A stretch of DNA of 64,000 nucleotides from Planctomycetota bacterium. Its GTDB lineage: Bacteria; Planctomycetota; Phycisphaerae; Phycisphaerales; SM1A02. A program made the position numbers and the translations under genes. The stretch spans positions 610 through 64,609 of the forward strand of contig VGXR01000009.1 in the NCBI GenBank assembly GCA_016873255.1, in the 5' to 3' direction. Of this stretch, positions 1-64,000 are shown piece after piece. Numbering within the stretch: the stretch's first letter is position 1; each line of letters begins with the position of its first letter. The notes under the pieces are model-generated. The model was not told the DNA's origin, did not search any database, and was given only the letters and a program-made list of their open reading frames with translations.

Positions 1-778
1 CGCCGCCGCCCGTGCGCGCGAACTCCGCGGTGCGGCGTGCGAGCTCGCCCTCGTAGAAGTCGCGCCCGCGGCTTGCGCCGATCGTCTGCAGCGTGCGCGC
101 GTGGTCGGGGAGGCGCATCACCTCGCCCGCACGCGGGGCGCGGCCGTCGATGGTGAAGGTGCGCCGCCACTCGGGGTCTGCAGCCAGCGCGGCGGTGGCG
201 CGGTCCCAGAGCCGCGCGGTCTGCACGGCCACGGGGTAGCCGTGCGTGGCGTAGTGGACTGCCGGGTCCATCAGTTCCGCAAAGGGCAGCGTTCCGAAGC
301 GCGCGTGCAGGTCGGCCCACAGCGCCACCTGGCCGGGCACCGTCACCGCGCCCCAGCCGCGCGTGGGCATGGTGCGCCCCGTGTACGCGGCGCGGTCGAG
401 CGCCGCGGGCGTGCGCCCCGATCCGTTCAGGCCATGGAGCCGGCCGCCATGCCACACCAGCGCGAACGCATCGCCGCCGATCCCGTTGGTGGTGGGTTCC
501 AGCACCGTCATGCACGCGGCCGCGGCGATGGCCGCGTCCACCGCGCTGCCGCCGCACGCCAGCACTTCCAGCCCGGCCTGCGATGCCAGCTGCTGGCTGG
601 TGCACACCATGCCGCGGCGCGCGAAGGTGGGCATGCGCTGCGAGGGGTAGGGCAGGTCCCAGCCGGGTTCGGGCGGCGCGAAGTCGTGCATGGCGAAGGC
701 CTTGGTGTTGAGCACCGCCGCCCCGGCGGCGAGCGACGCCCAGCCGAGGAACTCGCGGCGCGTGACAGGCAGCGGCAT
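1..778 (-). CDS. ggt: gamma-glutamyltransferase, N-terminal part (gene runs off the window start)
   Basis: Not in the ORF track because it is open at the window edge. Reverse translation from ATG at 778 gives MPLPVTRREFLGWASLAAGAAV (TAT-like signal). It continues GMVCTSQQLASQAGLEVLACGGSAVDAAIAAAACMTVLEPTTNGIGGDAFALVW, the conserved GGT N-terminal block. Confidence 0.8.
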   Translation of the reverse strand, partial: MPLPVTRREFLGWASLAAGAAVLNTKAFAMHDFAPPEPGWDLPYPSQRMPTFARRGMVCTSQQLASQAGLEVLACGGSAVDAAIAAAACMTVLEPTTNGIGGDAFALVWHGGRLHGLNGSGRTPAALDRAAYTGRTMPTRGWGAVTVPGQVALWADLHARFGTLPFAELMDPAVHYATHGYPVAVQTARLWDRATAALAADPEWRRTFTIDGRAPRAGEVMRLPDHARTLQTIGASRGRDFYEGELARRTAEFARTGGG

Positions 779-808
779 GCGGGGAGGGTAGGGGAAGGGT
801 GGGGCGGG

Positions 809-878
809 GCGGCGCTGGTAGGGCGGCGCTGGTAGGGCGGCGCTGGTAGGGCGGCGCTGGGCGGGGCAGCGCTGGGCG
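809..878. repeat. 14-bp tandem repeat GCGGCGCTGGTAGG (3 perfect + 2 degenerate units)
   Basis: Read directly: perfect units at 809-822, 823-836 and 837-850, then variants GCGGCGCTGGGCGG and GGCAGCGCTGGGCG. Lies between the ggt start and the stop of the 897..1967 gene. Confidence 0.9.
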
Positions 879-896
879 GATCCTGCCCTCCGCCGC

Positions 897-1967
897 TCAG
901 AGGTCCGACTTGCGCTTCTGCACCTCTCGCGCCAGCCGCTCCACCATGCGCTCGAGCCGCGCGATGCGCGAGGCCTCGTCGTCGCCGGAGAGGTCGGGGC
1001 GGGAATCGGCGCGGATTTCGGCGCGGGATTGCGGCATCTGGGCGTAGTTGCGCGTGGCGCGCATCCGGCGCTCCTCCATCTCCTGGCGCTCAAGCATCAT
1101 GCGACGCTCGCGCATGTCGGGGCTCTCTCCCGATTCGTACTCAGGCGCGAACGACGAGCCCTGGCTGCCGCTGGCCCGTTCGCCTTGCTGCTCGAGCCAC
1201 CGTCGCCACGCGTAGGGGTCGAATTCGTAGCGGCGCGGCGGGCGGCCGGGCCGATCGGACCCGCCGGACTCGCGTGAACCGGTCGCCTCGCGCAGCACGT
1301 TGCTGAGGACGAGCTTCTCCAGGCGGCGCCGGAAGTTGCTGCCTGATTCCATGGCATGCGGCGGGAGTTCGAGCGTTGCCGCGATCGCCTCCTGCAGTTC
1401 GCCGAGCGTGAACTGCGCGGGGAGCAGCCCGATCACCGCAGGCAGTCTTGCCACGGACAGGGGATCGTCAGGGAGATGGTCCTCGCTCAGTGCCCCCAGG
1501 CGCGCGGCATCGCCCACGACGCGCTGCGCGAACGGGTCCAAGGCGAAGGCCGCGCGCACGGAGGCCATCACGTGGCGCCCGAAGCCTCGGTCGCCGAGCT
1601 CACGCCCGAGTCCGGAAAGCGCCTCGCGTGGGTCGCGCAGCTCCATTGCCGGTCGCGGTGCCTGTCCTTGTGCGCCGCGCGCGTGGCGGCGCAGGCGCGC
1701 GGTGGCCCACACGGGTATTGCCAGGCGCCGGCTTTCCATGGGGCGGGGCAGCAGGGGGTGGATGCGCGAGGTGAGTTCCGCATCGCGCAGCTGGCGCTCG
1801 ATCAGCTGGGCGATCCAGCCGCCGGCATCGCCGCTCTGGGTGGCCGGCTCAAACTGGCTTGGGTCGATCATCCACGGGGTGACATTCACCATCTGCAGTT
1901 GCCCCTGACCCTCGGGGAGGATGAAGACGACGGGAACGATGCTCGCGGGGATGGAGATGAGGCCCAT
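897..1967 (-). CDS. hypothetical protein, possible NrtR-like winged-helix domain plus Arg/Glu-rich C-terminal tail
   Basis: 356-aa ORF in the track. The block FTLGELQEAIAATLE...NFRRRLEKLVLSNVLREATG...RPGRPPRRYEF resembles the C-terminal wHTH domain of Nudix-related NrtR regulators. The assignment is by eye only. The tail ERRMMLERQEMEERRMRA...RIARLERMVERLAREVQKRK looks like a coiled coil. Confidence 0.55.
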   Translation of the reverse strand: MGLISIPASIVPVVFILPEGQGQLQMVNVTPWMIDPSQFEPATQSGDAGGWIAQLIERQLRDAELTSRIHPLLPRPMESRRLAIPVWATARLRRHARGAQGQAPRPAMELRDPREALSGLGRELGDRGFGRHVMASVRAAFALDPFAQRVVGDAARLGALSEDHLPDDPLSVARLPAVIGLLPAQFTLGELQEAIAATLELPPHAMESGSNFRRRLEKLVLSNVLREATGSRESGGSDRPGRPPRRYEFDPYAWRRWLEQQGERASGSQGSSFAPEYESGESPDMRERRMMLERQEMEERRMRATRNYAQMPQSRAEIRADSRPDLSGDDEASRIARLERMVERLAREVQKRKSDL

Positions 1968-2013
1968 GGCTGAAGTCTCAAGTGCTTGATCGGCAGGCGG
2001 TTGGAGAAGACTA

Positions 2014-2043
2014 GCGACAATTTGTGGATTTCGCGAGTATAAT
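2014..2043 (+). promoter_or_regulatory. sigma70-like promoter candidate (-35 GCGACA, 18-nt spacer, -10 TATAAT) in the lowest-GC stretch of the window
   Basis: TATAAT at 2038-2043 and GCGACA at 2014-2019. It sits in the AT-rich divergent intergenic region 1968-2163, upstream of the vWA gene. That gene has an AAGGAG Shine-Dalgarno at 2150-2155. Confidence 0.4.
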
Positions 2044-2163
2044 ACTTGTCAGAAGAAAGAATAAGTGCTAAACTCCTCCCGTTGCCTTTCCAAACGGGTG
2101 ACGGGGGCCGGCCTTCCGGGCCGGCCTCCGCATCCCCAACTTCAAGACAAAGGAGTCCTTCCG

Positions 2164-2880
2164 ATGGTGGCAGAAAACTTGAACGCCGGTCCCCGCGTCG
2201 CATCCCCGCAGCCTGAGTCCCGCGCCCACATCTCGGTCGTCCTCGACCGCACGGGCAGCATGGAGCCGATCCGCGAAGACACCATCGGCGGCTTCAACTC
2301 GTTCCTCGCTGAGCAGCAGGCGCAGCCGGGTGCGACGACGCTCTCGCTCGTCCAGTTCGACTCGCAGGCGCCGTTCGAGGTGCTGCAGGCGTTCACGCCG
2401 GTCGCCGCCGTGCCGGCGCTCACCCGCGAGACCTATGTCCCCCGCGGCGGCACGCCGCTCTTCGATGCCATCGGCCGCGGCATCATCGACCTCGATGCGC
2501 GGCTTGCGGCGATGCCGGAAGGGGAGCGACCGTCGCGGATCGTGTTCGTGATCGTCACTGACGGGCAGGAGAACGCAAGCCGCGAGTTCACCGGCGACCA
2601 GGTGCGCGGCATGATTGCCTCGCATCGCCAGGCCGGGTGGCAGTTCGTGTTCCTGAGCGCCGACGAAAACGCCATCCGCAACGGCCGGTCCGTGAACGTC
2701 GATGAGGACTTCTCGTACGCCGTGGCCAAGACCGCCCGCGGCAGCCAGGACCTCTGGCGCTCGGTGGGCAGCCGCACCGCGCTGTACAGCCGCAGCGCCG
2801 CCCCCGACATGAACCTCGCCGACGAGAAGGCAGCGCGCCTGCGCGAACTCGAGGAGGAGCGCCGCCAGCGGGGTGAGTGA
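2164..2880 (+). CDS. von Willebrand factor type A (vWA) domain protein
   Basis: ORF 2065..2880, trimmed to ATG 2164, which lies 8 nt after AAGGAG. MIDAS-type motif VVLDRTGSM, later TPLFDAIG and VIVTDGQENAS, all typical of vWA domains. Confidence 0.75.
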   Translation: MVAENLNAGPRVASPQPESRAHISVVLDRTGSMEPIREDTIGGFNSFLAEQQAQPGATTLSLVQFDSQAPFEVLQAFTPVAAVPALTRETYVPRGGTPLFDAIGRGIIDLDARLAAMPEGERPSRIVFVIVTDGQENASREFTGDQVRGMIASHRQAGWQFVFLSADENAIRNGRSVNVDEDFSYAVAKTARGSQDLWRSVGSRTALYSRSAAPDMNLADEKAARLRELEEERRQRGE

Positions 2881-3040
2881 GCGGCGTGTCCGCTGGGTGC
2901 GCGATGCGGCGGCGGACCAGTGGTTGCCGCCGCATCGCCATTTTCGCGAACCTCGCGCGCCCCGCCCCGTAGGACGGGAACTGCGTGCGGGACATCGTGT
3001 CCCCCGCCGTTCGTGCACCACACCATTCGGAGATTCGCTC

Positions 3041-5008
3041 ATGTGTCAGAGCAGCCAGGCTGTCACTTCGTCCTTGGTCGCCGCCGTCCTGTCCGCGTCC
3101 GCGGCCATCCCCGCGAGCGCAGGCGTCGTGACCGTCGTTCCAAACCTCGCGTCGGCGGACGATTCGGGTCGATTCATCCAGTACGTCGAGGAGTACTCGC
3201 CGGCGACGGTGCGCTACTGCCTCGCGGAAGGGCTGGCCTCGCGCTATGGAAGCGCAGTGGCCTCGTCGCTCGACCGCACCCTGCAGCGGCTGACGGTCGC
3301 CGCTTCCCAGCCGGGCATCTACGCGAACGGCTGCTCGCCGTTCAGCCACGAGGTCGTGGTCAACACCTACAGCGTCGGGGTCGATGCTCCTTCGGCGGCC
3401 GTGCTGGTGGACCCGGAGCCGACCGAGCCGGTGTCGGTCTTCGGAGCGTCGGTAGCCGTTCTTGCTGACGGTGGTCCAAGGCCGGGAAGCAGCGCACAGG
3501 AGCGCGTGCTGGCCGTCGGTGACCCCTACTGCTCGCAAGGCACCCCGGGCGGCATGAGCGGCGGCGGGAGCGGTGGCGGTGGCGGTGCGGAACAGCGGGG
3601 AAAGATCTTCGTGTTCGACCTCACGAAGGGCGGTCCGCGAGCTGAGCCGGACACCTGCTCGACGGGTGTCGCGAGCCTGGCGGCTCCGTACTCGGCGATC
3701 GTCGGCCCGGCCGGCGACCAGAATTTCGGCGGACAGGTTCGCATGAGCCGGCACCTGTCCAACAGCGCACTCTCTCGGGGACAGCCGCTCCTCGGCGCGT
3801 CGCACGGCGTCGCGACCGGCGGTTGGTCGCACCTCTCGCTGTACAAGGTCCTGCCTGCATCGCTCGCAGGAGGCGCGGGCGCAACGCCGCTCCAGGTGCT
3901 GAACCTCCAGACTGCTGCCGGGAACTCGGTTCCGGCGGGATGGACACGCGCCGGGAAGGACTTCGCCATGGAGAACGACCTGCTGGTCGTGGCCAGCGTG
4001 CTCACGCCGACCGCCGGCGCTGCGCCCGGCACCTGTGCGGAGGCGCTGCCCATTCACGAGGTGCTGGTGTTCCGCAGGGTCGGTGAGTTGTTCCAGCTCC
4101 AGCAGCGGTTCGAGAGTCGCGGCATGCCAGCGCTCGGGCCCTCCTTGGAGGTGGATCCCTGCCAGGCCGTGGCCTTCGCGCCGCACCTCCGAAAGGTGTC
4201 GGTTGACATCGAGGGCAATCGCATCGTCGTCGGCATGCCGTGGTCCGAGGGCCTGAGCATGGGCCGCATCGCGACCTTCGGGTTCGCAGACGGGGCATGG
4301 CAGCCGGAGCTGGTTCTCGACGCACCCGCTGGCACCAGCGAGTTCGGCAAGCTCGTGGCGCTCGGCGATGGTTCGCACTTGGCCTTCAGCGTCAAGAGCA
4401 ACCACCGTGATCCGTCGCAGGACGGACCGTGCTGGTACTCGAGCGTGGTTGTCGGAAAGGGGAATAGCCCCAGCGTCGAGTGTCCGGATCAGTCGTGCCT
4501 CATCTGGCTGGGCGAGGCTCGGGCGGTGTCCGAGGACATGATCCTGGTGGACCTTGGCAAAATGCTTTCTGGGAACAACCAGACGTTCGCCGTGCGTCGG
4601 TCCGGCGGCACGGAGAGCTCCACCTGGTCGGGCCTCGCCTTCTCCGGGCCGCAACTGGTGGCCGCATCCGACGAAGCCAAGATCTACGGTCCCGATGGCT
4701 GCAAGCACCCCTGTGCCGCGGGCGGCGGCCTCGATGGTGTCGCTCGCGGAGCCATCGTGATGCACAGCACGCTGCCGGGCGGATGCGGCTCGACGCAGGA
4801 CCTGAATGGCGACACCGTCGTCGACGCCGCCGACATGGGAATACTGCTGGCCGCATTCGGCGTCTCGACGGACTGCAGGGTTGATTTCAATCGTGACGGC
4901 GCCGTGGATTCATTGGACCTCGGGATCCTGCTCGGGGCATGGGGCGTGTCCAGTATGCGCCGCACTTCCGAGGAGTTCCAGAGCCCGTTCTGCTTCCCGA
5001 ACCCCTGA
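3041..5008 (+). CDS. secreted protein with C-terminal dockerin/EF-hand-like repeats
   Basis: ORF 2873..5008, start moved to ATG 3041. This gives the signal-like MCQSSQAVTSSLVAAVLSASAAIPASAG. The C-terminus carries DLNGDTVVDAADMGILLAAFG and DFNRDGAVDSLDLGILLGAWG. Confidence 0.65.
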   Translation: MCQSSQAVTSSLVAAVLSASAAIPASAGVVTVVPNLASADDSGRFIQYVEEYSPATVRYCLAEGLASRYGSAVASSLDRTLQRLTVAASQPGIYANGCSPFSHEVVVNTYSVGVDAPSAAVLVDPEPTEPVSVFGASVAVLADGGPRPGSSAQERVLAVGDPYCSQGTPGGMSGGGSGGGGGAEQRGKIFVFDLTKGGPRAEPDTCSTGVASLAAPYSAIVGPAGDQNFGGQVRMSRHLSNSALSRGQPLLGASHGVATGGWSHLSLYKVLPASLAGGAGATPLQVLNLQTAAGNSVPAGWTRAGKDFAMENDLLVVASVLTPTAGAAPGTCAEALPIHEVLVFRRVGELFQLQQRFESRGMPALGPSLEVDPCQAVAFAPHLRKVSVDIEGNRIVVGMPWSEGLSMGRIATFGFADGAWQPELVLDAPAGTSEFGKLVALGDGSHLAFSVKSNHRDPSQDGPCWYSSVVVGKGNSPSVECPDQSCLIWLGEARAVSEDMILVDLGKMLSGNNQTFAVRRSGGTESSTWSGLAFSGPQLVAASDEAKIYGPDGCKHPCAAGGGLDGVARGAIVMHSTLPGGCGSTQDLNGDTVVDAADMGILLAAFGVSTDCRVDFNRDGAVDSLDLGILLGAWGVSSMRRTSEEFQSPFCFPNP

Positions 5009-5041
5009 CTCCGCGCCAGCAGGGCCGACCTGTCGAGGGCG

Positions 5042-5073
5042 TCCGCCGACGGTGAATGGTCACCGTCGGCGGA
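5042..5073 (+). terminator. intrinsic terminator-like hairpin (14-bp perfect stem, 4-nt loop, then ACCCATTTTGG)
   Basis: TCCGCCGACGGTGA-ATGG-TCACCGTCGGCGGA read directly, 34 nt after the stop at 5008. A second 9-bp hairpin AATGAAGCA-CC-TGCTTCATT lies at 5122-5141. Confidence 0.7.
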
Positions 5074-5375
5074 ACCCATTTTGGAAGCGGTCGCTGACGG
5101 ACCGGCGCGGCGGGGGACACGAATGAAGCACCTGCTTCATTGACCTTCCGGCATCCTGGGTTACACTTCTCTCAAGCATCAAGATCCCCGCCGCCTCTCA
5201 GGCGGGACGCAACCGAGCACGCCGCGTGGCGCGCCACGGTGCGGAGGAACCCCGGCGGTCCTTCACTGGGCCCACGGGCATGCGGCGCGAACGCGCAAAC
5301 TCCGGCTCCGGCCGGCGCTGCCTGTGTTCCTGTGGACCCGCGGGGGACCTCGGTCGCTTTCCGAAGGATCGCGAG

Positions 5376-6233
5376 ATGTCCGTTTCAAAGTCCGCAGCCG
5401 TTCAGCCCGTTTCGCCGCACCCTGTCGAGGACGATCCGCTTCACGGCGTCGAGAGCCAGTTCCCGTTCATCGGCGTCGGCTCGAGGTTCCGCCAGCCGGT
5501 TCGCCCACTGGCGGCGCGCCCGCGCTGGGAGCGCCGGCCGCTTGCGCCCGGCCGCGATCCGAGACGCGCGGCCGCAGACCCGGCCACCGCGGTCGAGACG
5601 CTGCTCTCCCTGTTCGCGGAGTTCCCGTGCGAGGTGCTCGCGAACCCCGCCTGGCAGCTTGCGGCGGTGGCGGACTCGTCGCTGGTCGAGGCGCTCTCCG
5701 ATGACGACCTCGCGCGCGCGTGCCCGCACGCGATCCGCGAGGAGGCGTTTGTCGGACTCCTGCGTGACCGCTTGGGGCGAAGCAACAATTCGGTGTGGAA
5801 CGCGGTCGACGTGATGGTCGAACTGGCCGATACGCCGCGCGACATCCTTGACGCCATCTACGCGCGGTGGACGGTGTTGGGATTCCGCGACACCAGCAAG
5901 GCGTTCCGCACGCTGACCTTCCGGCTTGCAAGCCCCGAGTCCACCGTCGCCCTCTGGCGGTCGGGCCTGCAGATCGAGCGCGAGCGGCTGGCTGCCGACT
6001 CCTTGCACAAGGTGACCAACCAGCGACGGCTGCAGCGGTCCCGGATGACGGTGGAGATCGACCTTCGGGTGCTGGCCGGCTGCGTCACCTCGCACCACCT
6101 GATCGACCGAGTGCTTGCGGCATCGCACCCGGGCTCGCGGCTGGCGTGGGTGGAGAAGCTCGCGCACGACCCCCACTGGATGGTGCGCGGCGCCGCGTGC
6201 GAGGCGCTTGCCACGCGGAAGGCGGCGGGGTGA
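5376..6233 (+). CDS. hypothetical protein, HEAT/LRV-like repeats (paralog 1)
   Basis: ORF 5226..6233, trimmed to ATG 5376 (MSVSKS). Contains EFPCEVLANPAWQLAAVADSSLVEAL and a terminal HDPHWMVRGAACEAL repeat. Confidence 0.55.
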   Translation: MSVSKSAAVQPVSPHPVEDDPLHGVESQFPFIGVGSRFRQPVRPLAARPRWERRPLAPGRDPRRAAADPATAVETLLSLFAEFPCEVLANPAWQLAAVADSSLVEALSDDDLARACPHAIREEAFVGLLRDRLGRSNNSVWNAVDVMVELADTPRDILDAIYARWTVLGFRDTSKAFRTLTFRLASPESTVALWRSGLQIERERLAADSLHKVTNQRRLQRSRMTVEIDLRVLAGCVTSHHLIDRVLAASHPGSRLAWVEKLAHDPHWMVRGAACEALATRKAAG

Positions 6234-7342
6234 TGGTGCCCGCATCGGATCCGTCGATCCCCATCGAGCAGCTGGCCGAGCGGGCGAACAAGGCCCCGGG
6301 CGGGGTGCTCCGCAACCCGGCGTTCCGGCTTGCCATGATCGCCGAGCCGGGCTTCCTGCGACGCATGCCGAGCTCCGCGCTGGAGGCGCTCGCGGCATCG
6401 CCGCAGGCGGGCGACGACGTGCTTGCGGACATCGTGGAGGCGTGCATCGGCGAGGAGGTCGAGCAGGAGCGGGCGATCATGTGCCTTGCGCTCCGGGCCG
6501 ACATCCCGCGTGAATTGCTGGTGCGCCTTGGGGGCCCGCGCAGGCGGGAGCGGACGGAAGGCCACCCGATCGACCTCGTCCGGTGGCGGGCCCGCAGCCG
6601 GCGGGGGTCGCTCGATGGCTGGCGGGCCGCGGTGCTTGCGGCGATGTCCTACTGGTTGGTGCGCAAGCCGAACGTCGTGCGACGGAACGCCGTGATCCTG
6701 CCGCACGTTTCCGGTGCGCTCGTGCACAGCCGGGCCGTTCCGCTCGAGTCGCCGTTCGTGCAGGCGGCCACGGTGCTGACCACCTCGCAGCACCGCCTGC
6801 GCATGGCGGTGCATGCCCAGGGGCAGTGCCGTGCGTGGATGGAGCTTGCCGCCCGGGCCGAGGCATCCGGCAACGGATTGCGGATGCGGGACGATGACGC
6901 GTGGCGCGAGTTCGATGCGTGGCGTCAGGGCATTGACCCGCACGAGGTGGAGCGGCAGGTCGTCGGCCCGCCGTTCCACAAGCTCTACTCGACGCGCGCG
7001 ACGGATCGGGCCCGATGGAAGACGATCTCCGCCTCATGGGAGGCGGGGCATGTCATGGACCACGCGCAACGCCGCGCGCCGAGGTACGTGCGCGCCGAGC
7101 GCGTGTCGGAGCGGCATGCCGTCAAGCTTGCGGTGCGGGCGCCCGCGTACAGCTTCGTGCACACCTTGCTCCTGAACTGCCCGCGCTGCCCGCAGGAGAT
7201 CCTCCGCCGCTGGTCGTGGTCGCGTCACTGGCCGCTCCGTGCCATGGTGGCCGCCAACCCGTCGACCGCCGCCCACGAACGCGACCGGCTGCGCCGCGAC
7301 CCGAACTGGATCGTGCGGGGGGCGGCGGACAGCGTTCCCTGA
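6233..7342 (+). CDS. hypothetical protein, HEAT/LRV-like repeats (paralog 2)
   Basis: In frame with ORF 5867..7342. ATG 6233 overlaps the upstream TGA (TGATG). Contains GVLRNPAFRLAMIAEPGFLRRM and a terminal RDPNWIVRGAADS, the same architecture as the upstream gene. Confidence 0.55.
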   Translation: MVPASDPSIPIEQLAERANKAPGGVLRNPAFRLAMIAEPGFLRRMPSSALEALAASPQAGDDVLADIVEACIGEEVEQERAIMCLALRADIPRELLVRLGGPRRRERTEGHPIDLVRWRARSRRGSLDGWRAAVLAAMSYWLVRKPNVVRRNAVILPHVSGALVHSRAVPLESPFVQAATVLTTSQHRLRMAVHAQGQCRAWMELAARAEASGNGLRMRDDDAWREFDAWRQGIDPHEVERQVVGPPFHKLYSTRATDRARWKTISASWEAGHVMDHAQRRAPRYVRAERVSERHAVKLAVRAPAYSFVHTLLLNCPRCPQEILRRWSWSRHWPLRAMVAANPSTAAHERDRLRRDPNWIVRGAADSVP

Positions 7343-7345
7343 CCC

Positions 7346-8203
7346 TTACCGCCGCTCCGCGATGATCTCGAGCACCGTCGGCGCCGTGAAGAACGCACCC
7401 GACGCGGGGCCGGCGCGCTCGGCGTCGGCCACCTCGGCGAGCAGCGCGTCGGCCCAGGCCTGGTCGGCGTGGCCGAGCTGCACGAGCCGCGGTGCGAAGG
7501 TGCGGATGAAACCCGCGGGCCAGTGCCAGAGCGGCTCGCCGGGGCGCGCGGTGCGCGCGATCGGGGCAAGGCGCGTGATGGACAGCCCCGCATCCGCGAG
7601 CATCGCGGGCAGGCGGCGGCCGATGTTGGCGTCGCCGCCGTCCTGCAGGTAGCTCGCCGCGGCCAGGCGCACGAACTCCTCGGTGCGCGCTCCGTGCGGG
7701 TGCAGTGCATAGGTGCGGTAGTCGACGTACTCGTGGAAGATGGCGCGGCCGCCGGGTGCCAGCGCGTCGCGCACCGCGCGAACCAGCATGGCGGGGTCGC
7801 GCACGAACATGGCCACCCAGCGGCACCAGGTGATGTCGAAGCGGCCGTGCAGGTCGGCCGGGAGCGGCGCGGCCATCAGGTCGTGGACGCGCAGGTCGGC
7901 GTTGGGGTGCCCGCGCGCGGCCAGGCGGGCGCGGGCCTGCTCGATGAAGCGCGGCGCGCAATCGATGCCTCATGCCGGCATGTGCGGTCCGTGGCGCGCG
8001 ACGAGCGATTCGAGCATCAGGCCTGGCCCGCAGCCAAGATCGAGGACCCGCATGTCACTCCCCATGCCGGCATGGTCAAATGCGGAGAGAGCGAGCGCTT
8101 CCCAGAGCGAATGCTGGCATTCAAGCCGGGCTCGCTCGTCGTCGTGGGTGCCGAGGACGTAGTCCTGGGGCAGGGAAGGGGCGGTCCGGTCCGCGGCGGG
8201 CAT
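7346..8203 (-). pseudogene. class I SAM-dependent methyltransferase interrupted by one in-frame TGA (7970-7972)
   Basis: ORF 7970..8203 (VLDLGCGPGLMLESLVARHGPHMPA*) and ORF 7346..7876 are in the same frame. The 93 nt between them read GIDCAPRFIEQARARLAARGHPNADLRVHDL. Together these reconstitute the canonical motif I / post-I (GxGxG ... GID) of a methyltransferase. Confidence 0.75.
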
Positions 8204-8274
8204 TGCGGAAAAAGTGTACGGAAACGGTGCGCACGACCGGTGCGGATGAAGCGATTGCTTCCTCGCGTGCGTGC

Positions 8275-8808
8275 ATGATTCCTCCCGTCATGCATCACTT
8301 CCGGAAACACAATTCAATCGTCTCCACCCTCTCGCACCTTCGCGCGGCGGCGCTTGCCTGCGGCGCGGCCGCGGTTCTCGTGCCGCTTGCCGCAGCTCCG
8401 CGTGCGCGCGCGGACCTGCTCGTTGACCTCGGGTCCACGGTGTTCTGGAACGGAGGCTTCGCGGCCGACACGGGCGGGACCTGGTTCGGCCAGGGCTGGG
8501 ATCGATTTCCCGGCGTCAGCCCGCCGTGGAACCCCGTGGGCGGCGGAGCCTGCCGCGGGCTCGGCGACGGGTGGGGCGACGGATGGGGCGACGGATTCGG
8601 GAGCGGGTTCGGACGCGGCCTCGGCGGCGGGCTGAACGGCGGTTTCGGGATCGACCGCTCCTACTGCGCTCCCTCCGCACGCCCGATGCCCATGCCCGAG
8701 GTGCGCGTCATCGTGGTGCCCATCCGCGAGCCCCGGCTCGTGCGTCCGCTGTCGCTGTCAATTAATGGAGAGGATGTGCCGCTGCAGGGGACCGGGTGGT
8801 CGTGGTGA
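8275..8808 (+). CDS. small secreted Gly/Trp-rich hypothetical protein
   Basis: In frame with ORF 7972..8808, start at ATG 8275. Signal-like AAALACGAAAVLVPLAAAPRARA, then GLGDGWGDGWGDGFGSGFGRGLGGGLNGGFG. Confidence 0.5.
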   Translation: MIPPVMHHFRKHNSIVSTLSHLRAAALACGAAAVLVPLAAAPRARADLLVDLGSTVFWNGGFAADTGGTWFGQGWDRFPGVSPPWNPVGGGACRGLGDGWGDGWGDGFGSGFGRGLGGGLNGGFGIDRSYCAPSARPMPMPEVRVIVVPIREPRLVRPLSLSINGEDVPLQGTGWSW

Positions 8809-8864
8809 CCCTGTGACACGGCAACGGTGCGGCCGGTCGACCGCATGTCGCTCGCCCCGCGCGC

Positions 8865-9272
8865 TCAGTGCGACCGTGGGTGCTCGATCGGCCGGCCGCT
8901 CTTGCCCCAGGCACCGAAGCCGCCGGCGAGGCTCTGCACGTTGGTGAAGCCCATCGCGCGCAGCGACGCGGCGGCCAGCGCGCTTCGGGCACCGCCCGCG
9001 CAGTAGAGGACCATCGGGCGTGCCAGGTCCTCGTCGCGCACGGTGCCCCCGAACGCGGTCTTGGCCAGGTCGCGCTCGAGCAGCCCGCGCGGCAGCCCGA
9101 TGCTCCCCGGCACGAAGCCGCGCCCGCGCTCGTCGGGCTCGCGCACGTCGATCACCAGCAGGTCGGGTGCGTCGTTGGCGGGGTCAAGCAGCTCGGCAAG
9201 CTCGTCGCCGTCGATCTCGGTGATGGTGCGCTTGGCCTCGGCGACCAGGTCATCGAAGGTTCGAAAGGGCAT
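8865..9272 (-). CDS. rhodanese-like domain protein (sulfurtransferase)
   Basis: 135-aa ORF. LLVIDVREPDE and the active-site loop YCAGGARS are typical of single-domain rhodaneses. Confidence 0.8.
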   Translation of the reverse strand: MPFRTFDDLVAEAKRTITEIDGDELAELLDPANDAPDLLVIDVREPDERGRGFVPGSIGLPRGLLERDLAKTAFGGTVRDEDLARPMVLYCAGGARSALAAASLRAMGFTNVQSLAGGFGAWGKSGRPIEHPRSH

Positions 9273-9314
9273 CTCCGGAGTCTAGGTGCGCGCATGCGGC
9301 GGTAGCCTGACCCC

Positions 9315-10100
9315 GTGCCGGCGCGTCGTACCTTCATCCTCGTTGCCGCGGGCCTTGCGGTCACGCCGCTTGTTGCCCGCTGCGCAAGCCACCGTCCGGC
9401 GCCGATGTTCCTCGCGCACGTGGCGAAGAAGCGTCTTCCCGCGGGCGGTGGGCCGGAACCGCTGCGCCTTGCGTGCATCGGCGTCGGCAACCGCGGGTGG
9501 GACAGCGTGCAGGAGGTGCGCGGTGAGCACCTCGTTGCGCTCTGCGATGTCGATGCCGGCTACCTCGCGCGCGCCGGCGACGCGTTCCCCGACGCGGTGC
9601 GCACGTCCGACCATCGCGAGCTCATCGAGCACCATGCGCGCATCGGGATCGACGGCGTGGTGATTGCCACGCCCGACCACACGCACTTCCCGATCGCGCG
9701 CGACGCGCTGCGCGCGGGCCTTCCCGTCTACTGCGAGAAGCCGCTCACGCACACGCGCGCGCAGGCGATCGAGCTGCGGCTGCTTGCGGCTCGGGCCGGG
9801 GTGCCCACGCAGATGGGCACCCAGATCCACGCCACGGCCAACTACCGGCGCGTGGTGGAGGCGATCCGCGCGGGCGTGGTCGGCCCCGTGCTGACGCCTG
9901 CGCCCGCGAGCCCGGCCTCGCGGGTGACGCCGCTTGCCGCCAGCCGCGGTCACCACGCCGAGTGGCTGCAGGCGATCCGCGACCGAGCGCCGCGCGCACC
10001 GCTCTGCGACTTCGAGTACTCCGGTCGCCTGACGGAGCTGGTGCTCGCGGGCACCGAGGCGTACCGCACGGGCAAGGCCATCGACGTGACCATCGGGTGA
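9315..10100 (+). CDS. Gfo/Idh/MocA family oxidoreductase with TAT-like signal, unusually short (possibly degraded)
   Basis: RRTFILVAAGLAV signal, then LACIGVGNRGW...LCDVD...ATPDHTHF...VYCEKPL (Rossmann part). The sequence then jumps to the C-terminal block HHAEWLQAIRDR...CDFEYSGRLTELVLAGTEAYRTGKAIDV. At 261 aa it is well below the 400+ aa I expect for this family. Confidence 0.7.
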   Translation: MPARRTFILVAAGLAVTPLVARCASHRPAPMFLAHVAKKRLPAGGGPEPLRLACIGVGNRGWDSVQEVRGEHLVALCDVDAGYLARAGDAFPDAVRTSDHRELIEHHARIGIDGVVIATPDHTHFPIARDALRAGLPVYCEKPLTHTRAQAIELRLLAARAGVPTQMGTQIHATANYRRVVEAIRAGVVGPVLTPAPASPASRVTPLAASRGHHAEWLQAIRDRAPRAPLCDFEYSGRLTELVLAGTEAYRTGKAIDVTIG

Positions 10101-10105
10101 ACTCC

Positions 10106-10687
10106 ATGACAGCACCGAATCAGCCGCTCCCGCCGCTTCCGCCGCAGCTCGTGAAGGAGATCGATGCCGCGCTCGCGCGCCTCGAGTCATCGGAACCGGC
10201 GGCCGCCGGCCCGCACTGGGGCGCCATGCACAAGCTGCTGCTGAAGGCCAAGGTCGACCCGCATGCGTTGATGCGCGTGGTGGGTTCGCGGGACCTCGGT
10301 GAGTTGCGACGCGCGGTGGCGCGCGCGAAGGGCGAGGCCGTGGAGGATGCCGCGGGCGTGTCTGGGGCGGCGGGTGGAGCAGGGGCCGCGGTTGCGGCAG
10401 GGGCCGCGGGTGCAGGGGGCGCGGCTGCGCAGGAGTTCGACGTCGCGCTCCTCCAGGAAGCGCTTCGACACTTCCGCAAGCGGCTCAAGCTCTCGCAGCT
10501 CGACGCGGACAGTCGACTCGGCCACGGCCCGACGAGCGGGACGGGGCAGTACCGCATCCAGAGCATGGTGCCGCCGCGCGACTACCCGCAGGCCGTGTGG
10601 GAGGCCCTCGTCCGGGCCGGCAAGCTGCGGCGCGAGGGCGACGGGTTCTATTCGATCGTCGAGCAGCCGGGCGGCGCGCAGTGGTGA
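10106..10687 (+). CDS. hypothetical protein
   Basis: In frame with ORF 9962..10687. ATG 10106 lies 6 nt after the upstream stop. Contains an Ala/Gly-rich linker. No recognisable domain. Confidence 0.5.
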   Translation: MTAPNQPLPPLPPQLVKEIDAALARLESSEPAAAGPHWGAMHKLLLKAKVDPHALMRVVGSRDLGELRRAVARAKGEAVEDAAGVSGAAGGAGAAVAAGAAGAGGAAAQEFDVALLQEALRHFRKRLKLSQLDADSRLGHGPTSGTGQYRIQSMVPPRDYPQAVWEALVRAGKLRREGDGFYSIVEQPGGAQW

Positions 10688-10708
10688 ACGCTGCCGGGGA
10701 TCCCGAGC

Positions 10709-11857
10709 TCAGGCGGGCCGTGCGTTCGGCGCGCGCGCGGTCCACAGCGCAAGCGCGATCGGCACCGGCATGAGCATCGTCATGAAGTCCCATGCGCCGA
10801 GCAGGTAGCACGGGATGCCTGCGAGCAGGATCGCCACGGTGACCGCGCGCGGGGCGGCGCGCCGCTCGAGCAGGAAGAGCACCGGGAAGAGCAGCCCATA
10901 CGCGCCGAGGAAGGCCAGGTAGAGCGGCTCGCCGGGGAGCAGCCCGCGGCCGATGTCGAAGAGGAACGCCGGCGTGCCGAGGAGCACGGCCGCGGCGATC
11001 AGCGCACCTGCTGCCGCGGCGGGGATTCGGATGCCGGCCGGCGCGGTGAGCAGCTCGCGCAGGTGCACGGCGATCGTGAAGAGGAGCTGCGCGCCCCAGA
11101 GGACAAGCAGCGCGATGCCGACGCGCGGCGCGCCGGTCCCCGGGTCGTAGAAGTGGGCGACCGCAAGCAGCATGGCCGCGAAGGTGACGCCGAAGGTCGC
11201 GAACGCGATGCGCGGGCTCGGGGCCTGCTGCGCGGCGCGGTGGAAGGTCAGGTCGAGGTACGGCGAGAGCAGGAATCCCGCCGCGACTGTCGGCAGCGCG
11301 AATGCGAGCGGCAGCAGGTCGAGGATCGGCGTGATCGCATGCGGGCCGGTGCCTTCCGTTGCGGCAGGCGGCAGCCCTCCCGGGAGCACCAGGACCAGCG
11401 GCGAGGCGACCGTGAGCACCGTGCCCGCCGTCCGCCAGAACGCGTCACCACGCACCGCGAGCGCCAGGCCCGCCACGAGCAGGGCGACCGGGACGCCGGT
11501 GGACGCGATGGTTCGGATGGCGGCGGTCGCCGTGAGCGGTTGCGCGGAGAGCACCGCGCCTTGGTCGACCGCGAAGGTCTGCGCAACCCAGCCCGCGAAC
11601 CAGCACTGGTAGGCCACGGTCACCGCGCTGAAGAGCGCGCATGCCCACCCGAGCCGCGCCGCGAGCGCGCGTGACCGCTCGCGGTCGAGGACGAACCCGA
11701 ACATCGCGCAGCCCAGGACGTTCGGCACGAAGAACGCCCAGAACCCCGGCCAGCCCCACAGGCGCAGCATGATGAACGGCAGGTACATGCCGATGCACCA
11801 CGTCCAGCTCGACGCGCAGAACAGGCCCCACTGGACGCTCTCGATCGCCTTGCGCAT
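10709..11857 (-). CDS. multi-pass integral membrane protein, unknown function
   Basis: 382-aa ORF with many hydrophobic segments (WTWCIGMYLPFIMLRLWGWPGFWAFFVPNVLGCAMFGFVL ...). Confidence 0.65.
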   Translation of the reverse strand: MRKAIESVQWGLFCASSWTWCIGMYLPFIMLRLWGWPGFWAFFVPNVLGCAMFGFVLDRERSRALAARLGWACALFSAVTVAYQCWFAGWVAQTFAVDQGAVLSAQPLTATAAIRTIASTGVPVALLVAGLALAVRGDAFWRTAGTVLTVASPLVLVLPGGLPPAATEGTGPHAITPILDLLPLAFALPTVAAGFLLSPYLDLTFHRAAQQAPSPRIAFATFGVTFAAMLLAVAHFYDPGTGAPRVGIALLVLWGAQLLFTIAVHLRELLTAPAGIRIPAAAAGALIAAAVLLGTPAFLFDIGRGLLPGEPLYLAFLGAYGLLFPVLFLLERRAAPRAVTVAILLAGIPCYLLGAWDFMTMLMPVPIALALWTARAPNARPA

Positions 11858-11864
11858 GGGCCCT

Positions 11865-11896
11865 GGATTCGCTCCTCGTTACTTTGGCACCAATAT
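11865..11896 (+). repeat. GGCACCAATTG-repeat family, copy 1R
   Basis: GGATTCGCTCCTCGTTACTTTGGCACCAATAT compared with the family core AAATCCGCTCCTGGTTCGTTTGGCACCAATTG. Forms an inverted pair with copy 1F, 28 bp away. Confidence 0.8.
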
Positions 11897-11924
11897 CGGC
11901 GCGGTCATGGCAGGCGGGTTCGGC

Positions 11925-11972
11925 ATTTCTCCGGAGAAGACAAGCGGTGCCAGACTAACCAGGAACGGACTT
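11925..11972 (-). repeat. GGCACCAATTG-repeat family, copy 1F (contains the stop codon of the 11955..12575 gene)
   Basis: ATTTCTCCGGAGAAGACAAGCGGTGCCAGACTAACCAGGAACGGACTT. This is the reverse complement of the family unit. Confidence 0.85.
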
Positions 11973-12575
11973 GCGGCGCTCGAGCTTGGCCTTGATCATG
12001 GCCTTCGGCGTGCAGTGGAAGGTGATGCTGCACTTGCCGACGAGCGGTGCCTTGATGCCGGGCTTGTGCACCTGCTGCCGGATCTCCATCTCGAGCGGGA
12101 TGTTGAACTCGCCGCCCGCGGCGACCCGCGCGTCGAGGTCGCCTGCGTTCATCACCTCGTACGCCGCGGGGCCGTAGCAGGGGCGCAGGAACCGGTAGTG
12201 CATCTCCTTGCAGACCACGATGTAGTCGCTTCCGCAGCGGCCGAAGAGGTAGAGCCCGCCGGCCACCTCGCTGTTGCCCAGGAGCGCCGCGCCCGCCATC
12301 GCGTTGTACCAGTTGCGGTTGAAGCGACGGAAGGGGAGCACCGCCACGAACTGGCGGTCGTCCACGCGCTTCATGGTCAGCCCGGACCGGAACGCGTACG
12401 GCAGCCAGATGGAGCTGAAGGCCTTCTGCAGAAGGTTGCTCTTCATGCTGGTCCGGCTGAGCCACGCCTCGACCTTCTCGCCGAGGGAGAGCGGCCCCGA
12501 TCCCGTGCGCGCGCGGCTGCCGTCGGCGGCGGCGCGGTCGTTGATGGGCTGGTGCTCGGCGTTCACGCTGGACAC
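11955..12575 (-). CDS. hotdog-fold protein, DUF4442/PaaI-thioesterase-like
   Basis: 206-aa ORF with a GTG start. Size and blocks (LPFRRFNRNWYNAMAGAALLGNSEVAGG, ITFHCTPK) resemble DUF4442, by eye. The last five codons KSVPG plus TAG lie inside repeat copy 1F. Confidence 0.5.
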   Translation of the reverse strand: MSSVNAEHQPINDRAAADGSRARTGSGPLSLGEKVEAWLSRTSMKSNLLQKAFSSIWLPYAFRSGLTMKRVDDRQFVAVLPFRRFNRNWYNAMAGAALLGNSEVAGGLYLFGRCGSDYIVVCKEMHYRFLRPCYGPAAYEVMNAGDLDARVAAGGEFNIPLEMEIRQQVHKPGIKAPLVGKCSITFHCTPKAMIKAKLERRKSVPG

Positions 12576-12651
12576 GGAGGGCGCATTCTAGCCCTGCATG
12601 CATGCCCGACACCCCGCGCACGATGGCCGGAAATCGTGCAGAATCCGGGGC

Positions 12652-13470
12652 ATGAGCCGCATCGCCGCCTGTTCATGGAGCCTTCGCACCGAATCGCCCG
12701 ACGCGCTCGCGGATGCGCTTGCACGGTGCGGCCTCTCGGCGGTGCAGCTTGCGCTGGTGCCGAGCGTCGCCGAGCCCGCCGCGTGGGGCCGCGCCATCGA
12801 GCGCCTGCGCGCGCGCGGCATCGACGTGGTGAGCGGAATGCTCGCGACGGTCGGCGAGGACTACTCCACGCTCCAGTCGATCGAGCGCACGGGCGGCATC
12901 CGCCCGACGGAGACCTGGGACCGCAACCAGGAGCTTGCGCGGGCGGTCGCGGCGGTCGCGGGCGCGGCCGGCGTGCCGCTCGTCACCTTCCACGCGGGGT
13001 TCCTGCCGCACGACCGAGCGCATCCGGAGCGGCGCGTCCTGGTTGGTCGCCTGCGCGCGGTGGCCGACATCTTCGCGGCGCGCGGCGTGCGCGTGGCGTT
13101 CGAGACCGGGCAGGAGCGCGCGGACACGCTCGTCGAGGCGCTTGCGGACATCGCGCACCCGAACGTGGGCGTGAACTTCGACCCGGCCAACATGATCCTC
13201 TACGGCATGGGCGACCCGGTGGCGGCCATCCGCACGCTCGCGCCGCACGTGGTGCAGGTGCACGTCAAGGACGCGGTGCCGACCGCCGTGCCGGGCGCCT
13301 GGGGCCGCGAGGTCGTGGCCGGCACGGGCGCGGTCGACTGGACCGCGTTCCTCGCCGCCGTCCGGGCATTGCCCCGGGCGGTGGACCTCGTCATCGAGCG
13401 CGAGGCCGGCCCCACGCGCGAGGCCGACATCCAGGCGGCGGTGGCATTGCTCCGCGCGCTGGGGGCGTAG
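12652..13470 (+). CDS. sugar phosphate isomerase/epimerase (xylose isomerase-like TIM barrel)
   Basis: In frame with ORF 12598..13470, start at ATG 12652. Contains VTFHAGF, VAFETGQE, NFDPANMILYG and VHVKD, typical AP-endonuclease 2/TIM-barrel family motifs. Confidence 0.75.
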   Translation: MSRIAACSWSLRTESPDALADALARCGLSAVQLALVPSVAEPAAWGRAIERLRARGIDVVSGMLATVGEDYSTLQSIERTGGIRPTETWDRNQELARAVAAVAGAAGVPLVTFHAGFLPHDRAHPERRVLVGRLRAVADIFAARGVRVAFETGQERADTLVEALADIAHPNVGVNFDPANMILYGMGDPVAAIRTLAPHVVQVHVKDAVPTAVPGAWGREVVAGTGAVDWTAFLAAVRALPRAVDLVIEREAGPTREADIQAAVALLRALGA

Positions 13471-13503
13471 GCCGGGGACGCGCACGCGCATAGCATTGAA
13501 GGC

Positions 13504-13785
13504 ATGCCCACGTACGCCTATGCCATCATCAAGCCTGACGGCACCGACGGCGAGGTCTTCGAGGTGTTCCAGAAGCTGAGCGATCCGGCGCTCACGAAGC
13601 ACCCGGAGACCGGGGAGCCGGTCCGCCGCATCATCGTCGCGCCGCAGGTGCAGACCTCGAGCGACACGCAGCGGTTCTCCAAGGGCAACCTCGAGCGCCT
13701 CGGCTTCACCCGCTTCGAGCGCAAGGGCAGCGGCTACTTCGAGAAGACCGCCGGCAAGGGCCCGGACGCGATCTCCGCCGACTGA
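13504..13785 (+). CDS. FmdB-family-like small protein lacking the zinc-ribbon cysteines
   Basis: MPTYAY...FEVFQKLSDPALTKHPETGEPVRRIIVAP parallels the FmdB/CxxC_CxxC_SSSS pattern MPxYEYxCxxCGxxFEVxQxxSDxxLTxCPxCGGxVxRxIS. Both CxxC pairs are replaced. Confidence 0.6.
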   Translation: MPTYAYAIIKPDGTDGEVFEVFQKLSDPALTKHPETGEPVRRIIVAPQVQTSSDTQRFSKGNLERLGFTRFERKGSGYFEKTAGKGPDAISAD

Positions 13786-13862
13786 GCGGCGCTGCCTGCG
13801 CTCCCGGCCCGTTCCGCGGCCACGGGTCGGCGGCGCGGCCCGCGCAGCCGGGATTTCCGTAA

Positions 13863-15990
<2,128 letters not shown>

Positions 15991-15998
15991 GCCCCGCC

Positions 15999-16042
15999 TC
16001 CCCGGAGAAAGGAATGGTGCCAGACGAACCAGGAGCGAACCT
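15999..16042 (-). repeat. GGCACCAATTG-repeat family, copy 2F
   Basis: TCCCCGGAGAAAGGAATGGTGCCAGACGAACCAGGAGCGAACCT. It lies 8 bp from copy 2R in inverted orientation. Its outer end is fused to the TAG (16041-16043) of the next minus-strand gene. Confidence 0.85.
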
Positions 16043-16445
16043 AGGCGTCGGTCGCGAAGCGCACCTTGCCTGACGGGTCCACGGTGCACGTGCCCATGCG
16101 GCCGTCGCGCTGCGTGAAGCGCACGCTCATGCCGCCCTCGGCGGGGCGCGAGACCTCGGCCCAGTTCCACGCCGATGCATCGCTCTCCGACTGCGGCGCA
16201 ACCAGCACGCTCTCCTCGGGGTCGGTCGCGTCCACCTGCCGCAGGCTGAACGCAGGGGCCTTGCCCTTGTCGCGGGTCACGCTGAGGAAGTACGCCTGGC
16301 CGCTCACCGTCACCGCCGGGAAGTCGACGCGCGGCGGCTTGGGGAAGAGCGTCCCGCCGAAGAACTTCGCCGCGAAGAACGCCAGCACCAGGAACACCAC
16401 CACGGCGACCGCGACGCTTCGCAGGAAGAGCAGGAACTGGTTCAC
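16041..16445 (-). CDS. hypothetical membrane-anchored protein
   Basis: C-terminal part of ORF 16041..17105. GTG start at 16445 overlaps the uppP TGA (GTGA). N-terminal TM segment LFLRSVAVAVVVFLVLAFFAAKFF. Confidence 0.5.
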   Translation of the reverse strand: MNQFLLFLRSVAVAVVVFLVLAFFAAKFFGGTLFPKPPRVDFPAVTVSGQAYFLSVTRDKGKAPAFSLRQVDATDPEESVLVAPQSESDASAWNWAEVSRPAEGGMSVRFTQRDGRMGTCTVDPSGKVRFATDA

Positions 16446-17386
16446 GCGGTGATTGTAAGGCCCCAGGCCCACCCGGCCGCGAGCACCACCGCGGCCACCG
16501 CGAGGCGCCACCACCCGAACACCGCGAGCGTGTGCCGCCCGAGGTAGCGAACGAGGAACTCGACCGAGAGCGCCGCACTTGCCCACGCCACGGCAAGCCC
16601 CGCCACGATCGGCCCCCAGCCACCGATGGCCGCAACGAACTGCGCGGTCTCGCCGGCCTTCACGATCTTGAGCGCGCTGTAGCCGCTCGCCGCGGTCAGC
16701 GTCACCAGCCCGAGCAGGAAGCTGAACTCCGCCGCCGCCACGCCGCCGAGCCCGACGAGCAGCCCGCCGAGGATGGTCGCGAAGCTGCGGCTCGTGCCGG
16801 GCCACAGCGCCGCGCACTGCATCACGCCGACCAGGAGCGCCTGCCCGGCCGTCATGCGCGCCAGGGCCGCGCCTGCGAGGTCGCTGCCGCGGCCCGTCGC
16901 GCGCGCTGCCTCGGCCGCGGCGCGGTCGGCCGCCAGTCGCCTCGATTGCCACGGCGCGATGGCCAGCATCACGAGCCCTCCCAAGGCGAGCGCGCCGATC
17001 ACCGCCGCCGGGTTGAAGAGGTGCTCCTTGATCGCGTCCTTCGCCGCGAAGCCGATCGCCGCCGCGGGCACGAACGCGATCATCACGTTTCGCGCGATCG
17101 TCCATCCGGCCTGCATCCGGTCCACGGGCCCCAGCCCGCCGACGCCGAGCCTGCTCGCCGTGCCGCGCAACATCTGCCCGACCCGCGCGCGGTAGAGCCC
17201 GAGCACCGCGAGGATCGCGCCGCCCTGGATGATGATCTCGAAGTCGTGCACCGCGCTGCGCTGCTCGGGGGTGCGGTCGAGCCCGAGCGCCCAGCTCGTG
17301 AGGATCAGGTGCCCCGTGCTGGAGACGGGCAGGTACTCCGTGACGCCCTCGACGATGCCGAGCGCGAACGCCTCGAGGATGTTCAC
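16442..17386 (-). CDS. uppP: undecaprenyl-diphosphate phosphatase
   Basis: ORF 16442..17515, trimmed to GTG 17386, which overlaps the ilvC TGA. VNILEAFALGIVEGVTEYLPVSSTGHLIL is the BacA/UppP signature. Confidence 0.9.
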   Translation of the reverse strand: MNILEAFALGIVEGVTEYLPVSSTGHLILTSWALGLDRTPEQRSAVHDFEIIIQGGAILAVLGLYRARVGQMLRGTASRLGVGGLGPVDRMQAGWTIARNVMIAFVPAAAIGFAAKDAIKEHLFNPAAVIGALALGGLVMLAIAPWQSRRLAADRAAAEAARATGRGSDLAGAALARMTAGQALLVGVMQCAALWPGTSRSFATILGGLLVGLGGVAAAEFSFLLGLVTLTAASGYSALKIVKAGETAQFVAAIGGWGPIVAGLAVAWASAALSVEFLVRYLGRHTLAVFGWWRLAVAAVVLAAGWAWGLTITA

Positions 17387-18450
17387 TCGTTGGCTCCCTT
17401 GGTTCCGGCCTCGCCGCCCGGTTCGGCGGCCAGCCACGGCATCAGCGCGCGTACCTCGGCGCCCGCGCGTTCCATCGGGTGCGCGTCGGCCGCCGCGCGC
17501 TCCGCGCGGAACCACCGGCCGCCTGCATCGTGGTCGGCCTGCATGCGCCGCGTGAAGGCGCCGGAGCGGATCTCGTCGAGCAACGCGCGCATCGCGGCCT
17601 TGGTTCGTTCATCGACCATCCTCGGCGCCGCGGCGTAGGTGCCGAACTCCGCGCTGTTGCTGATGGCCGCGCGCATGCCGGCCGGGCCCCGCGCGTAGAG
17701 CAGGTCGGCCACCTGCTTGATCTCGTGGATGCACTCGGTGTAGGCAAGGAGGGGCGGATAGCCGGCTTCCACCAGCACCTCGTACGCCGCCTGCGCAAGC
17801 CCCAGCATGCCGCCGCACAGCACGGCCTGCTCGCCGAAGAGGTCGGTCTCGGCCTCGTCGCGGAAGGTCGTGTGCACGAGCCCCGCGCGCGCGCAGCCGA
17901 GTCCCGCGGCCCACGCGCGTGCGATGTCCAGGGCGCCGGGGCCGCCGTGGGCGCGATCGCGTTCGGCGTGCATCGCCACGAGCGCCGGGATTCCCTGGCC
18001 CATCACGAATCGCTCGCGCAGGGTGGTGCCCGGGCCCTTCGGCGCCACGAGCACCATGCCGATGCCGGGCACCGGCTTCACCAGCCCGAAGTGGACGCTC
18101 GAACCATGGATGAACCCGGCGGTCTGCCCGGGCACCAGGCTCGGTGAGATGGCCCCTGCCCAGGCCGCCGCATGCGCCTCATCGGGCAGGGCAACGATCA
18201 CCAGGTCGGTGCCTCGCACCGCCTCGGGGGTGTCGAGGGTGCGGAAGCCCTCGGACTCCGCCCGGGCACGGGTCGTCGAACCGGGCCGGCCGCCAATTCG
18301 GACATCCACGCCGGAGTCTCGGAGGTTGAGCGCGTGGGCCCGCCCCTGGTTTCCGTAGCCGATCACCGCCACAGGCCGGCCAGCGAGTGCGGCGGCCGTA
18401 ACACCGCGCTCCACGGGGAGTTGGAGGTGATTTTCTTGGCTCGGGGGCAT
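17383..18450 (-). CDS. ilvC: ketol-acid reductoisomerase (class I)
   Basis: ORF 17383..18486. VAVIGYGNQGRAHALNLRDSG, VAPKGPG and DLFGEQAVLCGG motifs. The start could be 18450 (MPPSQ) or 18486. Confidence 0.9.
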   Translation of the reverse strand: MPPSQENHLQLPVERGVTAAALAGRPVAVIGYGNQGRAHALNLRDSGVDVRIGGRPGSTTRARAESEGFRTLDTPEAVRGTDLVIVALPDEAHAAAWAGAISPSLVPGQTAGFIHGSSVHFGLVKPVPGIGMVLVAPKGPGTTLRERFVMGQGIPALVAMHAERDRAHGGPGALDIARAWAAGLGCARAGLVHTTFRDEAETDLFGEQAVLCGGMLGLAQAAYEVLVEAGYPPLLAYTECIHEIKQVADLLYARGPAGMRAAISNSAEFGTYAAAPRMVDERTKAAMRALLDEIRSGAFTRRMQADHDAGGRWFRAERAAADAHPMERAGAEVRALMPWLAAEPGGEAGTKGANE

Positions 18451-18755
18451 GGTTGGGTTCCCCGCGCTTTGGGCCAGAATCGGCACAATCTGCAGGAAAG
18501 AGCGGGCACATTACATGACCGGGGCCCGTTGCAAACCCACACTCCGTCTGAACCGCCTGTTCGGGCTGCGCAGGGCAGGCCGAAGGCGGGGGGCCGAGGC
18601 CTCTGGCTTCGGAGCTGGGTCCGATGTTCAGGGATTTCAAGGCAATTGCCGAGAATCGCCGAACACGACGTAGGACAAGGACGTTCTCCTCTATGCGGTA
18701 CCCAGGCCCCAGTTCGCAGTTCGGCCACCGAATGCTCGGCCAAGGAGCAGCAGGC

Positions 18756-19232
18756 ATGGTCACAGTCGAAGCACCGAACCGCCGGTCGGAAGACCGTTTC
18801 CGGTTCAGCCCGGCGTACACCCGGGTGGTGGTGGTTCCTTTGGCATCGCCTGTTCGGGGTGCAGGGATCGGGGCTCATCCGGCGGTGATGCACGGCGAGT
18901 CGGACGAAGTCCTCGACCTCGAGGGTTTCGACGACGGACTCGGCACGCCCGAGGGCGGCATGGAAGGGCATGGCTACGACGTCTCGCTCACCGGCATGCG
19001 GTTCGAGCTTGATGATGCGTTGCCCGCGGGCACCGAGGTGTCCATCGAGCTTTACCCGCCGGCCGAGCGCGATCCGATCCGGATGCGCGGCACGGTGGTT
19101 CGCGTGTTCAGCACCGACGACGATCCGGGCCCGCGCCGCATGGCCGTGCAGTTCACCGGGTTCGACTCGCCGGCCGACCGCGACCGCCTGACCGCCAGGA
19201 TCGACGCGCGCATCTGCTGCTGGCCGGGCTGA
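18756..19232 (+). CDS. PilZ domain protein (c-di-GMP receptor-like)
   Basis: In frame with ORF 18624..19232. ATG 18756 lies 9 nt after AAGGAG. RRSEDRFRF (RxxxR) and GYDVSLTGMRF (DxSxxG) motifs. Confidence 0.65.
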   Translation: MVTVEAPNRRSEDRFRFSPAYTRVVVVPLASPVRGAGIGAHPAVMHGESDEVLDLEGFDDGLGTPEGGMEGHGYDVSLTGMRFELDDALPAGTEVSIELYPPAERDPIRMRGTVVRVFSTDDDPGPRRMAVQFTGFDSPADRDRLTARIDARICCWPG

Positions 19233-19287
19233 CGCCCACGGCCGTGCGGACGCGGCAACGGATTGCCGCCACCGCGCGACGCGATGC

Positions 19288-19794
19288 ATGAGGACGCGCC
19301 CCGTGTTTGCGCACCAAGGAGAGCCGAACTTCCAGCACCCCGCGGCGCGCGCTGCATCGGCCGCGCGCAACGAGGTCGCGGCCGAGATGGCCGTGGCCGG
19401 GCGCGCCGGGCTGCTGCCGGGCGAGCGATGCTGGTCGGACGCGTCGGTCGCCTTGCTCGAGCCCGGTGACTCCGCGTGGGTGGTTGCCTCCGACGAGTTC
19501 CAGCGCCTGCGCGAAGACCTGGTTGCGGGCGGTGCGCCCGAGGTCAGCGCCGACGCGCCGGTAGGCCTGCACCGGGCCGCGATGTCGGCGGTGGCGGTCC
19601 CGGTCGGGGCCGCGGTCGGTGCGGTGCCCGCCGTGCGCGGCAGGGGCGCGGGTGCCGACGGCGTGCGGCGGACCGGCGCGCGACGCCGGCGCGAGCGGAT
19701 GGAGACGGCCTTCTGGTTCGCGGTGGGCGGCGCGGGCGGCCTGGCCCTCGCGATCGGCGTTCGGGCCCTGGAAGTGGTGGTGGCGTGGCTGTGA
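19288..19794 (+). CDS. hypothetical protein with C-terminal TM segment
   Basis: 168-aa ORF. Its TGA overlaps the GTG start of rnc (GTGA), suggesting coupling. No recognisable domain. Confidence 0.4.
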   Translation: MRTRPVFAHQGEPNFQHPAARAASAARNEVAAEMAVAGRAGLLPGERCWSDASVALLEPGDSAWVVASDEFQRLREDLVAGGAPEVSADAPVGLHRAAMSAVAVPVGAAVGAVPAVRGRGAGADGVRRTGARRRRERMETAFWFAVGGAGGLALAIGVRALEVVVAWL

Positions 19795-20528
19795 GCGGTG
19801 CGCAGGACGCGGTTGCGGCTCTCGAGGCGCTGACCGGGCACGCGTTCCGCGACCCGGGGCTGGTGCGCACCGCGCTGGTGCACTCGTCGGCGGCGGAGCG
19901 GCGCGTCGACAGCAACGAGCGGCTCGAGTTCCTCGGCGACTCCGCGCTCGGGTTCATCGTCTGCACGTACCTCTACGCGGCCCGTCCCGACCTGCTCGAA
20001 GGCGAGCTGACGAAGGTGAAGTCCAACGTGGTGAGCGGCCGCGTCCTCGCGGAACTGGCGCTCGAGTGCGGCCTTGACCGGCTGATGACCATCGACAAGG
20101 GCGTGCGCGGCCGGCAGGGCCTGCCCGAGAGCCCGCTTGCGGGCGTGTTCGAGTCCGTGGTCGGCGCGCTGTTCCTCGACGGCGGGCTGGAAGCGGCGCG
20201 GTCGTTCGTGCTGCCGCTCATGGAGCGGCGGATCGAGGCCGCGCTGCGGCTCGGGCACCAGCAGAACTTCAAGCAGGTGCTGCAGCAGTGCCTCGCCCAG
20301 CTTGACATGGGGCTGCCGCAGTACACGGTGCTCGACGAGCAGGGCCCCGACCACGCGAAGGCGTTCGAGATCTGCGTGCAGGCGGGGGCGCGGCGCTTCG
20401 GCGGCGCGTGGGGATCCAGCAAGAAGCAGGCCGAGCAGCTTGCGGCGCTGACGGCGCTGCGGGAACTTGGGCTTGCGGAGGACACCGCCGACGGCGAGGT
20501 CCGGATCGTGTGGCCGACGGCGGGGTAA
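19791..20528 (+). CDS. rnc: ribonuclease III
   Basis: In frame with ORF 19476..20528. NERLEFLGDSALG signature and a dsRBD at the C-terminus. The TAA stop is fused to repeat copy 3R. Confidence 0.9.
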   Translation: MSGAQDAVAALEALTGHAFRDPGLVRTALVHSSAAERRVDSNERLEFLGDSALGFIVCTYLYAARPDLLEGELTKVKSNVVSGRVLAELALECGLDRLMTIDKGVRGRQGLPESPLAGVFESVVGALFLDGGLEAARSFVLPLMERRIEAALRLGHQQNFKQVLQQCLAQLDMGLPQYTVLDEQGPDHAKAFEICVQAGARRFGGAWGSSKKQAEQLAALTALRELGLAEDTADGEVRIVWPTAG

Positions 20529-20587
20529 GTCCGCTCCGGCAAATCCGCTCCGGTGCATCCGCTCCTGGTCAATCTCGGCACCAATTC
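20529..20587 (+). repeat. GGCACCAATTG-repeat family, copy 3R with a triplicated 5' module
   Basis: GTCCGCTCCGGCAAATCCGCTCCGGTGCATCCGCTCCTGGTCAATCTCGGCACCAATTC. TCCGCTCC recurs at 20530, 20544 and 20558 (14-nt period). Confidence 0.8.
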
Positions 20588-20620
20588 TTGGGGGCGCGCA
20601 CCTGCCTTCCCGCGGTCGAG

Positions 20621-20650
20621 ATTGGTGCCAAACTAACCAGGAGCGAACTT
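20621..20650 (-). repeat. GGCACCAATTG-repeat family, copy 3F (contains the last 5 codons and TAG of aroK)
   Basis: ATTGGTGCCAAACTAACCAGGAGCGAACTT. Lies 33 bp from copy 3R in inverted orientation. Confidence 0.85.
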
Positions 20651-21184
20651 CAGCAGGCGCTCGAGCGTCGCGGCGGTGTCGCCGTCGGTGGTGACGGTCG
20701 CGTCGGCCAGCGCCCGGTAGGCGGGCATGCGTCGCTCCGCAAGGAGCGCGGCTTCCTCCGCGAAGTTCGCCCCCAGGAGGAGGGGGCGATCGCCGGGTGC
20801 CACCGCAAGGCGAGCGCCGAGCACCGCGGGCGCGGCATCGAGCAGCACGATGCGGATGCGGCCCTGCGCGCGCGCGGCCTCGAGCATCTCTCGCGCGCCC
20901 GGCGCCGTGGGCGTGCCGCCTCCGAGGGCGATCACCGCACGGCCGCACGCCGGGTCGGCAAGCACCTCGGCCAGCGCGCGCGCCTCGGCGGCTCGGAACG
21001 CGGGTTCGCCCGCGGCGCGGAACATCGCGCTCACGGATGCGTGGCCGCTTCCGGCGACGGTGCGATCGTCGAGATCGATGAACGGAACCCTCGCACGGGC
21101 CGCGAGCAGCCTGCCGAGGGTGGTCTTTCCGGATCCGCGCAGCCCGATCAGGACCGTCGCGGGGCGATGATGGAGGTCTCCCAC
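20633..21184 (-). CDS. aroK: shikimate kinase
   Basis: 183-aa ORF. LIGLRGSGKTTLGRLLA P-loop and FIDLDD. The C-terminal KFAPG plus TAG are encoded by repeat copy 3F. Confidence 0.85.
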   Translation of the reverse strand: MGDLHHRPATVLIGLRGSGKTTLGRLLAARARVPFIDLDDRTVAGSGHASVSAMFRAAGEPAFRAAEARALAEVLADPACGRAVIALGGGTPTAPGAREMLEAARAQGRIRIVLLDAAPAVLGARLAVAPGDRPLLLGANFAEEAALLAERRMPAYRALADATVTTDGDTAATLERLLKFAPG

Positions 21185-21188
21185 CTGC

Positions 21189-21323
21189 TCAGCGGACGCG
21201 GATGGCGCGGCCGACGCGACGCTTGCGGTTCAGGATGGCGCGGCCCTTGCGCGTCTTCATGCGGGCGCGGAACCCGATCTTGCGAACCTTCTTGATGCGG
21301 CTGATTCTGTGCGGGTAGTGCAT
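21189..21323 (-). CDS. rpmH: 50S ribosomal protein L34
   Basis: Too short for the ORF track. Manual reverse translation gives MHYPHRISRIKKVRKIGFRARMKTRKGRAILNRKRRVGRAIRVR (44 aa). This matches the L34 pattern xxKRxRxHGFRxRMxTxxGRxxLxxRRxKGR. Confidence 0.9.
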   Translation of the reverse strand: MHYPHRISRIKKVRKIGFRARMKTRKGRAILNRKRRVGRAIRVR

Positions 21324-21436
21324 GGCTGGTTCCGGGGAGCCAAGCAGTGTAGCGGGGAGCGGGTTGCGGTGGAAGCGCCGACGAGGTGTCCTCCGCGACG
21401 GCGATTATCGGCGCACGCGGCTGCCCCGGGCGGGAG

Positions 21437-21482
21437 TTCTCCAGAGAGAGGAAATGGTGCCGAACGAACCAGGAGCGGATTT
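21437..21482 (-). repeat. GGCACCAATTG-repeat family, copy 4F (fused to the phoU TAA stop)
   Basis: TTCTCCAGAGAGAGGAAATGGTGCCGAACGAACCAGGAGCGGATTT followed by A. The reverse complement reads gagTAAATCCGCTCCTGGTTCGTTCGGCACC. Confidence 0.9.
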
Positions 21483-22137
21483 ACTCGCCGTGGCGGACGA
21501 CGCGGCCCTCGACGAGGAAGATGACGTCCTCGGCGATGTTGGTGGCGATGTCGGCGATGCGCTCGAGGCGCTGCGCGATCTGCATCATGTCGATCGCCTC
21601 GGCGGTGCGCGTGACGTCGTCCTGGATCAGCTGCCGGCTCATTGCCACAACCTCCTTGTTGAGGTTGTCCACCTGGCGGTCGGCGCGGCGCACCTCGCGG
21701 CAGCGGTCGGCGTCCTCGTCGCTCAGGGCCGCGAGCACGTCGGCGAGCATCGCCTGCGCGGCCGAGGCCATGTCGCAGAGCGCGCCCGGCACCTCGGTGG
21801 GACCGTTGCCCGCGGACCAGCGGATCACCTTCTTGGCGATGCCGCGGCTCAGGTCGGCGATGCGCTCGAAGTCCGACGAGATGCGCACCACGCTCAGCAC
21901 GAAGCGCAGGTCGTGGGCCACGGGCGCGCCGAGCGCGAGGATCCGCATGCACTGCGTCTCGAGCTCCACCTCCATGGTGTCGACCTCGGTGTCGCCCGCC
22001 TTCACCTCCTGCGCGGCGGCGATGTCGCCGTCCACGAGCGCCCGGCTTGCGAGGGCCACCCGTCGCTCGGTGGCGGCGCCCATCGCGAGCAGGCTGCGGC
22101 GGAGGTTGAGGATCTCGGTCTGGAGGTCGATGGCCAT
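21481..22137 (-). CDS. phoU: phosphate signalling complex protein PhoU
   Basis: ORF 21481..22515, trimmed to ATG 22137 (MAIDLQTEILNL). Two PhoU repeats with the ExxRIADxAxNIAE-type motif (FERIADLSRGIAKK, LERIADIATNIAED). Confidence 0.9.
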   Translation of the reverse strand: MAIDLQTEILNLRRSLLAMGAATERRVALASRALVDGDIAAAQEVKAGDTEVDTMEVELETQCMRILALGAPVAHDLRFVLSVVRISSDFERIADLSRGIAKKVIRWSAGNGPTEVPGALCDMASAAQAMLADVLAALSDEDADRCREVRRADRQVDNLNKEVVAMSRQLIQDDVTRTAEAIDMMQIAQRLERIADIATNIAEDVIFLVEGRVVRHGE

Positions 22138-22226
22138 GGTGTGGTTTCGGTTCGGATCGGGTTCAGGAGGTCGATTGCGGGCGTGCGCGTCCCTCGGCGC
22201 GGGGGCGCGGGCCCCCGGGCCGGTGC

Positions 22227-23150
22227 TCAGCCGAAGCGCCCGGAGACGTAGTCCTCGGTCTGCTTGCTCTGCGGGTTGGTGAAGATGCGGTCGGTGTCGC
22301 CCGCCTCGACGAGCGAGCCTTCGTAGAAGAACGCCGTGCGGTCGCTGACGCGCGCGGCCTGCTGCATGTTGTGGGTGACGATGACGATCGTGTACTGGCT
22401 CTCGAGCTCGCGGATCAGCTGCTCGATGCTGGCCGTCGACCGCGGGTCGAGCGCGGAGCAGGGCTCGTCCATCAGGAGCACCTCGGGCCCCACCGCCACG
22501 GCGCGCGCGATGCACAGGCGCTGCTGCTGGCCGCCCGACAGGCCGAGCGCGCTCGCGCCCAGGCGGTCCTTCACCTCGTCCCAGAGCGCCGCGGCGCGCA
22601 GCGAGCTCTCGACGAGCTCGTCGAGGTCATGGCGCGCGAACTTGCGGTGGAGGCGCGGGCCGAACGCCACGTTGTCGTAGATCGACTTCGGGAACGGGTT
22701 GGGCTTCTGGAACACCATGCCCACGCGCCGCCGCAGCTCGACCACGTCGCGCTGCGGCGCGAGCAGGTCCTCGCCGTCGAGCTGCAGCCGCCCGCCGGCG
22801 CGCGCGCCGACGATGGCATCGTTCATGCGGTTGATCCACCGCAGGCACGTGCTCTTGCCGCACCCCGAGGGTCCGATGAACGCGGTCACCTGGCGCCGCG
22901 GGATCTCGAGCGAGATGCCCTTGAGCGCGTGGAAGTCGCCGTACCAGGCGTCGAAGCCCTGCGCGCTGATGGCGATGCCGTCCGGGGCCACGGGTCCCGG
23001 GACCTTCGCCGCGGGCGTGGGCGTTCGGACTTGCAGGTCGCCGTTGGGTCGTCCTGCGGCGGGTGCGCCCGGCGCCGTTGCGAGGGGCGGCTGCGGGGAG
23101 GCGGTGGCCTGTGCGGGAGTCGTCATGGTGGCGCTCGATGCGGCGGTCAT
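22227..23150 (-). CDS. pstB: phosphate ABC transporter ATP-binding protein
   Basis: [11 protein letters not shown] Walker [15 protein letters not shown] signature, LLMDEP Walker B. An Ala/Pro-rich N-terminal extension of about 60 aa applies if the annotated start is used. Confidence 0.9.
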
Positions 23151-23157
23151 GGCGTGT

Positions 23158-24135
23158 TCAGCCTGCGTTTCGCTGCAGCCGCTGGCGGATGACCACCGCG
23201 ACGGCGTTGAAGGTGAGGAGGACGGCGAGGAGGACGAGGATGGCCGCGGCGGCGAGTTCGCTGAACCCTGCCTGCGGCCGGTTGGCCCAGTAGTAGATCT
23301 GGAAGGGGAGGACCGTGAAGTCGCTCGTCAGGTTGGTGGGGACGCTCCTGATGAAGAGCGGCACGCCGAGCACGAGCATCGGCGCGGCCTCGCCGATGGC
23401 GCGGCTGATGGCCAGGATGGACCCCGTCATCACCATGGGCAGCGCCGACGGGAGCGTGACGTTCCAGGTGGACTGCCACTGCGTGGCGCCGAGCGCGAGC
23501 GCGCCGCCGCGGAGGCTGCGCGGAACCGAGCGCAGCGCCTCCTGGCTGGAGACGATCACGATGGGCAGCACCACGAGCATCAGCGTGAGCCCGCCCGCGA
23601 GCACGCCGTTGCCGAACGGGAACTGGATGAAGAACGGGCCCTCGGGGTTGCCGATCGAGATCGGCTGGTCCGCATCCACCGCGCCGAACATGCGCGCGAA
23701 GGCGGTGAGGCCGAGGATGCCGTACACGATGGACGGCACGCCGGCGAGGTTGGCGATGTTGAGCTTGATGAACGAGGTGAGCCGCGACTTGCGCGCGAAC
23801 TCCTCGAGGTAGAGCGCCGTGCCCACCCCCACCGGGATGGCCGTCAGCGCGCAGATGGCGCAGACCCAGACGCTTCCCCAGAGCGGCGCCTTCACGCCGG
23901 CGGCGTCGGGCTTGCGGCTGGTGAAGTTCTGCAGGAAGTCCCAGCCGAGGCGCTCGTGGCCCTGCCGCCACACGGTGATGAGGAGCACCGCGAGGATGCA
24001 CACCGCGAGGCCCGTGAACGCAAGGCACGCCACCAGGAACGCCCGGTCCGCCGCCGCGCGCAGCGCCGCCGAGGAGCGCGGCGCCGCGTCCACGATCTCG
24101 GCGGGGGATCGGACCTGCGCGGCCGCGGGCGACAT
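23158..24135 (-). CDS. pstA: phosphate ABC transporter permease PstA
   Basis: C-terminal 325 aa of ORF 23158..24981. ATG 24135 overlaps the pstC TGA (ATGA). Contains the EAA-like loop [22 protein letters not shown]. Confidence 0.9.
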
Positions 24136-25106
24136 CAGTCGTACTCCTCGCGGAAGCGCCTCAGGACGAGGTTCCCGAGCAGCGTCAGCCCCAGCGTGAT
24201 GGCGAAGAGGACCGCCGCCACCGCGTAGCTCGACTTGTACTCCACGCTCGGAGCCGGCGCATCGCCCGAGAAGATCTGGGCCATGTAGCCGGTCATGGTC
24301 TGCACCTCGTCGGCCGGGTTGAGCGTCATCTGCGGCCGGATGCCGGCCGCGAGCGCCACGATCATGGTCTCGCCGATGGCGCGCGTGATGGCAAGCAGCC
24401 AGCTGGCGACGATGCCGCTCAGCGCGGCGGGCACGACCACCTTGACGCTGGCGTCGAAGCGCGTGCTGCCCATGGCGTAGGCCGCGTCGCGCAGGCTCCT
24501 CGGGACGGCGCGGAGCGCGTCCTCGGAGAGGCTGATCACCACGGGCAGGATCATGATGCCCACGGCGAGGCCCGCGCTGAGCGCGTTGTAGGTGCCGAAG
24601 GACTCGCTGACGCGGTCGTGGAGGATCGGCGTGATCATGGTGACGGCGAAGTAGCCGTAGACCACGGTGGGGATGCCCGCCAGCACCTCGAGCACCGGCT
24701 TCAGCACCGACCGGACCTTCCGCGGCGCGTACTCGCTCAGGTAGACCGCGACGGCCAGCCCCGTCGGCAGCGCGAGCGCCGCGGCGATGGCCGTGATGAG
24801 CAGGGTGCCCGCCACCAGCGGCCAGATGCCGAACTTCTTCTCGGCGCCCAGGAGCGGGGTCCACTCCGAGCCGGTGAGGAAGTCCCACAGCGAGGCCTCC
24901 GGCATGGCCAGGAACTGCCCGGACTGCCACAGCAGGATCGCGAGGATCGTGAAGGTCGACGCCACCGACAGCATGGCGCACGCGAAGAGCGATCCCTTGA
25001 CCAGGCGCTCGGTCGCCACGATCCCGCGGCGCGAACGCTCCTTCCCGCGCCGGCTCGCGGCGGCGGCGGACTGGGCGGCGGCGGAGACGGCGGCGGCGGT
25101 CTGCAT
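24135..25106 (-). CDS. pstC: phosphate ABC transporter permease PstC
   Basis: 323-aa [27 protein letters not shown] loop and six hydrophobic segments. Confidence 0.9.
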
Positions 25107-25157
25107 GGCAGGGGCCCGTCGGGGCCCGGATCCTACCGGGCCGCCACCGGGGTCAGG

Positions 25158-26147
25158 TCACTTGTAGATCTCGGCGAGCGGGCCGTGGCGGTCCTTGCCG
25201 TCGGCATCGAGGAACTGCGAACCGGTGCGCCTGGCGGCGAGGTTTGCCTTGGCGCGGTCGATGATGGCGGCGGGCAGCTTCACGTAGCCGACCTCGCCGA
25301 CCAGTTCGGACGCGTGGTCGAGCGCGTACCTCGCGAACGCCGCCGCCGCGGGCTTGTCGAGCGAGGCCCGGTTGACGTAGATGAAGAGCGGGCGGCTGAA
25401 CGGCGCGTAGCTGCCGTCCTCGATGCTCTCCGGCGTGGGGCCGACCGCCTTCCTGGTGGCGGGGTTGACCACCGGCACCGCGCGCAGGCGCGACTTGTTC
25501 TCCGCGTAGTACGCGTAGCCGAAGAAGCCGATCGCGTTGCGGTCGCCCTCCACCCCGCGCACGAGCACGTTGTCGTCCTCGCCCACCGACATGTCGGCGC
25601 GGATCTTCCCTTCCTTGCCGGCCACCACTTCCTTGAAGTAGTCGAACGTGCCGCTGTCGGTGCCCGGCGAGAAGACCCGGATGGGGTCTGCCGGCCACGA
25701 AGGGTCCACGTCCTTCCAGGTCTTTGCGGCGGTGCCGGCGAGGAAGATCGCCTTCACCTGCTCGATGGTGAGTTCCTTGACCCAGGTGTTGCCGGTGTTG
25801 ACGACGATGGTGAGGCCGTCGAAGGCCACGGGCAGCTCGATGAACTCGATCCGCTTCGCCTTGCACGCATCCGCCTCGCTCTTCTTGATGGCACGCGATG
25901 CGCTGGACATGTCGATCTCGCCGGCGCCGAAGCGCTTGAACCCGCCGCCCGTCCCGGATATGCCGACGGTGACCTCGACGCCGGGGGCGGCCTTGGAGAA
26001 CTCCTCGGCCACGGCCTCGGCGATGGGGAACACGGTGGAGGATCCGTCGAGCTTGACGGTGCCCTTCAGCGCCTTGGTGTCCTGGGCGGGCGCGAGCGCC
26101 AGCGCGAGGAGGGCGCCGGCGGAGACGAGGAGGGCTTGCATCTTCAT
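25158..26147 (-). CDS. pstS: phosphate ABC transporter substrate-binding protein
   Basis: ORF 25158..26249, trimmed to ATG 26147 (MKMQALLVSAGALLALALAPA signal). DGSSTVFPI and SGTGGGFKRF are PstS-family motifs. Confidence 0.9.
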   Translation of the reverse strand: MKMQALLVSAGALLALALAPAQDTKALKGTVKLDGSSTVFPIAEAVAEEFSKAAPGVEVTVGISGTGGGFKRFGAGEIDMSSASRAIKKSEADACKAKRIEFIELPVAFDGLTIVVNTGNTWVKELTIEQVKAIFLAGTAAKTWKDVDPSWPADPIRVFSPGTDSGTFDYFKEVVAGKEGKIRADMSVGEDDNVLVRGVEGDRNAIGFFGYAYYAENKSRLRAVPVVNPATRKAVGPTPESIEDGSYAPFSRPLFIYVNRASLDKPAAAAFARYALDHASELVGEVGYVKLPAAIIDRAKANLAARRTGSQFLDADGKDRHGPLAEIYK

Positions 26148-26166
26148 GGGGTGTTCTCTTCGTGCC

Positions 26167-27501
26167 TCAGGCGGTGCGGCGTGACTCGCCGCGGTCGTTC
26201 GGTCCGGCCTCCGGCAGGGGGAAGTTCCGGGCCGTGGATTCCACCACAAGCGGCAGGCGGATGCGGAACGTGCTCCCGTGCTGGGAATCGGTGCGGCTCT
26301 CCACGCTCACCGACCCGCCGTGGACCTGCGCCACGTGCTTGACGATGGCCAGCCCCAGGCCCGTGCCGCCGGATTCCCGGCTGCGGGCGCGGTCGACCCG
26401 GTAGAAGCGCTCGAAGAGGCGCGCGCGGTGCACCTCGGGGATGCCGGGGCCGCGGTCGGTCACCGCGATCACGGCGGCGTCGCCCTCGGCAGCGGCGTCG
26501 ACGCGCACGACCGAGTCGGACGGGCCGTACTTCACCGCGTTCGACACGAGGTTTCCGACCGCGTGCGCGAGCAGCCCCGCGTTGCCGTTGACCCAGAGGC
26601 ACGGGTCGATGTGCGGCTCGATGGTGATGCCCTTGTCGCGCGCGCCTGCGGTGGCCTGCTCGACGGCCTCGGCCACCACGCCCGCGAGTCGCACCGGCGA
26701 GGTGGTGATGCTCTCGCGCGCGGAGGGTTCCTCCAGCCCGGAGAGGAGGAGCAGGTCGTCGATGATGGCGCCGAGGCGCGCGGAGCTGCGCAGGATGGTG
26801 CGCGCGAAGCGGGCTGCCTCGGGCTGGAGCTCGAAGCTCTCGACGAGCGTCTCGGCGTAGCCGCGGATGCTGGTGATGGGCGTGCGCAGCTCGTGGCTGA
26901 CGTTGGCGACGAACTCCGTGCGCAGGGCCTCGAGCCGGCGGAGCTCCGTCCGGTCCTCGAGCACGAGGAGCAGCTGCGCCGAGCCGACGGCATCCGAGAG
27001 CGGCACCACCGTGCAGCCGGCGCGGTGCATGCCGGCCTCGGAGGAGAGCTCGAGCTCCGATTCCGCGCTGCGGGCGGCGGCGCGCGCCTGGGCGATCAGC
27101 GACGCGAGTTCGGGGCTTCGGGCGATCTCGCCGAGGAGGCGTCCCTCCGCCGGCCGGCCCTCGGTGCCGAGGAGCCCGGCCGCGGCGGGGTTGATGGTGA
27201 TGATGCGGTCGAGCCCGTCGATGGCGATGATCCCCGCGGGCGCATGCTCGAGGATGGCGCGGAGCTCGGAGAGCGCGGTGTCGAGCCGGGCCGCTTCGTC
27301 GGCGGCCTTGCGCGCGCCGCGCACGGGGTCGGCGTGGTCGCCGCCGAGCGTTCCCAGCGCCGCGCGGATGCGGCGGAGCTCCGTGGCGCGCCGGGCGAGG
27401 AGCCACGCCACCGCCGAAAGCGCCGCCGCGGCCACCGCTGCGGCAAGGAGGAACGGCACGAGGTACGAGGAGGCTTCCGGGCCCGTCTCCATCGGCGCCA
27501 C
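26167..27501 (-). CDS. phoR: phosphate regulon sensor histidine kinase
   Basis: 444-aa ORF with TM, PAS-like region, H-box FVANVSHELRTPITSI, and N/G boxes (NAVKY, DRGPGIP, GGTGLGLAIV). Located between phoB and pstS. Confidence 0.85.
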   Translation of the reverse strand: MAPMETGPEASSYLVPFLLAAAVAAAALSAVAWLLARRATELRRIRAALGTLGGDHADPVRGARKAADEAARLDTALSELRAILEHAPAGIIAIDGLDRIITINPAAAGLLGTEGRPAEGRLLGEIARSPELASLIAQARAAARSAESELELSSEAGMHRAGCTVVPLSDAVGSAQLLLVLEDRTELRRLEALRTEFVANVSHELRTPITSIRGYAETLVESFELQPEAARFARTILRSSARLGAIIDDLLLLSGLEEPSARESITTSPVRLAGVVAEAVEQATAGARDKGITIEPHIDPCLWVNGNAGLLAHAVGNLVSNAVKYGPSDSVVRVDAAAEGDAAVIAVTDRGPGIPEVHRARLFERFYRVDRARSRESGGTGLGLAIVKHVAQVHGGSVSVESRTDSQHGSTFRIRLPLVVESTARNFPLPEAGPNDRGESRRTA

Positions 27502-27502
27502 G

Positions 27503-28216
27503 CTACCCGACCGCCACCGGCGTCTCGCAGAAGCGGTAGCCGATGCCGCGCACCGTCTCGACGCAGCCGGAGAGGCCGCCGAGCTTCTTGCGCAGGGCGG
27601 TCACGTGGACGTCGATGGTGCGGCTTGAAAGCACCACGTTGCGGCCGTGTACGGCGGCGATGATCTGGTCGCGCGTGCGCACGAAGCCGGGGCGCTGCGC
27701 GAGGTGGTTGAGGATGCCGAACTCCGTGACGGTGAGGTCGGTCTGCTGGCCGTCGATGGTGATGACGTGGCGGTCGGGGTCGATCACCAGGCGGCCGTCG
27801 ATCCGCTCCATGCGGTTGTCGACCGGGATCTGCTGGAGCTCGGCGCGGCGGCGCAGCACGGCGCGCACGCGCGCCATCAGGACGCGCGGGCTGAAGGGCT
27901 TGACCACGTAGTCGTCGGCGCCCATCTCCAGTCCGGTCACCACGTCCGACTCCTCGCCCTTGGCGGTGACCATCACCACCGGGATCTCCCGGGTCTCGGG
28001 CCACTGCTTCAGGCGCCGGCACACCTCGAGCCCACCCACGTCCGGGAGCATGAGGTCGAGGACGATGACATCGGGCGCGTTCTTCTTGACGAGGTCCACG
28101 GCGAGCTTGCCCGCCCCCACGATCTCGGTGCCCATGCCCTCGCGCTCGCAGTGGAAGCGGATGAGGTCAGCGATGTCCGGCTCATCTTCGACGATCAGGA
28201 CTTGGGGCTTCGTCAT
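27503..28216 (-). CDS. phoB: OmpR-family response regulator (PhoB-like)
   Basis: 237-aa ORF. REC domain (LIVEDEPDI, VLDLMLPD, KPF) plus winged-helix output (LTVTEFGILNHL, RTIDVHVTALRKKL, VRGIGYRF). Confidence 0.9.
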   Translation of the reverse strand: MTKPQVLIVEDEPDIADLIRFHCEREGMGTEIVGAGKLAVDLVKKNAPDVIVLDLMLPDVGGLEVCRRLKQWPETREIPVVMVTAKGEESDVVTGLEMGADDYVVKPFSPRVLMARVRAVLRRRAELQQIPVDNRMERIDGRLVIDPDRHVITIDGQQTDLTVTEFGILNHLAQRPGFVRTRDQIIAAVHGRNVVLSSRTIDVHVTALRKKLGGLSGCVETVRGIGYRFCETPVAVG

Positions 28217-28273
28217 TGGACTTCCGTGTGCCAGAGGGACGAGTACTCGGGCAGGAGTGTGCCGGATGCGCGT

Positions 28274-29434
28274 TCAGTATCTGTTCAATCCGCATTCATC
28301 CGCGGTGCGGATTCGCAGCCACGTGCCCGGAATCGGCCGTGGGAGCGCGGAATCGGGGGTCGTGGCCGGGCGGTGGGTCACCTGCGGCAGGGAAACATCG
28401 GTGCCGTCCTGCGCGAGGGCTCCCAGGACCGCCCATCCGAGCGCCTCGCGGGCGGCCACCGGAATGCCCAGCCGGTCGGAGGGCTGCACGGCGACCCCGG
28501 CTGCGTGCGCGATGGCCCGCGCGAGCCGCGCGTGCCGGGCGCCGCCGCCAGCGAGCACCGCATCCGACACGCCACGCGCGGCGAGCGCCCGGCCGATGGC
28601 CGTGCCGATGGCGTCGGCGGCCGTGGCGAGGAGGTCGGCAGGGGCCAGCGCACCGAGGTGGCGGTCGATCCACGCGAACGCCTCGTCGCCCGTCCCCAGG
28701 CTGCGGGCGCCCGGCTGCGGCGCGAGCAGTGCGGAGAGCTCGGCAAAGGCGCGTTCGTGGCGCTGCCCGGAGGCGGCGACGGCCCCGTCGGCGTCGAAGT
28801 CGCGCCCGAGGGCGGCGCGCGCGGCGCGGTCGAGCAGCTGGTTGCATGCGCAGAGGTCCGCGCCGTGGATGGCGGCGACCTGGCGTGCCGGGGGCGCGCC
28901 TTGGTCGGCGGCAAGGATGGTTGCGTTGGCGAAGCCGCCGAGGTTGACGACCGCGCGCGCGTGCGGGGCGCGGTAGAGCACCCAGTCGCTGAGCGGCGTG
29001 AGCGGGGCGCCCTGGCCGCCGAGCGCCAGGTCCTGGCCGCGCAGGTCGAAGACCACGTCGCAGCCGAGCGCTGCCGCGATGGGGTGGGCGTTCAGGAGCT
29101 GGAGGCTCGTGGGCGGTCGGTGGAAGACCGTCTGGCCGTGGATGGCGGCGAGGTCGATGCGGGGCACCGCGGCCTCGCGCAGGAGCTCCGAGGCCTCGCG
29201 CGCGTGCAGCTCGCCGAGTTCGCGCGAGAGCTCGGCCAGTTCGCCCGCGGTGATCGGCTGCTGGTCGGCGGCCGCGCGCAGGCGCATGGCAAGCGTGCCG
29301 AGCGGGGCGCCCCGGAACGCGGCCAGCCGCGCGGACATGGACAGACCGGTGCCGCGGACCTCGGCGAGCGCAAGGTCGATGCCGTCGATGCTGGTGCCGG
29401 TCATCGCGCCGAGGACCAGTCGCGTGCGTTCCAT
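28274..29434 (-). CDS. anmK: anhydro-N-acetylmuramic acid kinase
   Basis: ORF 28274..29722, trimmed to ATG 29434 ([23 protein letters not shown]). VNLGGFAN and LAGGGARH blocks are typical of AnmK. Confidence 0.85.
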
Positions 29435-29567
29435 GCGCGGATCGTCCCCGTGCCGGCGTGCGCGGTCAAGCGCGGGGGCGAGCGCCGACGCTCGGTGCGC
29501 GCGGCGGCCGAGCTGCGTGCCCGGCGCGCGCGGCCGATGCGGGGACGGGGCCCCGTACAATCGCGGG

Positions 29568-30557
29568 ATGCCTCGTTCCCTCGTCACCGGCGGCGCCGGA
29601 TTCCTGGGCTCGCACCTCTGCGACTCGCTGCTTGCCTCGGGACACTCGGTGGTCTGCCTCGACAACCTGTTCACGGGCACGAGGCAGAACATCCGGCACC
29701 TCGACGGCACGCGGGGCTTCACGTTCGTGCACCACGACGTGATCCACCCGTTCGACTTCGACGTCGACTACATCTGGAACATGGCGTGCCCCGCCGCGCC
29801 GGGGCACTACCGGTACGAGCCGGTGAAGACCACCATGACCTCGGCGCTCGGGGCGCTGCATTGCCTCGAGCTTGCCAAGCAGAGCGGTGCGCGCCTGCTG
29901 CACGCGTCCACCAGCGAGGTGTACGGCGACCCCGAGGTGCATCCGCAGCCCGAGAGCTACCGCGGAAACGTGAACCCGATCGGGCCGCGCGCCTGCTACG
30001 ACGAGGGCAAGCGGGTGGCCGAGACGCTGTGCTTCGACTTCCGGCGGCTGCATGGCACGTCGATCAAGGTGGCCAGGATCTTCAACACGTACGGTCCGCG
30101 CATGCACCCCTACGACGGGCGCGTGGTGAGCAACTTCATCCGCCAGGCGGTGACCGGCGAGGCGATGACGATCTTCGGCGACGGCACGCAGACGCGGTCG
30201 TTCTGCTACGTCGGCGACCTCATCGATGCGTTCCGCCTCCTGATGGACACGCCCGAGGGGTTCACCGGGCCGGTGAACCTGGGCAACCCGCACGAATTCA
30301 CCATGAACGAGCTGGCCGAGGTGGTGGCCCGGCACGCCGGCGTGCAGGCCACCGTGGACCGGCGCCCGCTGCCGATGGACGATCCGCTGCAGCGGCAGCC
30401 CGACATCACGCTCGCGAAGAAGGCGCTCGGCTGGGAGCCGGTCGTCGGACTCGAGGAGGGCATCCCGCGCACGATCGAGTGGTTCCGGTCGGTGCGCCTG
30501 GAGGACTACCCGCCGCCGAGCCCCAACGTCATGCAGCCCGAGGCGCAGAAGCGGTAA
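29568..30557 (+). CDS. uxs: UDP-glucuronate decarboxylase (UDP-xylose synthase)
   Basis: In frame with ORF 28998..30557, ATG at 29568. [29 protein letters not shown] and [11 protein letters not shown]. The TAA stop overlaps the first bases of repeat copy 5R. Confidence 0.9.
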
Positions 30558-30597
30558 ATCCGTTCCTGGTTGCTGAGGCACCAATGTCTCCCGGGGG
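30556..30597 (+). repeat. GGCACCAATTG-repeat family, copy 5R (solo)
   Basis: AAATCCGTTCCTGGTTGCTGAGGCACCAATGTCTCCCGGGGG directly after, and overlapping, the uxs TAA. Confidence 0.8.
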
Positions 30598-30784
30598 CGG
30601 GGGGGCTGGTTCACGCGCCGGTGGCCGGGTGGGGCGGTGACCGACTCGGACGCGCGGCGGGGCGCGTTCCGTCGATCAACCCGATTGAATTTTGCCCGAA
30701 TGTCGCAGGTGCTTCACCGGGGACCCGTACTGTGCGCTTCGTCGAAAGCCCGGTTCGGGGCTGGCGACCGGGTCTCGGAGCGAG

Positions 30785-30815
30785 ATACCGAAAAAATACC
30801 GAACAGGTCTTGACA
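30785..30815 (+). promoter_or_regulatory. direct repeats ATACCGAA (11-bp period) abutting a TTGACA -35-like hexamer upstream of recA
   Basis: ATACCGAA at 30785 and ATACCGAAC at 30796. TTGACA at 30810-30815. A third ACCGAACA at 30846. The region is AT-richer than its surroundings. I could not identify a convincing -10. Confidence 0.3.
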
Positions 30816-30966
30816 GGACCGATGGGATCGAAGAACCTACCAAACACCGAACAAGGCACTGAAACAACTGGATTCTGAGGCTTTCCCCTCAGGACAGTGC
30901 GCAAGGAACGCAGCACGGCCGCCCGCAACCAAGAACAGGGCTGCCCCAACCGACGGAGCGAACACC

Positions 30967-32283
30967 ATGGCAACGACCCCCACCACCAACGGAACCTCGG
31001 CCTCGGCCGCACGCACCTCCTCCGCCCCGGCCGTGCCGGCCGCGCGCGAGAACTTTGGGAAGATGGCAACCATGCCTAGCCCTTCCAGGCCCAGCCCTTC
31101 GAAGCCCTCGGACGCCCGCGTCGACGTGAAGCCTGCCGTTTCCCCCGCGAACTCGGCCGCCAGCTCGGCCGCCAGCTCGGCCGCCAGCTCGGCCTTGGCT
31201 GCCGCCAAGCCCTCGGCCCCGGCGAAGCCCGTGCTCGATCCGGCCGCCCGCGCGGCGAAGGCCAAGGCCCTCGAGGCCGCGGTCGGGCAGATCGAGAAGA
31301 ACTACGGCAAGGGCAGCATCATGCGCCTCGACAACGAGGCGGTGCCCGTCATCCCGTCCATCTCGAGCGGCGCGCTCAGCCTGGACCTTGCCCTCGGCGG
31401 GAAGGGCCTGCCGCGCGGCCGCATCATCGAGGTGTTCGGGCCGGAGAGCTCGGGCAAGACCACGCTGGCGCTGACCGTCATCGCCAACTGCCAGAAGTCC
31501 GGTGGCGTCGCCGCCTTCATCGACGCCGAGCACGCGCTCGATCCCTCGTGGGCGAAGCGGCTGGGCGTGAACCTCGACGAGATCCTCGTCTCGCAGCCCG
31601 ACACCGGCGAGCAGGCGCTCGAGATCTGCGAGATGCTGGTGCGCTCGAACGCCGTCGACGTGATCGTCGTGGACTCGGTGGCGGCGCTGATCCCGCGCGC
31701 CGAGATCGAGGGCGAGATGGGCGACAGCCACGTGGGCCTGCAGGCGCGCCTCATGAGCCAGGCGCTGCGCAAGCTGACGGGCGCCATCGCCAAGAGCGAG
31801 TGCATCGTGATCTTCATCAACCAGCTGCGCGAGAAGATCGGCGTGATGTTCGGGTCCCCCGAGACCACCACCGGCGGCCGCGCGCTGAAGTTCTACGCCT
31901 CGGTGCGCGTCGACATCCGCCGCATCGGCGCCATCAAGGACGGCGACCGCAACGTGGGCAACCGCGTCAAGGCCAAGGTCGTCAAGAACAAGATCGCGCC
32001 GCCGTTCCGCGAGGCCGAGTTCGACATCATGTTCGAGGAGGGCATCTCGATCTCCGGCGACGTCCTCGACCTGGCCGTGGCGGACGAGGTGGTCGACAAG
32101 AGCGGCGCATGGTTCAGCTTCGGCGACGTGCGCCTGGGCCAGGGCCGCGAGGCGAGCAAGACGTTCCTCCGCCAGAACCCCACGCTCATGGAGGAGATCC
32201 GGTCCGAGGTGCTGAAGAAGCGCCTCGCGAACCCGGGTGCCGTGCCGGCCAAGGCCGCCGCGGCACGCGGCGACGAGGACTGA
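30967..32283 (+). CDS. recA: recombinase RecA with a ~95-aa low-complexity N-terminal extension
   Basis: 438-aa ORF. The canonical RecA sequence begins about residue 100 ([22 protein letters not shown] ... [10 protein letters not shown] ... ). The upstream part is Ala/Ser/Pro-rich and contains a 12-nt tandem repeat (AASS x3). Confidence 0.9.
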
Positions 32284-32324
32284 CCGGGCCGGCGGCTGGG
32301 TCGGACCGCTGCCATGCCACATTC

Positions 32325-32362
32325 GGGCGCCGGACATCCCGCGACGGGGATGCCCGGCGCCC
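32325..32362 (+). terminator. GC-rich stem-loop downstream of recA
   Basis: GGGCGCCGG-A-CATCCC-GCGACG-GGGATG-C-CCGGCGCCC (9 + 6 bp), 41 nt after the recA TGA. No U-tract follows. Confidence 0.55.
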
Positions 32363-32371
32363 GGTACGTTC

Positions 32372-32419
32372 GTGTCCGCGTGTCCGCGTGTCCGCGTGTT
32401 TGCGTGTCCGCGTGTTTGC
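32372..32419. repeat. 8-bp tandem repeat (GTGTCCGC/GTGTTTGC, 6 units)
   Basis: Read directly, between the recA hairpin and the convergent tsaD stop. Confidence 0.9.
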
Positions 32420-32438
32420 CTGCCGTCGGGGCGGCGCC

Positions 32439-33563
32439 TCAGCCGGCGGCGATGCGCCCGAGCGTCGAGTGCGGCTGGGGCGCGAGCGTCAGTGCATCGT
32501 GGCTGCCCTCGGCGTGCCGCCAGTGCGCGAGTGCGGCGATCATCGCAGCGTTGTCGAGGCAATAGGCGAGGGAGGGCAGGCGCACCTCGATCGAGTGGCG
32601 CGTGCCGAACGCATGCAGCCGTGCGCGCAGGTGCCGGTTTGCGCTGACGCCGCCGCCGACGAGCAGGGTGCGCGGCGAGCCCGCTGCATCGGCCTCGATG
32701 GCGCGCTCGAGCACGTCCAGGACGTGACCCACCGCCGCGGACTGGAAGCTGGCGCAGAGGTCGCTGACCCGCTGGCCCGAGAGCGGCACCGGAGGCGTGG
32801 GGGCAGGGCGCCCGGGCACCGCGGGCACGCCGCGCACCGCGTAGAGGAGCGCGGTCTTCATGCCGCTGAAGCTGAAGTCGAGCGTGCGTGCGTCAGGGTC
32901 GGCCGCGTCGCCCGCCCCGCGGACGCTCCGTGCCGTGAGGCGCGGGATCGGGAAGCGCACGGCGCCCGGGTCGCCGGAGTCGCTGCGGGCGTCGAGGAGC
33001 GGACCGCCGGGGTAGCCAAGGTCGAGCACGGTCGCGGCCTTGTCGAACGCCTCGCCGATGGCATCGTCGATGGTGCGGCCGAGGAGCCGCATGCGCAGCG
33101 GGCCCTCCATGGCGAAGAGGTGCGTGTGCCCGCCGGACACCACCAGCCCCAGCGCCGGGAAGGCCGCGGGAGGCGCATCGATGAGCCCGGCCGCCAGGTG
33201 CGCCGCCACGTGGTCGATGCCGATCACCGGCACGCCGAGGCTCCACGCGTAGGCCTTGGCCGCGGCATTGCCGACCAGGAGCGACCCGATGAGGCCGGGC
33301 CGGTTGCCCACGGCCACCGCCGCGATCCGCTCGCGTGGGCAGTCGGCGGCCCTGAGCGCCTCGCGCACCGCCGGGACGATGCGCTCGAGGTGCGCGCGGC
33401 TCGCAAGCTCGGGCACCACGCCCGCATAGCGGCGGTGAAGCTCGTGCTGCGTGCTCACCACGCTGGAACGCACGCGGGGCGCGCCGTCGCGCCACTCGAC
33501 GACGCTTGCCGCGGTCTCGTCGCAGCTGGTCTCGATGCCCAGGATTGCGGTCCCCTCGGTCAC
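32439..33563 (-). CDS. tsaD: tRNA N6-adenosine threonylcarbamoyltransferase
   Basis: 374-aa ORF. ILGIETSCDETAASVV and VVSGGHTHL. GTG start overlaps the ctp TGA (GTGA). Confidence 0.9.
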   Translation of the reverse strand: MTEGTAILGIETSCDETAASVVEWRDGAPRVRSSVVSTQHELHRRYAGVVPELASRAHLERIVPAVREALRAADCPRERIAAVAVGNRPGLIGSLLVGNAAAKAYAWSLGVPVIGIDHVAAHLAAGLIDAPPAAFPALGLVVSGGHTHLFAMEGPLRMRLLGRTIDDAIGEAFDKAATVLDLGYPGGPLLDARSDSGDPGAVRFPIPRLTARSVRGAGDAADPDARTLDFSFSGMKTALLYAVRGVPAVPGRPAPTPPVPLSGQRVSDLCASFQSAAVGHVLDVLERAIEADAAGSPRTLLVGGGVSANRHLRARLHAFGTRHSIEVRLPSLAYCLDNAAMIAALAHWRHAEGSHDALTLAPQPHSTLGRIAAG

Positions 33564-35290
33564 TTCGACTCCGGCTCGCCGGCGGGCGTGAACTCGGGTG
33601 CCGGCACGGCGCTGCGCCGGATGGCCTCGAGCAGCGCGGCCGGGTCCTTCGCCGTCCAGCGTCCGATCACGCGCCCCTCCCGGTCGCGCAGCGTGAGCTC
33701 GCCGTCGACGAGCGTGGCATCGACGCCGAGGAGCGGATCCTCCACGCCGGCGGCCGCGCCCCGCAGGCCGCTGATGCGCCGGTTGAGTTCCTGCATGCGC
33801 TCCATGAGCATGCGCCGCTCCTCGATGGTGGAGCGGAGCTCGTCGCTGCCGGCACCCACGTCACCGGACACCGCGCCGACGACCGGCCACTCGCCGGCAT
33901 CGAGGTAGCCCTGCATCGCCTCGAGCGCGGCAGCGAGCTGCGGGTCGCAGGCATCCTTCCGCACCGACTCCGGCGAGGCCCAGCGCACCGCGGGCGCACG
34001 CGCCGAGGCCGGCGAGCCGGGAGGCGCCTCGCGTGCCTGCCGCGCGACCGTGGCCGCGCGCTGCTGCGATGCGTCCATGGGGACCCGGAAGCCGGTGTCC
34101 GGCTCCACGCCCCAGCGCGTCGCGCCGGGCTTCCGCGAGACGCTGTCGCCGCTGGGGAGGAAGTAACGCTCCACGCTCAGCTTCACCGCGCCCACGCCGT
34201 CGGGCATCGGAAGCACCTCCTGCACCGATCCCTTGCCGAACGAGCGGGTGCCCACCAGCTTGGCGCGGCCGTGGTCGCGCAGCGCGCCGGCCACGAACTC
34301 GGTGGCGCTGGCGGATCCCTCGTTGACGAGGACCACGAGCGGCACCTGCACGTCATCGGGCGACGGCGCGGCATCCCACGTGCGTCCGTCGCCGCCGCGG
34401 CCGCGCGTGCTGACGATGGCGCCCTGCTGCAGGAAGCGGTCGGCGGTGCCGATGCCGGCGGGCACCGATCCGCCGCCGTTTCCGCGCAGGTCGAGGACCA
34501 GTCCCGACACGCCGCCCGCGCGGATGCGCGCGAGCGCCGCGTCGAGCTCGGGCAGCGTGCCGTCGTTGAACGCGCCGATGCGCACGTAGGCGATGCGGCG
34601 GTCCGGGTCGAGGACGTGCTGCCATCCCTCCTCGCCCCGGGCGACGCCCTTGACGCCGGGCGTCTCGATCAGCCTTCGCGTCACCGCCACCGAGCGCGGC
34701 GTGCCGTCGGCACCGCGCAGGTCGAGGCGCACCGGCGATCCCTCGTCGCCGACGAGCAGCGAGTCGAGGCCCGTCCACGTGGTGCCCGCGGTGTCCCGGC
34801 CGTCCACCGCGACCACCACGTCGCCGGGAACGATGCCTGCCTCCATGGCCGGCGAGTCGTCGTGGGCCGTGATGACCACCGGCCGCCCGTCGGTGGGCGC
34901 GAGCTCGACGCCGATACCGACGTAGCTGCCCTTGAGCCGGTCGCGGAAGCTGCGCTCCACCTCCGGAGGCATGTACTCCGAGTACGGGTCGCCGAGCGCG
35001 CGGACCATGGCATCGAGCGCCGCCCGCTGCATCGAGGCCGGGTCGCCCCCGTCGACGTAGCGGTCCACGATCAGCGCGCGCAGCGTGATCAGCGGGTCGA
35101 ACCACGAGTACGGGTCCTGGCGCGGCGCGGGGAGGTCCCGCTGCGAGGCGCCGTCCGGCGGGCGCTCGTCGCGCCGTTCCTGGGGCACGGCTCCCGCGGA
35201 GGCGACCATGCACGCGGCGGCGACCGCCGCTGCGAGCGACGCGCGCGCCCGGGTGCCGCGACCTCGGGAATCCGCTGGAACGGGGAACAC
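33560..35290 (-). CDS. ctpA: S41 family C-terminal processing peptidase
   Basis: 576-aa ORF. PDZ region (GIGVEL...ITAHDDSPAMEAGIVPGDVVVAVDG), LVLDLRGNGGGS and SASATEFVAGAL. GTG start at 35290. Confidence 0.85.
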   Translation of the reverse strand: MFPVPADSRGRGTRARASLAAAVAAACMVASAGAVPQERRDERPPDGASQRDLPAPRQDPYSWFDPLITLRALIVDRYVDGGDPASMQRAALDAMVRALGDPYSEYMPPEVERSFRDRLKGSYVGIGVELAPTDGRPVVITAHDDSPAMEAGIVPGDVVVAVDGRDTAGTTWTGLDSLLVGDEGSPVRLDLRGADGTPRSVAVTRRLIETPGVKGVARGEEGWQHVLDPDRRIAYVRIGAFNDGTLPELDAALARIRAGGVSGLVLDLRGNGGGSVPAGIGTADRFLQQGAIVSTRGRGGDGRTWDAAPSPDDVQVPLVVLVNEGSASATEFVAGALRDHGRAKLVGTRSFGKGSVQEVLPMPDGVGAVKLSVERYFLPSGDSVSRKPGATRWGVEPDTGFRVPMDASQQRAATVARQAREAPPGSPASARAPAVRWASPESVRKDACDPQLAAALEAMQGYLDAGEWPVVGAVSGDVGAGSDELRSTIEERRMLMERMQELNRRISGLRGAAAGVEDPLLGVDATLVDGELTLRDREGRVIGRWTAKDPAALLEAIRRSAVPAPEFTPAGEPESK

Positions 35291-35336
35291 GCCGCGATGA
35301 TAGGTGCGCCCGGGCGGGTCCTACAATCGGCGTTCC

Positions 35337-36761
35337 ATGGAGACAGGCCGTCACGGCGAGGTTGACATCCGCGCGGAGCCCGCAGTGCTGGTGTCGGTGC
35401 GCCTGCGCGACGACGATGCCGACGCGGACGCGTCCGTCCGCGAGCTCCAGGCGCTGGCCGAGACCGCGGGCGTGCGCGTCGTCGGCACGCTCGAGCAGCG
35501 CCGGGCCGCTCCCCGCGGCAAGACGTACATCGGCAAGGGCAAGGTCGAGGAGCTGGCCGCCATGTGCCGGGAGCTCTCGGCGAAGGTCGCCATCTTCGAC
35601 AACGAGCTCGCGCCCAGCCAGATCCAGGAGCTCGAGAAGGCGCTCGCCGTCAAGGTGATCGATCGCAGCGAGCTGATCCTCGACATCTTCGCCAACCGCG
35701 CCACGACGCGCCAGGCGCAGCTGCAGGTCGAGATCGCGCAGCTCGAGTACACGGCGCCTCGCCTGCGCGCCATGTGGAGCCACCTCGGCCAGGTCACGGG
35801 CGGCGCGCCGGTGGGCGTGGGCACGCGCGGGCCGGGCGAGCAGCAGCTGGAGATCGACCGCCGGATCGTGAAGGCGAAGCTCGACAAGCTGCGGCGCGAG
35901 CTCGGCGAGATCGAGGCGCGGCGCTCGCGCGAGGTCCTGCAGCGGCGCGAGGAGCACTTCACGGCCGCGCTGGTGGGCTACACCAACGCCGGCAAGAGCA
36001 CGCTCTTCAACCGGCTGACGCGCGGCGGCGCGTTTGCCGCGGACAAGCTGTTCGCCACGCTCGGCACGCGCGTGGAGCAGTGGAACCTCGGCGGCGGCAA
36101 CGCCGCGATGCTCTCCGACACGGTCGGCTTCATCCAGAGGCTTCCGCACCACCTTGTGGCGAGCTTCCGCGCCACGCTCGAGGACGCGATCGCAAGCCAC
36201 GTGGTGCTCATCGTGCTCGATGCCTCCGACCGCAGTGCCCTGATGCAGCACGAGACCGTCACCGAGGTGCTCGACGAGATCGGCGCCTCCACGCAGCCGC
36301 GGATCCTGCTCCTCAACAAGTGCGACCGCATGCGGGAGAGCTGGATCCCCGAGGACGGGGCAGACCGGCGCCTCGAGGAGTGGATGGCCCGCGTGCCGGA
36401 TGCCGTCCCGATCTCCGCGGTGACGGGGCAGGGCCTCGACGAGCTCGCTGCCCGCGTGCTCGCGCTGATGAAGGGCGACACGCGCACCTGCGTGCTGTCG
36501 CTTGCGCTCTCCGAGGGCCGCGCCGTCGACTTCCTCGAGAAGCGGGTGCCGGTGCGCGAGCGCCGCTGGACCGATGACGGGCGCGTGGAGCTGACCGTGG
36601 AGATCGGGCGCAGGCAGCTCGAGCAGCTCCTCTCGGGCGGTGCGCGCATGACCGTCGACGGGCTGCCCGCGCACGAGGGACTGCGCTCGCTGTGGCCGCC
36701 GCCGCCGCGCGCCGCGCCTGTGCGGGAGCGCCCGCACGACTCGTTCGCGGTCGGGGAGTGA
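35337..36761 (+). CDS. hflX: GTPase HflX
   Basis: In frame with ORF 35304..36761, ATG at 35337. HflX N-domain (IFDNELAPSQIQELEKAL, LQVEIAQLEY, GPGEQQLE) and G-domain (GYTNAGKSTLFNRLT, DTVGFI, NKCD). Confidence 0.9.
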   Translation: METGRHGEVDIRAEPAVLVSVRLRDDDADADASVRELQALAETAGVRVVGTLEQRRAAPRGKTYIGKGKVEELAAMCRELSAKVAIFDNELAPSQIQELEKALAVKVIDRSELILDIFANRATTRQAQLQVEIAQLEYTAPRLRAMWSHLGQVTGGAPVGVGTRGPGEQQLEIDRRIVKAKLDKLRRELGEIEARRSREVLQRREEHFTAALVGYTNAGKSTLFNRLTRGGAFAADKLFATLGTRVEQWNLGGGNAAMLSDTVGFIQRLPHHLVASFRATLEDAIASHVVLIVLDASDRSALMQHETVTEVLDEIGASTQPRILLLNKCDRMRESWIPEDGADRRLEEWMARVPDAVPISAVTGQGLDELAARVLALMKGDTRTCVLSLALSEGRAVDFLEKRVPVRERRWTDDGRVELTVEIGRRQLEQLLSGGARMTVDGLPAHEGLRSLWPPPPRAAPVRERPHDSFAVGE

Positions 36762-36762
36762 G

Positions 36763-36822
36763 TTCAGGGCTCATCCGCGGCTTTCAGGGCTCATCCGCGG
36801 CTTTCAGGGCTCATCCGCGGCG
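36763..36822. repeat. 20-bp tandem repeat x3 that duplicates the 3' end (including TGA) of the 36804.. minus-strand gene
   Basis: TTCAGGGCTCATCCGCGGCT at 36763 and 36783, and TTCAGGGCTCATCCGCGGCG at 36803. The reverse complement encodes ...AADEP*. Fills the whole hflX/36804 convergent spacer. Confidence 0.9.
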
Positions 36823-37718
36823 CGGAGCACCTCGCGCAGCACCTGTGCCGCGTGCGCGTCGCGCGAGTCCGGTGCGGCGGGCGCCGACCGCTGCCACACG
36901 CGCGCCGGCGCGCCGGCGTCCACGGGGAACCAGCACACCACCGAGCTCATCTCGCATTGCCCGCCCGACCAGAACCCGTCGTCGGCGCGGCCGTGCGCGA
37001 CGCGGTGGCCCCGCGGCGGGAAGCGGTCCCAGCGCTCGATGACGCTGCCGAGGAGCGCGGTCTCCACGGCTTCGCAGGCGGCGGCGGTGTCGCTGGCCAC
37101 GCAGATCACGTTGGCCGCGCCGGGCATGAACTGCGAGTAGGCCTTGCGCAGCAGGCGCTGCACGCGCGGGATGGCCGACTCCCAGCCGGCGTCGGCGCCG
37201 GTGCGCACGCTGACGGTGCCGCTTGCGGTCGGTGCCGCGATGCGCGCGGAGCCGAGCCAATGCCCGGTCTCGTCGCGCACCACCACCTCGTCGCCCACGC
37301 TTGCCTGGAGGACGAACGGCTCGAGCGCGCCGCGCAGCTCGACCAGCGCTGCCGGCGCCAGCCCCGGCTGCCACCGCACGGCCACGGCCACCGGCCGGCG
37401 CAGCGACCCGAGTGCATGGAGCTCTTCGGGAAGGGGCAGCGCGGGCGTGGGCGCGGGCGGGGCGCCGACGCGCTTCACGTGCACCCAGAACTCGGCGCCT
37501 TCCCGGCGGACGTGGAAGTCGGCGTGGCGGCCGCCGGCCGTCGGTCGCTCGATGTCGATGGAGCAGCCGCCCTCGAGGAGCTCGCGGGCCAGGACGGCCT
37601 CTGCCACGGTGCTGAGGAAGAGGTCCTCTCGCCCCACGGGGTGGTCGAGGGCCCCCGCGAGCCGCCGCACCTGTCGTCCGGCCACTCGCCCGCCGAGGTC
37701 GCCCTGCGGCGGGGTCAT
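36804..37718 (-). CDS. hypothetical protein
   Basis: ORF 36804..37904, trimmed to ATG 37718. The longer N-terminus would run through tRNA-Phe and its terminator. No confident domain assignment. Confidence 0.5.
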   Translation of the reverse strand: MTPPQGDLGGRVAGRQVRRLAGALDHPVGREDLFLSTVAEAVLARELLEGGCSIDIERPTAGGRHADFHVRREGAEFWVHVKRVGAPPAPTPALPLPEELHALGSLRRPVAVAVRWQPGLAPAALVELRGALEPFVLQASVGDEVVVRDETGHWLGSARIAAPTASGTVSVRTGADAGWESAIPRVQRLLRKAYSQFMPGAANVICVASDTAAACEAVETALLGSVIERWDRFPPRGHRVAHGRADDGFWSGGQCEMSSVVCWFPVDAGAPARVWQRSAPAAPDSRDAHAAQVLREVLRAADEP

Positions 37719-37812
37719 CCAGCGGAGGATCTCCTCGCGGAGCCGGCGGACGTTGACGGGTGAACCCACGGGCCCAAGCGTAACGGGGGAAGCGTCACGG
37801 GGGCCGAAGGCA

Positions 37813-37844
37813 GACGCGCCGCCCCGGGAGCGGGGCGGCGCGTC
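37813..37844 (-). terminator. perfect 14-bp GC hairpin directly 3' of tRNA-Phe
   Basis: GACGCGCCGCCCCG-GGAG-CGGGGCGGCGCGTC read directly, 2 nt from the tRNA 3' end. Confidence 0.7.
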
Positions 37845-37846
37845 AA

Positions 37847-37919
37847 TGGCAACTCGCGGACTTGAACCGCGGACCCGCGCATTTTCAATGCGCTGCTCTA
37901 CCAACTGAGCTAAGTTGCC
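37847..37919 (-). tRNA. tRNA-Phe (GAA)
   Basis: Reverse complement: GGCAACTTAGCTCAGTTGGTAGAGCAGCGCATTGAAAATGCGCGGGTCCGCGGTTCAAGTCCGCGAGTTGCCA. Acceptor stem is 7 bp, anticodon loop TTGAAAA, T-loop GGTTCAAGTCC. CCA is not encoded. Confidence 0.95.
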
Positions 37920-38005
37920 GCGCTCGGGCAGCGCCGTGAAGGCGTCGCCGGGCAGTGATTCGGATGTCGCCCCGCGGGGGGCACCCGCCCACCGGCGGTG
38001 GCCGG

Positions 38006-38716
38006 TCAGCCGTGGCGCGTCTCGGCGCCCGCGGCCAACTGGGCAGGGAGTCGAAGGGTACGCACTTCCTCGACGGTGTCAAGGCGCTCGGCGGCGCTGG
38101 CAGCGCGTCCGAGTTCCAGTTCCAGGCTGCCGATCAGGCGCTCCGCCAGCCAGTAGCGCAGCGGCCGCGTGGCCGGGAAGGCACGGAGGTCGGGAACCCG
38201 GGCGCCCTTGGGGCGGCGAGGGGCCGCGTTCCGGCCGCGGCGCGCCGAGCGCGGTCCGAGGGTCGATTCGCGCAGGTCGAGCCAGAAGCGCCGGGCGAAC
38301 GCGATGCCGTCGTCGCCTCGCAGGCGGCCGATGCAGGCGCGGTCGAAGCCCGGCCCGAGCGCGGTGACGAGGTCGGCCCATGCCTGGGCAACCCCGAGGC
38401 AGAGCGCTGTCGCGTGCACGGCGCAGCGGATGTTCTCGATGGCGCGGTCGGGGCGCGGCGAGCGCGCAAGCCCCGCGCGCTCGAGGTGATCGACGACGTC
38501 GCCGACGCCGATGCCGTACCGCACCGCAAGCTCACCGGCCTCCGCGAAGTACGCGGCGCGGATCGCGGCGGCCACTGCATCATCGAGCGCCGGCGCGCCA
38601 TCCGGATCGCACGCGAGGCACGCGGTGCTCTCGATTGTCTCCCACAACGTTCCTTGCGCTTCGTCCATGGCCATTCGGGCTTCGCCTCCTGCGATTCCGT
38701 TCGCGGCTGCGTGCAC
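38006..38716 (-). CDS. hypothetical protein
   Basis: 236-aa ORF. A start at the internal MAMDEAQ is possible. No recognisable domain. Confidence 0.45.
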   Translation of the reverse strand: MHAAANGIAGGEARMAMDEAQGTLWETIESTACLACDPDGAPALDDAVAAAIRAAYFAEAGELAVRYGIGVGDVVDHLERAGLARSPRPDRAIENIRCAVHATALCLGVAQAWADLVTALGPGFDRACIGRLRGDDGIAFARRFWLDLRESTLGPRSARRGRNAAPRRPKGARVPDLRAFPATRPLRYWLAERLIGSLELELGRAASAAERLDTVEEVRTLRLPAQLAAGAETRHG

Positions 38717-38807
38717 TGAGCAGCCGCCGCATGCATCCGATGCGTGGCGCGGAGTGTAGGGCTCGCCGTGGAGGCGTCAATCGCGGCGCGGGTTTTCCAT
38801 GGCGATT

Positions 38808-39611
38808 TCAGTCAATGCGGACGTTGCCGAGGAGCGACCTCCGAAGGTCGCGCAGGGCCGGGAACTTGTCGCGCCAGCGGAGGAACTCGCCGCGGTCGAG
38901 CGATGCAACGAGCACGTTCTCGGCATCGCCCGCTTCCGCGATCACCTCGCCGCTCGGAGCGACCACGAACGAGTCGCCCGCATGGTCCGAGTTTGGATCG
39001 CGTCCGATACGGTTGCACGCGACCACGTATGCCTGGTTCTCGATGGCGCGCGCGATGGCGAGCGCGCGACGGTGCGCGGCACGCGGCGCCGGCCAGCATG
39101 CGCCGACGGTGAACACCTCCGCTCCCGCAAGTGCCGCGAGGCGAAAGAGTTCGGGAAAGCGGAGGTCGTAGCAGATGGCCGGCGCGATGCGCCACGTGCC
39201 GTCGTCGGCGGCCACGTCGACGAGCGTCAGCCCGTCGCCGGGCACGTAGTGGCGGTCCTCCCGTCCGAGGGAGAAGAGGTGCACCTTGCGATAGGTGGCT
39301 CGGGTCGAACCATCGGGAGCCACGATGGTTGCGGCGTTGCGCTTGCCTGCAGCCACTGGCTCGGCATGGCCCACCTGGAGCCAGACCCCGTGCCGGCGGG
39401 CGCGCGCGGCCGCGCTCGTCACGGGCTCCGGCCCGGAGGCCGGCGGGTCGTCCATGGTGAAGCCGGTGTCGGCGAGTTCGGGGGTGAGGACAAACGCCCC
39501 GCGCGGCAGGTTCGCGGACCCAAGGAGCCGGTCGATGGTCCGCCAGTTCGCTGCGCGATCCATCCACGCCACGTCGTACTGGAGTGCCGCCACCTGCATG
39601 CGGGGCACCAT
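38808..39611 (-). CDS. carbon-nitrogen hydrolase family protein (nitrilase superfamily, omega-amidase-like)
   Basis: 267-aa ORF. TPELADTGF (Glu), YRKVHLF (Lys) and ICYDLRFPE (Cys), the catalytic triad blocks. Confidence 0.85.
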   Translation of the reverse strand: MVPRMQVAALQYDVAWMDRAANWRTIDRLLGSANLPRGAFVLTPELADTGFTMDDPPASGPEPVTSAAARARRHGVWLQVGHAEPVAAGKRNAATIVAPDGSTRATYRKVHLFSLGREDRHYVPGDGLTLVDVAADDGTWRIAPAICYDLRFPELFRLAALAGAEVFTVGACWPAPRAAHRRALAIARAIENQAYVVACNRIGRDPNSDHAGDSFVVAPSGEVIAEAGDAENVLVASLDRGEFLRWRDKFPALRDLRRSLLGNVRID

Positions 39612-39624
39612 AGCGCCAAACGAA

Positions 39625-39651
39625 CCGCCCCCGCCGAAGTGGCGGGGGCGG
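39625..39651 (-). terminator. perfect 11-bp GC hairpin 3' of tRNA-His
   Basis: CCGCCCCCGCC-GAAGT-GGCGGGGGCGG read directly, 8 nt from the tRNA 3' end. Confidence 0.65.
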
Positions 39652-39659
39652 ACGGGACG

Positions 39660-39733
39660 GGCGACCGACGGGATTTGAACCCGCGACCCTCAGGACCACA
39701 ACCCGATGCTCTGCCAACTGAGCTACGGTCGCC
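39660..39733 (-). tRNA. tRNA-His (GTG) with genome-encoded G-1
   Basis: Reverse complement: G-GCGACCGTAGCTCAGTTGGCAGAGCATCGGGTTGTGGTCCTGAGGGTCGCGGGTTCAAATCCCGTCGGTCGCC-C. G-1 pairs with C73. Anticodon loop TTGTGGT. Confidence 0.95.
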
Positions 39734-39863
39734 GTGCGAAGGCGGGGAATGGTATCGGGAGGCCCCAAAGCGGTCAATCCAAGCGGGGAAAGGGCGGGCG
39801 GCAGGAGGCGGGGTGCGGGTATCCTGATTTGCTTTACTCCGCCTTTTCGGAGACGCCACAGCC

Positions 39864-41453
39864 ATGACCACCGCAGCCCCCGTCGCCCGTCCGAAGATCG
39901 ACTTCGGCTCCGCCACCGTCCACGCCAACCTGGCCGCCGCCCGGCTGGTGGAACTGGCGATCGCACGCGGCGAGGGCATGCTCGCGGCCAACGGCGCCCT
40001 GAACTGCGACACCGGTGCGCGCACGGGCCGCAGCCCGGAGGACAAGTACCTCGAGGACACCCCGAGGATCCATCCGAACATCGCCTGGGGCAAGGTCAAC
40101 CAGCCCATTTCCCCCGCGCACTTCGACGCCATCCTCGCCAAGGTGATGGACCACATGCGCGCCCGGAAGGACGTGTTCCGCTTCGACGGATACGCCGGCG
40201 CCGACACCAAGTACCGCCTGAAGGTCTCGGTCTTCACCGAGGAGGCCTGGCACAGCCTGTTCGCCAAGACGCTCTTCATCAACGCCGAGCCCAACGAGCT
40301 GCCCAACTGGTCCAACGACTGGACCATCATCGATGCCTCGCGGCTCGAGCTCGAGGACCCCGCCAGGTACGGCGTCCGGAGCAAGCTCTGCATCGTGCAG
40401 AGCCTCGAGCGCAAGACCGTGCTCATCGTGGGCACGCGCTACGCGGGCGAGATCAAGAAGTCGATCTTCTACGCCATGAACTACGACCTCCCCGAGGTCG
40501 GCGTGTTCCCGATGCACTGCTCGGCGAACGTGGCGAAGGACGATCCGTCGAACGTGGCGGTCTTCTTCGGCCTCTCCGGCACGGGCAAGACCACCCTCAG
40601 CGCCGACCCGAAGCGCCGCCTCATCGGCGACGACGAGCACGGCTGGTCGGACCGCGGCGTGTTCAACTTCGAGGGCGGCTGCTACGCCAAGTGCATCAAC
40701 CTGAGCCAGGAGGGCGAGCCGCAGATCTGGAACGCCATCCGCTTCGGCAGCGTGATCGAGAACGTGGTGGTCGACCCCGTGGCCCGCGTGCCGAACTACG
40801 ACAGCGCGACGCGCACCGAGAACACGCGCGTCACGTACCCGCTCGACTTCGTGCCGGATGCGGTGCTGCCGTCGGTGGGCGCTCACCCGAAGAACGTGAT
40901 CTTCCTGTCGGCCGACGCCTTCGGCGTGCTGCCGCCCGTGGCCAAGCTCTCGCCCGAGCAGGCGCAGTACTACTTCGTCAACGGCTACACCTCGAAGCTC
41001 GCCGGCACCGAGGCGGGCGTCAAGGAGCCCACCCCGAACTTCAGCGCGTGCTTCGGCGGCCCGTTCATGCCGCGCGAGCCGATGGCCTACGCGGCGATGC
41101 TGGCGGACAAGATCAAGCAGCACGGCAGCGCCGTGTGGCTCGTCAACACCGGCTGGACCGGCGGGCCCTACGGCGTCGGCCACCGCTTCAAGCTGAGCTA
41201 CACGCGCGCGATCCTGAGCGCGGTGCTCGACGGCAGCCTCGCGAACGCGAAGTTCGCGGAGCACCCGGTCTTCGGCCTGCACATGCCGACGGCGGTGCCG
41301 GGCGTCCCGACCGAGGTGCTCGACCCGCGCAACACCTGGGCCGACAAGGCCGCGTACGACGCGAAGGCCAAGGACCTCGCCGCGCGCTTCCGCGCCAACG
41401 ACGCCAAGTACACGCTGAGCGACGCCGTCCGCAAGGCCGGCCCGCGCGCCTGA
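39864..41453 (+). CDS. pckA: phosphoenolpyruvate carboxykinase (ATP)
   Basis: 529-aa ORF. GRSPEDKY, GTRYAGEIKKS, FFGLSGTGKTTLS and IGDDEHGW. Confidence 0.95.
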   Translation: MTTAAPVARPKIDFGSATVHANLAAARLVELAIARGEGMLAANGALNCDTGARTGRSPEDKYLEDTPRIHPNIAWGKVNQPISPAHFDAILAKVMDHMRARKDVFRFDGYAGADTKYRLKVSVFTEEAWHSLFAKTLFINAEPNELPNWSNDWTIIDASRLELEDPARYGVRSKLCIVQSLERKTVLIVGTRYAGEIKKSIFYAMNYDLPEVGVFPMHCSANVAKDDPSNVAVFFGLSGTGKTTLSADPKRRLIGDDEHGWSDRGVFNFEGGCYAKCINLSQEGEPQIWNAIRFGSVIENVVVDPVARVPNYDSATRTENTRVTYPLDFVPDAVLPSVGAHPKNVIFLSADAFGVLPPVAKLSPEQAQYYFVNGYTSKLAGTEAGVKEPTPNFSACFGGPFMPREPMAYAAMLADKIKQHGSAVWLVNTGWTGGPYGVGHRFKLSYTRAILSAVLDGSLANAKFAEHPVFGLHMPTAVPGVPTEVLDPRNTWADKAAYDAKAKDLAARFRANDAKYTLSDAVRKAGPRA

Positions 41454-41466
41454 CGCGGCGGAACGC

Positions 41467-42720
41467 ATGGCAGCCACGCAGGCCGTTCCCGAGATCGACG
41501 TGCGCTTCGAGGACATCCTCGCGGCGCGCGAACGGATCGGCGACGGCGTGTTCGTGACGCCGTGCGTTGAGAGCCCGACGCTCTCGGCCCTGACGGGCGC
41601 GGAGATCTTCTGCAAGCTCGAGTACGAGCAGCGCACCGGCAGCTTCAAGGAGCGGGGCGCGTGCAACGCGCTGCTGCAGCTCTCCCCCGACGAGCGCCGC
41701 CGGGGCGTGATCGCCGCGAGCGCGGGAAACCACGCGCTGGCGCTCGCCTACCACGGGAAGCGCCTGGGCATCCCGGTGACGGTGGTGATGCCCGTGCATG
41801 CGCCGCTCGTCAAGCAGCGGCGCTGCCGCGAGCTGGGCGCGCGCGTCGTCAACCACGGCGACAACATCGCCGAGGCGAGGCAGCGCGCCGACGAGCTGGT
41901 GGCCTCCGAGCGGCTTGTCTACATCAACGGCTTCAACGACGCGGCGATCGTCGCCGGCGCCGGCACGGTGGGCCTGGAGATCCTCGAGCAGGTCCCCGGC
42001 GTCGAGGCGATCGTGGTGCCCGTGGGCGGCGGCGGCCTGGTCGCGGGGCTCGCGCTCGCGGTGAAGGAGCGCCGGCCCGGGGTGCGCATCGTCGGCGTCG
42101 AGCCGGCGCGCTGCGCGAGCTACGGCGCCGCGCTCGCCGCGGGCCACCCGGTGCCGGTGACCGCGAAGTCCACGCTCGCGGACGGCCTGGCGGTGCCGGA
42201 GGTCGGCGCGCGCAGCTTCGCGATCGCGCGCACCCGCGTCGACGAGGTGGTGACGGTCGAGGAGGACGCGATCGCGCTCTCCATCCTGCGGCTCGCGGAG
42301 CTCGAGAAGGGCGTGGTCGAGGGCGCGGGCGCCGCGCCGCTGGCGGCGATCCTCGCGGGCAGGCTGCCCTCGCTCCGCGGCAAGCGCGTGGTGCTGGTGC
42401 TGTGCGGCGGCAACATCGATCCGCTCGTCTTCAGCCGCGTGATCGAGCACGGCCTGGCCGTGGACGGTCGCCTGGTGAAGTTCGACGCGGTCATCAGCGA
42501 CCGGCCGGGCGGGCTTGCCGACCTCGCGGGCACCATCGCCCGCTGCGGCGCGAGCGTCCAGGAGATCAACCACGAGCGGACCTTCGGCGGCGCGGATGTC
42601 TCCATCGTGCGCGTCGAGTGCATCGTGGAGGTGCGCGACCGGGCGCATGCGGAGGAGCTCTTCGAGGCCCTCCTCTCCCGCGGCATCCGCGTGGTTTCCA
42701 GGGCGGAACCCTCGGTCTAG
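41467..42720 (+). CDS. ilvA: threonine ammonia-lyase (threonine dehydratase) with C-terminal ACT-like domain
   Basis: 417-aa ORF. PLP-lysine motif EYEQRTGSFKERGA, SAGNHA and GGGGL loop. Confidence 0.85.
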   Translation: MAATQAVPEIDVRFEDILAARERIGDGVFVTPCVESPTLSALTGAEIFCKLEYEQRTGSFKERGACNALLQLSPDERRRGVIAASAGNHALALAYHGKRLGIPVTVVMPVHAPLVKQRRCRELGARVVNHGDNIAEARQRADELVASERLVYINGFNDAAIVAGAGTVGLEILEQVPGVEAIVVPVGGGGLVAGLALAVKERRPGVRIVGVEPARCASYGAALAAGHPVPVTAKSTLADGLAVPEVGARSFAIARTRVDEVVTVEEDAIALSILRLAELEKGVVEGAGAAPLAAILAGRLPSLRGKRVVLVLCGGNIDPLVFSRVIEHGLAVDGRLVKFDAVISDRPGGLADLAGTIARCGASVQEINHERTFGGADVSIVRVECIVEVRDRAHAEELFEALLSRGIRVVSRAEPSV

Positions 42721-42836
42721 CCACGGCTTCCGCGCAAGGCGGGCCGGCGCGGCGCCCTTCGTGGCGGATTTTCGGGTCGTTCGCTTCAGTCGGTCCCTGC
42801 GGGGGCCGATGGGCTCCGTGGCCGGTCTCAGCGGCC

Positions 42837-43451
42837 ATGGAGGAGAAGGCAGTGGCACAGAACCCATTCGGCATCGAGAAGGAAGCGCTCACCACCGGCG
42901 AGGTGGCCCGCATCTGCAACGTGGCGGCGCGCACCGTCAGCAAGTGGATCGATGCCGGCAGGCTCGAGGGCTACCGCATCCCCGGCTCGCGCGACCGGCG
43001 CGTGCACTTCACCGCGCTCGAGGCGTTCATCGCCGCGCACGACATCCCCGTGAGCCGCGGTGCGTTGACCACCTCGGCATCGGTCCGCGTGCTGCTGGTG
43101 GACCGCGACCGCGCCGCGACCGAGTCGGTCCACGAGGTGCTCGCGGGCCTCGGCGGCCTCACGGTCGAGGATGCCTCCGACGCGCTGTCGGCCGCGATCG
43201 CGTGCGGTGCCTGTGCGCCGGATGCGGTCATCTTCGACTGCTCGGCCGGCGATCCGGTGGCGTTCGTCACTGCGCTGCGCACCAACCCGAACTTCGCCGC
43301 GACGACCTTCATCTGCACCGGGCCCGTGCGCGCCGACGCAGGGGCCCAGTTCGTGCGGGCGGGGTTCGTGGCCTACGTGAACAAGCCCTTCAGCGTCCGC
43401 ACGCTGCTCGAGTGCCTGCCTGCGCGCGCCGATTCGCGGCGCGCGGGCTGA
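42837..43451 (+). CDS. response regulator with N-terminal excisionase/MerR-type HTH domain
   Basis: In frame with ORF 41661..43451, ATG at 42837. LTTGEVARICNVAARTVSKWIDAGRLEGYRIPGSRDRR (HTH_17-like). A REC-like domain follows (LLVDRD, VIFDCS, TFICTG, VNKPF). Confidence 0.65.
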   Translation: MEEKAVAQNPFGIEKEALTTGEVARICNVAARTVSKWIDAGRLEGYRIPGSRDRRVHFTALEAFIAAHDIPVSRGALTTSASVRVLLVDRDRAATESVHEVLAGLGGLTVEDASDALSAAIACGACAPDAVIFDCSAGDPVAFVTALRTNPNFAATTFICTGPVRADAGAQFVRAGFVAYVNKPFSVRTLLECLPARADSRRAG

Positions 43452-43520
43452 TCGCCCGGGACGGCACGCATCGCCCTGCGCCGGCGGGGCAGTGCGCGCG
43501 CTGCCTAGACTGCGTAGCCC

Positions 43521-45206
43521 ATGCGGATCGCGCTTGCACGCTTCGATGCGATGGTCGGCGACATCGCGGGCAATGCCCGCGGCATCGCCGATGTCGCCGT
43601 TGCCGAGGCCGTGGCCGGCGCGGACTGCGTGGTCCTTCCCGAATTTGCGCTCTGCGGGTATCCGCCGCGCGACCTGCTGCAGCGCGCCGGGTTCGTTGCC
43701 GCGTGCGAGCGTGCGCTCGAGGCGATGGCCGCGGACCTCGCCGCGCGCGGGGCGGGTGCGGCCGCGGTGCTCGTGGGTGCGCCGCATCATGCGCCCGCTG
43801 GGTCCTGTGCCGCGTTCTCGAACGCGGTGGCCCTCCTCCGCGGGGGGCGGGTCGAGGGCCGCTACCTGAAGCGCCTGCTCCCGGATTACGACGTCTTCGA
43901 CGAGCCGCGCCACTTCGCGCCGGGCAGCGCGCCGTTCGTGTTCGCGTGCGCCGGCGCTCGCGTGGGGGTCCTGGTCTGCGAGGATCTCTGGCGTGCCGAG
44001 GATGCGGCGTCGGGCGGTCACGCGTACTCGGGCATCGACCCCGCGGCCGAGTCGGTCCGCGCAGGTGCCGCGGTGCTCGTGTGCCCGTCGGCAAGCCCGT
44101 TCGCGGCCGGCAAGCACGTGCGCCACGGCGAGATCCTGCGCGCGGCCGCGCGCCGCGTGGGCGTGCCCGTGTGCTCGATCAATGCCTCCGGTGCGGACGA
44201 CGACCTGGTGTTCGACGGCGATGCGCGCGTGGCGCTGCCGGATGGCCGCGTTGCCGAGGGCGGTCGGTGGGCCTCGGGTGCCTTCGTCTTCGAGCTGCCG
44301 GGGACCGCGGGCGGCGAGCCCGTGCGCGTTGACCCGATGGAGGAGCGCTGGGATGCCATCGTCAGCGGCATCCGCGGGTACTTCCGCAAGACGGGGCATG
44401 GGCGCGCCGTGCTGGGCCTCTCGGGCGGCATCGACAGCGCGCTGGTGGGGGCGTTGGCCGCGGCCGCGATCGGCGGCGACAACGTCACGGGCCTCCTGAT
44501 GCCGAGCCGGCACTCGAGCCCGGGGTCGATCGACGACGCGAACGAGCTTGCCCGGCGCACCGGGATCCGTGCTGCGGAGGTGCCCGTGGGGCCTGCGCAC
44601 GATGCGCTCGCCGCGCACCTGGCCCCGCGCCTTGCGGCGGCGGGCAGCGCGCTCGCGGGGCTGGCCGACGAGAACCTGCAGTCGCGGCTTCGCGGCCTGC
44701 AGGTGATGGCGTGGTCGAACGCCACGGGCGCGCTGGCGCTGACCACCGGCAACAAGAGCGAGTACGCCGTGGGATACGCCACGCTCTACGGCGACATGTG
44801 CGGCGCGCTTGCGCCCATCGGCGACCTCCTGAAGACCGACGTCTGGGCGCTCTCGCGCTGGGTGAACGCCAACCACCGCCGGTGCGGGTTCGGCGTGCCG
44901 CCGATTCCCGAGGCAAGCATCGAGAAGGTGCCGAGCGCGGAGCTCCGCCCCGACCAGACCGACCAGGACACGCTGCCTCCGTACGCGGACCTCGACGCGA
45001 TCGTCCGCGGGTGGGTGGAGGAGGAACGCACGGCCGAGGACATCGCGCGGAGTTCCGGGCTGGAGCTTGCCGTGGTGTCCCGGTGGACGCGCGCGATCGA
45101 CGTGGCGGAGTTCAAGCGCCGCCAGGCGCCGGTGATCCTGCGGCTCTCCTCACGCGCGTTCGGGCCCGGGCGCAGGATGCCCGTGGTGGCCCGCGACGGG
45201 CGCTGA
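43521..45206 (+). CDS. nadE: glutamine-dependent NAD+ synthetase
   Basis: 561-aa ORF. N-terminal CN-hydrolase domain (LPEFALCGY, VCEDLW) and C-terminal synthetase domain (LGLSGGIDSALV, TTGNKSEYAVGYATLYGD). Confidence 0.9.
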   Translation: MRIALARFDAMVGDIAGNARGIADVAVAEAVAGADCVVLPEFALCGYPPRDLLQRAGFVAACERALEAMAADLAARGAGAAAVLVGAPHHAPAGSCAAFSNAVALLRGGRVEGRYLKRLLPDYDVFDEPRHFAPGSAPFVFACAGARVGVLVCEDLWRAEDAASGGHAYSGIDPAAESVRAGAAVLVCPSASPFAAGKHVRHGEILRAAARRVGVPVCSINASGADDDLVFDGDARVALPDGRVAEGGRWASGAFVFELPGTAGGEPVRVDPMEERWDAIVSGIRGYFRKTGHGRAVLGLSGGIDSALVGALAAAAIGGDNVTGLLMPSRHSSPGSIDDANELARRTGIRAAEVPVGPAHDALAAHLAPRLAAAGSALAGLADENLQSRLRGLQVMAWSNATGALALTTGNKSEYAVGYATLYGDMCGALAPIGDLLKTDVWALSRWVNANHRRCGFGVPPIPEASIEKVPSAELRPDQTDQDTLPPYADLDAIVRGWVEEERTAEDIARSSGLELAVVSRWTRAIDVAEFKRRQAPVILRLSSRAFGPGRRMPVVARDGR

Positions 45207-45209
45207 CGC

Positions 45210-45980
45210 TCATCGCGTCCGGAACGCCGACGGGACTTCCATGCCGGGCATCGGGAGCCCGCGCGCCTCGACCGAGAGCAGGCGGTCGGCCTCGATGCAG
45301 TAGCCGGTGAGCCGTCCGCCGTAGGCGCAGCCGGTGTCGATGTTCACCGCGTAGGCGCGGCCGTCGGCGTTGCGCAGCACCACCGGCTCCTTCACCGGCC
45401 GATGGCCGACGATGATGAGCCCGTCGCGACCGTCGTAGCGGTCCCACCAGTTCGGCTCGCCCTCGAAGGCCTTGACGTGGATCTTGAGGGAATCGGGCGT
45501 GCGCTCGAGGCCGAGGTCCGGGTCGATGCCGCCGTGGACGACCGTCCATCCCTCGCGCGCGTTGCGCACCTCGACGCGGTCGCACGCCTCGGTGAGGAGC
45601 CACGTGGCCTCTCGCAGCAGTCCCGCGCGCTGCAGCAGCTCGATCGCCACGCGCTCGGTGCGCGGCAGCAGGTCGACGCTCGCACCGGACTGCAGGCGCA
45701 CGATCGCGCCGAGGAGCTGGAGGTCGTGGTTGCCGCACACGAGTTCCGCTCGGTGGCCCGCCGCGCGACGGTCGAGGATGGCCCGGACCACGCGCCCGGG
45801 CTCGGGGCCCTTCGTGAAGAGGTCTCCGACGAGCACCACGCGCGCACCGGGGAAGTCGGCGTCGATCGCCGCGAACAGGCGCTCGAGCTCGGCGCCGCAG
45901 CCGTGGACGTCGCCCACCGCCACCGTGTGGCGGCCTGCGGGCGGCGGCGCGGGGCCGGGCGGTGCGGCGGGCGTGTCCAT
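45210..45980 (-). CDS. metallophosphoesterase (ApaH/PrpE-like)
   Basis: 256-aa ORF. VGDVHGC, LVGDLFTKGP, GNHD and VVHGG motifs. Confidence 0.8.
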   Translation of the reverse strand: MDTPAAPPGPAPPPAGRHTVAVGDVHGCGAELERLFAAIDADFPGARVVLVGDLFTKGPEPGRVVRAILDRRAAGHRAELVCGNHDLQLLGAIVRLQSGASVDLLPRTERVAIELLQRAGLLREATWLLTEACDRVEVRNAREGWTVVHGGIDPDLGLERTPDSLKIHVKAFEGEPNWWDRYDGRDGLIIVGHRPVKEPVVLRNADGRAYAVNIDTGCAYGGRLTGYCIEADRLLSVEARGLPMPGMEVPSAFRTR

Positions 45981-46042
45981 GGCGGGAAGTGTCGCCGCGC
46001 GCGCGTGCCGTGTCCATCGCGGATGCCCCTACAATCGCGTGG

Positions 46043-47830
46043 ATGCCGATCCGGCCCCTCCCGCGCGAGCTCATCGACCAGATCGCCGCCGGCGAGGTGG
46101 TCGAGCGGCCGGCGAGCGTGGTGAAGGAGCTCGTGGAGAACGCCCTCGATGCGGGTGCCCGGCGGATCGAGGTGTCGGTGGAGGGCGGCGGCGTCGACCG
46201 GATCGCCGTGGCCGACGACGGCGGCGGCATCCCGGCCGATGAGCTTCCGCTGGCCGTGGCGAGCCATGCCACGAGCAAGGTGGCCTGCGCCGAGGACCTC
46301 GCGGCGATCGGGACGATGGGCTTCCGCGGGGAGGCGCTCGCGTCGATCGCAAGCGTGTCGCGCCTGTCGATCACGAGCCGCGTCGCGTCCCTCGATGCGG
46401 GCGCGAGGATCGACGTGGAGGGCGGGGTGGCCGGCGAGGTGCGGCCCGCAGGCGGCCCGCCCGGCACCGCGGTCGAGGTGCGCCAGCTCTTCTTCAACGT
46501 GCCGGCGCGGCGGAAGTTCCTGCGCGCGGCGGCGACCGAGCTCGGCCGCATCGAGGAGGTGATCGAGTCGATCGCCCTCTGCCGGCCCGGCGTCGAGTTC
46601 AGGCTGGTGGCCGACGGCCGGCGGCGCGTGGAGCTGCCCGCGACGGATGACCCGCGGCGCCGTGCGCTGGCCGTGCTCGGCGAGTCGATCGAGGGCGAGA
46701 TGCTCGAGGTGTCCGCCGACATCGAGCTCGAGGGCGGCGTCCCGATGTCGCTCTGGGGCCTGGTCGGGCGGCCGTCGGTCGCGCGCGGGTCCGGGCGCGC
46801 GCTGCGATTCTCGCTCAACGGCCGCGCGGTGCTCGACCGGACGCTCGCGCATGCGGTGAAGGAGGCCTTCCGCGGGCTGGTCGACCCGGGCCGCACGCCG
46901 CTTGCCTTCCTGGCGATCGAGATGGATGCGTCGATGGTGGACGTCAACGTCCACCCGGCCAAGACCGAGGTCCGCTTCCGGCAGCCGAACTTCGTGCATC
47001 GGGCGGTGATGCGCGCGGTGCGCGATGCGCTGAGCGCGGCGGACCTTGTGCCGGCGTTCGTGCTGGCGCCGCACGCGCACGCCATGACCGCGGCCCCGGC
47101 GGCGTCTCCGCTCCGGGAGCCGGCCGGCGCGCGCGTTCCCGTGCCCGCGTCCGCCCGCTTCGACGGATTCGCGGCGGCGGCCGTCGCCGCCGCGTTCCGG
47201 CCGCCGGTGATCGAGGCCGCCCCCGTCGCGGAGCCGTCGCTCCATGCCAATCGCACGGCGCGGCGCGTCATGCAGGTGCACGGCAGCTACCTGGTGGTCG
47301 AGGATGCCGACGGCATCCTGGTGGTGGACCAGCACGCGCTCCACGAGCGGGCGATGTTCGAGCAGCTGAAGGACCGCGTCGCGTCGGCGCCGCTCGAGTC
47401 GCAGCGCATGCTGGTGCCGCTCACGGTCGAGGCCGACGCGCGCGCCGCCGAGGCGATCGCGGAGGCCGCGCCGCTCCTGGAGCGGCTGGGCATGGAGCTG
47501 GGTGCCATCGGGCCGCGTGCCGTGGCGGTGCATGCGTTCCCGACGTTCCTCTCCTCGCGCGGCGTGGACCCGGGCCGCTTCGTCCCCGAGCTTCTGGCGC
47601 GCATCGCCGACGAGGGCTGCGCGGACCTCGAGGCGGCGCTGCACCGCACGCTCGACATGATGGCATGCAAGGCCGCGGTGAAGGCGGGCGATCGCCTGGC
47701 GCCCGCGGAGATCGAGGCGCTCCTCGACCTTCGCGAGCGAGTCGAGCGCGGCACGGCGTGCCCGCACGGGCGCCCGACGGCGCTGCGCATCAGCATGCGC
47801 GACCTCGAGCGAAGCTTCGGGAGGGCGTGA
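46043..47830 (+). CDS. mutL: DNA mismatch repair protein MutL
   Basis: In frame with ORF 45962..47830, ATG at 46043. IDQIAAGEVVERPASVVKELVENALDAG, DDGGGI and GFRGEAL. C-terminal ACKAAVKAGD and CPHGRPT. Confidence 0.95.
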   Translation: MPIRPLPRELIDQIAAGEVVERPASVVKELVENALDAGARRIEVSVEGGGVDRIAVADDGGGIPADELPLAVASHATSKVACAEDLAAIGTMGFRGEALASIASVSRLSITSRVASLDAGARIDVEGGVAGEVRPAGGPPGTAVEVRQLFFNVPARRKFLRAAATELGRIEEVIESIALCRPGVEFRLVADGRRRVELPATDDPRRRALAVLGESIEGEMLEVSADIELEGGVPMSLWGLVGRPSVARGSGRALRFSLNGRAVLDRTLAHAVKEAFRGLVDPGRTPLAFLAIEMDASMVDVNVHPAKTEVRFRQPNFVHRAVMRAVRDALSAADLVPAFVLAPHAHAMTAAPAASPLREPAGARVPVPASARFDGFAAAAVAAAFRPPVIEAAPVAEPSLHANRTARRVMQVHGSYLVVEDADGILVVDQHALHERAMFEQLKDRVASAPLESQRMLVPLTVEADARAAEAIAEAAPLLERLGMELGAIGPRAVAVHAFPTFLSSRGVDPGRFVPELLARIADEGCADLEAALHRTLDMMACKAAVKAGDRLAPAEIEALLDLRERVERGTACPHGRPTALRISMRDLERSFGRA

Positions 47831-47833
47831 CCG

Positions 47834-48685
47834 ATGCCCGCGGGCGCGGCCATCACCAGCGAGTGGGCACGCGGCGCGCGCGAGGCGCGCTCGTTCACCG
47901 TGGTGGGAGGCTGGGGCCAGGCCACGGGGATCGTCGCCATGCCCGCGGAGCGCCGGGCGTGGCTTGCGGGTGCCCGTGCGCCTTTGGCGCCGCGCACCGT
48001 GGCGCTGGTGGCCCCGCAGTGGCCGGGGCTTGAGGACTCGGACCGGTCCGCGCTGGTCGATGATGCGCTCTGCGTCGGGCTGCTGCGCGGTGGCGTTGCG
48101 GCGGCTCGCATCGAGTCGCTCGAGCTTGCGGGCGATCCCGATGCGTCGGCATGGATCGATGCCATCGTCGACGCGACGCAGTCTGCGTCGCACGGGGCGC
48201 CCGCGGCGCTCGCGGGTTCGTGGCTTGCGGGAACGGCGTGCGCCGTGGCGAGCTCGCGCCTTCCCGAGCTGCAGTTCCTGGCGCTGGCGTGCACGCCGAG
48301 CGCGGAGGTGATGAGCCGCCGGACCCCGGAGAACGAGGACGACCCGCAGTGGACCTCGTCGCCGACGCTCCGCCTCGCCGACCGGCTTGCCGAGCTCTCC
48401 CCGCTGGAGGCGGTCACGGTGCAGGCCCGCCCGGTGTTCCTGGGGCAGGGCGCGGTCGACGGCGTGCTGCCCGCGGCGCACCTCGAGGCGTGGCGCGCTG
48501 CGCTCTCCGCCGCGGGTCGTCCCGCGGACGCGCTCGAGGTGGCCTTCGCGGATGCGTTCTTCCGGCCGGTGGGCGCCGACGGATCCCCGGCGGACGACGA
48601 CGACCGCGGGCTCGAGGTGCTCGCGGGCGCGGTCGGCGCGTGGGTCTCGCGCGCGGTCAGCCGCGGGGCTCGTCGCGGTCGATGA
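47834..48685 (+). CDS. hypothetical protein
   Basis: 283-aa ORF, 3 nt after mutL. No confident domain. A possible alpha/beta-hydrolase-like fold is a guess only. Confidence 0.45.
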   Translation: MPAGAAITSEWARGAREARSFTVVGGWGQATGIVAMPAERRAWLAGARAPLAPRTVALVAPQWPGLEDSDRSALVDDALCVGLLRGGVAAARIESLELAGDPDASAWIDAIVDATQSASHGAPAALAGSWLAGTACAVASSRLPELQFLALACTPSAEVMSRRTPENEDDPQWTSSPTLRLADRLAELSPLEAVTVQARPVFLGQGAVDGVLPAAHLEAWRAALSAAGRPADALEVAFADAFFRPVGADGSPADDDDRGLEVLAGAVGAWVSRAVSRGARRGR

Positions 48686-48896
48686 CGATCTCGGTGAACA
48701 CCACCTGCCCGGTGCGCATCATCCGCCGCACGTAGGGTTCGCACAGCCCGCAGCCGGTGCTGCAGCCGAACTCGCGCTGCACCTCCTCGAGTCCCGCGCA
48801 CGGGTGCTTCGTGCACCAGTCGCGCACCTCGGCGAAGGTCACCTTGTGGCAGACGCAGCGGTCGATGCGCACGTCAGGGGCCCCCGTAGGCGGCAT
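48657..48896 (-). CDS. BFD-like [2Fe-2S]-binding domain protein
   Basis: 79-aa ORF. CVCHKV...CSTGCGLCEPY is the four-cysteine pattern of the BFD-like domain. An alternative GTG start at 48872 would remove the overlap with the upstream gene. Confidence 0.65.
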   Translation of the reverse strand: MPPTGAPDVRIDRCVCHKVTFAEVRDWCTKHPCAGLEEVQREFGCSTGCGLCEPYVRRMMRTGQVVFTEIVIDRDEPRG

Positions 48897-49653
48897 CGTC
48901 CTCGGAGAGGAAGCCGTTGTCGGGATAGCCCGTGACCCAGCGCGCGAGCTGGTCGTTCATGGCCGGGGAGCGGCGCGGCTCGGTTGCCTGCGCGACGTGC
49001 CCGTCGAGGTATGCGCAGCACGAGCACCCGCCCCAGTGGCGGAAGGCCTGCGTGCCCGCGCAGACAAGCGGCACGTCGCCCTCGGCCGCGGCCGAGGGCG
49101 CGCGCATGAACTTGTTGGCGCCGCCGCGCCATCCGCCATCGCCGAAGACGGCCGTGGAGGACGGGCGGGCGATGGCGGTCGGCGGCGTGCCTCGGCGAGC
49201 CGTGGCCCAGCCGTCGAGCGCGGTGCCGTCGTCGGCGACGGTGGGGTAGGTGCCCTCGTGGCCGAGGTAGCTGGTGTTGTAGTTGTAGCCCGTGTACGGG
49301 TCCGCGCCGAAGGTGCTCGGCCCCTCGAAGTCGGGGCATTGCTGCACGGCCATGGCGCCGCCGGAGTACGACCAGAGCGGGCCCGGCCCCCACTCGCCCG
49401 CGCGCTGCTCGAAGTCCCATGCGACGGTCCGGACCGTGCCGCCGTCGCGGAAGTAGAGCACGGCCGCCGGCATTGCGCCGTTGGATGCGACGTAGGACTC
49501 GCATGCCACCGCGATCTGCCGCAGGTTGGAGGTGCAGGCCGTGGTGCGCGCAAGCGCCGACGCCGCGCGGAGGCCCGGCAGCAGCACGCCCACGAGGAGT
49601 GCCACCACGCCGACGGTCACGGCGATCTCCACCAGCGTGAATGCGCGCCGCAT
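48874..49653 (-). CDS. DUF1559 protein with prepilin-type N-terminal cleavage/methylation motif
   Basis: C-terminal 259 aa of ORF 48874..50784. MRRAFTLVEIAVTVGVVALLVGVLLPGL...ARTTACTSNLRQIAVA...FGDGGW, typical of planctomycete DUF1559 pseudopilin-like proteins. ATG overlaps the upstream TGA. Confidence 0.85.
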   Translation of the reverse strand: MRRAFTLVEIAVTVGVVALLVGVLLPGLRAASALARTTACTSNLRQIAVACESYVASNGAMPAAVLYFRDGGTVRTVAWDFEQRAGEWGPGPLWSYSGGAMAVQQCPDFEGPSTFGADPYTGYNYNTSYLGHEGTYPTVADDGTALDGWATARRGTPPTAIARPSSTAVFGDGGWRGGANKFMRAPSAAAEGDVPLVCAGTQAFRHWGGCSCCAYLDGHVAQATEPRRSPAMNDQLARWVTGYPDNGFLSEDDAAYGGP

Positions 49654-50585
49654 CACGACCACGCTCCGAGCAGGAGGCCGAGGTCGGCGCCGTTGACCTC
49701 GCCGTTGCGGTCGAGGTCGGCGGGGCAGCTGGCGCATGCGCCCCACGCGCCGAGGAGGAGTCCGAGGTCCGCGCCCGCCACCGCGCCGTCGCCGTTCAGG
49801 TCGGCCGGATGCGGCGCCGGCTGCACGGCAACGACCGCGTCGACCTCCGGGACCGCAGGCGCGTCCGCGGCCACGCGGATCCGGATGAACCGGGCGGAGG
49901 AGAGGCCGACCGATGCGAGGTCGATGCCCGTGCCGCCCGCGGCGCCGCCGTAGGCCGCGACGAGTTCCTCCCACGCGAGTCCCACGATGGACTCGGCCGT
50001 CACCGCGGGGTCCACGGGGCGGGACACGTCGGTGGGATCCTGCCCCGGCGCGGTGGAGTAGGGCATCGAGTCGGTGAAGCCGAGCGTCGGCAGCCCGCCG
50101 TCGGCGGCGGCGTTCGGAACGGTGGCCCAGGTTGTGCCGTCGGCGCTCAGGTCGATCGTGCCGCCTTCGGCGAAGGTGAAGCCAGCGATGCCTGCGGGGT
50201 ACGCAAGGTCGCCGCAGAACGCGTTGCCGTAGACGATGAGGTCGATCCCGTGCGGGTTGCGCGGGTCGTCGTGCACCGCATCGGCGAAGGCCAGGACGAG
50301 GTGCCCTCCGCGACCGATCGACACCACGTCCGTCGGGAGGAATGCCGGCCGGAAGGGCGTGACCGCGCCGGGCTCGATGCCAGTGCCCGTGAAGCGGGTG
50401 GGTTCGCCGAGCGCGGACGCCGGCTGCTGGTACGCGGCGCCGGCGCCGGAGCCCGGTGCGTAGCTCACCACCGCGCTCGCGCACCGCGGCGGCGCCGAGT
50501 GCGCCTGGAGCGCGCATGCGGCCGCCGCGACCAGCGCGCAGCGCGCGAGGTCGCCATCCATGGCGAGTGCGGTCGGGCGTGGCAT
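49653..50585 (-). CDS. secreted protein with C-terminal dockerin/EF-hand-like repeats
   Basis: ORF 49653..50729, trimmed to ATG 50585. Signal-like DLARCALVAAAACALQAHS. C-terminus ADLNGDGAVAGADLGLLLGAWG and ADLDRNGEVNGADLGLLLGAWS. Confidence 0.65.
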   Translation of the reverse strand: MPRPTALAMDGDLARCALVAAAACALQAHSAPPRCASAVVSYAPGSGAGAAYQQPASALGEPTRFTGTGIEPGAVTPFRPAFLPTDVVSIGRGGHLVLAFADAVHDDPRNPHGIDLIVYGNAFCGDLAYPAGIAGFTFAEGGTIDLSADGTTWATVPNAAADGGLPTLGFTDSMPYSTAPGQDPTDVSRPVDPAVTAESIVGLAWEELVAAYGGAAGGTGIDLASVGLSSARFIRIRVAADAPAVPEVDAVVAVQPAPHPADLNGDGAVAGADLGLLLGAWGACASCPADLDRNGEVNGADLGLLLGAWS

Positions 50586-50958
50586 GTCGTGCCTCTCGGG
50601 GCCGTGCGGCCGCCGTGCGTTCGGTCCGATGGCGGTCGTGGGCCCAAGTCGCGTGGGCAGGACCGTTGCGCAGGCCGGTCTTCCGGCTTGGGGGCTCCGG
50701 ACCCGCCTTCCCGGCCTGCCGCATTGCACGGCGTGCCAGTGGCTTCAAGGGTCGCGGCGGCGGGCATGGTGCCCGCGGCCCCACTCACGGCGGCGCGTCC
50801 GCGGCGGTATTGCACCGCCTTCCCGAGCCGAGCCCCACGACGCCGAACGGACCGGTCCGGCGGGCGTGGCGACCCGGCCTTCCGCAGCCACGGGGCTGCG
50901 GACGCCTGCGCGGCGGAGAGTGTAGCGAGCGCCGGGGAACAGCGTCCCGGAACTTTCG

Positions 50959-50988
50959 TTGACACCCTGCCGCCGGGTGGCGTAGATT
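50959..50988 (+). promoter_or_regulatory. sigma70-like promoter (-35 TTGACA, 18-nt spacer, -10 TAGATT)
   Basis: Read directly. Lies about 160 nt upstream of the GTG at 51147, implying a long GC-rich leader. Confidence 0.5.
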
Positions 50989-51146
50989 CGCGCCTCTTTC
51001 CGGGCATCCCGGGGGGGGTTGGTTGCGTAGCCGTCCCGGATGGCGGCGCGCCGAACCCCGCCAGGATGCCCCTGTCCGGCCCTCGGGGCCGGGCGTTCAT
51101 GGACATGCCCCCGGCGCTGCCGGCGGCGAAGAACTGAGGTCCCGAC

Positions 51147-53453
51147 GTGCAGGTCACGACGCGCTCGAAGCTGATCCTCCCGCTCGCACTCGCCACCGCC
51201 GTCGGCGGATGGTCGATGCCGGCCTTCGCCCAGGACGACTCCGGCGCGGCCCCGGCCGCCGCGTCGAGCGGAGACCGCGCCAAGCTCGTCGAGAGCGCCA
51301 CGCTCTTCGTGCACAACGTGATGATCGCCAAGCCCGAGTCCGCGGTCGCCGCGGCCAATGCGCTGCTCGCCGAGGGCGTCGAGCCGAGCGCGCTGGCGAT
51401 GGCCGTGGACGGTGCCGACCTCGGCAAGCGCATGGACGATGCGTTCCGCCGCAGCCGCCGCATGGCGGAGGTGTCGGACGCGTCTGCGGCGCTCGAGACC
51501 AAGCTCGAGGCCGGTCGACAGCTGCTCGCGCGCAAGGTCGAGCGCATCGACGAGGCGGTCGGCATGCTCGTCGGACCGATGCGCGGCCAGATGATGGCGC
51601 ACGAGCGGCTGATGGCCGCCGGCGAGTACGCCGTGCCGGCGCTGCTCAAGCGCGTGGTCGATGGCCGTGACCTGGGCATGGAGGCGGCATGCACGCGCAT
51701 GCTGATCGACCTGCGCCGCCAGGCCGCGCTTCCGCTGTCGCAGGCGCTCGCGTCGGTCGATCCGGCTGCGCAGCGCAAGGTCGCCGCGATCCTCGGCCAG
51801 CTCGGGTACCCCGTCGCGGTGCCGTTCCTCCTTGACATCGCGCAGGCCAAAGGCACCACGCCGGACGTGGCCGAGGCCGCGCGGGACGCGGTCCGTGCCC
51901 TCGGCGGGACCGAGCAGCCGGCGCACGAGGCCTACGCATCGATGGCCATGGGCTTCCTCTCCGGCGACGTGTCGCTGGCGGCGTTCCCGTCGGAGTCGAG
52001 CCAGAACTTCTGGCGGTGGACCGAGTTCGGCGGCCTCGCCGGCGACAAGGTCTCGACCCGCGTGTACTACGACGTCATGGCGATGTCGCTCGCGCGCCGC
52101 GCGCTCGAGCTCGATGCCGCGGACGAGCGCGCGCTGGCGGCGTTCGTCGCCGCGGACCTGCGCCGCGAGTTGAACATGGGCAACGGCGTGGCCGACCCGC
52201 TGTTCGCCGACCAGGGCCGCTCGGCTCAGTTCTACGCCACCGCCTCCGGCCCCAAGGCCATGCAGGACGTGCTGCAGATCGGGATCGACCTCGGCGACGC
52301 CGGGATCATCCGCTCCGCGCTTGCGGCCCTGCGCGAGACCGCCGGGACGCGCGCGATGGTGGGCGACGGCACCACGGCCGTGGTGAGGGCGCTCGACTTC
52401 GCCGACCGCCGCGTGCGGTTCGAGGCGGCGCTGGCGCTGGCCTCCGTGAACCCGTCCGCGGACTTCCCCGGCAGCGAGCAGGTGGTGCCCGCGCTTGCGC
52501 AGGCCGTTCGCGGCGGCGCTCAGACGTTCGCCGGCATCATCGCCCGCGGCGGCGAGGATTCGCAGCGGATCGCGGGCGTCCTCCGCGGAATGGGCTTCGT
52601 GCCGCTGACGGCCGCCGCCGATGCGGACGAGTTCGGCGTGATCGCCGCCCGCAACGCCGGCGCCGACCTGGTGGTCGTGGCCGGCAGCGCGGCGCAGGTG
52701 CGCGAGCAGTTCATGGCCCTGCGCGAGATGCGCGCCGGTTCGTCCATCCCGGTGGTCGTGGTGGCGCAGCCGGCCGACAAGGGCTCGCTCGACGAGCTCG
52801 CCGCGGACGGGCGCACGGTGGTGCTCGGCGCGGACATCTCCGATGACGCGTTCAAGGCCGGCGTGGACGCTCTCTCGCAGAAGGCGCTCGGCGGCCGCGT
52901 CGGTGCGGCGGACAGCTCGCGCTACGTGGCCGAGGGACTCGATGCGCTCACCCGCATCGGCCTGTCGGGCAGCCGCGTCTACAAGATCGCCGATGCGCAG
53001 GGTGGATTGATCGATGCGCTCCGCACGCAGGAAGGCCCGATGCGCGCGTCCGTGGCGCAGGTGCTCGCGCTGGTGAACACCAACCGCGCCCAGCGCGCGG
53101 TGATCGACGCGGCGCTTGCCGCGCAGGGCGATGACCAGGCGATGCTGCTCGGCGCGGTCGCGCAGGGCGCCCGTCGGTTCGGCTCGAAGGCCACCTCGAC
53201 GCAGGCCGACGCCGTTCGCGAGCTGGTGCGCACGTCGACCGGTGCGACCGCCGATGCCGCGGCCGCTGCCTTCGGCGCGCTCAGCCTGCCCTCGAGCGAG
53301 GCGGTCGACCTGATCGTCAAGTCACGCGTGCCCGGCAAGAAGGCCGAGTCCTCCGGCGAACCCGCCTCGCAGGGCGATGGCGACGCAGGCGGATCGATGT
53401 CCGGCGACGGCGCGCAGCCCGAGGCGGCCCCGGAAGGCGCAGAGGGCGGCTGA
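51147..53453 (+). CDS. secreted HEAT-repeat-like protein
   Basis: 768-aa ORF with a GTG start. Signal LILPLALATAVGGWSMPAFA. Repeated helical Ala/Leu-rich units (e.g. RKVAAILGQLGYPVAVPFLL, RRVRFEAALALASV). Confidence 0.6.
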   Translation: MQVTTRSKLILPLALATAVGGWSMPAFAQDDSGAAPAAASSGDRAKLVESATLFVHNVMIAKPESAVAAANALLAEGVEPSALAMAVDGADLGKRMDDAFRRSRRMAEVSDASAALETKLEAGRQLLARKVERIDEAVGMLVGPMRGQMMAHERLMAAGEYAVPALLKRVVDGRDLGMEAACTRMLIDLRRQAALPLSQALASVDPAAQRKVAAILGQLGYPVAVPFLLDIAQAKGTTPDVAEAARDAVRALGGTEQPAHEAYASMAMGFLSGDVSLAAFPSESSQNFWRWTEFGGLAGDKVSTRVYYDVMAMSLARRALELDAADERALAAFVAADLRRELNMGNGVADPLFADQGRSAQFYATASGPKAMQDVLQIGIDLGDAGIIRSALAALRETAGTRAMVGDGTTAVVRALDFADRRVRFEAALALASVNPSADFPGSEQVVPALAQAVRGGAQTFAGIIARGGEDSQRIAGVLRGMGFVPLTAAADADEFGVIAARNAGADLVVVAGSAAQVREQFMALREMRAGSSIPVVVVAQPADKGSLDELAADGRTVVLGADISDDAFKAGVDALSQKALGGRVGAADSSRYVAEGLDALTRIGLSGSRVYKIADAQGGLIDALRTQEGPMRASVAQVLALVNTNRAQRAVIDAALAAQGDDQAMLLGAVAQGARRFGSKATSTQADAVRELVRTSTGATADAAAAAFGALSLPSSEAVDLIVKSRVPGKKAESSGEPASQGDGDAGGSMSGDGAQPEAAPEGAEGG

Positions 53454-53519
53454 TCCCCAGGATTGCTGATCCCCGGATTCATGGGGCGTGCGGCAATCGG
53501 TATGATGGTCGCCCGGTTT

Positions 53520-53591
53520 GCCACCCTAGCTCAGCGGTAGAGCAGTGCTTTCGTAAAGCACAGGTCGTGGGTTCGAATCCCATGGGTGGCT
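53520..53591 (+). tRNA. tRNA-Thr (CGT)
   Basis: GCCACCCTAGCTCAGCGGTAGAGCAGTGCTTTCGTAAAGCACAGGTCGTGGGTTCGAATCCCATGGGTGGCT. Anticodon loop TTCGTAA. A TATGAT -10-like box lies 12 nt upstream. Confidence 0.95.
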
Positions 53592-53598
53592 TCGCTGC

Positions 53599-53634
53599 AT
53601 GGCGGGCGGTGCCCTGACGGGCAGCGCCCGCCAT
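53599..53634 (+). terminator. GC-rich hairpin 3' of tRNA-Thr
   Basis: ATGGCGGGCG...CGCCCGCCAT (10 bp) extended by 5 inner pairs, followed by TTCGCTTCG. Confidence 0.65.
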
Positions 53635-53742
53635 TTCGCTTCGCCCCCCGCTGTCCGGCGGGGCCGGCCAGCCCCTCCCGGCGGAGCCGGTCGGGTGGTC
53701 TTCGCGCTCGCGGCTCGCGTCGAATCCCTTTGATTCCTCCGG

Positions 53743-53781
53743 AGAATTCAATTGGTGCCAAACGAACCAGGAACGGATTTA
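53743..53781 (-). repeat. GGCACCAATTG-repeat family, copy 6F (solo)
   Basis: ATTCCTCCGGAGAATTCAATTGGTGCCAAACGAACCAGGAACGGATTT followed by A. It lies 7 nt from the TAA of the minus-strand ORF ending at 53788. Confidence 0.9.
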
Positions 53782-53787
53782 CCGGGG

Positions 53788-54114
53788 TTATCTGCCTGCG
53801 TTGCGTTTGGTTTCTGCAAGGATTGCCACGGATATCCCTGCGGCGGCTGAAGTGGGTTGCGGATTGCGGCGACAATGCCGGTCGCGGTGAGCAGTGCGCC
53901 GCGGACTCCAGAAGGCGAGGTCGTCCGTGACAGGCACTGCCACCGATCGCTCGAACGCTCTCCGCACCGCCTCATCCGTCCGCGCGGAAACGAAGCCGCG
54001 CGCCATGGACGATCGATCCCGCGACTCGCGGGTGATCCGCACGGCGCTTCGCGATCTCCGCGCGGTGTCCTTCTGCGGGACCACGAAGCGCTCGGGTGCG
54101 GATGCGCCGTTCAT
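53788..54114 (-). CDS. hypothetical small protein (weak call)
   Basis: Part of ORF 53788..54207, trimmed to ATG 54114. Supported mainly by a repeat copy in the usual gene-end orientation next to its stop. Composition is unremarkable. Confidence 0.3.
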   Translation of the reverse strand: MNGASAPERFVVPQKDTARRSRSAVRITRESRDRSSMARGFVSARTDEAVRRAFERSVAVPVTDDLAFWSPRRTAHRDRHCRRNPQPTSAAAGISVAILAETKRNAGR

Positions 54115-54178
54115 CTGCGGGTGAGTCCGATACCATTCCGACGTGGGAGTTTCCCCCGAGAAGTCCGCTGCTCGGACG

Positions 54179-55921
54179 ATGGTGCTGCTGGTCGATGACC
54201 AGCCCATCGTCGAGGCGGCCCTGCGGCGCTTGCTGGCGCCCTACGAGGATCTCGAGCTGATTGCCGTCCGCGACGCGGGCGCAGGTTTCGAGGCGGCGCT
54301 CGCCCGCCGTCCGGACGTCATCCTGCAGGACCTCAACATGCCCGGGGTGGAGGGCATGGAGCAGATCCGTCGCATCCGGGCGCACGAGGATCTCGCCGAC
54401 ACGCCGCTCGTGGTGCTTTCCGCCGATGCGGACGCACAGACCAAGGAACAGTGCTTCGGGCTGGGTGCCAACGACTACATCGTGAAGCTTCCCGACGCGC
54501 TGGAGCTCGTGGCGCGCATCCGCTACCACGCGCGCATGGGCCGCGCGCAGCGCGACCGCGACCGCGCCATGCGGTCGCTGGCGCACAGCCAGGCCGAGCT
54601 TGTGCGCCGCAACGCCGAGGTGGATGCCGCCAACCGGCGCCTCTCGGCGATGAACGACCTGCTCGGCCAGGAGAGCCAGGAGCAGCGCGAGCGCATCGCC
54701 GAGGTCGCCGCGCTCGGCACCAAGCTCGGCAGCGCGCAGGATCTCGGCGAGGTGATGGACCAGGCGCTGCGCCTCGCGCGCAGCTTCACCGACGCCGATG
54801 CCGGGAGCATCTGGATGGTGCAGCCCGAGGGCCTGCGGCTCGTCTACACGCAGAACGACACCCTGGAGTCGCGCCTCTCGCCCGGCGAGCGGCTGCCGCT
54901 TGCCGACGTGCTCATCCCGCGCGACTCGGCCTCGATCGCAGGACACGTGGCGGTCACGGGCCGGCCGCTGCGCATCGACGACGTGCACGCGCTCGACCCG
55001 TCGCTGCCGTACCACTTCCGCGGCGACTTCGACCGGAAGATCGGCTACACGACCCGCAGCATGCTGGTGTTCCCGCTCCGCGACGCGCGGGACTGCGTGG
55101 TGGGCGTCCTGCAGCTGATCAATGCACGCGGCCGCGGCAGGGCCGGTGCCTCGCCCCCGGTGTTCACCGCCTCCGACGAGGCGGCGGTCGAGCTGTTCGC
55201 CGGGATGGCGTCGCTGGCCGTGGAACGTGCCAAGCTCGTCCGCGGCGTGATCATGCGGACCATCGCGACGGCCGAGATGCGCGACCCCACCGAGACGGGC
55301 GCGCACGTCCAGCGCGTCGCCGAGTGCGCCGTCGCCATGTATGACCGCTGGGCGGCGATCCACGGCGTGGATCCCACGGAGCGCCAGCGGCGCCGGGACG
55401 AGCTGCGCATCGCCGCCATGCTGCACGACGTGGGCAAGGTGGCCATCCCCGACAGCATCCTGAAGAAGCCGGGCAAGCTCGACGACGCCGAGTATCGCCG
55501 GATGCAGACGCACTCGCTCCTCGGCGGCCGGCTGTTCGCGTCGGCCACCACGCCCTACGACGAGGCGGCCCGCGACGTGGCCGTCCACCACCACGAGAAG
55601 TGGGATGGCTCGGGGTACCCGGGCCGGGTGCCTGCCGATTCGCTCGAGGACCTTCCCTCGGAGATGGTCGCGAACCCCGAGGCTCCGCCGATGCGCGGGG
55701 AGGAGATCCCGCTGTTCGCGCGCATCGTGGCGGTGGCCGACGTCTATGACGCGCTCACCAGCCGCCGTGCCTACAAGGAGGCATGGTCGCCGGAGCAGGT
55801 GGCGGAACTCCTCCGCAAGGAGTCCGGCCGGCACTTCGACCCGGAGCTCGTGAACATCGCGCTGGAGCTGCAGCCCTACTTCCAGTCGGTCCGCGCGCGC
55901 TTCGGCAGCGACGGGCACTGA
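54179..55921 (+). CDS. response regulator with GAF and HD-GYP domains (c-di-GMP phosphodiesterase-like)
   Basis: ORF 54143..55921. MVLLVDDQP...ILQDLNMPG...KLP (REC), coiled coil, GAF-like region, then HDVGKV and HHEKWDGSGYPG (HD-GYP). Confidence 0.85.
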   Translation: MVLLVDDQPIVEAALRRLLAPYEDLELIAVRDAGAGFEAALARRPDVILQDLNMPGVEGMEQIRRIRAHEDLADTPLVVLSADADAQTKEQCFGLGANDYIVKLPDALELVARIRYHARMGRAQRDRDRAMRSLAHSQAELVRRNAEVDAANRRLSAMNDLLGQESQEQRERIAEVAALGTKLGSAQDLGEVMDQALRLARSFTDADAGSIWMVQPEGLRLVYTQNDTLESRLSPGERLPLADVLIPRDSASIAGHVAVTGRPLRIDDVHALDPSLPYHFRGDFDRKIGYTTRSMLVFPLRDARDCVVGVLQLINARGRGRAGASPPVFTASDEAAVELFAGMASLAVERAKLVRGVIMRTIATAEMRDPTETGAHVQRVAECAVAMYDRWAAIHGVDPTERQRRRDELRIAAMLHDVGKVAIPDSILKKPGKLDDAEYRRMQTHSLLGGRLFASATTPYDEAARDVAVHHHEKWDGSGYPGRVPADSLEDLPSEMVANPEAPPMRGEEIPLFARIVAVADVYDALTSRRAYKEAWSPEQVAELLRKESGRHFDPELVNIALELQPYFQSVRARFGSDGH

Positions 55922-55939
55922 CGGCCGCCGCTTCGGGGA

Positions 55940-56644
55940 TCACCCGCACTCGCCGAGCCGCCGCACGATCGAGCGCACGCACGCGCTCCGGGACGCTGCC
56001 TCCATGGCCGCGCGGTATGCCCGCGGGTCGGCACCGACGCGTTCCGGGCAGGAGAGGATGAGCGACTCCACCAGCCCTTCGTCGCCGGTGTCCGCCGACA
56101 TCTCCAGGCAGCGGTCGATCCAGAGGTCGGCGAGCCGCTCGCATGGGTAGCCGTAGCGCGCGTGGCGGAACAGCACCAGGTCGAGGATGCGAGGGGGCAC
56201 CGCGGGACGCCGTACCCAGTCCTCGAGCGCGTGACCGAGCTGCCCGCGGTCGCGCAGGTGGAAGAGCGCCACGTCCAGTGCGTCGTGCCAGCGCGGGGCG
56301 AGCCGCAGCAGGTCGAAGTCGAGCCCGGCGACGGCGGATGCGAGCGGGCCGGCAGACGCGGCCGTGCCGTCGCCGGAGCGCAGGTTGAGCGGTGCGTCGT
56401 GCGGTTCGCCGTCGATGTCCGCGAGCATTCGCCGGAAGGCGAGCGTCCCGCAGTCGGTGCAGCCGGCGGTGAGGCACAGGCCTTCGTCGGCCGCTCGCCA
56501 CACGGCGTCGAGGAACGGGTTGGCGCGCGCGAAGAGGTTGGTCGCCGGGCGGATCCACGGATGCGCCTGGCCTTCTCCCTGACGATGGCACCGATGGTGC
56601 GGGTTCGTCGACATGGTGGGCCTCCTGCCCGAATGGCCGTGCAC
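55940..56644 (-). CDS. hypothetical protein
   Basis: 234-aa ORF. The start may be the internal MSTNPHH. Cys-containing LTAGCTDCGTLAFRR. No recognisable domain. Confidence 0.45.
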   Translation of the reverse strand: MHGHSGRRPTMSTNPHHRCHRQGEGQAHPWIRPATNLFARANPFLDAVWRAADEGLCLTAGCTDCGTLAFRRMLADIDGEPHDAPLNLRSGDGTAASAGPLASAVAGLDFDLLRLAPRWHDALDVALFHLRDRGQLGHALEDWVRRPAVPPRILDLVLFRHARYGYPCERLADLWIDRCLEMSADTGDEGLVESLILSCPERVGADPRAYRAAMEAASRSACVRSIVRRLGECG

Positions 56645-56736
56645 TCCAGCCGGTGACAGGGTGCATTACGCCGGTTGGGCCCGCGTTGTTCTTCGGTTTT
56701 TTTTCGGCGAAACCTGCCGTGCGCGGGAGGACCGGG

Positions 56737-57333
56737 TCAGGACCGCAGGTCGGCCCCGCGCAGCGGTGCGGAACCGCCGCTTGCGGCATGCCATGCGTAC
56801 TCGATCACCACGCCGCCCATGCCCCCGAGCAGGATGCCGATGGCCGCCTGCGACGCCGGCACGCCCGTGGTGATGGTGCGCCCGGCGGCGGTCGCCAGCC
56901 CCAGCGCAGCCCAGAGCGGCCAGCCCCGCGGCTGCCAGAGGCAGAGGGTGCACGTCACGGCCCCGATCGTGGCGGTACCCGCCGCCTCCCCGCCCACCGC
57001 GATGTCCGCGAGGCCCGCCCAGAGCACCGCGAAGGCGAGCATGCCCGACCAGCGGGCCGTGTTCGGCCAGTTCATGCCGCTCGCGGTCCCGTACCCGATG
57101 ATCGCCACCAGGAGCCAGGCGAGCGGGCCGCCGATCACCGACAGCGTGCGCCAGAGCGAGGCATCGGCGGAGGCCCGATGCACCTCCGCCCATCGTGCGA
57201 CCAGCGGGTCGCCCCGGGATGCGAGCACGCCGACGGGAATCAGCGACCCGACCGCCACCGCCAGCACGGCGGCGCGTCCGCCGCCCATTCCGAGGATCGG
57301 ACGGCGCGCGCGATCGCCCTCCGCTGCATTCAT
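56737..57333 (-). CDS. hypothetical integral membrane protein
   Basis: C-terminal 198 aa of ORF 56737..57597. ATG 57333 overlaps the upstream TGA (ATGA). Several hydrophobic segments. Confidence 0.55.
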   Translation of the reverse strand: MNAAEGDRARRPILGMGGGRAAVLAVAVGSLIPVGVLASRGDPLVARWAEVHRASADASLWRTLSVIGGPLAWLLVAIIGYGTASGMNWPNTARWSGMLAFAVLWAGLADIAVGGEAAGTATIGAVTCTLCLWQPRGWPLWAALGLATAAGRTITTGVPASQAAIGILLGGMGGVVIEYAWHAASGGSAPLRGADLRS

Positions 57334-58505
57334 CTTCCGCCGCCCGCGGCGCCGCCGAAGCCCGCACCGCCTGCGGCGCCGCCGAAGCCCACGCCGCCCG
57401 CGGCGCCGCCCGGGAACATCCCGAACGCGGGGTACACGTTCGGGCCGAGTTCCCAGAAGGCCGGCCACGCGCGGTAGGTGTATGCCTCCGGGGCGTAGCC
57501 GTAGGTCTTGGGGTCGTCCGCCATCGGCACGCTGAGGTTCGGGTCGCGGCCAGGGAAGCCCGAGGTGTCGTAGTAGGGGTCGGCGTAGCCGTTCCACCAG
57601 GAGTTGCTGTAGACGCTCCGCGCCGGCGACGCACCGAGGTCAACGGGCGCCGGTACCACGCCGTTCTGGTCGGGCACCGCGGGCGGTGCGCCTGCGGGCA
57701 GCTGCGTCGCCACGATCGCGGGAGGTGCCGACGCGGCTTGCGCGCGTCGCTCCCGCTGCGCGCGGTCCCACTCGAGCTGCACGCCGCGCTTGCGGACGGC
57801 CTCGGGATCGGGATCGGTGCCCGGCGCGGGCGGGGTCGGCTTCCATCCCATGGAGCGCATGAAGCCAGGGGCCCACCCCATGTAGTCGTCGAGGAGGTCC
57901 TCCTTCAGGAGGAACGCCGTGAGCGCGTCCACCGTGCGCCGGTTGCGGTTGAGGAGGTTCCACGAGCTGCGGGCGACGCCCGCCTCCACCGCCACGGCCT
58001 GCTCGAGGTGGTCGACGTCGTTGGTGCCGGGCGCGGGCGCGGTGCCCGCCCCGTGCGACTTGGCGCGCGCCACGGCATCGTCGAAGGTGAGCTGGTCGAG
58101 CGTGGGAACGTAGCCGCGCGAGAACTGCGACCATCGCGACTCGAGGTCGCGGCGATCGATGAAGGCATGCATCGCGCCGATGCGCCGCGACGACTCCTCG
58201 ACCCCAAGCCGCGAGGCGTGGTCGACCATCTCGAGTGCCTCGCGCTCGGCCTCGAGCGCGACGAGGGCGGGGTCGTGCGGCCAGACGACGGTGCCCGTGG
58301 GAACGGCCGGCGCAAGCCTCGGCGTGCCTGCGGGCACCGCCTGTTCCGGCGGCCGCGGCGACGGCGAGGGTGCCTGCGGAGCGGGCTCCGCCGAGCCCGG
58401 CGCCGCGGGTGCGCCGAACGAGGTGGTCGACTGCGGGCAGGCTCCGGCGGGGAGCACGGTCAGTGCGCCGGCGGCGATGGTGATGGCGGCGTGGCGTGTT
58501 CGCAT
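57330..58505 (-). CDS. secreted hypothetical protein with Gly/Ala-rich C-terminal tandem repeat
   Basis: C-terminal 391 aa of ORF 57330..59621, from ATG 58505 (MRTRHAAITIAAGALTVLPAGA signal). Ends GGAAGGVGFGGAAGGAGFGGAAGGGR, encoded by a 24-nt repeat at about 57340-57415. Confidence 0.55.
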   Translation of the reverse strand: MRTRHAAITIAAGALTVLPAGACPQSTTSFGAPAAPGSAEPAPQAPSPSPRPPEQAVPAGTPRLAPAVPTGTVVWPHDPALVALEAEREALEMVDHASRLGVEESSRRIGAMHAFIDRRDLESRWSQFSRGYVPTLDQLTFDDAVARAKSHGAGTAPAPGTNDVDHLEQAVAVEAGVARSSWNLLNRNRRTVDALTAFLLKEDLLDDYMGWAPGFMRSMGWKPTPPAPGTDPDPEAVRKRGVQLEWDRAQRERRAQAASAPPAIVATQLPAGAPPAVPDQNGVVPAPVDLGASPARSVYSNSWWNGYADPYYDTSGFPGRDPNLSVPMADDPKTYGYAPEAYTYRAWPAFWELGPNVYPAFGMFPGGAAGGVGFGGAAGGAGFGGAAGGGR

Positions 58506-58547
58506 GCGGAGCCGGAAGGGTAGCGGGCGGGGGTATCCTCGGCTGCC

Positions 58548-59516
58548 ATGCTCGACCGGCGCTCCGAGCCCACGACGATCGTCCCTGTCTCGCGCCGCGC
58601 CGCGCTCGGCACCATCGGCCTCGCGGCCGCCGCGGTGGCCGCCGGGTGCGCCCGCACGGGGAGCGGCGCGCGCGCGGCGGGCGCGGCAGCGGACGGGGCG
58701 CGCGGGCTCCGGCGGACCATGACGCTCGCGGAGTGGTCCGTGAATCGCATGATCAAGGCCGGCACGCTGACCACGCTCGACTTCCCCGCACTTGCCCGCC
58801 GCGAGTGCGGGATCGGGTCCGTGGAGTACGTGAGCACGCTGTTCGCGGGACGTGGCCTCGAGGCTTCCTACCTCGGCGAGCTGCGGACCCGCTGCGAGGG
58901 CGAGGGCGTGCGCAGCGTGCTGATCATGATCGACGGCGAAGGCGACCTCGGCGCGCCGGAGGCGGGCGCCCGGCGCGAGGCGGTCGAGCGGCACCTCCGC
59001 TGGGCCGAGTCCGCCCGCGTGCTCGGCTGCTCCTCGATCCGCGTGAACGCGCGCAGCGAGGGGACGCGCGACGAGCAGCTCGCGCGCTGCGCCGACGGGA
59101 TCGGCACGCTTGCCGACCGCGCGGCGGGCCTCGGCATGGACGTCATCGTGGAGAACCACGGCGGCATCAGCTCCGACGGGTCGTGGATGGCGGCGCTGAT
59201 GCGTGCGACGGCGCGCCCGAACTGCGGCACGCTCCCCGACTTCGGGAACTTCCGCATGGAGGGCGGTGGGCAGTACGACCGGTACCGCGGCATCGCCGAG
59301 ATGCTGCCGTGGGCGCGCGACGTGAGCGCCAAGAGCTACGCGTTCGATGCGGACGGGAACGAGACGACCATCGACTACGCGCGGATGTTCCGCATCATGG
59401 ACGACGCGGGGTACTCCGGCTGGGTCGGGATCGAGTTCGAGGGCAAGGGGATGCCCGAACGCGAGGGCATCCTCGCCACCAAGCGCCTGCTCGAGCGGAT
59501 GGGCGTGCGCGCCTGA
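58548..59516 (+). CDS. sugar phosphate isomerase/epimerase (xylose isomerase-like TIM barrel) with TAT signal
   Basis: 322-aa ORF. SRRAALGTIGLAAAAVAAG twin-arginine signal. IRVNA, VIVENHGG and GWVGIEFEG blocks. Confidence 0.8.
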   Translation: MLDRRSEPTTIVPVSRRAALGTIGLAAAAVAAGCARTGSGARAAGAAADGARGLRRTMTLAEWSVNRMIKAGTLTTLDFPALARRECGIGSVEYVSTLFAGRGLEASYLGELRTRCEGEGVRSVLIMIDGEGDLGAPEAGARREAVERHLRWAESARVLGCSSIRVNARSEGTRDEQLARCADGIGTLADRAAGLGMDVIVENHGGISSDGSWMAALMRATARPNCGTLPDFGNFRMEGGGQYDRYRGIAEMLPWARDVSAKSYAFDADGNETTIDYARMFRIMDDAGYSGWVGIEFEGKGMPEREGILATKRLLERMGVRA

Positions 59517-59580
59517 GCGGATGGGCGTGCGCGCGTGAGCGGATGGGCGTGCGCGCCTGAGCGGATGGGCGTGCGCGCCT
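59493..59580. repeat. 22-bp tandem repeat x4 that duplicates the 3' end (including TGA) of the 58548..59516 gene
   Basis: GAGCGGATGGGCGTGCGCGCCT at 59493, 59537 and 59559, with variant ...GCGCGT at 59515. The first unit encodes the terminal ERMGVRA, and its last base is the T of the TGA. Confidence 0.95.
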
Positions 59581-59605
59581 GGGCGCCCGTACACTTTCCG
59601 CCCCA

Positions 59606-60655
59606 ATGAACCCAGATCCAACCACCCCGTCGGGCATGCGTCGCGAGAAGGTCGTCCTGGTGACGGGGGCCGGCGGCGAGATGGGCCACGGGCTGATCGG
59701 CCACCTGGCCTCGCAGGGCACGCAGGTGGTGGCGATCGACGTGCGCGAGGTGGATGCGGGGCTGCGGAGAAGCTGCCGGGACGCGTTCGTCGGCGACATC
59801 TGCGACGCGGGCCTGCTCGAGCGCATCAACGCGCAGTACGAGATCGATGCCGTGTACCACCTCGCCGCGCTGCTCTCCACGCGCGGCGAGTTCGCGCCCG
59901 AGACGGCGCACCACGTGAACGTGGGCGGCACCCTCAACCTGCTGCGGCTTGCGGCGGAGCAGGCCGGCAGCCACGGGCGCACGGTGCTCTTCATGTTCCC
60001 GAGCTCGATCGCGGCCTACGGCATGCCCACGCTCGACGCCAAGCGCGGCAACCGCACGGTCACCGAGGACCAGTTCACGCACGCGCACACGATGTACGGC
60101 GTGAACAAGGTGGCGGGCGAGGAGCTCGGCCGCTACTACCAGGACCACTACCGCAAGCTCGCCAAGGACCGCATGTCGCGGCCGGTCGACTTCCGCTCGA
60201 TCCGGTTCCCGGGCATCATCTCCAGCGACACGGTGCCGGCCGGGGGCACCAGCGACTACGGCCCGGAGATGATTCACGTGGTGGCGCAGGGCAGGCCGTA
60301 CGAGTGCTTCGTGCGGCCGGACACGCGCATCCCGTTCATGACCATGCCCGAGGCCATCCAGGCGCTGGTGGGGCTTGCCGCGGCGCCGAAGGACCGCCTC
60401 TCGCGCACCGTCTACAACGTGTCCTCGTTCAGCCCGACGGCGGCCGACTTCGAGCGCATGGTGCGCAGGGAGTTCCCCGACGCGCAGGTGACGTTCGTGC
60501 CGGACCTGGGCCGGCAGGCGATCGTCGACAGCTGGCCCGAGGAGTGCGACGACTCCGCCGCGCGCCACGACTGGGGCTGGTCGCCCACCTACACGTTCGA
60601 GACGGCGTTCGGCAGGTACCTGATGCCCAAGGTGCGCGCCCGGTACGGGCGCTGA
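59606..60655 (+). CDS. tdh: L-threonine 3-dehydrogenase, NAD-dependent epimerase/dehydratase (short-chain) type
   Basis: 349-aa ORF. VLVTGAGGEMG, YGVNKVAGE and TSDYGPEM blocks. Located directly upstream of kbl. Confidence 0.75.
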   Translation: MNPDPTTPSGMRREKVVLVTGAGGEMGHGLIGHLASQGTQVVAIDVREVDAGLRRSCRDAFVGDICDAGLLERINAQYEIDAVYHLAALLSTRGEFAPETAHHVNVGGTLNLLRLAAEQAGSHGRTVLFMFPSSIAAYGMPTLDAKRGNRTVTEDQFTHAHTMYGVNKVAGEELGRYYQDHYRKLAKDRMSRPVDFRSIRFPGIISSDTVPAGGTSDYGPEMIHVVAQGRPYECFVRPDTRIPFMTMPEAIQALVGLAAAPKDRLSRTVYNVSSFSPTAADFERMVRREFPDAQVTFVPDLGRQAIVDSWPEECDDSAARHDWGWSPTYTFETAFGRYLMPKVRARYGR

Positions 60656-60740
60656 GCGGGGCTGCACCTGCGGCAGCGGAGCGCGTGCCGGGAGCCTCGG
60701 CGCCGGCAAGGCCGGGCGCGGGCGGAGGTAAACTGCGCTG

Positions 60741-61964
60741 ATGACAACCGCCGTCGCCAGCCCGTTCGAGCGCCGCACGCAGCAGATCCTGGAGTCGCTG
60801 AGGCAGTCCGGCCAGCTGAAGCACCTGCAGACCATCGAGGGCACCATGGGCGCCACGGTGACGCTCCGCGGCTACGGCACCGTGGCCTGCTTCTGCTCGA
60901 ACAACTACCTCGGGCTTGCCGACCATCCCGAGGTGGTTGAGGCCGGCATCGAGGGCCTGCGGCGCTACGGCGCGGGCACCGCGAGCGTGCGGTTCATCTG
61001 CGGGACGTTCGAGTGCCACGAGCGCCTCGAGGAGACCATCGCGCGCTTCTACGGATGCGAGGCGGCGTACACGTTCACGAGCTGCTGGAACGCGAACGAG
61101 GCCATCTTCCCGACGCTCTGCGAGCCGGGCGACCTCGTGATCAGCGACGAGCTGAACCATGCCTCCATCATCGACGGCATCCGCCTGGCGGCCGTGATCA
61201 AGAAGGGCCTCCACAAGGGCGTGTTCCGGCACTCGGACCTCGCGGACCTCAGGCGCAAGCTGGAGGCGGCGCGCGCCAACCCCGAGGTGACCGGCGCGAT
61301 CTGGGTGGTGACCGACGGCGTCTTCAGCATGGAGGGCGACATCGGCGACCTGCCGGGGCTGCGCGCGGTGTGCGACGAGTTCGGCGCGCTGCTCGTGGTG
61401 GATGACAGCCACGGCACGGGCGTGATGGGCCGCACGGGCCGCGGCACGCACGAGCACTGGGGCATGGACCCGGCCAGGGTCGATTACTTCACCGGGACCC
61501 TCGGCAAGTCGCTCGGCGGCGCCGCGGGCGGGTACGTGGTCGGGTCGCGGCGCGCGATCGACCTCCTCGTGCAGCGCGGCCGGCCGACCCTCTTCTCGAA
61601 CGCGCTGCCGGCGACCGTCGCGTGCAGCGCGCAGAGGGCGATCGAGGTGCTGATGCGCGAGCCCGAGCGCGTGCAGCGCCTGCGCGACAACGTTGCCTAC
61701 GCGCGGCGCACCATCCGCGAGGCCGGGTTCGAGGTGCTCGAGAGCCCCACGGCGATCTGCCCGATCATCGTGCACGACACGGCGAAGGCCATCGCGATGA
61801 GCAGGCGGCTCCTCGAGCTCGGCGTGTTCGTGATCGGCTTCGGCTATCCGGTGGTGCCCGAGGGCCACGCGCGCCTGCGCTGCCAGGTGAGCGCGGCGCA
61901 CGGCAAGGAGCACCTCGACGCCTTCGGGACGGCGCTCCGCCAGCTGCGCCGCGAATTCGCGTGA
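60741..61964 (+). CDS. kbl: glycine C-acetyltransferase (2-amino-3-ketobutyrate CoA ligase)
   Basis: 407-aa ORF. CSNNYLGLADHP, SVRFICGT, DDSHGTG and TGTLGKSLGG (PLP lysine). Confidence 0.85.
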   Translation: MTTAVASPFERRTQQILESLRQSGQLKHLQTIEGTMGATVTLRGYGTVACFCSNNYLGLADHPEVVEAGIEGLRRYGAGTASVRFICGTFECHERLEETIARFYGCEAAYTFTSCWNANEAIFPTLCEPGDLVISDELNHASIIDGIRLAAVIKKGLHKGVFRHSDLADLRRKLEAARANPEVTGAIWVVTDGVFSMEGDIGDLPGLRAVCDEFGALLVVDDSHGTGVMGRTGRGTHEHWGMDPARVDYFTGTLGKSLGGAAGGYVVGSRRAIDLLVQRGRPTLFSNALPATVACSAQRAIEVLMREPERVQRLRDNVAYARRTIREAGFEVLESPTAICPIIVHDTAKAIAMSRRLLELGVFVIGFGYPVVPEGHARLRCQVSAAHGKEHLDAFGTALRQLRREFA

Positions 61965-63364
61965 TCTACCGGCGGATCTACGACCACGCGCTCGCGCAGG
62001 CGAGCTACCTCGTCGGCTGCGACGAGACGCGCGAGGCGGTGCTCGTCGATCCCGAGCGCGACATCGACCGCTACGAGCGCGAGGCCGAGGATGCGGGCGT
62101 GCGGATCGTGGCCGTGGCCGAGACGCACCTGCACGCGGACTTCGTGAGCGGGGTGCGGGCGTTCGTGGCATCGCGTCCGGTGACGGCGTACATGAGCGGA
62201 GTCGGCACCCGTGCGCCGTGGACCGCGGAGGGGCCGTTCCACGCAGGTGCTTCGCTGCGGTTCCTCGGCGACGGCGAAGAGTTCCGCGTGGGATCGCTGC
62301 TGTTCCGCGCGCGGCACACGCCCGGGCACACGCGCGAGGCGCTGAGCTTCGAGTTCGTGGGCGAGCAGGGCTTCCCGATCGCGCTGTTCTCGGGGGACTT
62401 CCTCTTCGCGGGCGATGTCGGGAGGCCGGACCTCGGGTTCCTCGCAAGCGGCGGCATGACCGTGGAGGAGAGCGCCGACGCGCTGCGGCGCAGCCTGGCG
62501 CTGCTCGACGACATGCCGGACGCGACGGTCGTCCTGCCGGGGCACGGCGCGGGCAGCGCGTGCGGCAAGATGATCTGCCGGCTCCCGGAGACGACGGTCG
62601 GCATCGAGCGCGTGATCAACCGGCCGCTTCGATCCAAGGACGACGGCGCGCGCTTCGTGGAGGGGCTCCTCCGAGACCAGCCCGACCCGCCGCCGTACTT
62701 CGGGCGCGTGAAGAAGGCGAACGAGGCGGGACCGGCGGTGCACGGCTGCGTGCCGTCGCCGCCGAGGCTCGGGCCCGAGGCCTTCGTGGCCGCGTCCCGC
62801 GAGCTGGCGCGCGTGGTGGTCGACACGCGCGAGTGGGGTGCCTGGGTGGACGGGCACCTGCCGGGGTCGATCTTCGCCATGCTCGACCCGTACTTCGGCC
62901 CGACCACCGCCAACTACCTCGAGCCCGGCGACGAGGTGCTGCTGGTGGTGGACGAGGACCGCGTCGAGGAGGCGGTGCGCGTGCTGTACCGCGTCGGGAT
63001 CGACGGCTTCGCCGGCTGGATCGCGCCGCGCGACTTCGTCCGCATCGACGAGGACGCGTTCGAGGCATCCGGGTGCGAGGAGATCTCGCCGCGCGAGGCC
63101 AACCGGCGCATCCTCTCCGGTGCGCTGGCGCTCGACGTGCGCAGCAGGCAGGAGTTCGCCAAGGGCCACATCGCGGGTGCGTTGCAGGTGCCGTTCATCC
63201 AGCTCTCGGCGCGCATCGGCGAGCTCGACCGCGCGCGGCCCGTGGTTGCCTACTGCCGAAGCGGCAACCGCAGCGCGCGCGCGTGCGCGTTCCTGCGGCG
63301 CCATGGCTTCGAGGTCGCCAACCTGCGCGGCGGCTACTGGCCCTACGCGGGCCGCGGATTCTGA
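61961..63364 (+). CDS. MBL-fold metallo-hydrolase fused to rhodanese-like domains (persulfide dioxygenase-like)
   Basis: In frame with ORF 61622..63364. GTG 61961 overlaps the kbl TGA (GTGA). ETHLHADFVSG, HTPGHT and LPGHGAGS. C-terminal rhodanese with YCRSGNRS. Confidence 0.8.
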   Translation: MIYRRIYDHALAQASYLVGCDETREAVLVDPERDIDRYEREAEDAGVRIVAVAETHLHADFVSGVRAFVASRPVTAYMSGVGTRAPWTAEGPFHAGASLRFLGDGEEFRVGSLLFRARHTPGHTREALSFEFVGEQGFPIALFSGDFLFAGDVGRPDLGFLASGGMTVEESADALRRSLALLDDMPDATVVLPGHGAGSACGKMICRLPETTVGIERVINRPLRSKDDGARFVEGLLRDQPDPPPYFGRVKKANEAGPAVHGCVPSPPRLGPEAFVAASRELARVVVDTREWGAWVDGHLPGSIFAMLDPYFGPTTANYLEPGDEVLLVVDEDRVEEAVRVLYRVGIDGFAGWIAPRDFVRIDEDAFEASGCEEISPREANRRILSGALALDVRSRQEFAKGHIAGALQVPFIQLSARIGELDRARPVVAYCRSGNRSARACAFLRRHGFEVANLRGGYWPYAGRGF

Positions 63365-63367
63365 CCG

Positions 63368-63416
63368 AAATCCGCTCCTGGTTCGTTTGGCACCAATTGA
63401 TTTCTCCAGAGAAATC
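63368..63416 (+). repeat. GGCACCAATTG-repeat family, copy 7R (left arm of a 465-bp composite element)
   Basis: AAATCCGCTCCTGGTTCGTTTGGCACCAATTGATTTCTCCAGAGAAATC, starting 4 nt after the TGA at 63364. The inner end forms a GATTTCTC/GAGAAATC-type hairpin. Confidence 0.9.
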
Positions 63417-63783
63417 AGGTTGTCGCTTCGGTCGCGCGGGTGGACGGGCGTGGACGCCTCGGCGACCGGTGGTGGGGACGGTTGCGCTCGCGGTGCGCGG
63501 TGCGCCTGGACGCCTCGGCGACCGGCGGTGGCCTCAGTCGCTCGGACAAGTTGCACGCGGCGGGTGCATCTGCGGCGGGGCGCGCGCGGCCGGGGCGTGC
63601 AACAACTCGCTTGATGAGGCCACCACCGTTCGCTGTCGGCTCGGGGCGACGAACGTCGGGAGGGGGTCGGGCGCTGGCTGTCGTTCATTTGCGTGCGACC
63701 GAATCCGGGGAACGCAACCCGTCATTCGGCGCGGCCGCCGCCGGAACCACCGCAACCCGTCAACCAACCACCACCCGCTCCCA

Positions 63784-63832
63784 GATTTCTATTGAGAAAT
63801 CAATTGGTGCCAAACGAACCGGGAGCGGATCT
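63784..63832 (-). repeat. GGCACCAATTG-repeat family, copy 7F (right arm)
   Basis: Reverse complement: AGATCCGCTCCCGGTTCGTTTGGCACCAATTGATTTCTCAATAGAAATC. Its outer end is fused to the TAG (63831-63833) of the last gene. Confidence 0.9.
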
Positions 63833-64000
63833 AGCGCACGCTGAGGGTCGGTTGCACGAAGCCGCCGAGCGACTGGATGCTGACCTGCGATGCAAGCCGC
63901 TGGCAGAGCCCGTCGATGTCGCGGCCGAGGGCCGGGGTGTCCCAGTTGCGAAGCGGGGTTCCCGCGTCGCAGTTGGCGCGCAGCTGCATGTGGATGGGCA
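63831..64000 (-). CDS. C-terminal end of an unidentified gene running off the window end
   Basis: Open frame on the minus strand ending ...LGGFVQPTLSVR* at TAG 63831-63833. Coding is inferred from the open frame and from the repeat position. No function assigned. Confidence 0.4.
   Translation of the reverse strand, partial: PIHMQLRANCDAGTPLRNWDTPALGRDIDGLCQRLASQVSIQSLGGFVQPTLSVR

Follow-up and report, generated by a model that had tools for sequence, protein, structure and literature searches.

The closest described relatives of the repeats analysed here are the REPIN-RAYT systems, or REPtrons (Nunvar 2010, PMC2817692; Bertels & Rainey 2011, PMC3116915; Ton-Hoang and Messing 2012, PMC3479197). 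They share with our family high-copy extragenic repeats in the form of inverted hairpin doublets and decaying singlets, a single-copy, syntenic Y1 HUH transposase bracketed by two inverted cognate repeats, co-divergence of repeat and enzyme between related species, the lack of a target-site duplication, and a preference for convergent and tandem spacers. However, our host is a planctomycete and not a gammaproteobacterium, each unit consists of a non-palindromic 33-nt box and a weak hairpin of 7 bp rather than an imperfect palindrome of 20-40 nt, no GTAG/GTGG foot is present, the enzyme, at 220-293 aa, is longer and falls below the NCBIfam RAYT cut-off, and there are long forms (178-733 nt) with a conserved internal hairpin and tandem modules.

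A RAYT-like gene between long terminal inverted repeats, instead of REP palindromes, also characterises the TIRtrons or TIRYT (Di Nocera 2013, PMC3733652), which correspond to TnpAY1 subclass 2.1 and to Bertels RAYT group 1 (Quentin 2018, PMC6006769); no REP-like sequences were found beside subclass 2.1 genes in that study, unlike the case here. TIRtron repeats, too, can make genomic families as singles, dimers and clusters, and our enzyme resembles the protein in the published table (about 240 aa, NHVH, W[EQ], Y[IV]xxNP and a downstream SS motif), a likeness to subclass 2.1 drawn from published descriptions. Unlike TIRtrons, our repeats have no GGGGWSAS motif, no C-terminal HTH or DnaA_C-like domain is detected in the enzyme by Pfam, and the copy density of the window (11 units in 64 kb, or ~170 per Mb) seems to exceed that of the "moderately abundant" published families. 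The supply of stop codons by REP termini is not new in itself, as the termini of GTAG-tagged REPs provide the TAG stop of the flanking ORF (Di Nocera 2013, PMC3733652). Our repeats likewise lie near or overlap coding regions and supply the stop of the flanking ORF, but this stop is mostly T·AA (the dot marks the boundary of the unit), with only the AA coming from the conserved repeat, and further in-frame stops occur at +15 and +30.

Hairpins of about 100-150 nt with terminal inverted repeats, located near gene ends and co-transcribable, are found among Correia elements of Neisseria and TA-duplicating MITEs as well; our family differs in having neither a TA duplication nor a DDE parent and in being tied to a Y1 transposase. 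The ends of MIRUs, interspersed repeats of Mycobacterium, overlap the stop or start codons of neighbouring genes, much as our units do, and the RPEs of Rickettsia are interspersed repeats translated in frame within proteins; both are tolerated because reading frames are preserved. However, MIRUs form direct tandem units within operons and encode small peptides, RPEs are located in the interior of ORFs, and neither is known to be associated with a Y1 transposase or to occur as inverted doublets.

The repeat family and its copies

The window, by which we mean the whole 64-kb stretch analysed, comes from an uncultured freshwater planctomycete of the Phycisphaerales type with 72% GC. The 11 units listed in the initial annotation, and nothing further in the window, were recovered by each of two profile HMMs, one covering the 33-nt box and a 52-nt one derived from 101 non-redundant copies (Table 1). 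The core TCCTGGTTNNTNTGGCACCA, allowing at most three mismatches, has nine matches in the window against 0.04 expected, which bears out the claim of a real interspersed family. The unit consensus is (t/g)AAATCCGcTCCTGGTTAGTTTGGCACCAATTgttTTCTCcaGAGAAatc, and the commonest variant within the window is GGTTCGTTTGG...AATTGA. The family was described as new; an Rfam search gave no match, and the description holds for the sequence family itself, but not for its class, since REPIN/RAYT and TIRtron/TIRYT systems are already known. Scanning related lake-metagenome contigs (labels L0xx-L1xx, about 0.9 Mb) together with the window gave 140 profile matches at 78 non-redundant sites. The elements come as hairpin doublets of ~99 nt (98-108 nt), as solos, which make up about a third of the window copies, and as long forms.

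Table 1. Repeat copies in the window and their position relative to neighbouring genes.
Feature	Position	Strand	Relation to genes or sequence	Basis
Decayed doublet, 108 nt	11865-11972	both		nhmmer
Left box of this doublet	11865-11897	+	faces start codon of gene 10709-11857(-), 7 nt off	
Right unit of this doublet	11923-11972	-	TAG stop 11955-11957 (+15, frame 0) of gene 11955-12575(-)	
Doublet, 98 nt	15945-16042	both	occupies entire space between convergent ligA and ORF 16041-16472(-)	
Left unit of this doublet	15945-15993	+	codes for ligA tail and TGA stop 15975-15977 (+30)	
Right unit of this doublet	15995-16042	-	T·AG stop of ORF 16041-16472(-)	
Two truncated 5' box remnants	20527-20556 (20527-20540, 20541-20556)	+	AAGTCCGCTCCGGC and AAATCCGCTCCGGTGC	sequence
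Doublet	20557-20650	both	between convergent rnc and aroK; left box 20557-20589 (+)	
Right unit of this doublet	20607-20650	-	aroK TAG stop 20633-20635 (+15)	
Solo unit	21434-21482	-	first two bases complete phoU stop T·AA, 21481-21483	
Solo box	30556-30592	+	fused to TAA stop 30555-30557 of uxs-like gene	
Near-consensus solo unit	53733-53780	-	noncoding DNA, ~140 nt downstream of tRNA-Thr; no confident gene end attached	
Long-form element, 465 nt	63368-63832	both	terminal inverted units 63368-63416 (+) and 63784-63832 (-)	

Several of the earlier assignments had to be revised. What was taken as one unit at 20529-20587 consists of two truncated 5' remnants followed by one box (20557-20587); the first remnant overlaps the rnc stop as T·AA, and similar remnants are present in L010/L044 and L024/L046. 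The 53788 ORF, to whose stop one unit had been assigned, shows no coding signal and no Pfam match. The supposed fourth pair with a 367-bp spacer is really one 465-nt composite element, which contains two GGACGCCTCGGCGACCGG modules (from 63452 and 63508) and a conserved internal hairpin (63524-63627), and which folds as DNA at -156 kcal/mol (z -9.1). Its interior recurs upstream of a transposase gene in L059/L093.

The transposase partner

As the initial annotation had stated, the 64-kb window holds no transposase gene. The only unit-bounded gene in about 0.9 Mb of related DNA encodes a Y1 HUH transposase: in L106 a Y1_Tnp gene lies between two inverted units of the window family (nhmmer E about 1e-18 each), and in L059/L093-96 a 293-aa protein is encoded inside a long element. 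The latter scores 51 bits with Pfam Y1_Tnp, and 70.7 bits with NCBIfam REP_Tyr_transpos versus 25 bits with IS200. The HUH and Y motifs (NHVH and YVEQNP, respectively) are conserved. The orthologs (73-100% identical) occupy one chromosomal place, beside the Methyltrans_SAM, rhaM and fucose pyrophosphorylase genes, a pattern of single-copy vertical inheritance like that of RAYT genes. Repeat and enzyme co-diverge among the relatives: an enzyme 73% identical (L097) goes with repeats of the form AAATCCGTACCCGGTTACATATGCACC, and one 60% identical (L099) is flanked on either side by a palindromic ACGGAACCCGGTTGACCGGGTTCAC repeat, each abutting a TAA stop.

The transposase bracketed by units, the co-diverging repeats, and the combination of hairpin doublets, solos and long forms suggest that, judged from sequence, Planctomycetota of the Phycisphaerales type carry a REPIN/RAYT ("TIRtron"-like) system here. 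We consider it likely, with a probability of about 0.78, that the units form the inverted termini of a REPIN-type non-autonomous family mobilised by a Y1 HUH transposase of the RAYT/TIRYT kind encoded outside the window. From the association we infer the mobilising enzyme to be the single-copy chromosomal one whose gene the inverted units bracket; if it works as IS200/IS605 and E. coli TnpA-REP do, its substrate would be the hairpin in single-stranded form, and no target-site duplication would result. The family occurs in three forms, namely hairpin doublets of ~99 nt, long forms of 178-733 nt, and solos that have decayed.

Some features of unit and enzyme count against this assignment. The best NCBIfam match, the REP-associated tyrosine transposase, scores below its curated cut-off, and a PDB sequence search with the enzyme did not recover E. 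coli TnpA-REP. A single unit forms no significant palindrome or structure (z about 0) and, unlike classical REPs, has no GTAG foot.

The initial annotation likened the family to Correia, REP and RPE elements and proposed a TA target site. Of this, the REP comparison is apt. The inverted termini of 33-50 nt and the total length near 100 nt seen here would fit a MITE of the Correia/IS630-like kind, moved by a DDE transposase and inserting at TA, and 6/11 outer junctions in the window do read T·A. However, we reject a TA-duplicating MITE and regard a DDE origin as highly improbable: the flanks of 30 complete elements show no duplication of TA or of any other flanking bases, their left -1 and right +1 bases are independent, the base at -1 of the unit is G (35) as often as T (39), with C in 4 cases and A in none, and the one gene bounded by units in the ~0.9 Mb of related DNA encodes a Y1 HUH transposase.

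Gene ends on the repeat

Stop-codon assignments were compared with our crude gene calls. These confirm that a TAA is joined to the unit at rnc (20526-20528), phoU and the uxs-like gene and a TAG at the 16041 ORF and at the ORF of the window end (63831-63833, at the right end of the long element), as well as the stops within the unit for ligA, aroK and the 11955-12575 gene, and the nearby stop of the MBL-rhodanese gene (TGA 63362-63364, 3 nt before the long element). TGA terminates 48/59 complete genes in the window, and seven of the 11 TAA or TAG stops are supplied by the repeat, in agreement with the proposal that these stops are largely repeat-derived; together with the ligA TGA, 8/59 genes, about one in seven, stop on the repeat. 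Eight of the 11 outer ends lie within -30 to +30 nt of a stop of the same sense, against means of 0.31 for random and 0.76 for random intergenic positions, and none of 3000 trials of either kind reached the observed value. The position and orientation of the units relative to stop codons are thus non-random, as had been claimed; the stronger statement that a gene-facing AAATCC end always touches a stop is contradicted by the left 11865 unit, which faces a start codon.

This pattern extends beyond the window. At 65 of the 78 non-redundant sites a confident gene 3' end lies at -23 to +30 of the unit. About 33 of these gene ends (30-33) are of the T·AA type straddling the boundary (-1), six are TG·A (-2), 14 have an in-frame stop within the unit (12 at +15, two at +30), and in 12 the stop lies a few nt upstream; the gene thus stops on the element in 53 of the 65 resolved cases (82%). 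Genes reading through a unit in frames 1 or 2 were not seen. Decayed copies still hold the junction stop, with TAA altered to TAG or TGA, and in L105 a single T-to-A change in one arm created an in-frame TAA used by aroK.

Under the REPIN-type reading, elements would survive only downstream of genes, in the convergent and tandem spacers of a compact genome. The outer end, (G/T)AAATCC...GGTTAG or ...AATTGA, carries stop triplets in two reading frames, so that junctions may persist where a gene ends on the element (T·AA, TG·A, TAG or TAA at +15, TGA at +30), and purifying selection would then preserve the junction stops while the remainder of the copy decays.

Random insertion followed by selection does not predict the large excess of T·AA (30-33) over TG·A (6) where 80% of genes end in TGA, nor the scarcity of leftover spacer and the G/T-biased -1 base. 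A transposase or strand transfer preferring the T (or the K·A step) of stops, or gene-end DNA, would produce the junction pattern at insertion and not by later selection or compaction; this would refine the REPIN-type reading without replacing it, and we hold it possible but doubtful. Relative to the sites available, T·AA far outnumbers both frame-0 fusions and insertions into spacers, it falls at the exact ancestral stop position in 2/3 comparable cases (phoU, TGA to T·AA, with TGA at the same codon position in the repeat-free relatives L103 and L105; and a 140-aa ORF), the restriction of the -1 base to G/T extends to junctions that make no stop, the diverged L099 repeats are fused to TAA on both sides, and 5' remnants at three loci suggest repeated arrival at one gene end. 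However, if an element entered behind the T of TGA, its far side should be followed by GA, whereas the right flanks of complete elements begin with A or C and continue with unrelated bases; convergent doublets are fused to stops at both ends, for which a single insertion would need deletion of the spacer; K·A steps of TGA as targets would make TG·A dominant, which is not observed; and some units abut start codons at 2-17 nt.

Spacers and hairpins

Comparison with orthologous loci, which the initial annotation had suggested, found four loci repeat-free in the sister genomes L102-L104, whose genes end 0-3 codons from the same place. The spacer alone measures 27-36 nt at the 11865-11972 locus (L102/L104), 36 nt at ligA (L102) and 12 nt between rnc and aroK (L103), and ligA orthologs without the repeat end in ...AALG and a stop. 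The elements replace entire spacers instead of interrupting them, which counts against the REPIN-type reading. The copy at the uxs-like gene is shared with L016. Populations 97-99% identical show no presence/absence polymorphism, hence no fresh insertion or clean empty site, an observation that likewise counts against that reading.

The units might instead be kept by the host as cis-acting 3' elements, acting as bidirectional terminators, RNase III or mRNA-stability elements or modulators of translation termination, with mobility incidental or extinct. We think this unlikely. Units occur solely downstream of genes, with none in the 11 divergent (promoter) spacers of the window, they take over the whole spacer between convergent genes, and the copies are stable across populations. 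In E. coli, REPs near stop codons reportedly influence both translation and the decay of mRNA (Liang, Rudd and Deutscher 2015). The inverted pairs can form hairpins, as was predicted, and consensus-like doublets are very stable (-59 to -64 kcal/mol, z -10 to -17); the window doublets at 15945-16042 (-37.4 kcal/mol) and 20529-20650 (-52.4 kcal/mol) both have z -3.6. However, the solos have no significant structure, none of five loci scanned was called terminator-like or showed a canonical terminator signature, and the terminal TTT is paired with AAA, which leaves no free U-tract after the hairpin. In the sister species, repeat-free spacers of 12-36 nt suffice for the same gene pairs, and the transposase link and co-divergence point to a selfish or commensal origin. 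Under the REPIN-type reading, a terminator or mRNA-stabilising role of the hairpin, if any, would be a secondary consequence. The copies at 11865-11972 have decayed to an RNA fold of -34.5 kcal/mol (z -0.8), which also speaks against a host-selected element; the orthologous copies in L034/L068/L070 are near consensus.

Units, copies and architectures

With about 50% G+C, the repeat is conspicuous in a window of 72% G+C, where repeat finding recovered both direct and inverted matches of the family. The core TCCTGGTTNNTNTGGCACCA, with three or fewer mismatches, occurs nine times in the window against 0.04 times expected from shuffles. Two profile HMMs, one for a 33-nt box and one of 52 nt derived from 101 non-redundant copies, both return exactly the 11 units listed in the initial annotation and no extra ones. 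The unit consists of the 33-nt box, (G/T)AAATCCGYTCCTGGTT(A/C)GTTTGGCACCAATTG, and a short palindrome, TTTCTCCAGAGAAA; after the box the sole palindrome is a 7-bp TTTCTCC/GGAGAAA hairpin. A tRNA-like origin, considered for the string GGTTCG...GCACCA, was rejected for want of any tRNA or Rfam signal. Scanning metagenomes with the core pattern yielded 85 stretches (about 0.75 Mb, nearly all 70-73% G+C) with 140 significant matches, which correspond to 78 non-redundant sites. Every copy in the window and the related contigs lies in a spacer or overlaps only the last codons of a gene.

The units occur in three architectures: doublets of 98-108 nt at many loci, in which two units are inverted; long forms, in which the same inverted units stand at both termini of 178-733 nt; and solos. 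Within the long forms, G-rich and C-rich flanks accompany 1-4 tandem modules and an internal hairpin of about 104 nt that hardly varies between copies. The pair of units once thought to be separated by a 367-bp spacer is in fact a single 465-nt element. The long-form interior is not a random spacer: it holds the hairpin and the modules, each of about 55 nt and carrying GGACGCCTCGGCGACCGG. The interior has no Rfam match, and covariation in the hairpin was uninformative, the stems being almost invariant among 17 distinct copies. Many contigs terminate within long forms, as is expected of multicopy DNA, and assemblies are therefore broken by these repeats.

What had been taken for one unit at 20529-20587 proves to be two 5' remnants and one box. 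Such truncated box remnants (11-16 nt, AAATCCGCTCC plus 3-5 nt) precede a full box in tandem at three independent loci, and the stop codon of the gene is retained in the first remnant, which suggests that boxes arrived, or were replaced, more than once at one gene end. The window doublet at 11865-11972 and its ortholog in the 97%-identical contig L034 (2045-2152) have flanks of about 97% identity, and the window units differ from the near-consensus L034 units at 6-7 of 33 positions; this points to fast decay of the window copies or to renewal of those in L034 through gene conversion or re-insertion.

Stop codons at the unit boundary

By a crude gene caller based on codon usage, with the window itself as training set, TGA is the stop in 48 of 59 complete window genes. 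The suspicion that the TAA and TAG stops are repeat-derived holds for most of them: the repeat supplies 7 of the 11, in addition to the TGA of ligA, and about 14% of window genes end on a repeat-supplied stop. The link to stops is not random, as had been proposed: a same-sense stop is found no more than 30 nt from 8 of the 11 outer ends (the AAATCC side), where positions drawn at random would give 0.31 and those drawn from intergenic DNA 0.76, and 0 of 3000 trials reached this result. Units are held by 3 of 10 convergent, 4 of 38 tandem and 0 of 11 divergent spacers in the window. Pfam confirmed the gene names given earlier for RNase III, shikimate kinase, PhoU, the epimerase/dehydratase and the MBL-rhodanese protein. 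Two assignments had to be dropped, as the 11865 unit faces a start codon, not a stop, and the 53788 ORF is no credible gene according to the gene caller, Pfam and codon-usage scoring.

For the 78 non-redundant contig sites, the three frames upstream of each unit were scored for codon usage and a gene end was sought between -23 and +30. A confident gene end was found at 65 of the 78 (see the table, where a caret marks the boundary, with flanking DNA to its left and the first base of the unit to its right), and no gene reads through in frames 1 or 2 among the 78 units. In the related contigs 82% of the resolved repeat-adjacent genes stop on repeat-supplied codons, and a KSVPG tail encoded by the repeat ends some proteins, LigA among them. 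The idea that the TAG at +15 is retained only if used as a stop was discarded as circular, because a frame-0 gene without this TAG just ends at +30.

Stop codon positions relative to the unit boundary at the 78 sites, and coordinates of other features in the window and in comparison contigs (L-numbers)
Feature	Position	Number or strand	Detail
Stop straddling the boundary	-1	33 units	30 T^AA, 1 T^AG, 2 T^GA
Stop TG^A	-2	6 units	
Stop TAG within unit	+15	12 units	frame 0, tail KS[AV]PG
Stop TGA within unit	+30	2 units	
Stop upstream of unit	4-23 nt upstream	12 units	
Long-form interiors	window 63417-63783; L063 158-860; L092 3630-4362; L059 1-394		
Long-form internal hairpin	window 63524-63627		
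Tandem 5' box remnants	window 20527-20556; L010 ~4030; L024 ~122		orthologs in L044, L046
Units bracketing the transposase gene	L106 383-433	(+)	left
Units bracketing the transposase gene	L106 1455-1505	(-)	right
Transposase ORF	L059 395-1276		
Transposase ORF	L097 6001-6780		
Extra segment in L034	L034 8210-9065		window ~7330
Extra segment in L034	L034 5794-6761		window ~8800
Extra segment in L034	L034 4134-4751		window ~9886
Cobalamin riboswitch aptamer	window 50656-50851	(-)	Rfam RF00174, 42.8 bits; upstream of gene ending near 50561
Tandem repeat, 22 nt, GAGCGGATGGGCGTGCGCGCCT	window 59493-59580	~4 copies	95-100% identical; straddles end of gene 58548-59516
tRNA-Ser(tga), 93 nt	window 10653-10745	(+)	ARAGORN; Rfam tRNA model silent at gathering threshold
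G+C-rich hairpin, then TTTCGCTT	window 53592-53650		right after tRNA-Thr (ATGGCGGGCG...CGCCCGCCAT)

Decayed copies still have TAG or TGA at the junction, and in L105, a contig whose ligA is 87% identical, a single T-to-A change in one arm creates an in-frame TAA that is used by aroK; both observations indicate that the stops are under selection. The donation of stop codons by repeat termini is already known from GTAG REPs (PMC3733652). The present family provides an unusually clean and quantified example of gene ends being shaped by a selfish or commensal repeat, with stop donation that is unusually pervasive. For annotation, the repeat creates spurious ORF extensions and explains most of the rare TAA and TAG stops.

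The junction itself is puzzling. The base just outside the box is T in 39 cases, G in 35, C in 4 and never A; where this base has no part in any stop, about 85% of cases have G. T^AA is five-fold more frequent than TG^A, despite TGA being the usual stop, and the truncated 5' remnants ahead of full boxes at three loci add to the puzzle. The junction counts were compared with four simple models, namely insertion after the T of TGA, targeting of a K^A step, microhomology deletion and stop-codon drift, and none fits fully. Since the first and third of these, and likewise random insertion followed by selection, are each at odds with the data in at least one respect, we also entertain stop-directed insertion, as a refinement of the main explanation, but regard it as rather doubtful. 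The T^AA excess together with the G/T-only flank offers a handle on site choice by RAYT-type enzymes, a question that concerns the whole class.

The transposase and the class of the system

A 293-aa ORF lies inside one long form of contig L059, between the modules and the right-hand unit. Its product matches Pfam Y1_Tnp, the sole Pfam domain reported, with 51 bits (cut-off 23); the best NCBIfam model is the REP-associated tyrosine transposase, at 70.7 bits below its cut-off of 80, and IS200 scores 25 bits. A PDB sequence search returned only a weak IS200-like match (2ec2) and did not recover E. coli TnpA-REP. Homologs retain both NHVH, the HUH motif, and YVEQNP, the motif with the catalytic Tyr; alignment A1, of proteins of 216-293 aa, has NHVH, NWE, YVEQNP and WSS. 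As the putative mobilizing enzyme, it would, by analogy with IS200/IS605 and E. coli TnpA-REP, bind, cleave and rejoin the single-stranded repeat.

The transposase gene is absent from the window, and its bracketing by units is known from related contigs. In L106 an 85%-identical ortholog stands between two inverted single units of the window's exact family, each of about 50 nt and with E about 1e-18. The left unit is fused as T^AA with the stop of the upstream gene, and a convergent methyltransferase reads into the right unit in frame. The gene is directly 3' of a long-form interior in L059 and L093, with plain single units in its place in L106. The L097 enzyme (73% identical) is flanked in the same arrangement by AAATCCGTACCCGGTTACATATGCACC repeats, and next to the L099 enzyme (60% identical) a palindromic repeat of the classical kind stands on either side, each after the TAA stop of a neighbour. 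Judging by these two contigs, the repeat and the enzyme co-diverge. The orthologs have constant neighbours (Methyltrans_SAM, rhaM and fucose pyrophosphorylase, at 73-100% identity in independent samples), which, as seen from contigs rather than a complete genome, would fit a single-copy, vertically inherited gene better than an insertion sequence. The transposase ORFs of L059 and L097 continue into the right-hand unit and end within it or just beyond it (C-termini ...NWCQTNQERIS in protein P0001 and ...QQMVQT, followed by the unit's TAA, in P0005), so the enzyme's own stop also appears to be repeat-supplied.

The initial annotation noted a resemblance to Correia/REP/RPE-type elements and a possible TA target site. 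The REP analogy is borne out, as the arrangement of repeat and Y1 transposase is that described for REPtrons and REPIN-RAYT systems (PMC2817692, PMC3116915); the TA target is not, as the flanks of 30 complete elements have no direct repeat. A MITE of the DDE type was likewise rejected: there is no fixed duplication, the base at -1 is distributed as described, and variation at one end is independent of that at the other. No DDE transposase with the same termini was seen in about 0.9 Mb of related contigs, where the Y1 transposase is the sole gene bounded by units. Like REPIN-RAYT systems, the family has a high copy number (11 units in 64 kb; 78 sites) confined to extragenic space and gene ends, doublets of inverted units that form a long hairpin, a Y1 HUH gene between two inverted cognate repeats (L106, with variants in L097 and L099), and no target-site duplication. 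Unlike them, its single unit is no imperfect palindrome and its consensus has no GTAG/GTGG foot.

The closest description is the TIRtron/TIRYT class of Di Nocera et al. (PMC3733652), because the units are long terminal inverted repeats, not palindromes, and the protein has about 240 aa with NHVH, WE, Y..NP and SS. Quentin et al. (PMC6006769) equate TIRYTs with TnpAY1 subclass 2.1, whose members (group 1) are reportedly without REP partners. The proteins of alignment A1 agree with their table, which gives about 240 aa, NHVH as HuH motif, W[EQ], Y[IV]xxNP and a downstream SS motif. As in TIRtrons, the L106 gene is flanked by long terminal inverted repeats and not by REP palindromes. Points of difference are that the GGGGWSAS motif of the majority type is missing from both strands of the consensus and that no HTH/DnaA_C-like C-terminal domain was detected, Pfam reporting Y1_Tnp alone in the 293-aa protein. 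Inspection of the motifs probably places the enzyme in subclass 2.1.

The family is a new REPIN/RAYT (TIRtron) system in Phycisphaerales-type Planctomycetota, of a class already known. To our knowledge, work on REPIN/RAYT systems has been almost confined to Gammaproteobacteria; their range now extends to an uncultured freshwater planctomycete lineage and probably also to a Y1-transposase subclass thought to be without high-copy repeat partners. A more specific reading, to which we give a probability of only about 0.3, is that this is the first dense REPIN population with a subclass 2.1/group 1 (TIRYT-type) transposase and the first in Planctomycetota, and that its termini evolved, or its insertion is biased, to land on or become a stop codon. 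If true, a mobile element would give stops to over 10% of genes and replace the downstream spacer in a compact, high-GC genome.

Empty sites, folding and other features

The family is narrow: in a one-genome-per-species collection, which does not hold the source genome, the 24-nt core has a single true copy, right after a TAA stop in a Phycisphaerales MAG (L002); the second match (L001) lies inside a gene and is due to chance. The window LigA is found in Lake Tanganyika-type metagenomes, its named homologs being from Planctomycetota/Phycisphaerales, and ligA homologs led to contigs syntenic with the part of the window between 10 and 23 kb. L102 and L103/L104 (ligA 82-84% identical) have no copies in 10-18 kb, which allowed the comparison with orthologous loci lacking the element that had been proposed. 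At four such loci the spacers are 12-36 nt and the genes end within 0-3 codons of the window's ends. At three of these loci L105 carries repeat variants of its own, and it has an extra element between the AP-endonuclease and Zn-ribbon genes, at a site that is empty in the window. Wherever a site is filled, the element has taken the place of the final 0-3 codons, of the stop and of most if not all of the spacer, and it abuts the next gene at its stop or 2-17 nt from its start. These are therefore not clean insertions; the spacer DNA was either lost afterwards or removed by the insertion process. Among populations 97-99% identical, the flanks of 102 elements revealed no presence/absence polymorphism and no fresh event; the differences found concern only the module number of long forms, or come from the more distant L102-L104.

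Inverted pairs had been proposed as potential hairpins. Consensus-like doublets do fold strongly (-59 to -64 kcal/mol, z -10 to -17) and the window doublets more weakly (z -0.8 to -3.6); the long form folds at z -9, and single units and solos are no more stable than shuffled sequence (z -0.2 to +0.1). No match to a known Rfam element emerged: a gathering-threshold scan of the window gave only tRNAs and the cobalamin riboswitch, and E-value scans of 63300-63900 and of L063 100-920 gave nothing credible. There was no terminator-like call at the five repeat loci within 11500-31000. Intrinsic (Rho-independent) terminators have a G+C-rich hairpin and a free U-tract, and this identity was rejected; in the predicted folds the terminal TTT pairs with the leading AAA and leaves no free U-tract. 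A role of the doublets in termination or processing is possible and is not needed by the data; sister species manage without the element. A Shine-Dalgarno function of the box's reverse-complement AGGAG for downstream genes is not supported either, as it lies 11-16 nt from the ATG and the L105 variant has no GGAG.

Three extra segments of 0.65-1.0 kb in L034 are missing from the window, and the third looks like an internal deletion within the window gene 9405-10100. Because it runs across the end of a predicted ORF and into the start of the following one, the tRNA-Ser(tga) call is doubtful. The hairpin that follows tRNA-Thr looks like a conventional terminator, unlike the repeat units.

Follow-up and report, generated by a model that had tools for sequence, protein, structure and literature searches.

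A multi-copy non-coding repeat of an uncultured freshwater Phycisphaerales planctomycete, probably a transposase-less member of a REPIN/RAYT-type system

The 465-bp block at positions 63368-63832 of the window, by which we mean the whole 64-kb stretch of DNA that was analysed, belongs, as a single copy, to an abundant family of non-coding repeats in an uncultured freshwater Phycisphaerales planctomycete. It most probably represents a non-autonomous member of a repeat system of the REPIN/RAYT type (REPtron- or TIRtron-like), a reading carried by the recurrence of its core at unrelated loci, by arm-free syntenic sites in relatives and by a transposase gene linked to the same repeats. The element and its flanking genes are arranged as follows.

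61961-63364, plus strand: upstream flanking gene, MBL-fold hydrolase with a rhodanese domain, 467 aa (gene call; Pfam PF00753 and PF00581)
63368-63416, plus strand: left arm (REP-like unit), AAATCCGCTCCTGGTTCGTTTGGCACCAATT followed by the 18-nt palindrome GATTTCTCCAGAGAAATC
63420-63780, plus strand: multi-copy non-coding core (blastn), homologous to sequence upstream of the lineage's RAYT-like gene
63429-63531, plus strand: two copies of a repeat unit of ~56 nt, each containing TGGACGCCTCGGCGACCGGYGGTGG
63503-63650, no strand assigned: near-invariant imperfect hairpin domain, 148 nt (inverted repeats I2 and I5), divided into block A (63507-63558), a variable apical part (63559-63594) and block B (63595-63649); stem GGTGGCCTCA/TGAGGCCACC, internal loop GTCGCTCGGACAA / AACTCGCTTGA, inner stem GTTGCACGC/GCGTGCAAC
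63650-63780, plus strand: variable 3' part of the core (alignment of copies), internally deleted relative to longer copies
63784-63832, minus strand: right arm (REP-like unit, inverted)
63831-64000, minus strand: 3' end of the downstream flanking gene, Mrp/ApbC-type ATPase, 364 aa, running off the window (PF01883 and PF10609)

The flanking-gene calls and Pfam assignments were made on contig L001, which is identical to the window. The original prediction described near-identical inverted arms, each with a small hairpin at its inner end, and both the arms and their quoted sequences proved correct: the inverted repeats (63370-63419 and 63781-63830) measure 50 nt each, are 92% complementary and enclose 361 nt, and the left arm scores 68 bits with nhmmer. 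The inner hairpins correspond to 18-nt palindromes, GATTTCTCCAGAGAAATC at 63399-63416 and GATTTCTATTGAGAAATC at 63784-63801, for which 0.03 occurrences are expected by chance, and an arm 26-mer occurs three times in the 64-kb window as against none in 100 shuffles. As predicted, the element also fills the gap between two convergent genes, the left arm beginning 3 nt beyond the TGA stop (63362-63364) of the upstream gene and the outer end of the right arm, AGATCC, being fused to and overlapping the TAG stop (CTA, 63831-63833) of the Mrp-type gene.

Within the core, the predicted direct repeat TGGACGCCTCGGCGACCGG(T/C)GGTGG is real and forms part of a 47-nt repeat (63429-63475 and 63485-63531; 77% identical, 56-nt spacing), whose ~56-nt unit is present in one to five copies depending on the element. 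A microrepeat, CGCGGTG, recurs 2.4 times at 63489-63505 and shows a 7-nt copy-number polymorphism in L005. The core contains no credible open reading frame, in keeping with its earlier description as non-coding; its long frames are broken by this 7-nt indel, which reflects CGCGGTG copy number in one population, and by 1-nt indels between copies. No transposase gene was found within the 64-kb window.

The core is present at no fewer than 15 loci with other flanking genes, at 86-92% identity (blastn) and between the same arms, and two of these copies share one 18.5-kb contig (L016, L052). Many contigs end inside the core, and wherever sequence extends far enough the core is always associated with arms. 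Such copies at unrelated loci were the check that had been proposed for a mobile element, and they rule out an ordinary intergenic region. The proposed search for an empty site also had a positive outcome: the syntenic MBL-rhodanese/Mrp pair of relatives (83-64% amino-acid identity) is separated by gaps of 6, 50, 33 and 91 nt, and no arms were found in those ~21-kb loci. The Mrp-type gene ends in TAG or TAA where the arm is present, and in TGA in the empty-site relatives. A flank-based empty-site search among arm-selected loci returned occupied orthologues only, as the choice of loci would predict. No pair of recent insertion and empty site was found at near-identical sequence, and the exact joint and mobility are thus unobserved. 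An exact arm 21-mer had no match in the GTDB genome collection, in which the lineage is barely represented, while a core 20-mer matched one Phycisphaerales MAG contig end and gave one chance match in the genome collection; the core pattern had no match in viral contigs.

Seven arm-family loci lie in the window, where none are expected, corresponding to about one per 9 kb. Besides the long element they comprise the following.

11865-11972, no strand assigned: degenerate 108-nt doublet between two tandem minus-strand genes, with the TAG stop of the upstream gene inside the right arm
15945-16042, no strand assigned: 98-nt doublet between a plus-strand 701-aa ORF (13872-15977) and a convergent gene
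20527-20650, no strand assigned: doublet whose outer left end (AAGTCCGCTCCGG / AAATCCGCTCCGG / ATCCGCTCCTGG) is present in three copies
21435-21482, minus strand: solo arm; the minus-strand gene upstream of it ends in a TAA stop that is fused to the arm
30556-30595, plus strand: solo arm, degenerate; the plus-strand gene upstream of it ends in a TAA stop that is fused to the arm
53732-53780, minus strand: solo arm in the spacer that follows tRNA-Thr(CGT), with no called gene end there

The doublet at 11865-11972 has orthologous copies in L030, L056 and L058, and that at 20527-20650 has TAA and TAG stops fused to, or inside, the element. The last 10 codons and the TGA stop of ORF 13872-15977, which is probably ligA, consist of arm sequence. 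Arm-encoded protein tails include KSAPG, these 10 residues on the probable LigA and KSAPGSFGTN on a probable TrpF.

Across all fetched loci we distinguished 105 arms in 75 distinct flank groups, every one of them intergenic or overlapping only the last codons of a gene; per-genome copy number is extrapolated from metagenome contigs. The family takes the form of solo arms, of inverted doublets of 98-100 nt and of long forms such as 63368-63832. Thirteen of the 16 doublets measured fall at 98-100 nt, the remaining three (108-110 nt) being degenerate or rearranged. The compact doublet folds strongly as single-stranded DNA (z = -11.6) and as RNA (z = -4.5), and its spacers are not conserved. Conservation across the 105 distinct arms starts sharply at the first A of AAATCC. 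At position -1 of both arms the frequencies are T 0.50, G 0.45, C 0.06 and A 0, and positions -2 to -12 resemble background. Position-specific counts revealed no target-site duplication around the arms and excluded both a TA duplication (IS630/mariner-like) and a TNA duplication (IS5/IS1031-like); T or G at -1 on both sides makes a direct repeat of 1-3 nt impossible. The arm consensus AAATCCGYTCCTGGTTMGTTTGGCACCAATTGTTTTCTCCAGAGAAATC lacks a GTAG or CGTC tag on either strand.

The arms are concentrated at gene ends, with 86 of 103 (~80%) abutting a gene 3' end on the sense strand. The stop codon lies at -1 relative to AAATCC in 44 arms, at -2 in 8, at +15, inside the arm, in 17 and at +30 in one, so that part or all of the stop is supplied by the arm in 70 of the 86. 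Stop fusion of this kind is seen in each of the three frames (T|AA, TG|A, TAG at +15 and TGA at +30). An alternative raised in the original prediction was that the locus is simply two independent gene-end units, that is, 3' UTR or terminator modules separated by ordinary lineage-specific intergenic sequence. Solo arms do sit at gene ends in sense orientation, and a RidA-family gene in L015 is bracketed by two arms, one per gene end, so the description suits the solo arms; for the present locus it is scarcely credible. The inter-arm sequence turns up again, between these arms, at 15 or more other sites; doublets cluster tightly at 98-100 nt instead of spreading over a range of lengths; and some doublets separate tandem genes, with one arm against a start codon. 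An intrinsic-terminator pattern is likewise absent. An apparent 500-nt 'core' in L015 and L050 turned out to be this RidA-family gene between two gene-end arms.

The transposase that would serve a REPIN/RAYT-type system was found in a close relative. In L049, a 293-aa ORF between an intact arm and the core matches Pfam Y1_Tnp (E = 2e-13, 51 bits against a cut-off of 23), and its best NCBIfam family is REP_Tyr_transpos (NF047646; E = 1e-19, 70.7 bits, below the curated cut-off of 80), with transpos_IS200 far behind at 25 bits. HUH, WSS and catalytic-Tyr motifs are all conserved, the conserved part of the 293-aa protein spans residues 1-215, and the best PDB match of the family profile is TnpA-REP (4ER8, E = 5.6e-10). 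The gene is present on five contigs (L049, L081-L084), with an arm overlapping its 3' end, and in L049 and L081 core sequence lies upstream of it. A SAM-methyltransferase gene adjoins it on all five contigs, an arrangement kept for homologues at 73% and 71% identity, and rhaM is also in the neighbourhood where the contig reaches (L081, L085). In the relatives at 71-73% identity, diverged, lineage-specific forms of the arm lie on both sides of the transposase gene, with a perfect 72-nt doublet there in L085 and an arm-RAYT-arm order in L094. A homologue at 60% identity occupies another locus, where the flanking inverted repeat is a different one, of 32 nt, and again meets stop codons flush. On its core side the transposase locus is not spanned by any contig, because assemblies break in the core; we infer that the RAYT-like gene resides inside an arm-core-arm unit. 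Two further candidates around this gene were discarded: a degenerate arm between the core and the gene in L049 (alignment score 14 against a shuffle mean of 15.5), and tandem repeats downstream of the homologue in L093, which are unrelated to the core.

The block had been described as a MITE-like composite, which is apt in so far as it is multi-copy, non-coding and bounded by inverted repeats. In the strict sense of an internally deleted derivative of a DDE insertion sequence that moves by means of its 48-nt terminal inverted repeats, the term is very unlikely to apply. Long near-identical terminal inverted repeats, small size, the lack of an ORF, the many copies and the existence of internally deleted derivatives are all what such an element would display; against it, there is no target-site duplication, no DDE gene was seen between arms in ~0.75 Mb of partly annotated family loci, and the Y1/HUH gene is the only transposase seen bracketed by arms, the one other gene seen so bracketed being the small RidA-family gene of L015 and L050. 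Y1/HUH enzymes such as those of IS200/IS605 and TnpA-REP act on hairpins and leave no duplication.

The suggestion that the block is the full-length member of its family has to be given up, since versions of ~713 bp exist (L052, L064, L069) and an arm and core flank the transposase gene in L049. Relative to the window copy, the 3' core is longer by ~45 nt in L016, L048 and L031 and by ~235 nt in L052, L064 and L069. The accompanying proposal that the other loci are internally deleted holds in part: shorter derivatives occupy the same site as full long forms, showing that internal deletion occurs, but the short members form a discrete class of 98-100-nt doublets and do not look like the products of separate deletions.

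Only the central hairpin stands out in the fold of the core, with z = -3.1 as single-stranded DNA on both strands; the minimum free energy of the whole core is unexceptional (z = -0.5 and -0.3). Among 16 copies, mean pairwise identity reaches 0.998 and 0.989 in the two hairpin blocks and is 0.89 in the apical part and 0.74 in the 3' region. A simple 'junk cargo' model does not account for this near-invariance, and the stems, being invariant, offer no covariation. Searches of the window element (core and arms) and longer copies against Rfam 15 gave no match at gathering score, and at a permissive threshold of E<=10 only chance-level ones (E = 4.7 and 6.5).

Several specific readings of motifs were rejected. 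A sigma-54 promoter at TTGGCACC-N-TTG has the wrong spacing, judged by eye; a tRNA-like 3' end at GGTTCG...CACCA would require an impossible T-arm pairing; and the hammerhead-like CUUGAUGAG contains one U too many, lacks GAAA and matches nothing in Rfam. A bridge-RNA-like internal loop, in which TCGCT on both strands matches the arm variant TTCGCTCC, relies on a 6-mer match that is expected by chance, and it is unsupported given that the loops are invariant while the arms vary.

We also considered whether the core is an independent mobile or functional module, such as an sRNA gene or a recombination site, that inserted into the spacers of pre-existing doublets, the arms being a target and not the ends of the element, much as ssr9 uses the IS110-family ISPpu9 to land in REPs. 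The compact doublet and the long form have identical, complete arms and differ only in their interior, and the propagation of a non-coding module into REPs has a precedent (PMC12288879). The hairpin blocks, moreover, are ~99% identical against a divergence of 10-25% in the arms and the remaining core, which argues for selection on the core. This scenario is nevertheless improbable: the core is never armless where sequence reaches far enough, it adjoins the RAYT-like gene at that gene's home locus, the unconserved spacers of compact doublets offer no defined target, and the loops, being invariant, do not co-vary with arm sequence. No second recombinase, IS110 included, was noticed beside core copies at the partly annotated loci.

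The 148-nt hairpin itself might, as a tentative possibility, be a selected cis- or trans-acting module rather than passive cargo. It could, for example, be a structured RNA or single-stranded DNA element that controls or directs the RAYT-like transposase, or one co-opted by the host, though we consider this less likely than not. If it were so, the dispersed transposase-less copies would be functional decoys or regulators, and the system would be one of REPIN type with a conserved non-coding component, so far undescribed.

We propose the following mechanistic model. The basic repeat unit is the ~48-nt arm, made up of a conserved 5' part of 30 nt and an 18-nt hairpin, and two such arms in inverted orientation yield a hairpin-forming doublet, usually of 98-100 nt. 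The 465-bp element is a doublet of this kind, and its 361-nt spacer is a piece of the sequence found, in a close relative, between an arm and the single-locus Y1/HUH (RAYT-like) gene; it is accordingly a derivative that lacks the transposase and now occurs, through copying, at 15 or more sites. The target of the RAYT-like enzyme is presumably the arm hairpin in single-stranded DNA; the enzyme would cut at the sharp outer boundary K|AAATCC and move doublets together with whatever lies between the arms, making no target duplication. Insertions are retained almost exclusively at the very 3' ends of genes, where the arm end recreates a stop codon (T+AA, TG+A, the internal TAG at +15 or TGA at +30), and the copies would thereby be included in the 3' ends of mRNAs. 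If they behave like REPs, the arms may act there as 3' hairpins that stabilise or terminate transcripts or dampen translation termination.

REPIN/RAYT-type systems have been studied almost entirely in Proteobacteria, and on this reading they also operate densely in uncultured freshwater Phycisphaerales. Uncommon features are the long GTAG-less arms, whose fusion to stops makes use of every reading frame; the multiplication of a 0.5-0.7 kb form without the transposase, a sign that the RAYT-like enzyme may be able to move sizeable cargo placed between two arms; and an internal hairpin far more constrained than the element's own ends. For gene callers and annotators there are practical effects, as the family breaks metagenome assemblies of this lineage and adds arm-encoded tails to proteins.

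Among known systems, MITEs of the Correia and ERIC type are likewise small, non-coding, bounded by inverted repeats, co-transcribed with their neighbours and able to form long hairpins. They have TA or other target duplications and DDE-type partners, whereas neither a target duplication nor a DDE partner was found here. The family also differs from IS200/IS605-derived PATEs, which have subterminal hairpins in one strand orientation at both ends, lack a long terminal inverted repeat and insert 3' of a fixed motif of 4-5 nt; its ends are 48-nt inverted repeats and its upstream motif amounts only to K at -1. The ssr9 module of ISPpu9 in Pseudomonas putida is, like the core, a non-coding module that occurs both beside a transposase gene and alone elsewhere, in that case at repeat-associated sites (PMC12288879); however, an IS110-family recombinase and insertion into REPs are involved there, while the Y1 transposase is the only linked enzyme seen here and the module is always bounded by full arms. 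E. coli REPs lie within a few nucleotides of an upstream stop codon or overlap it, as a study cited in PMC12306157 is summarised there, and GTAG REP termini can provide TAG stops (PMC3733652). REPs can thus resemble the arms in supplying a stop and joining the mRNA 3' end, but here stop fusion is the rule, with ~80% of arms at gene ends and three reading frames in use.

The likeness to REPIN-RAYT systems, or REPtrons (Bertels & Rainey 2011, PMC3116915; Bertels et al. 2017, PMC5581495; E. coli TnpA-REP, PDB 4ER8), lies in inverted hairpin-forming doublets of ~100 nt that are numerous in extragenic DNA, a Y1/HUH gene that keeps one chromosomal position and has these repeats beside it, divergence of repeat and transposase together between lineages, and the lack of a target duplication. 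The present unit differs in its length of 48 nt, in that the palindrome is confined to the inner 18 nt, and in lacking a GTAG tag; it is found in a planctomycete and not a proteobacterium; the transposase scores under the NCBIfam equivalog cut-off; and the long form, with 360-620 nt of cargo that was formerly transposase-flanking sequence, has itself multiplied. By definition, TIRtrons, or TIRYTs, have long inverted repeats, with no relation to GTAG REPs, on either side of a RAYT-like tyrosine transposase gene (Di Nocera et al. 2013, PMC3733652). In that account, the repeats are in some cases partly self-complementary, are dispersed as single, dimeric or grouped copies and can overlap the 3' end of the transposase gene, and the planctomycete R. 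baltica carries many tyrosine transposase genes with corresponding flanking repeats (PMC3733652). TIRtron families are called 'moderately abundant' and share a GGGGWSAS motif, whereas the family here is densely distributed, the window having about one locus per 9 kb, lacks that motif and includes a transposase-less cargo-bearing derivative of a kind not described in PMC3733652. With its RAYT-like gene, long non-GTAG inverted repeats and dispersed single and dimeric copies, it otherwise conforms to the TIRtron/TIRYT definition of PMC3733652.

The 465-bp block at 63368-63832 consists of two inverted arms of 50 nt each, 92% complementary, with a core of 361 nt between them:

63370-63419, left arm
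63781-63830, right arm

The 18-nt palindrome GATTTCT-N4-AGAAATC closes the inner side of both arms, and the core carries a 47-nt direct repeat with 56-nt spacing, so that the arms, inner hairpins and direct repeat described in the original prediction were all recovered. An MBL-fold/rhodanese gene ends in TGA just before the block, the left arm starting 3 nt past this stop; on the other side a convergent Mrp/ApbC-type gene ends in a TAG that the right arm overlaps with its outer end. The arm 26-mer occurs 3 times in the window, versus 0 in 100 shuffles. Because core copies vary by 7-nt and 1-nt indels, core ORFs are not credible, upholding the earlier view that the core lacks a convincing one; an Rfam search gave zero matches for the element. 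The window (GC content ~72%) is an exact match to JGI freshwater metagenome contigs (Ga01941xx), and the names of its protein homologues point to Planctomycetota, order Phycisphaerales. The element locus is nearly identical across six samples; the sole length difference there is one additional copy, in the L005 population, of a CGCGGTG microrepeat that also lies in the core (63489-63505, 2.4 copies in the window).

Through a family profile built from five arms and run on the 64-kb window, we found seven family loci:

11865-11972, doublet (two inverted arms)
15945-16042, doublet
20527-20650, doublet
~21435-21482, minus strand, solo arm
~30556-30595, plus strand, solo arm
~53732-53780, minus strand, solo arm
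63368-63832, long element under study

A degenerate arm pattern, used in one metagenome scan, brought in 65 further loci from several lakes. The fetched loci contain ~130 arm matches (105 distinct sequences, 75 distinct flank groups) with the consensus AAATCCG(C/T)TCCTGGTT(A/C)GTTTGGCACCAATTGTTTTCTCCAGAGAAATC. Conservation sets in abruptly at the first A of AAATCC; the preceding base is T (0.50) or G (0.45) and hardly ever C, and positions farther upstream approximate background. Base counts outside both arms are incompatible with a 1-3-nt direct repeat, and there is therefore no target-site duplication. The outermost 13-17 nt of the arm ((T)GAAATCCGCTCCTG) were observed tandemly doubled or tripled at window 20527-20570, L011/L037 and L021, which may record repeated cutting and rejoining at the end of the element, or slippage there. 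Within window 53539-53722, the 147 nt from the T-arm of tRNA-Thr(CGT) (TCGAATCCC) to a second TCGAATCCC just before a solo arm are present in single copy, whereas the otherwise identical contig L001 (2539-2988) carries them as a perfect 3.1-copy tandem array; the difference is either a real copy-number polymorphism, mediated by this 9-nt repeat, or an artefact of assembly. The window also holds features unrelated to the element: a cobalamin riboswitch (50656-50851, minus strand), which passes the gathering score with 42.8 bits, and two more tRNA genes (37847-37919 and 39660-39732, both minus strand).

The core is present in many copies between the same arms, with 86-92% identity at at least 15 loci whose flanking genes are unrelated; L016 and L052 are two copies that share one 18.5-kb contig. 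The ends of many contigs fall within the core, the signature of an assembly-breaking repeat. Four relatives, whose MBL-rhodanese proteins are 83-64% identical, keep the convergent MBL-rhodanese/Mrp gene pair with spacers of 6, 50, 33 and 91 nt, and no arm was detected within their ~21-kb loci. The Mrp stop is TGA in these empty-site relatives; in occupied-site lineages the last sense codon is the same, and the stop after it is a TAG or TAA that runs on into the arm. The original prediction of a mobile composite was largely right, and the case that would have counted against it, an ordinary intergenic region with a unique core syntenic in relatives without arms, does not describe this multi-copy core.

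The doublets occur in three forms. Among compact doublets, 13 of the 16 measured span 98-100 nt; their central spacers (7-9 nt) are not conserved, and when folded they are near-perfect hairpins (ssDNA z = -11.6). Long forms span 478-713 nt. Intermediates of 186-314 nt share a chromosomal site with the full long form of another population (L044 versus L025/L073; L020 versus L071; L055 versus L065) and are therefore internal-deletion products. The window copy, proposed earlier as the full-length member, is shorter than the L052/L064/L069 type (~713 nt), having deletions that lie between short direct repeats. L015/L050 was rejected as a long form, being a RidA-family gene with arms at its own end and at that of its upstream neighbour.

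Arms are closely tied to gene ends. Flanks were long enough to judge 103 distinct arms. Of these, 86 adjoin a same-strand gene at its 3' end and 9 lie against a gene start, the latter being partner arms of doublets between tandem genes; the relation of the remaining 8 to genes is not clear-cut.

Stop codon positions relative to AAATCC
-1, 44 arms: T+AA, or TAG/TGA variants
-2, 8 arms: TG+A
+15, 17 arms: TAG within the GGTTAG variant, which extends the protein by K-S-A-P-G
+30, 1 arm: TGA
-4 to -6, 12 arms: native stop kept upstream of the arm
-17 to -23, 4 arms: partial arm-end duplications between stop and arm

Arm-encoded C-terminal ends K-S/F-A/V-P-G are present in 17 genes. In the window, a 701-aa ORF (13872-15977), probably LigA, supplies the +30 case: its last ten residues are arm-encoded. 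The L052 ORF at 828-1466, probably TrpF, also ends at a +30 TGA with the arm-encoded tail KSAPGSFGTN; its arm is among the 8 without a clear-cut relation. Very short native spacers account for part of the gene-end bias, and survival only where a stop is recreated, or some T/G-context preference, would explain the rest. REP termini with GTAG that supply TAG stops have been recorded previously (PMC3733652), and a passage of PMC12306157 describes REPs ≤15 nt from stop codons, affecting translation. By analogy with REPs, copies in mRNA 3' ends may stabilise the transcript, terminate it or attenuate translation termination.

The core also contains an imperfect hairpin that is nearly invariant.

Mean pairwise identity of the hairpin region among 16 copies
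63507-63558, block A, one strand: 0.998
63595-63649, block B, other strand: 0.989
apical region between the blocks: 0.89
3' flank: 0.74

Its internal loop is GTCGCTCGGACAA / AACTCGCTTGA and its inner stem GTTGCACGC / GCGTGCAAC; folding exceeds that of shuffled sequence on both strands (z = -3.1). The arms vary by several percent between copies (4/48 nt between the left arms of the window and L016), and to explain the invariance of the hairpin one has to assume either purifying selection or frequent gene conversion. Because its stems never vary, there is no covariation among copies to separate RNA, ssDNA and protein-site readings. The region shows no sigma-70 promoter or intrinsic-terminator pattern. 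In the only GTDB genome match, at the end of a Phycisphaerales MAG contig (L075, 300-420), block A is joined to its own perfect reverse complement in place of block B, probably a fold-back assembly artefact at the repeat.

The 64-kb window holds no RAYT-like gene; on L049, from a close relative, a 293-aa ORF sits between an intact arm and the core. Contigs of these sample series carry flanks orthologous to window loci, at 97-98% identity to the window. The ORF matches Pfam Y1_Tnp above cut-off (E = 2e-13); among NCBIfam models it scores best with REP-associated tyrosine transposase, where its 70.7 bits fall short of the cut-off of 80, and its IS200 match is far weaker. HUH (MPNHVHF), catalytic Tyr (LRYVEQNP) and WSS motifs are conserved across 21 homologues, and with their profile PDB 4ER8 (E. 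coli TnpA-REP) outscores any IS200/IS605 transposase. Four other contigs carry the identical gene. On each it converges with the same SAM-methyltransferase gene, and each contig breaks within the core, ~350 nt upstream of the RAYT-like gene. Arm and enzyme have diverged jointly: the 73% and 71% homologues keep the SAM-methyltransferase neighbour and have their own diverged arms on both sides, and their lineages lack the core hairpin. In L085, a perfect 72-nt doublet lies 58 nt upstream of the gene and an inverted arm overlaps its 3' end; the L094/L095 layout is arm, 70 nt, gene, arm. In both, arm outer ends again meet stop codons of neighbouring genes. A 60%-identity homologue at another locus is flanked by a 32-nt inverted repeat of unrelated sequence, 97% complementary, that directly adjoins TAA stops. 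The L049 ORF (395-1276) reads through the antisense strand of the downstream arm (tail ...ENNWCQTNQERIS), and in relatives (L085, 6001-6780) this arm supplies the ORF's TAA stop (tail ...MVQT), so that a single arm terminates both convergent genes. Downstream of a 74%-identity homologue, L093 (893-974) carries a short tandem array (~14-nt unit, CGCGACCGTGCGCT) to the contig end, with no significant similarity to the core.

The 465-bp block is an arm doublet. Its spacer is the sequence that this lineage has beside its RAYT-like gene, from which the gene and ~170 nt of proximal upstream sequence are missing. In the simplest history, an arm-gene-core-arm unit would have lost its interior and the transposase-less product would then have been copied; we infer the deletion step, because the core-side end of the transposase locus is unassembled in every contig. 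An arm remnant suspected between core and gene was not supported. By analogy with established TnpA-REP and IS200/IS605 behaviour, the arm hairpin would be recognised on single-stranded DNA and cleaved at its sharp outer boundary, transposition would leave no duplication, and the doublet would be the mobile unit.

New here are the host lineage, a 48-nt unit that lacks a tag and is fused to stop codons in every reading frame, a transposase-less form that has multiplied with its cargo, and the near-invariant hairpin. With a linked RAYT-like Y1 enzyme and no target-site duplication, the element is neither a DDE-type MITE nor a new class; it belongs to the known REPIN/RAYT kind, nearest to the TIRtron variant. 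The RAYT-like locus and its dispersed arms share the REPtron/TIRtron architecture, in which a fixed-locus tyrosine transposase is flanked by co-diverging repeats that occur genome-wide as singles and inverted doublets (PMC3116915, PMC5581495, PMC3733652).
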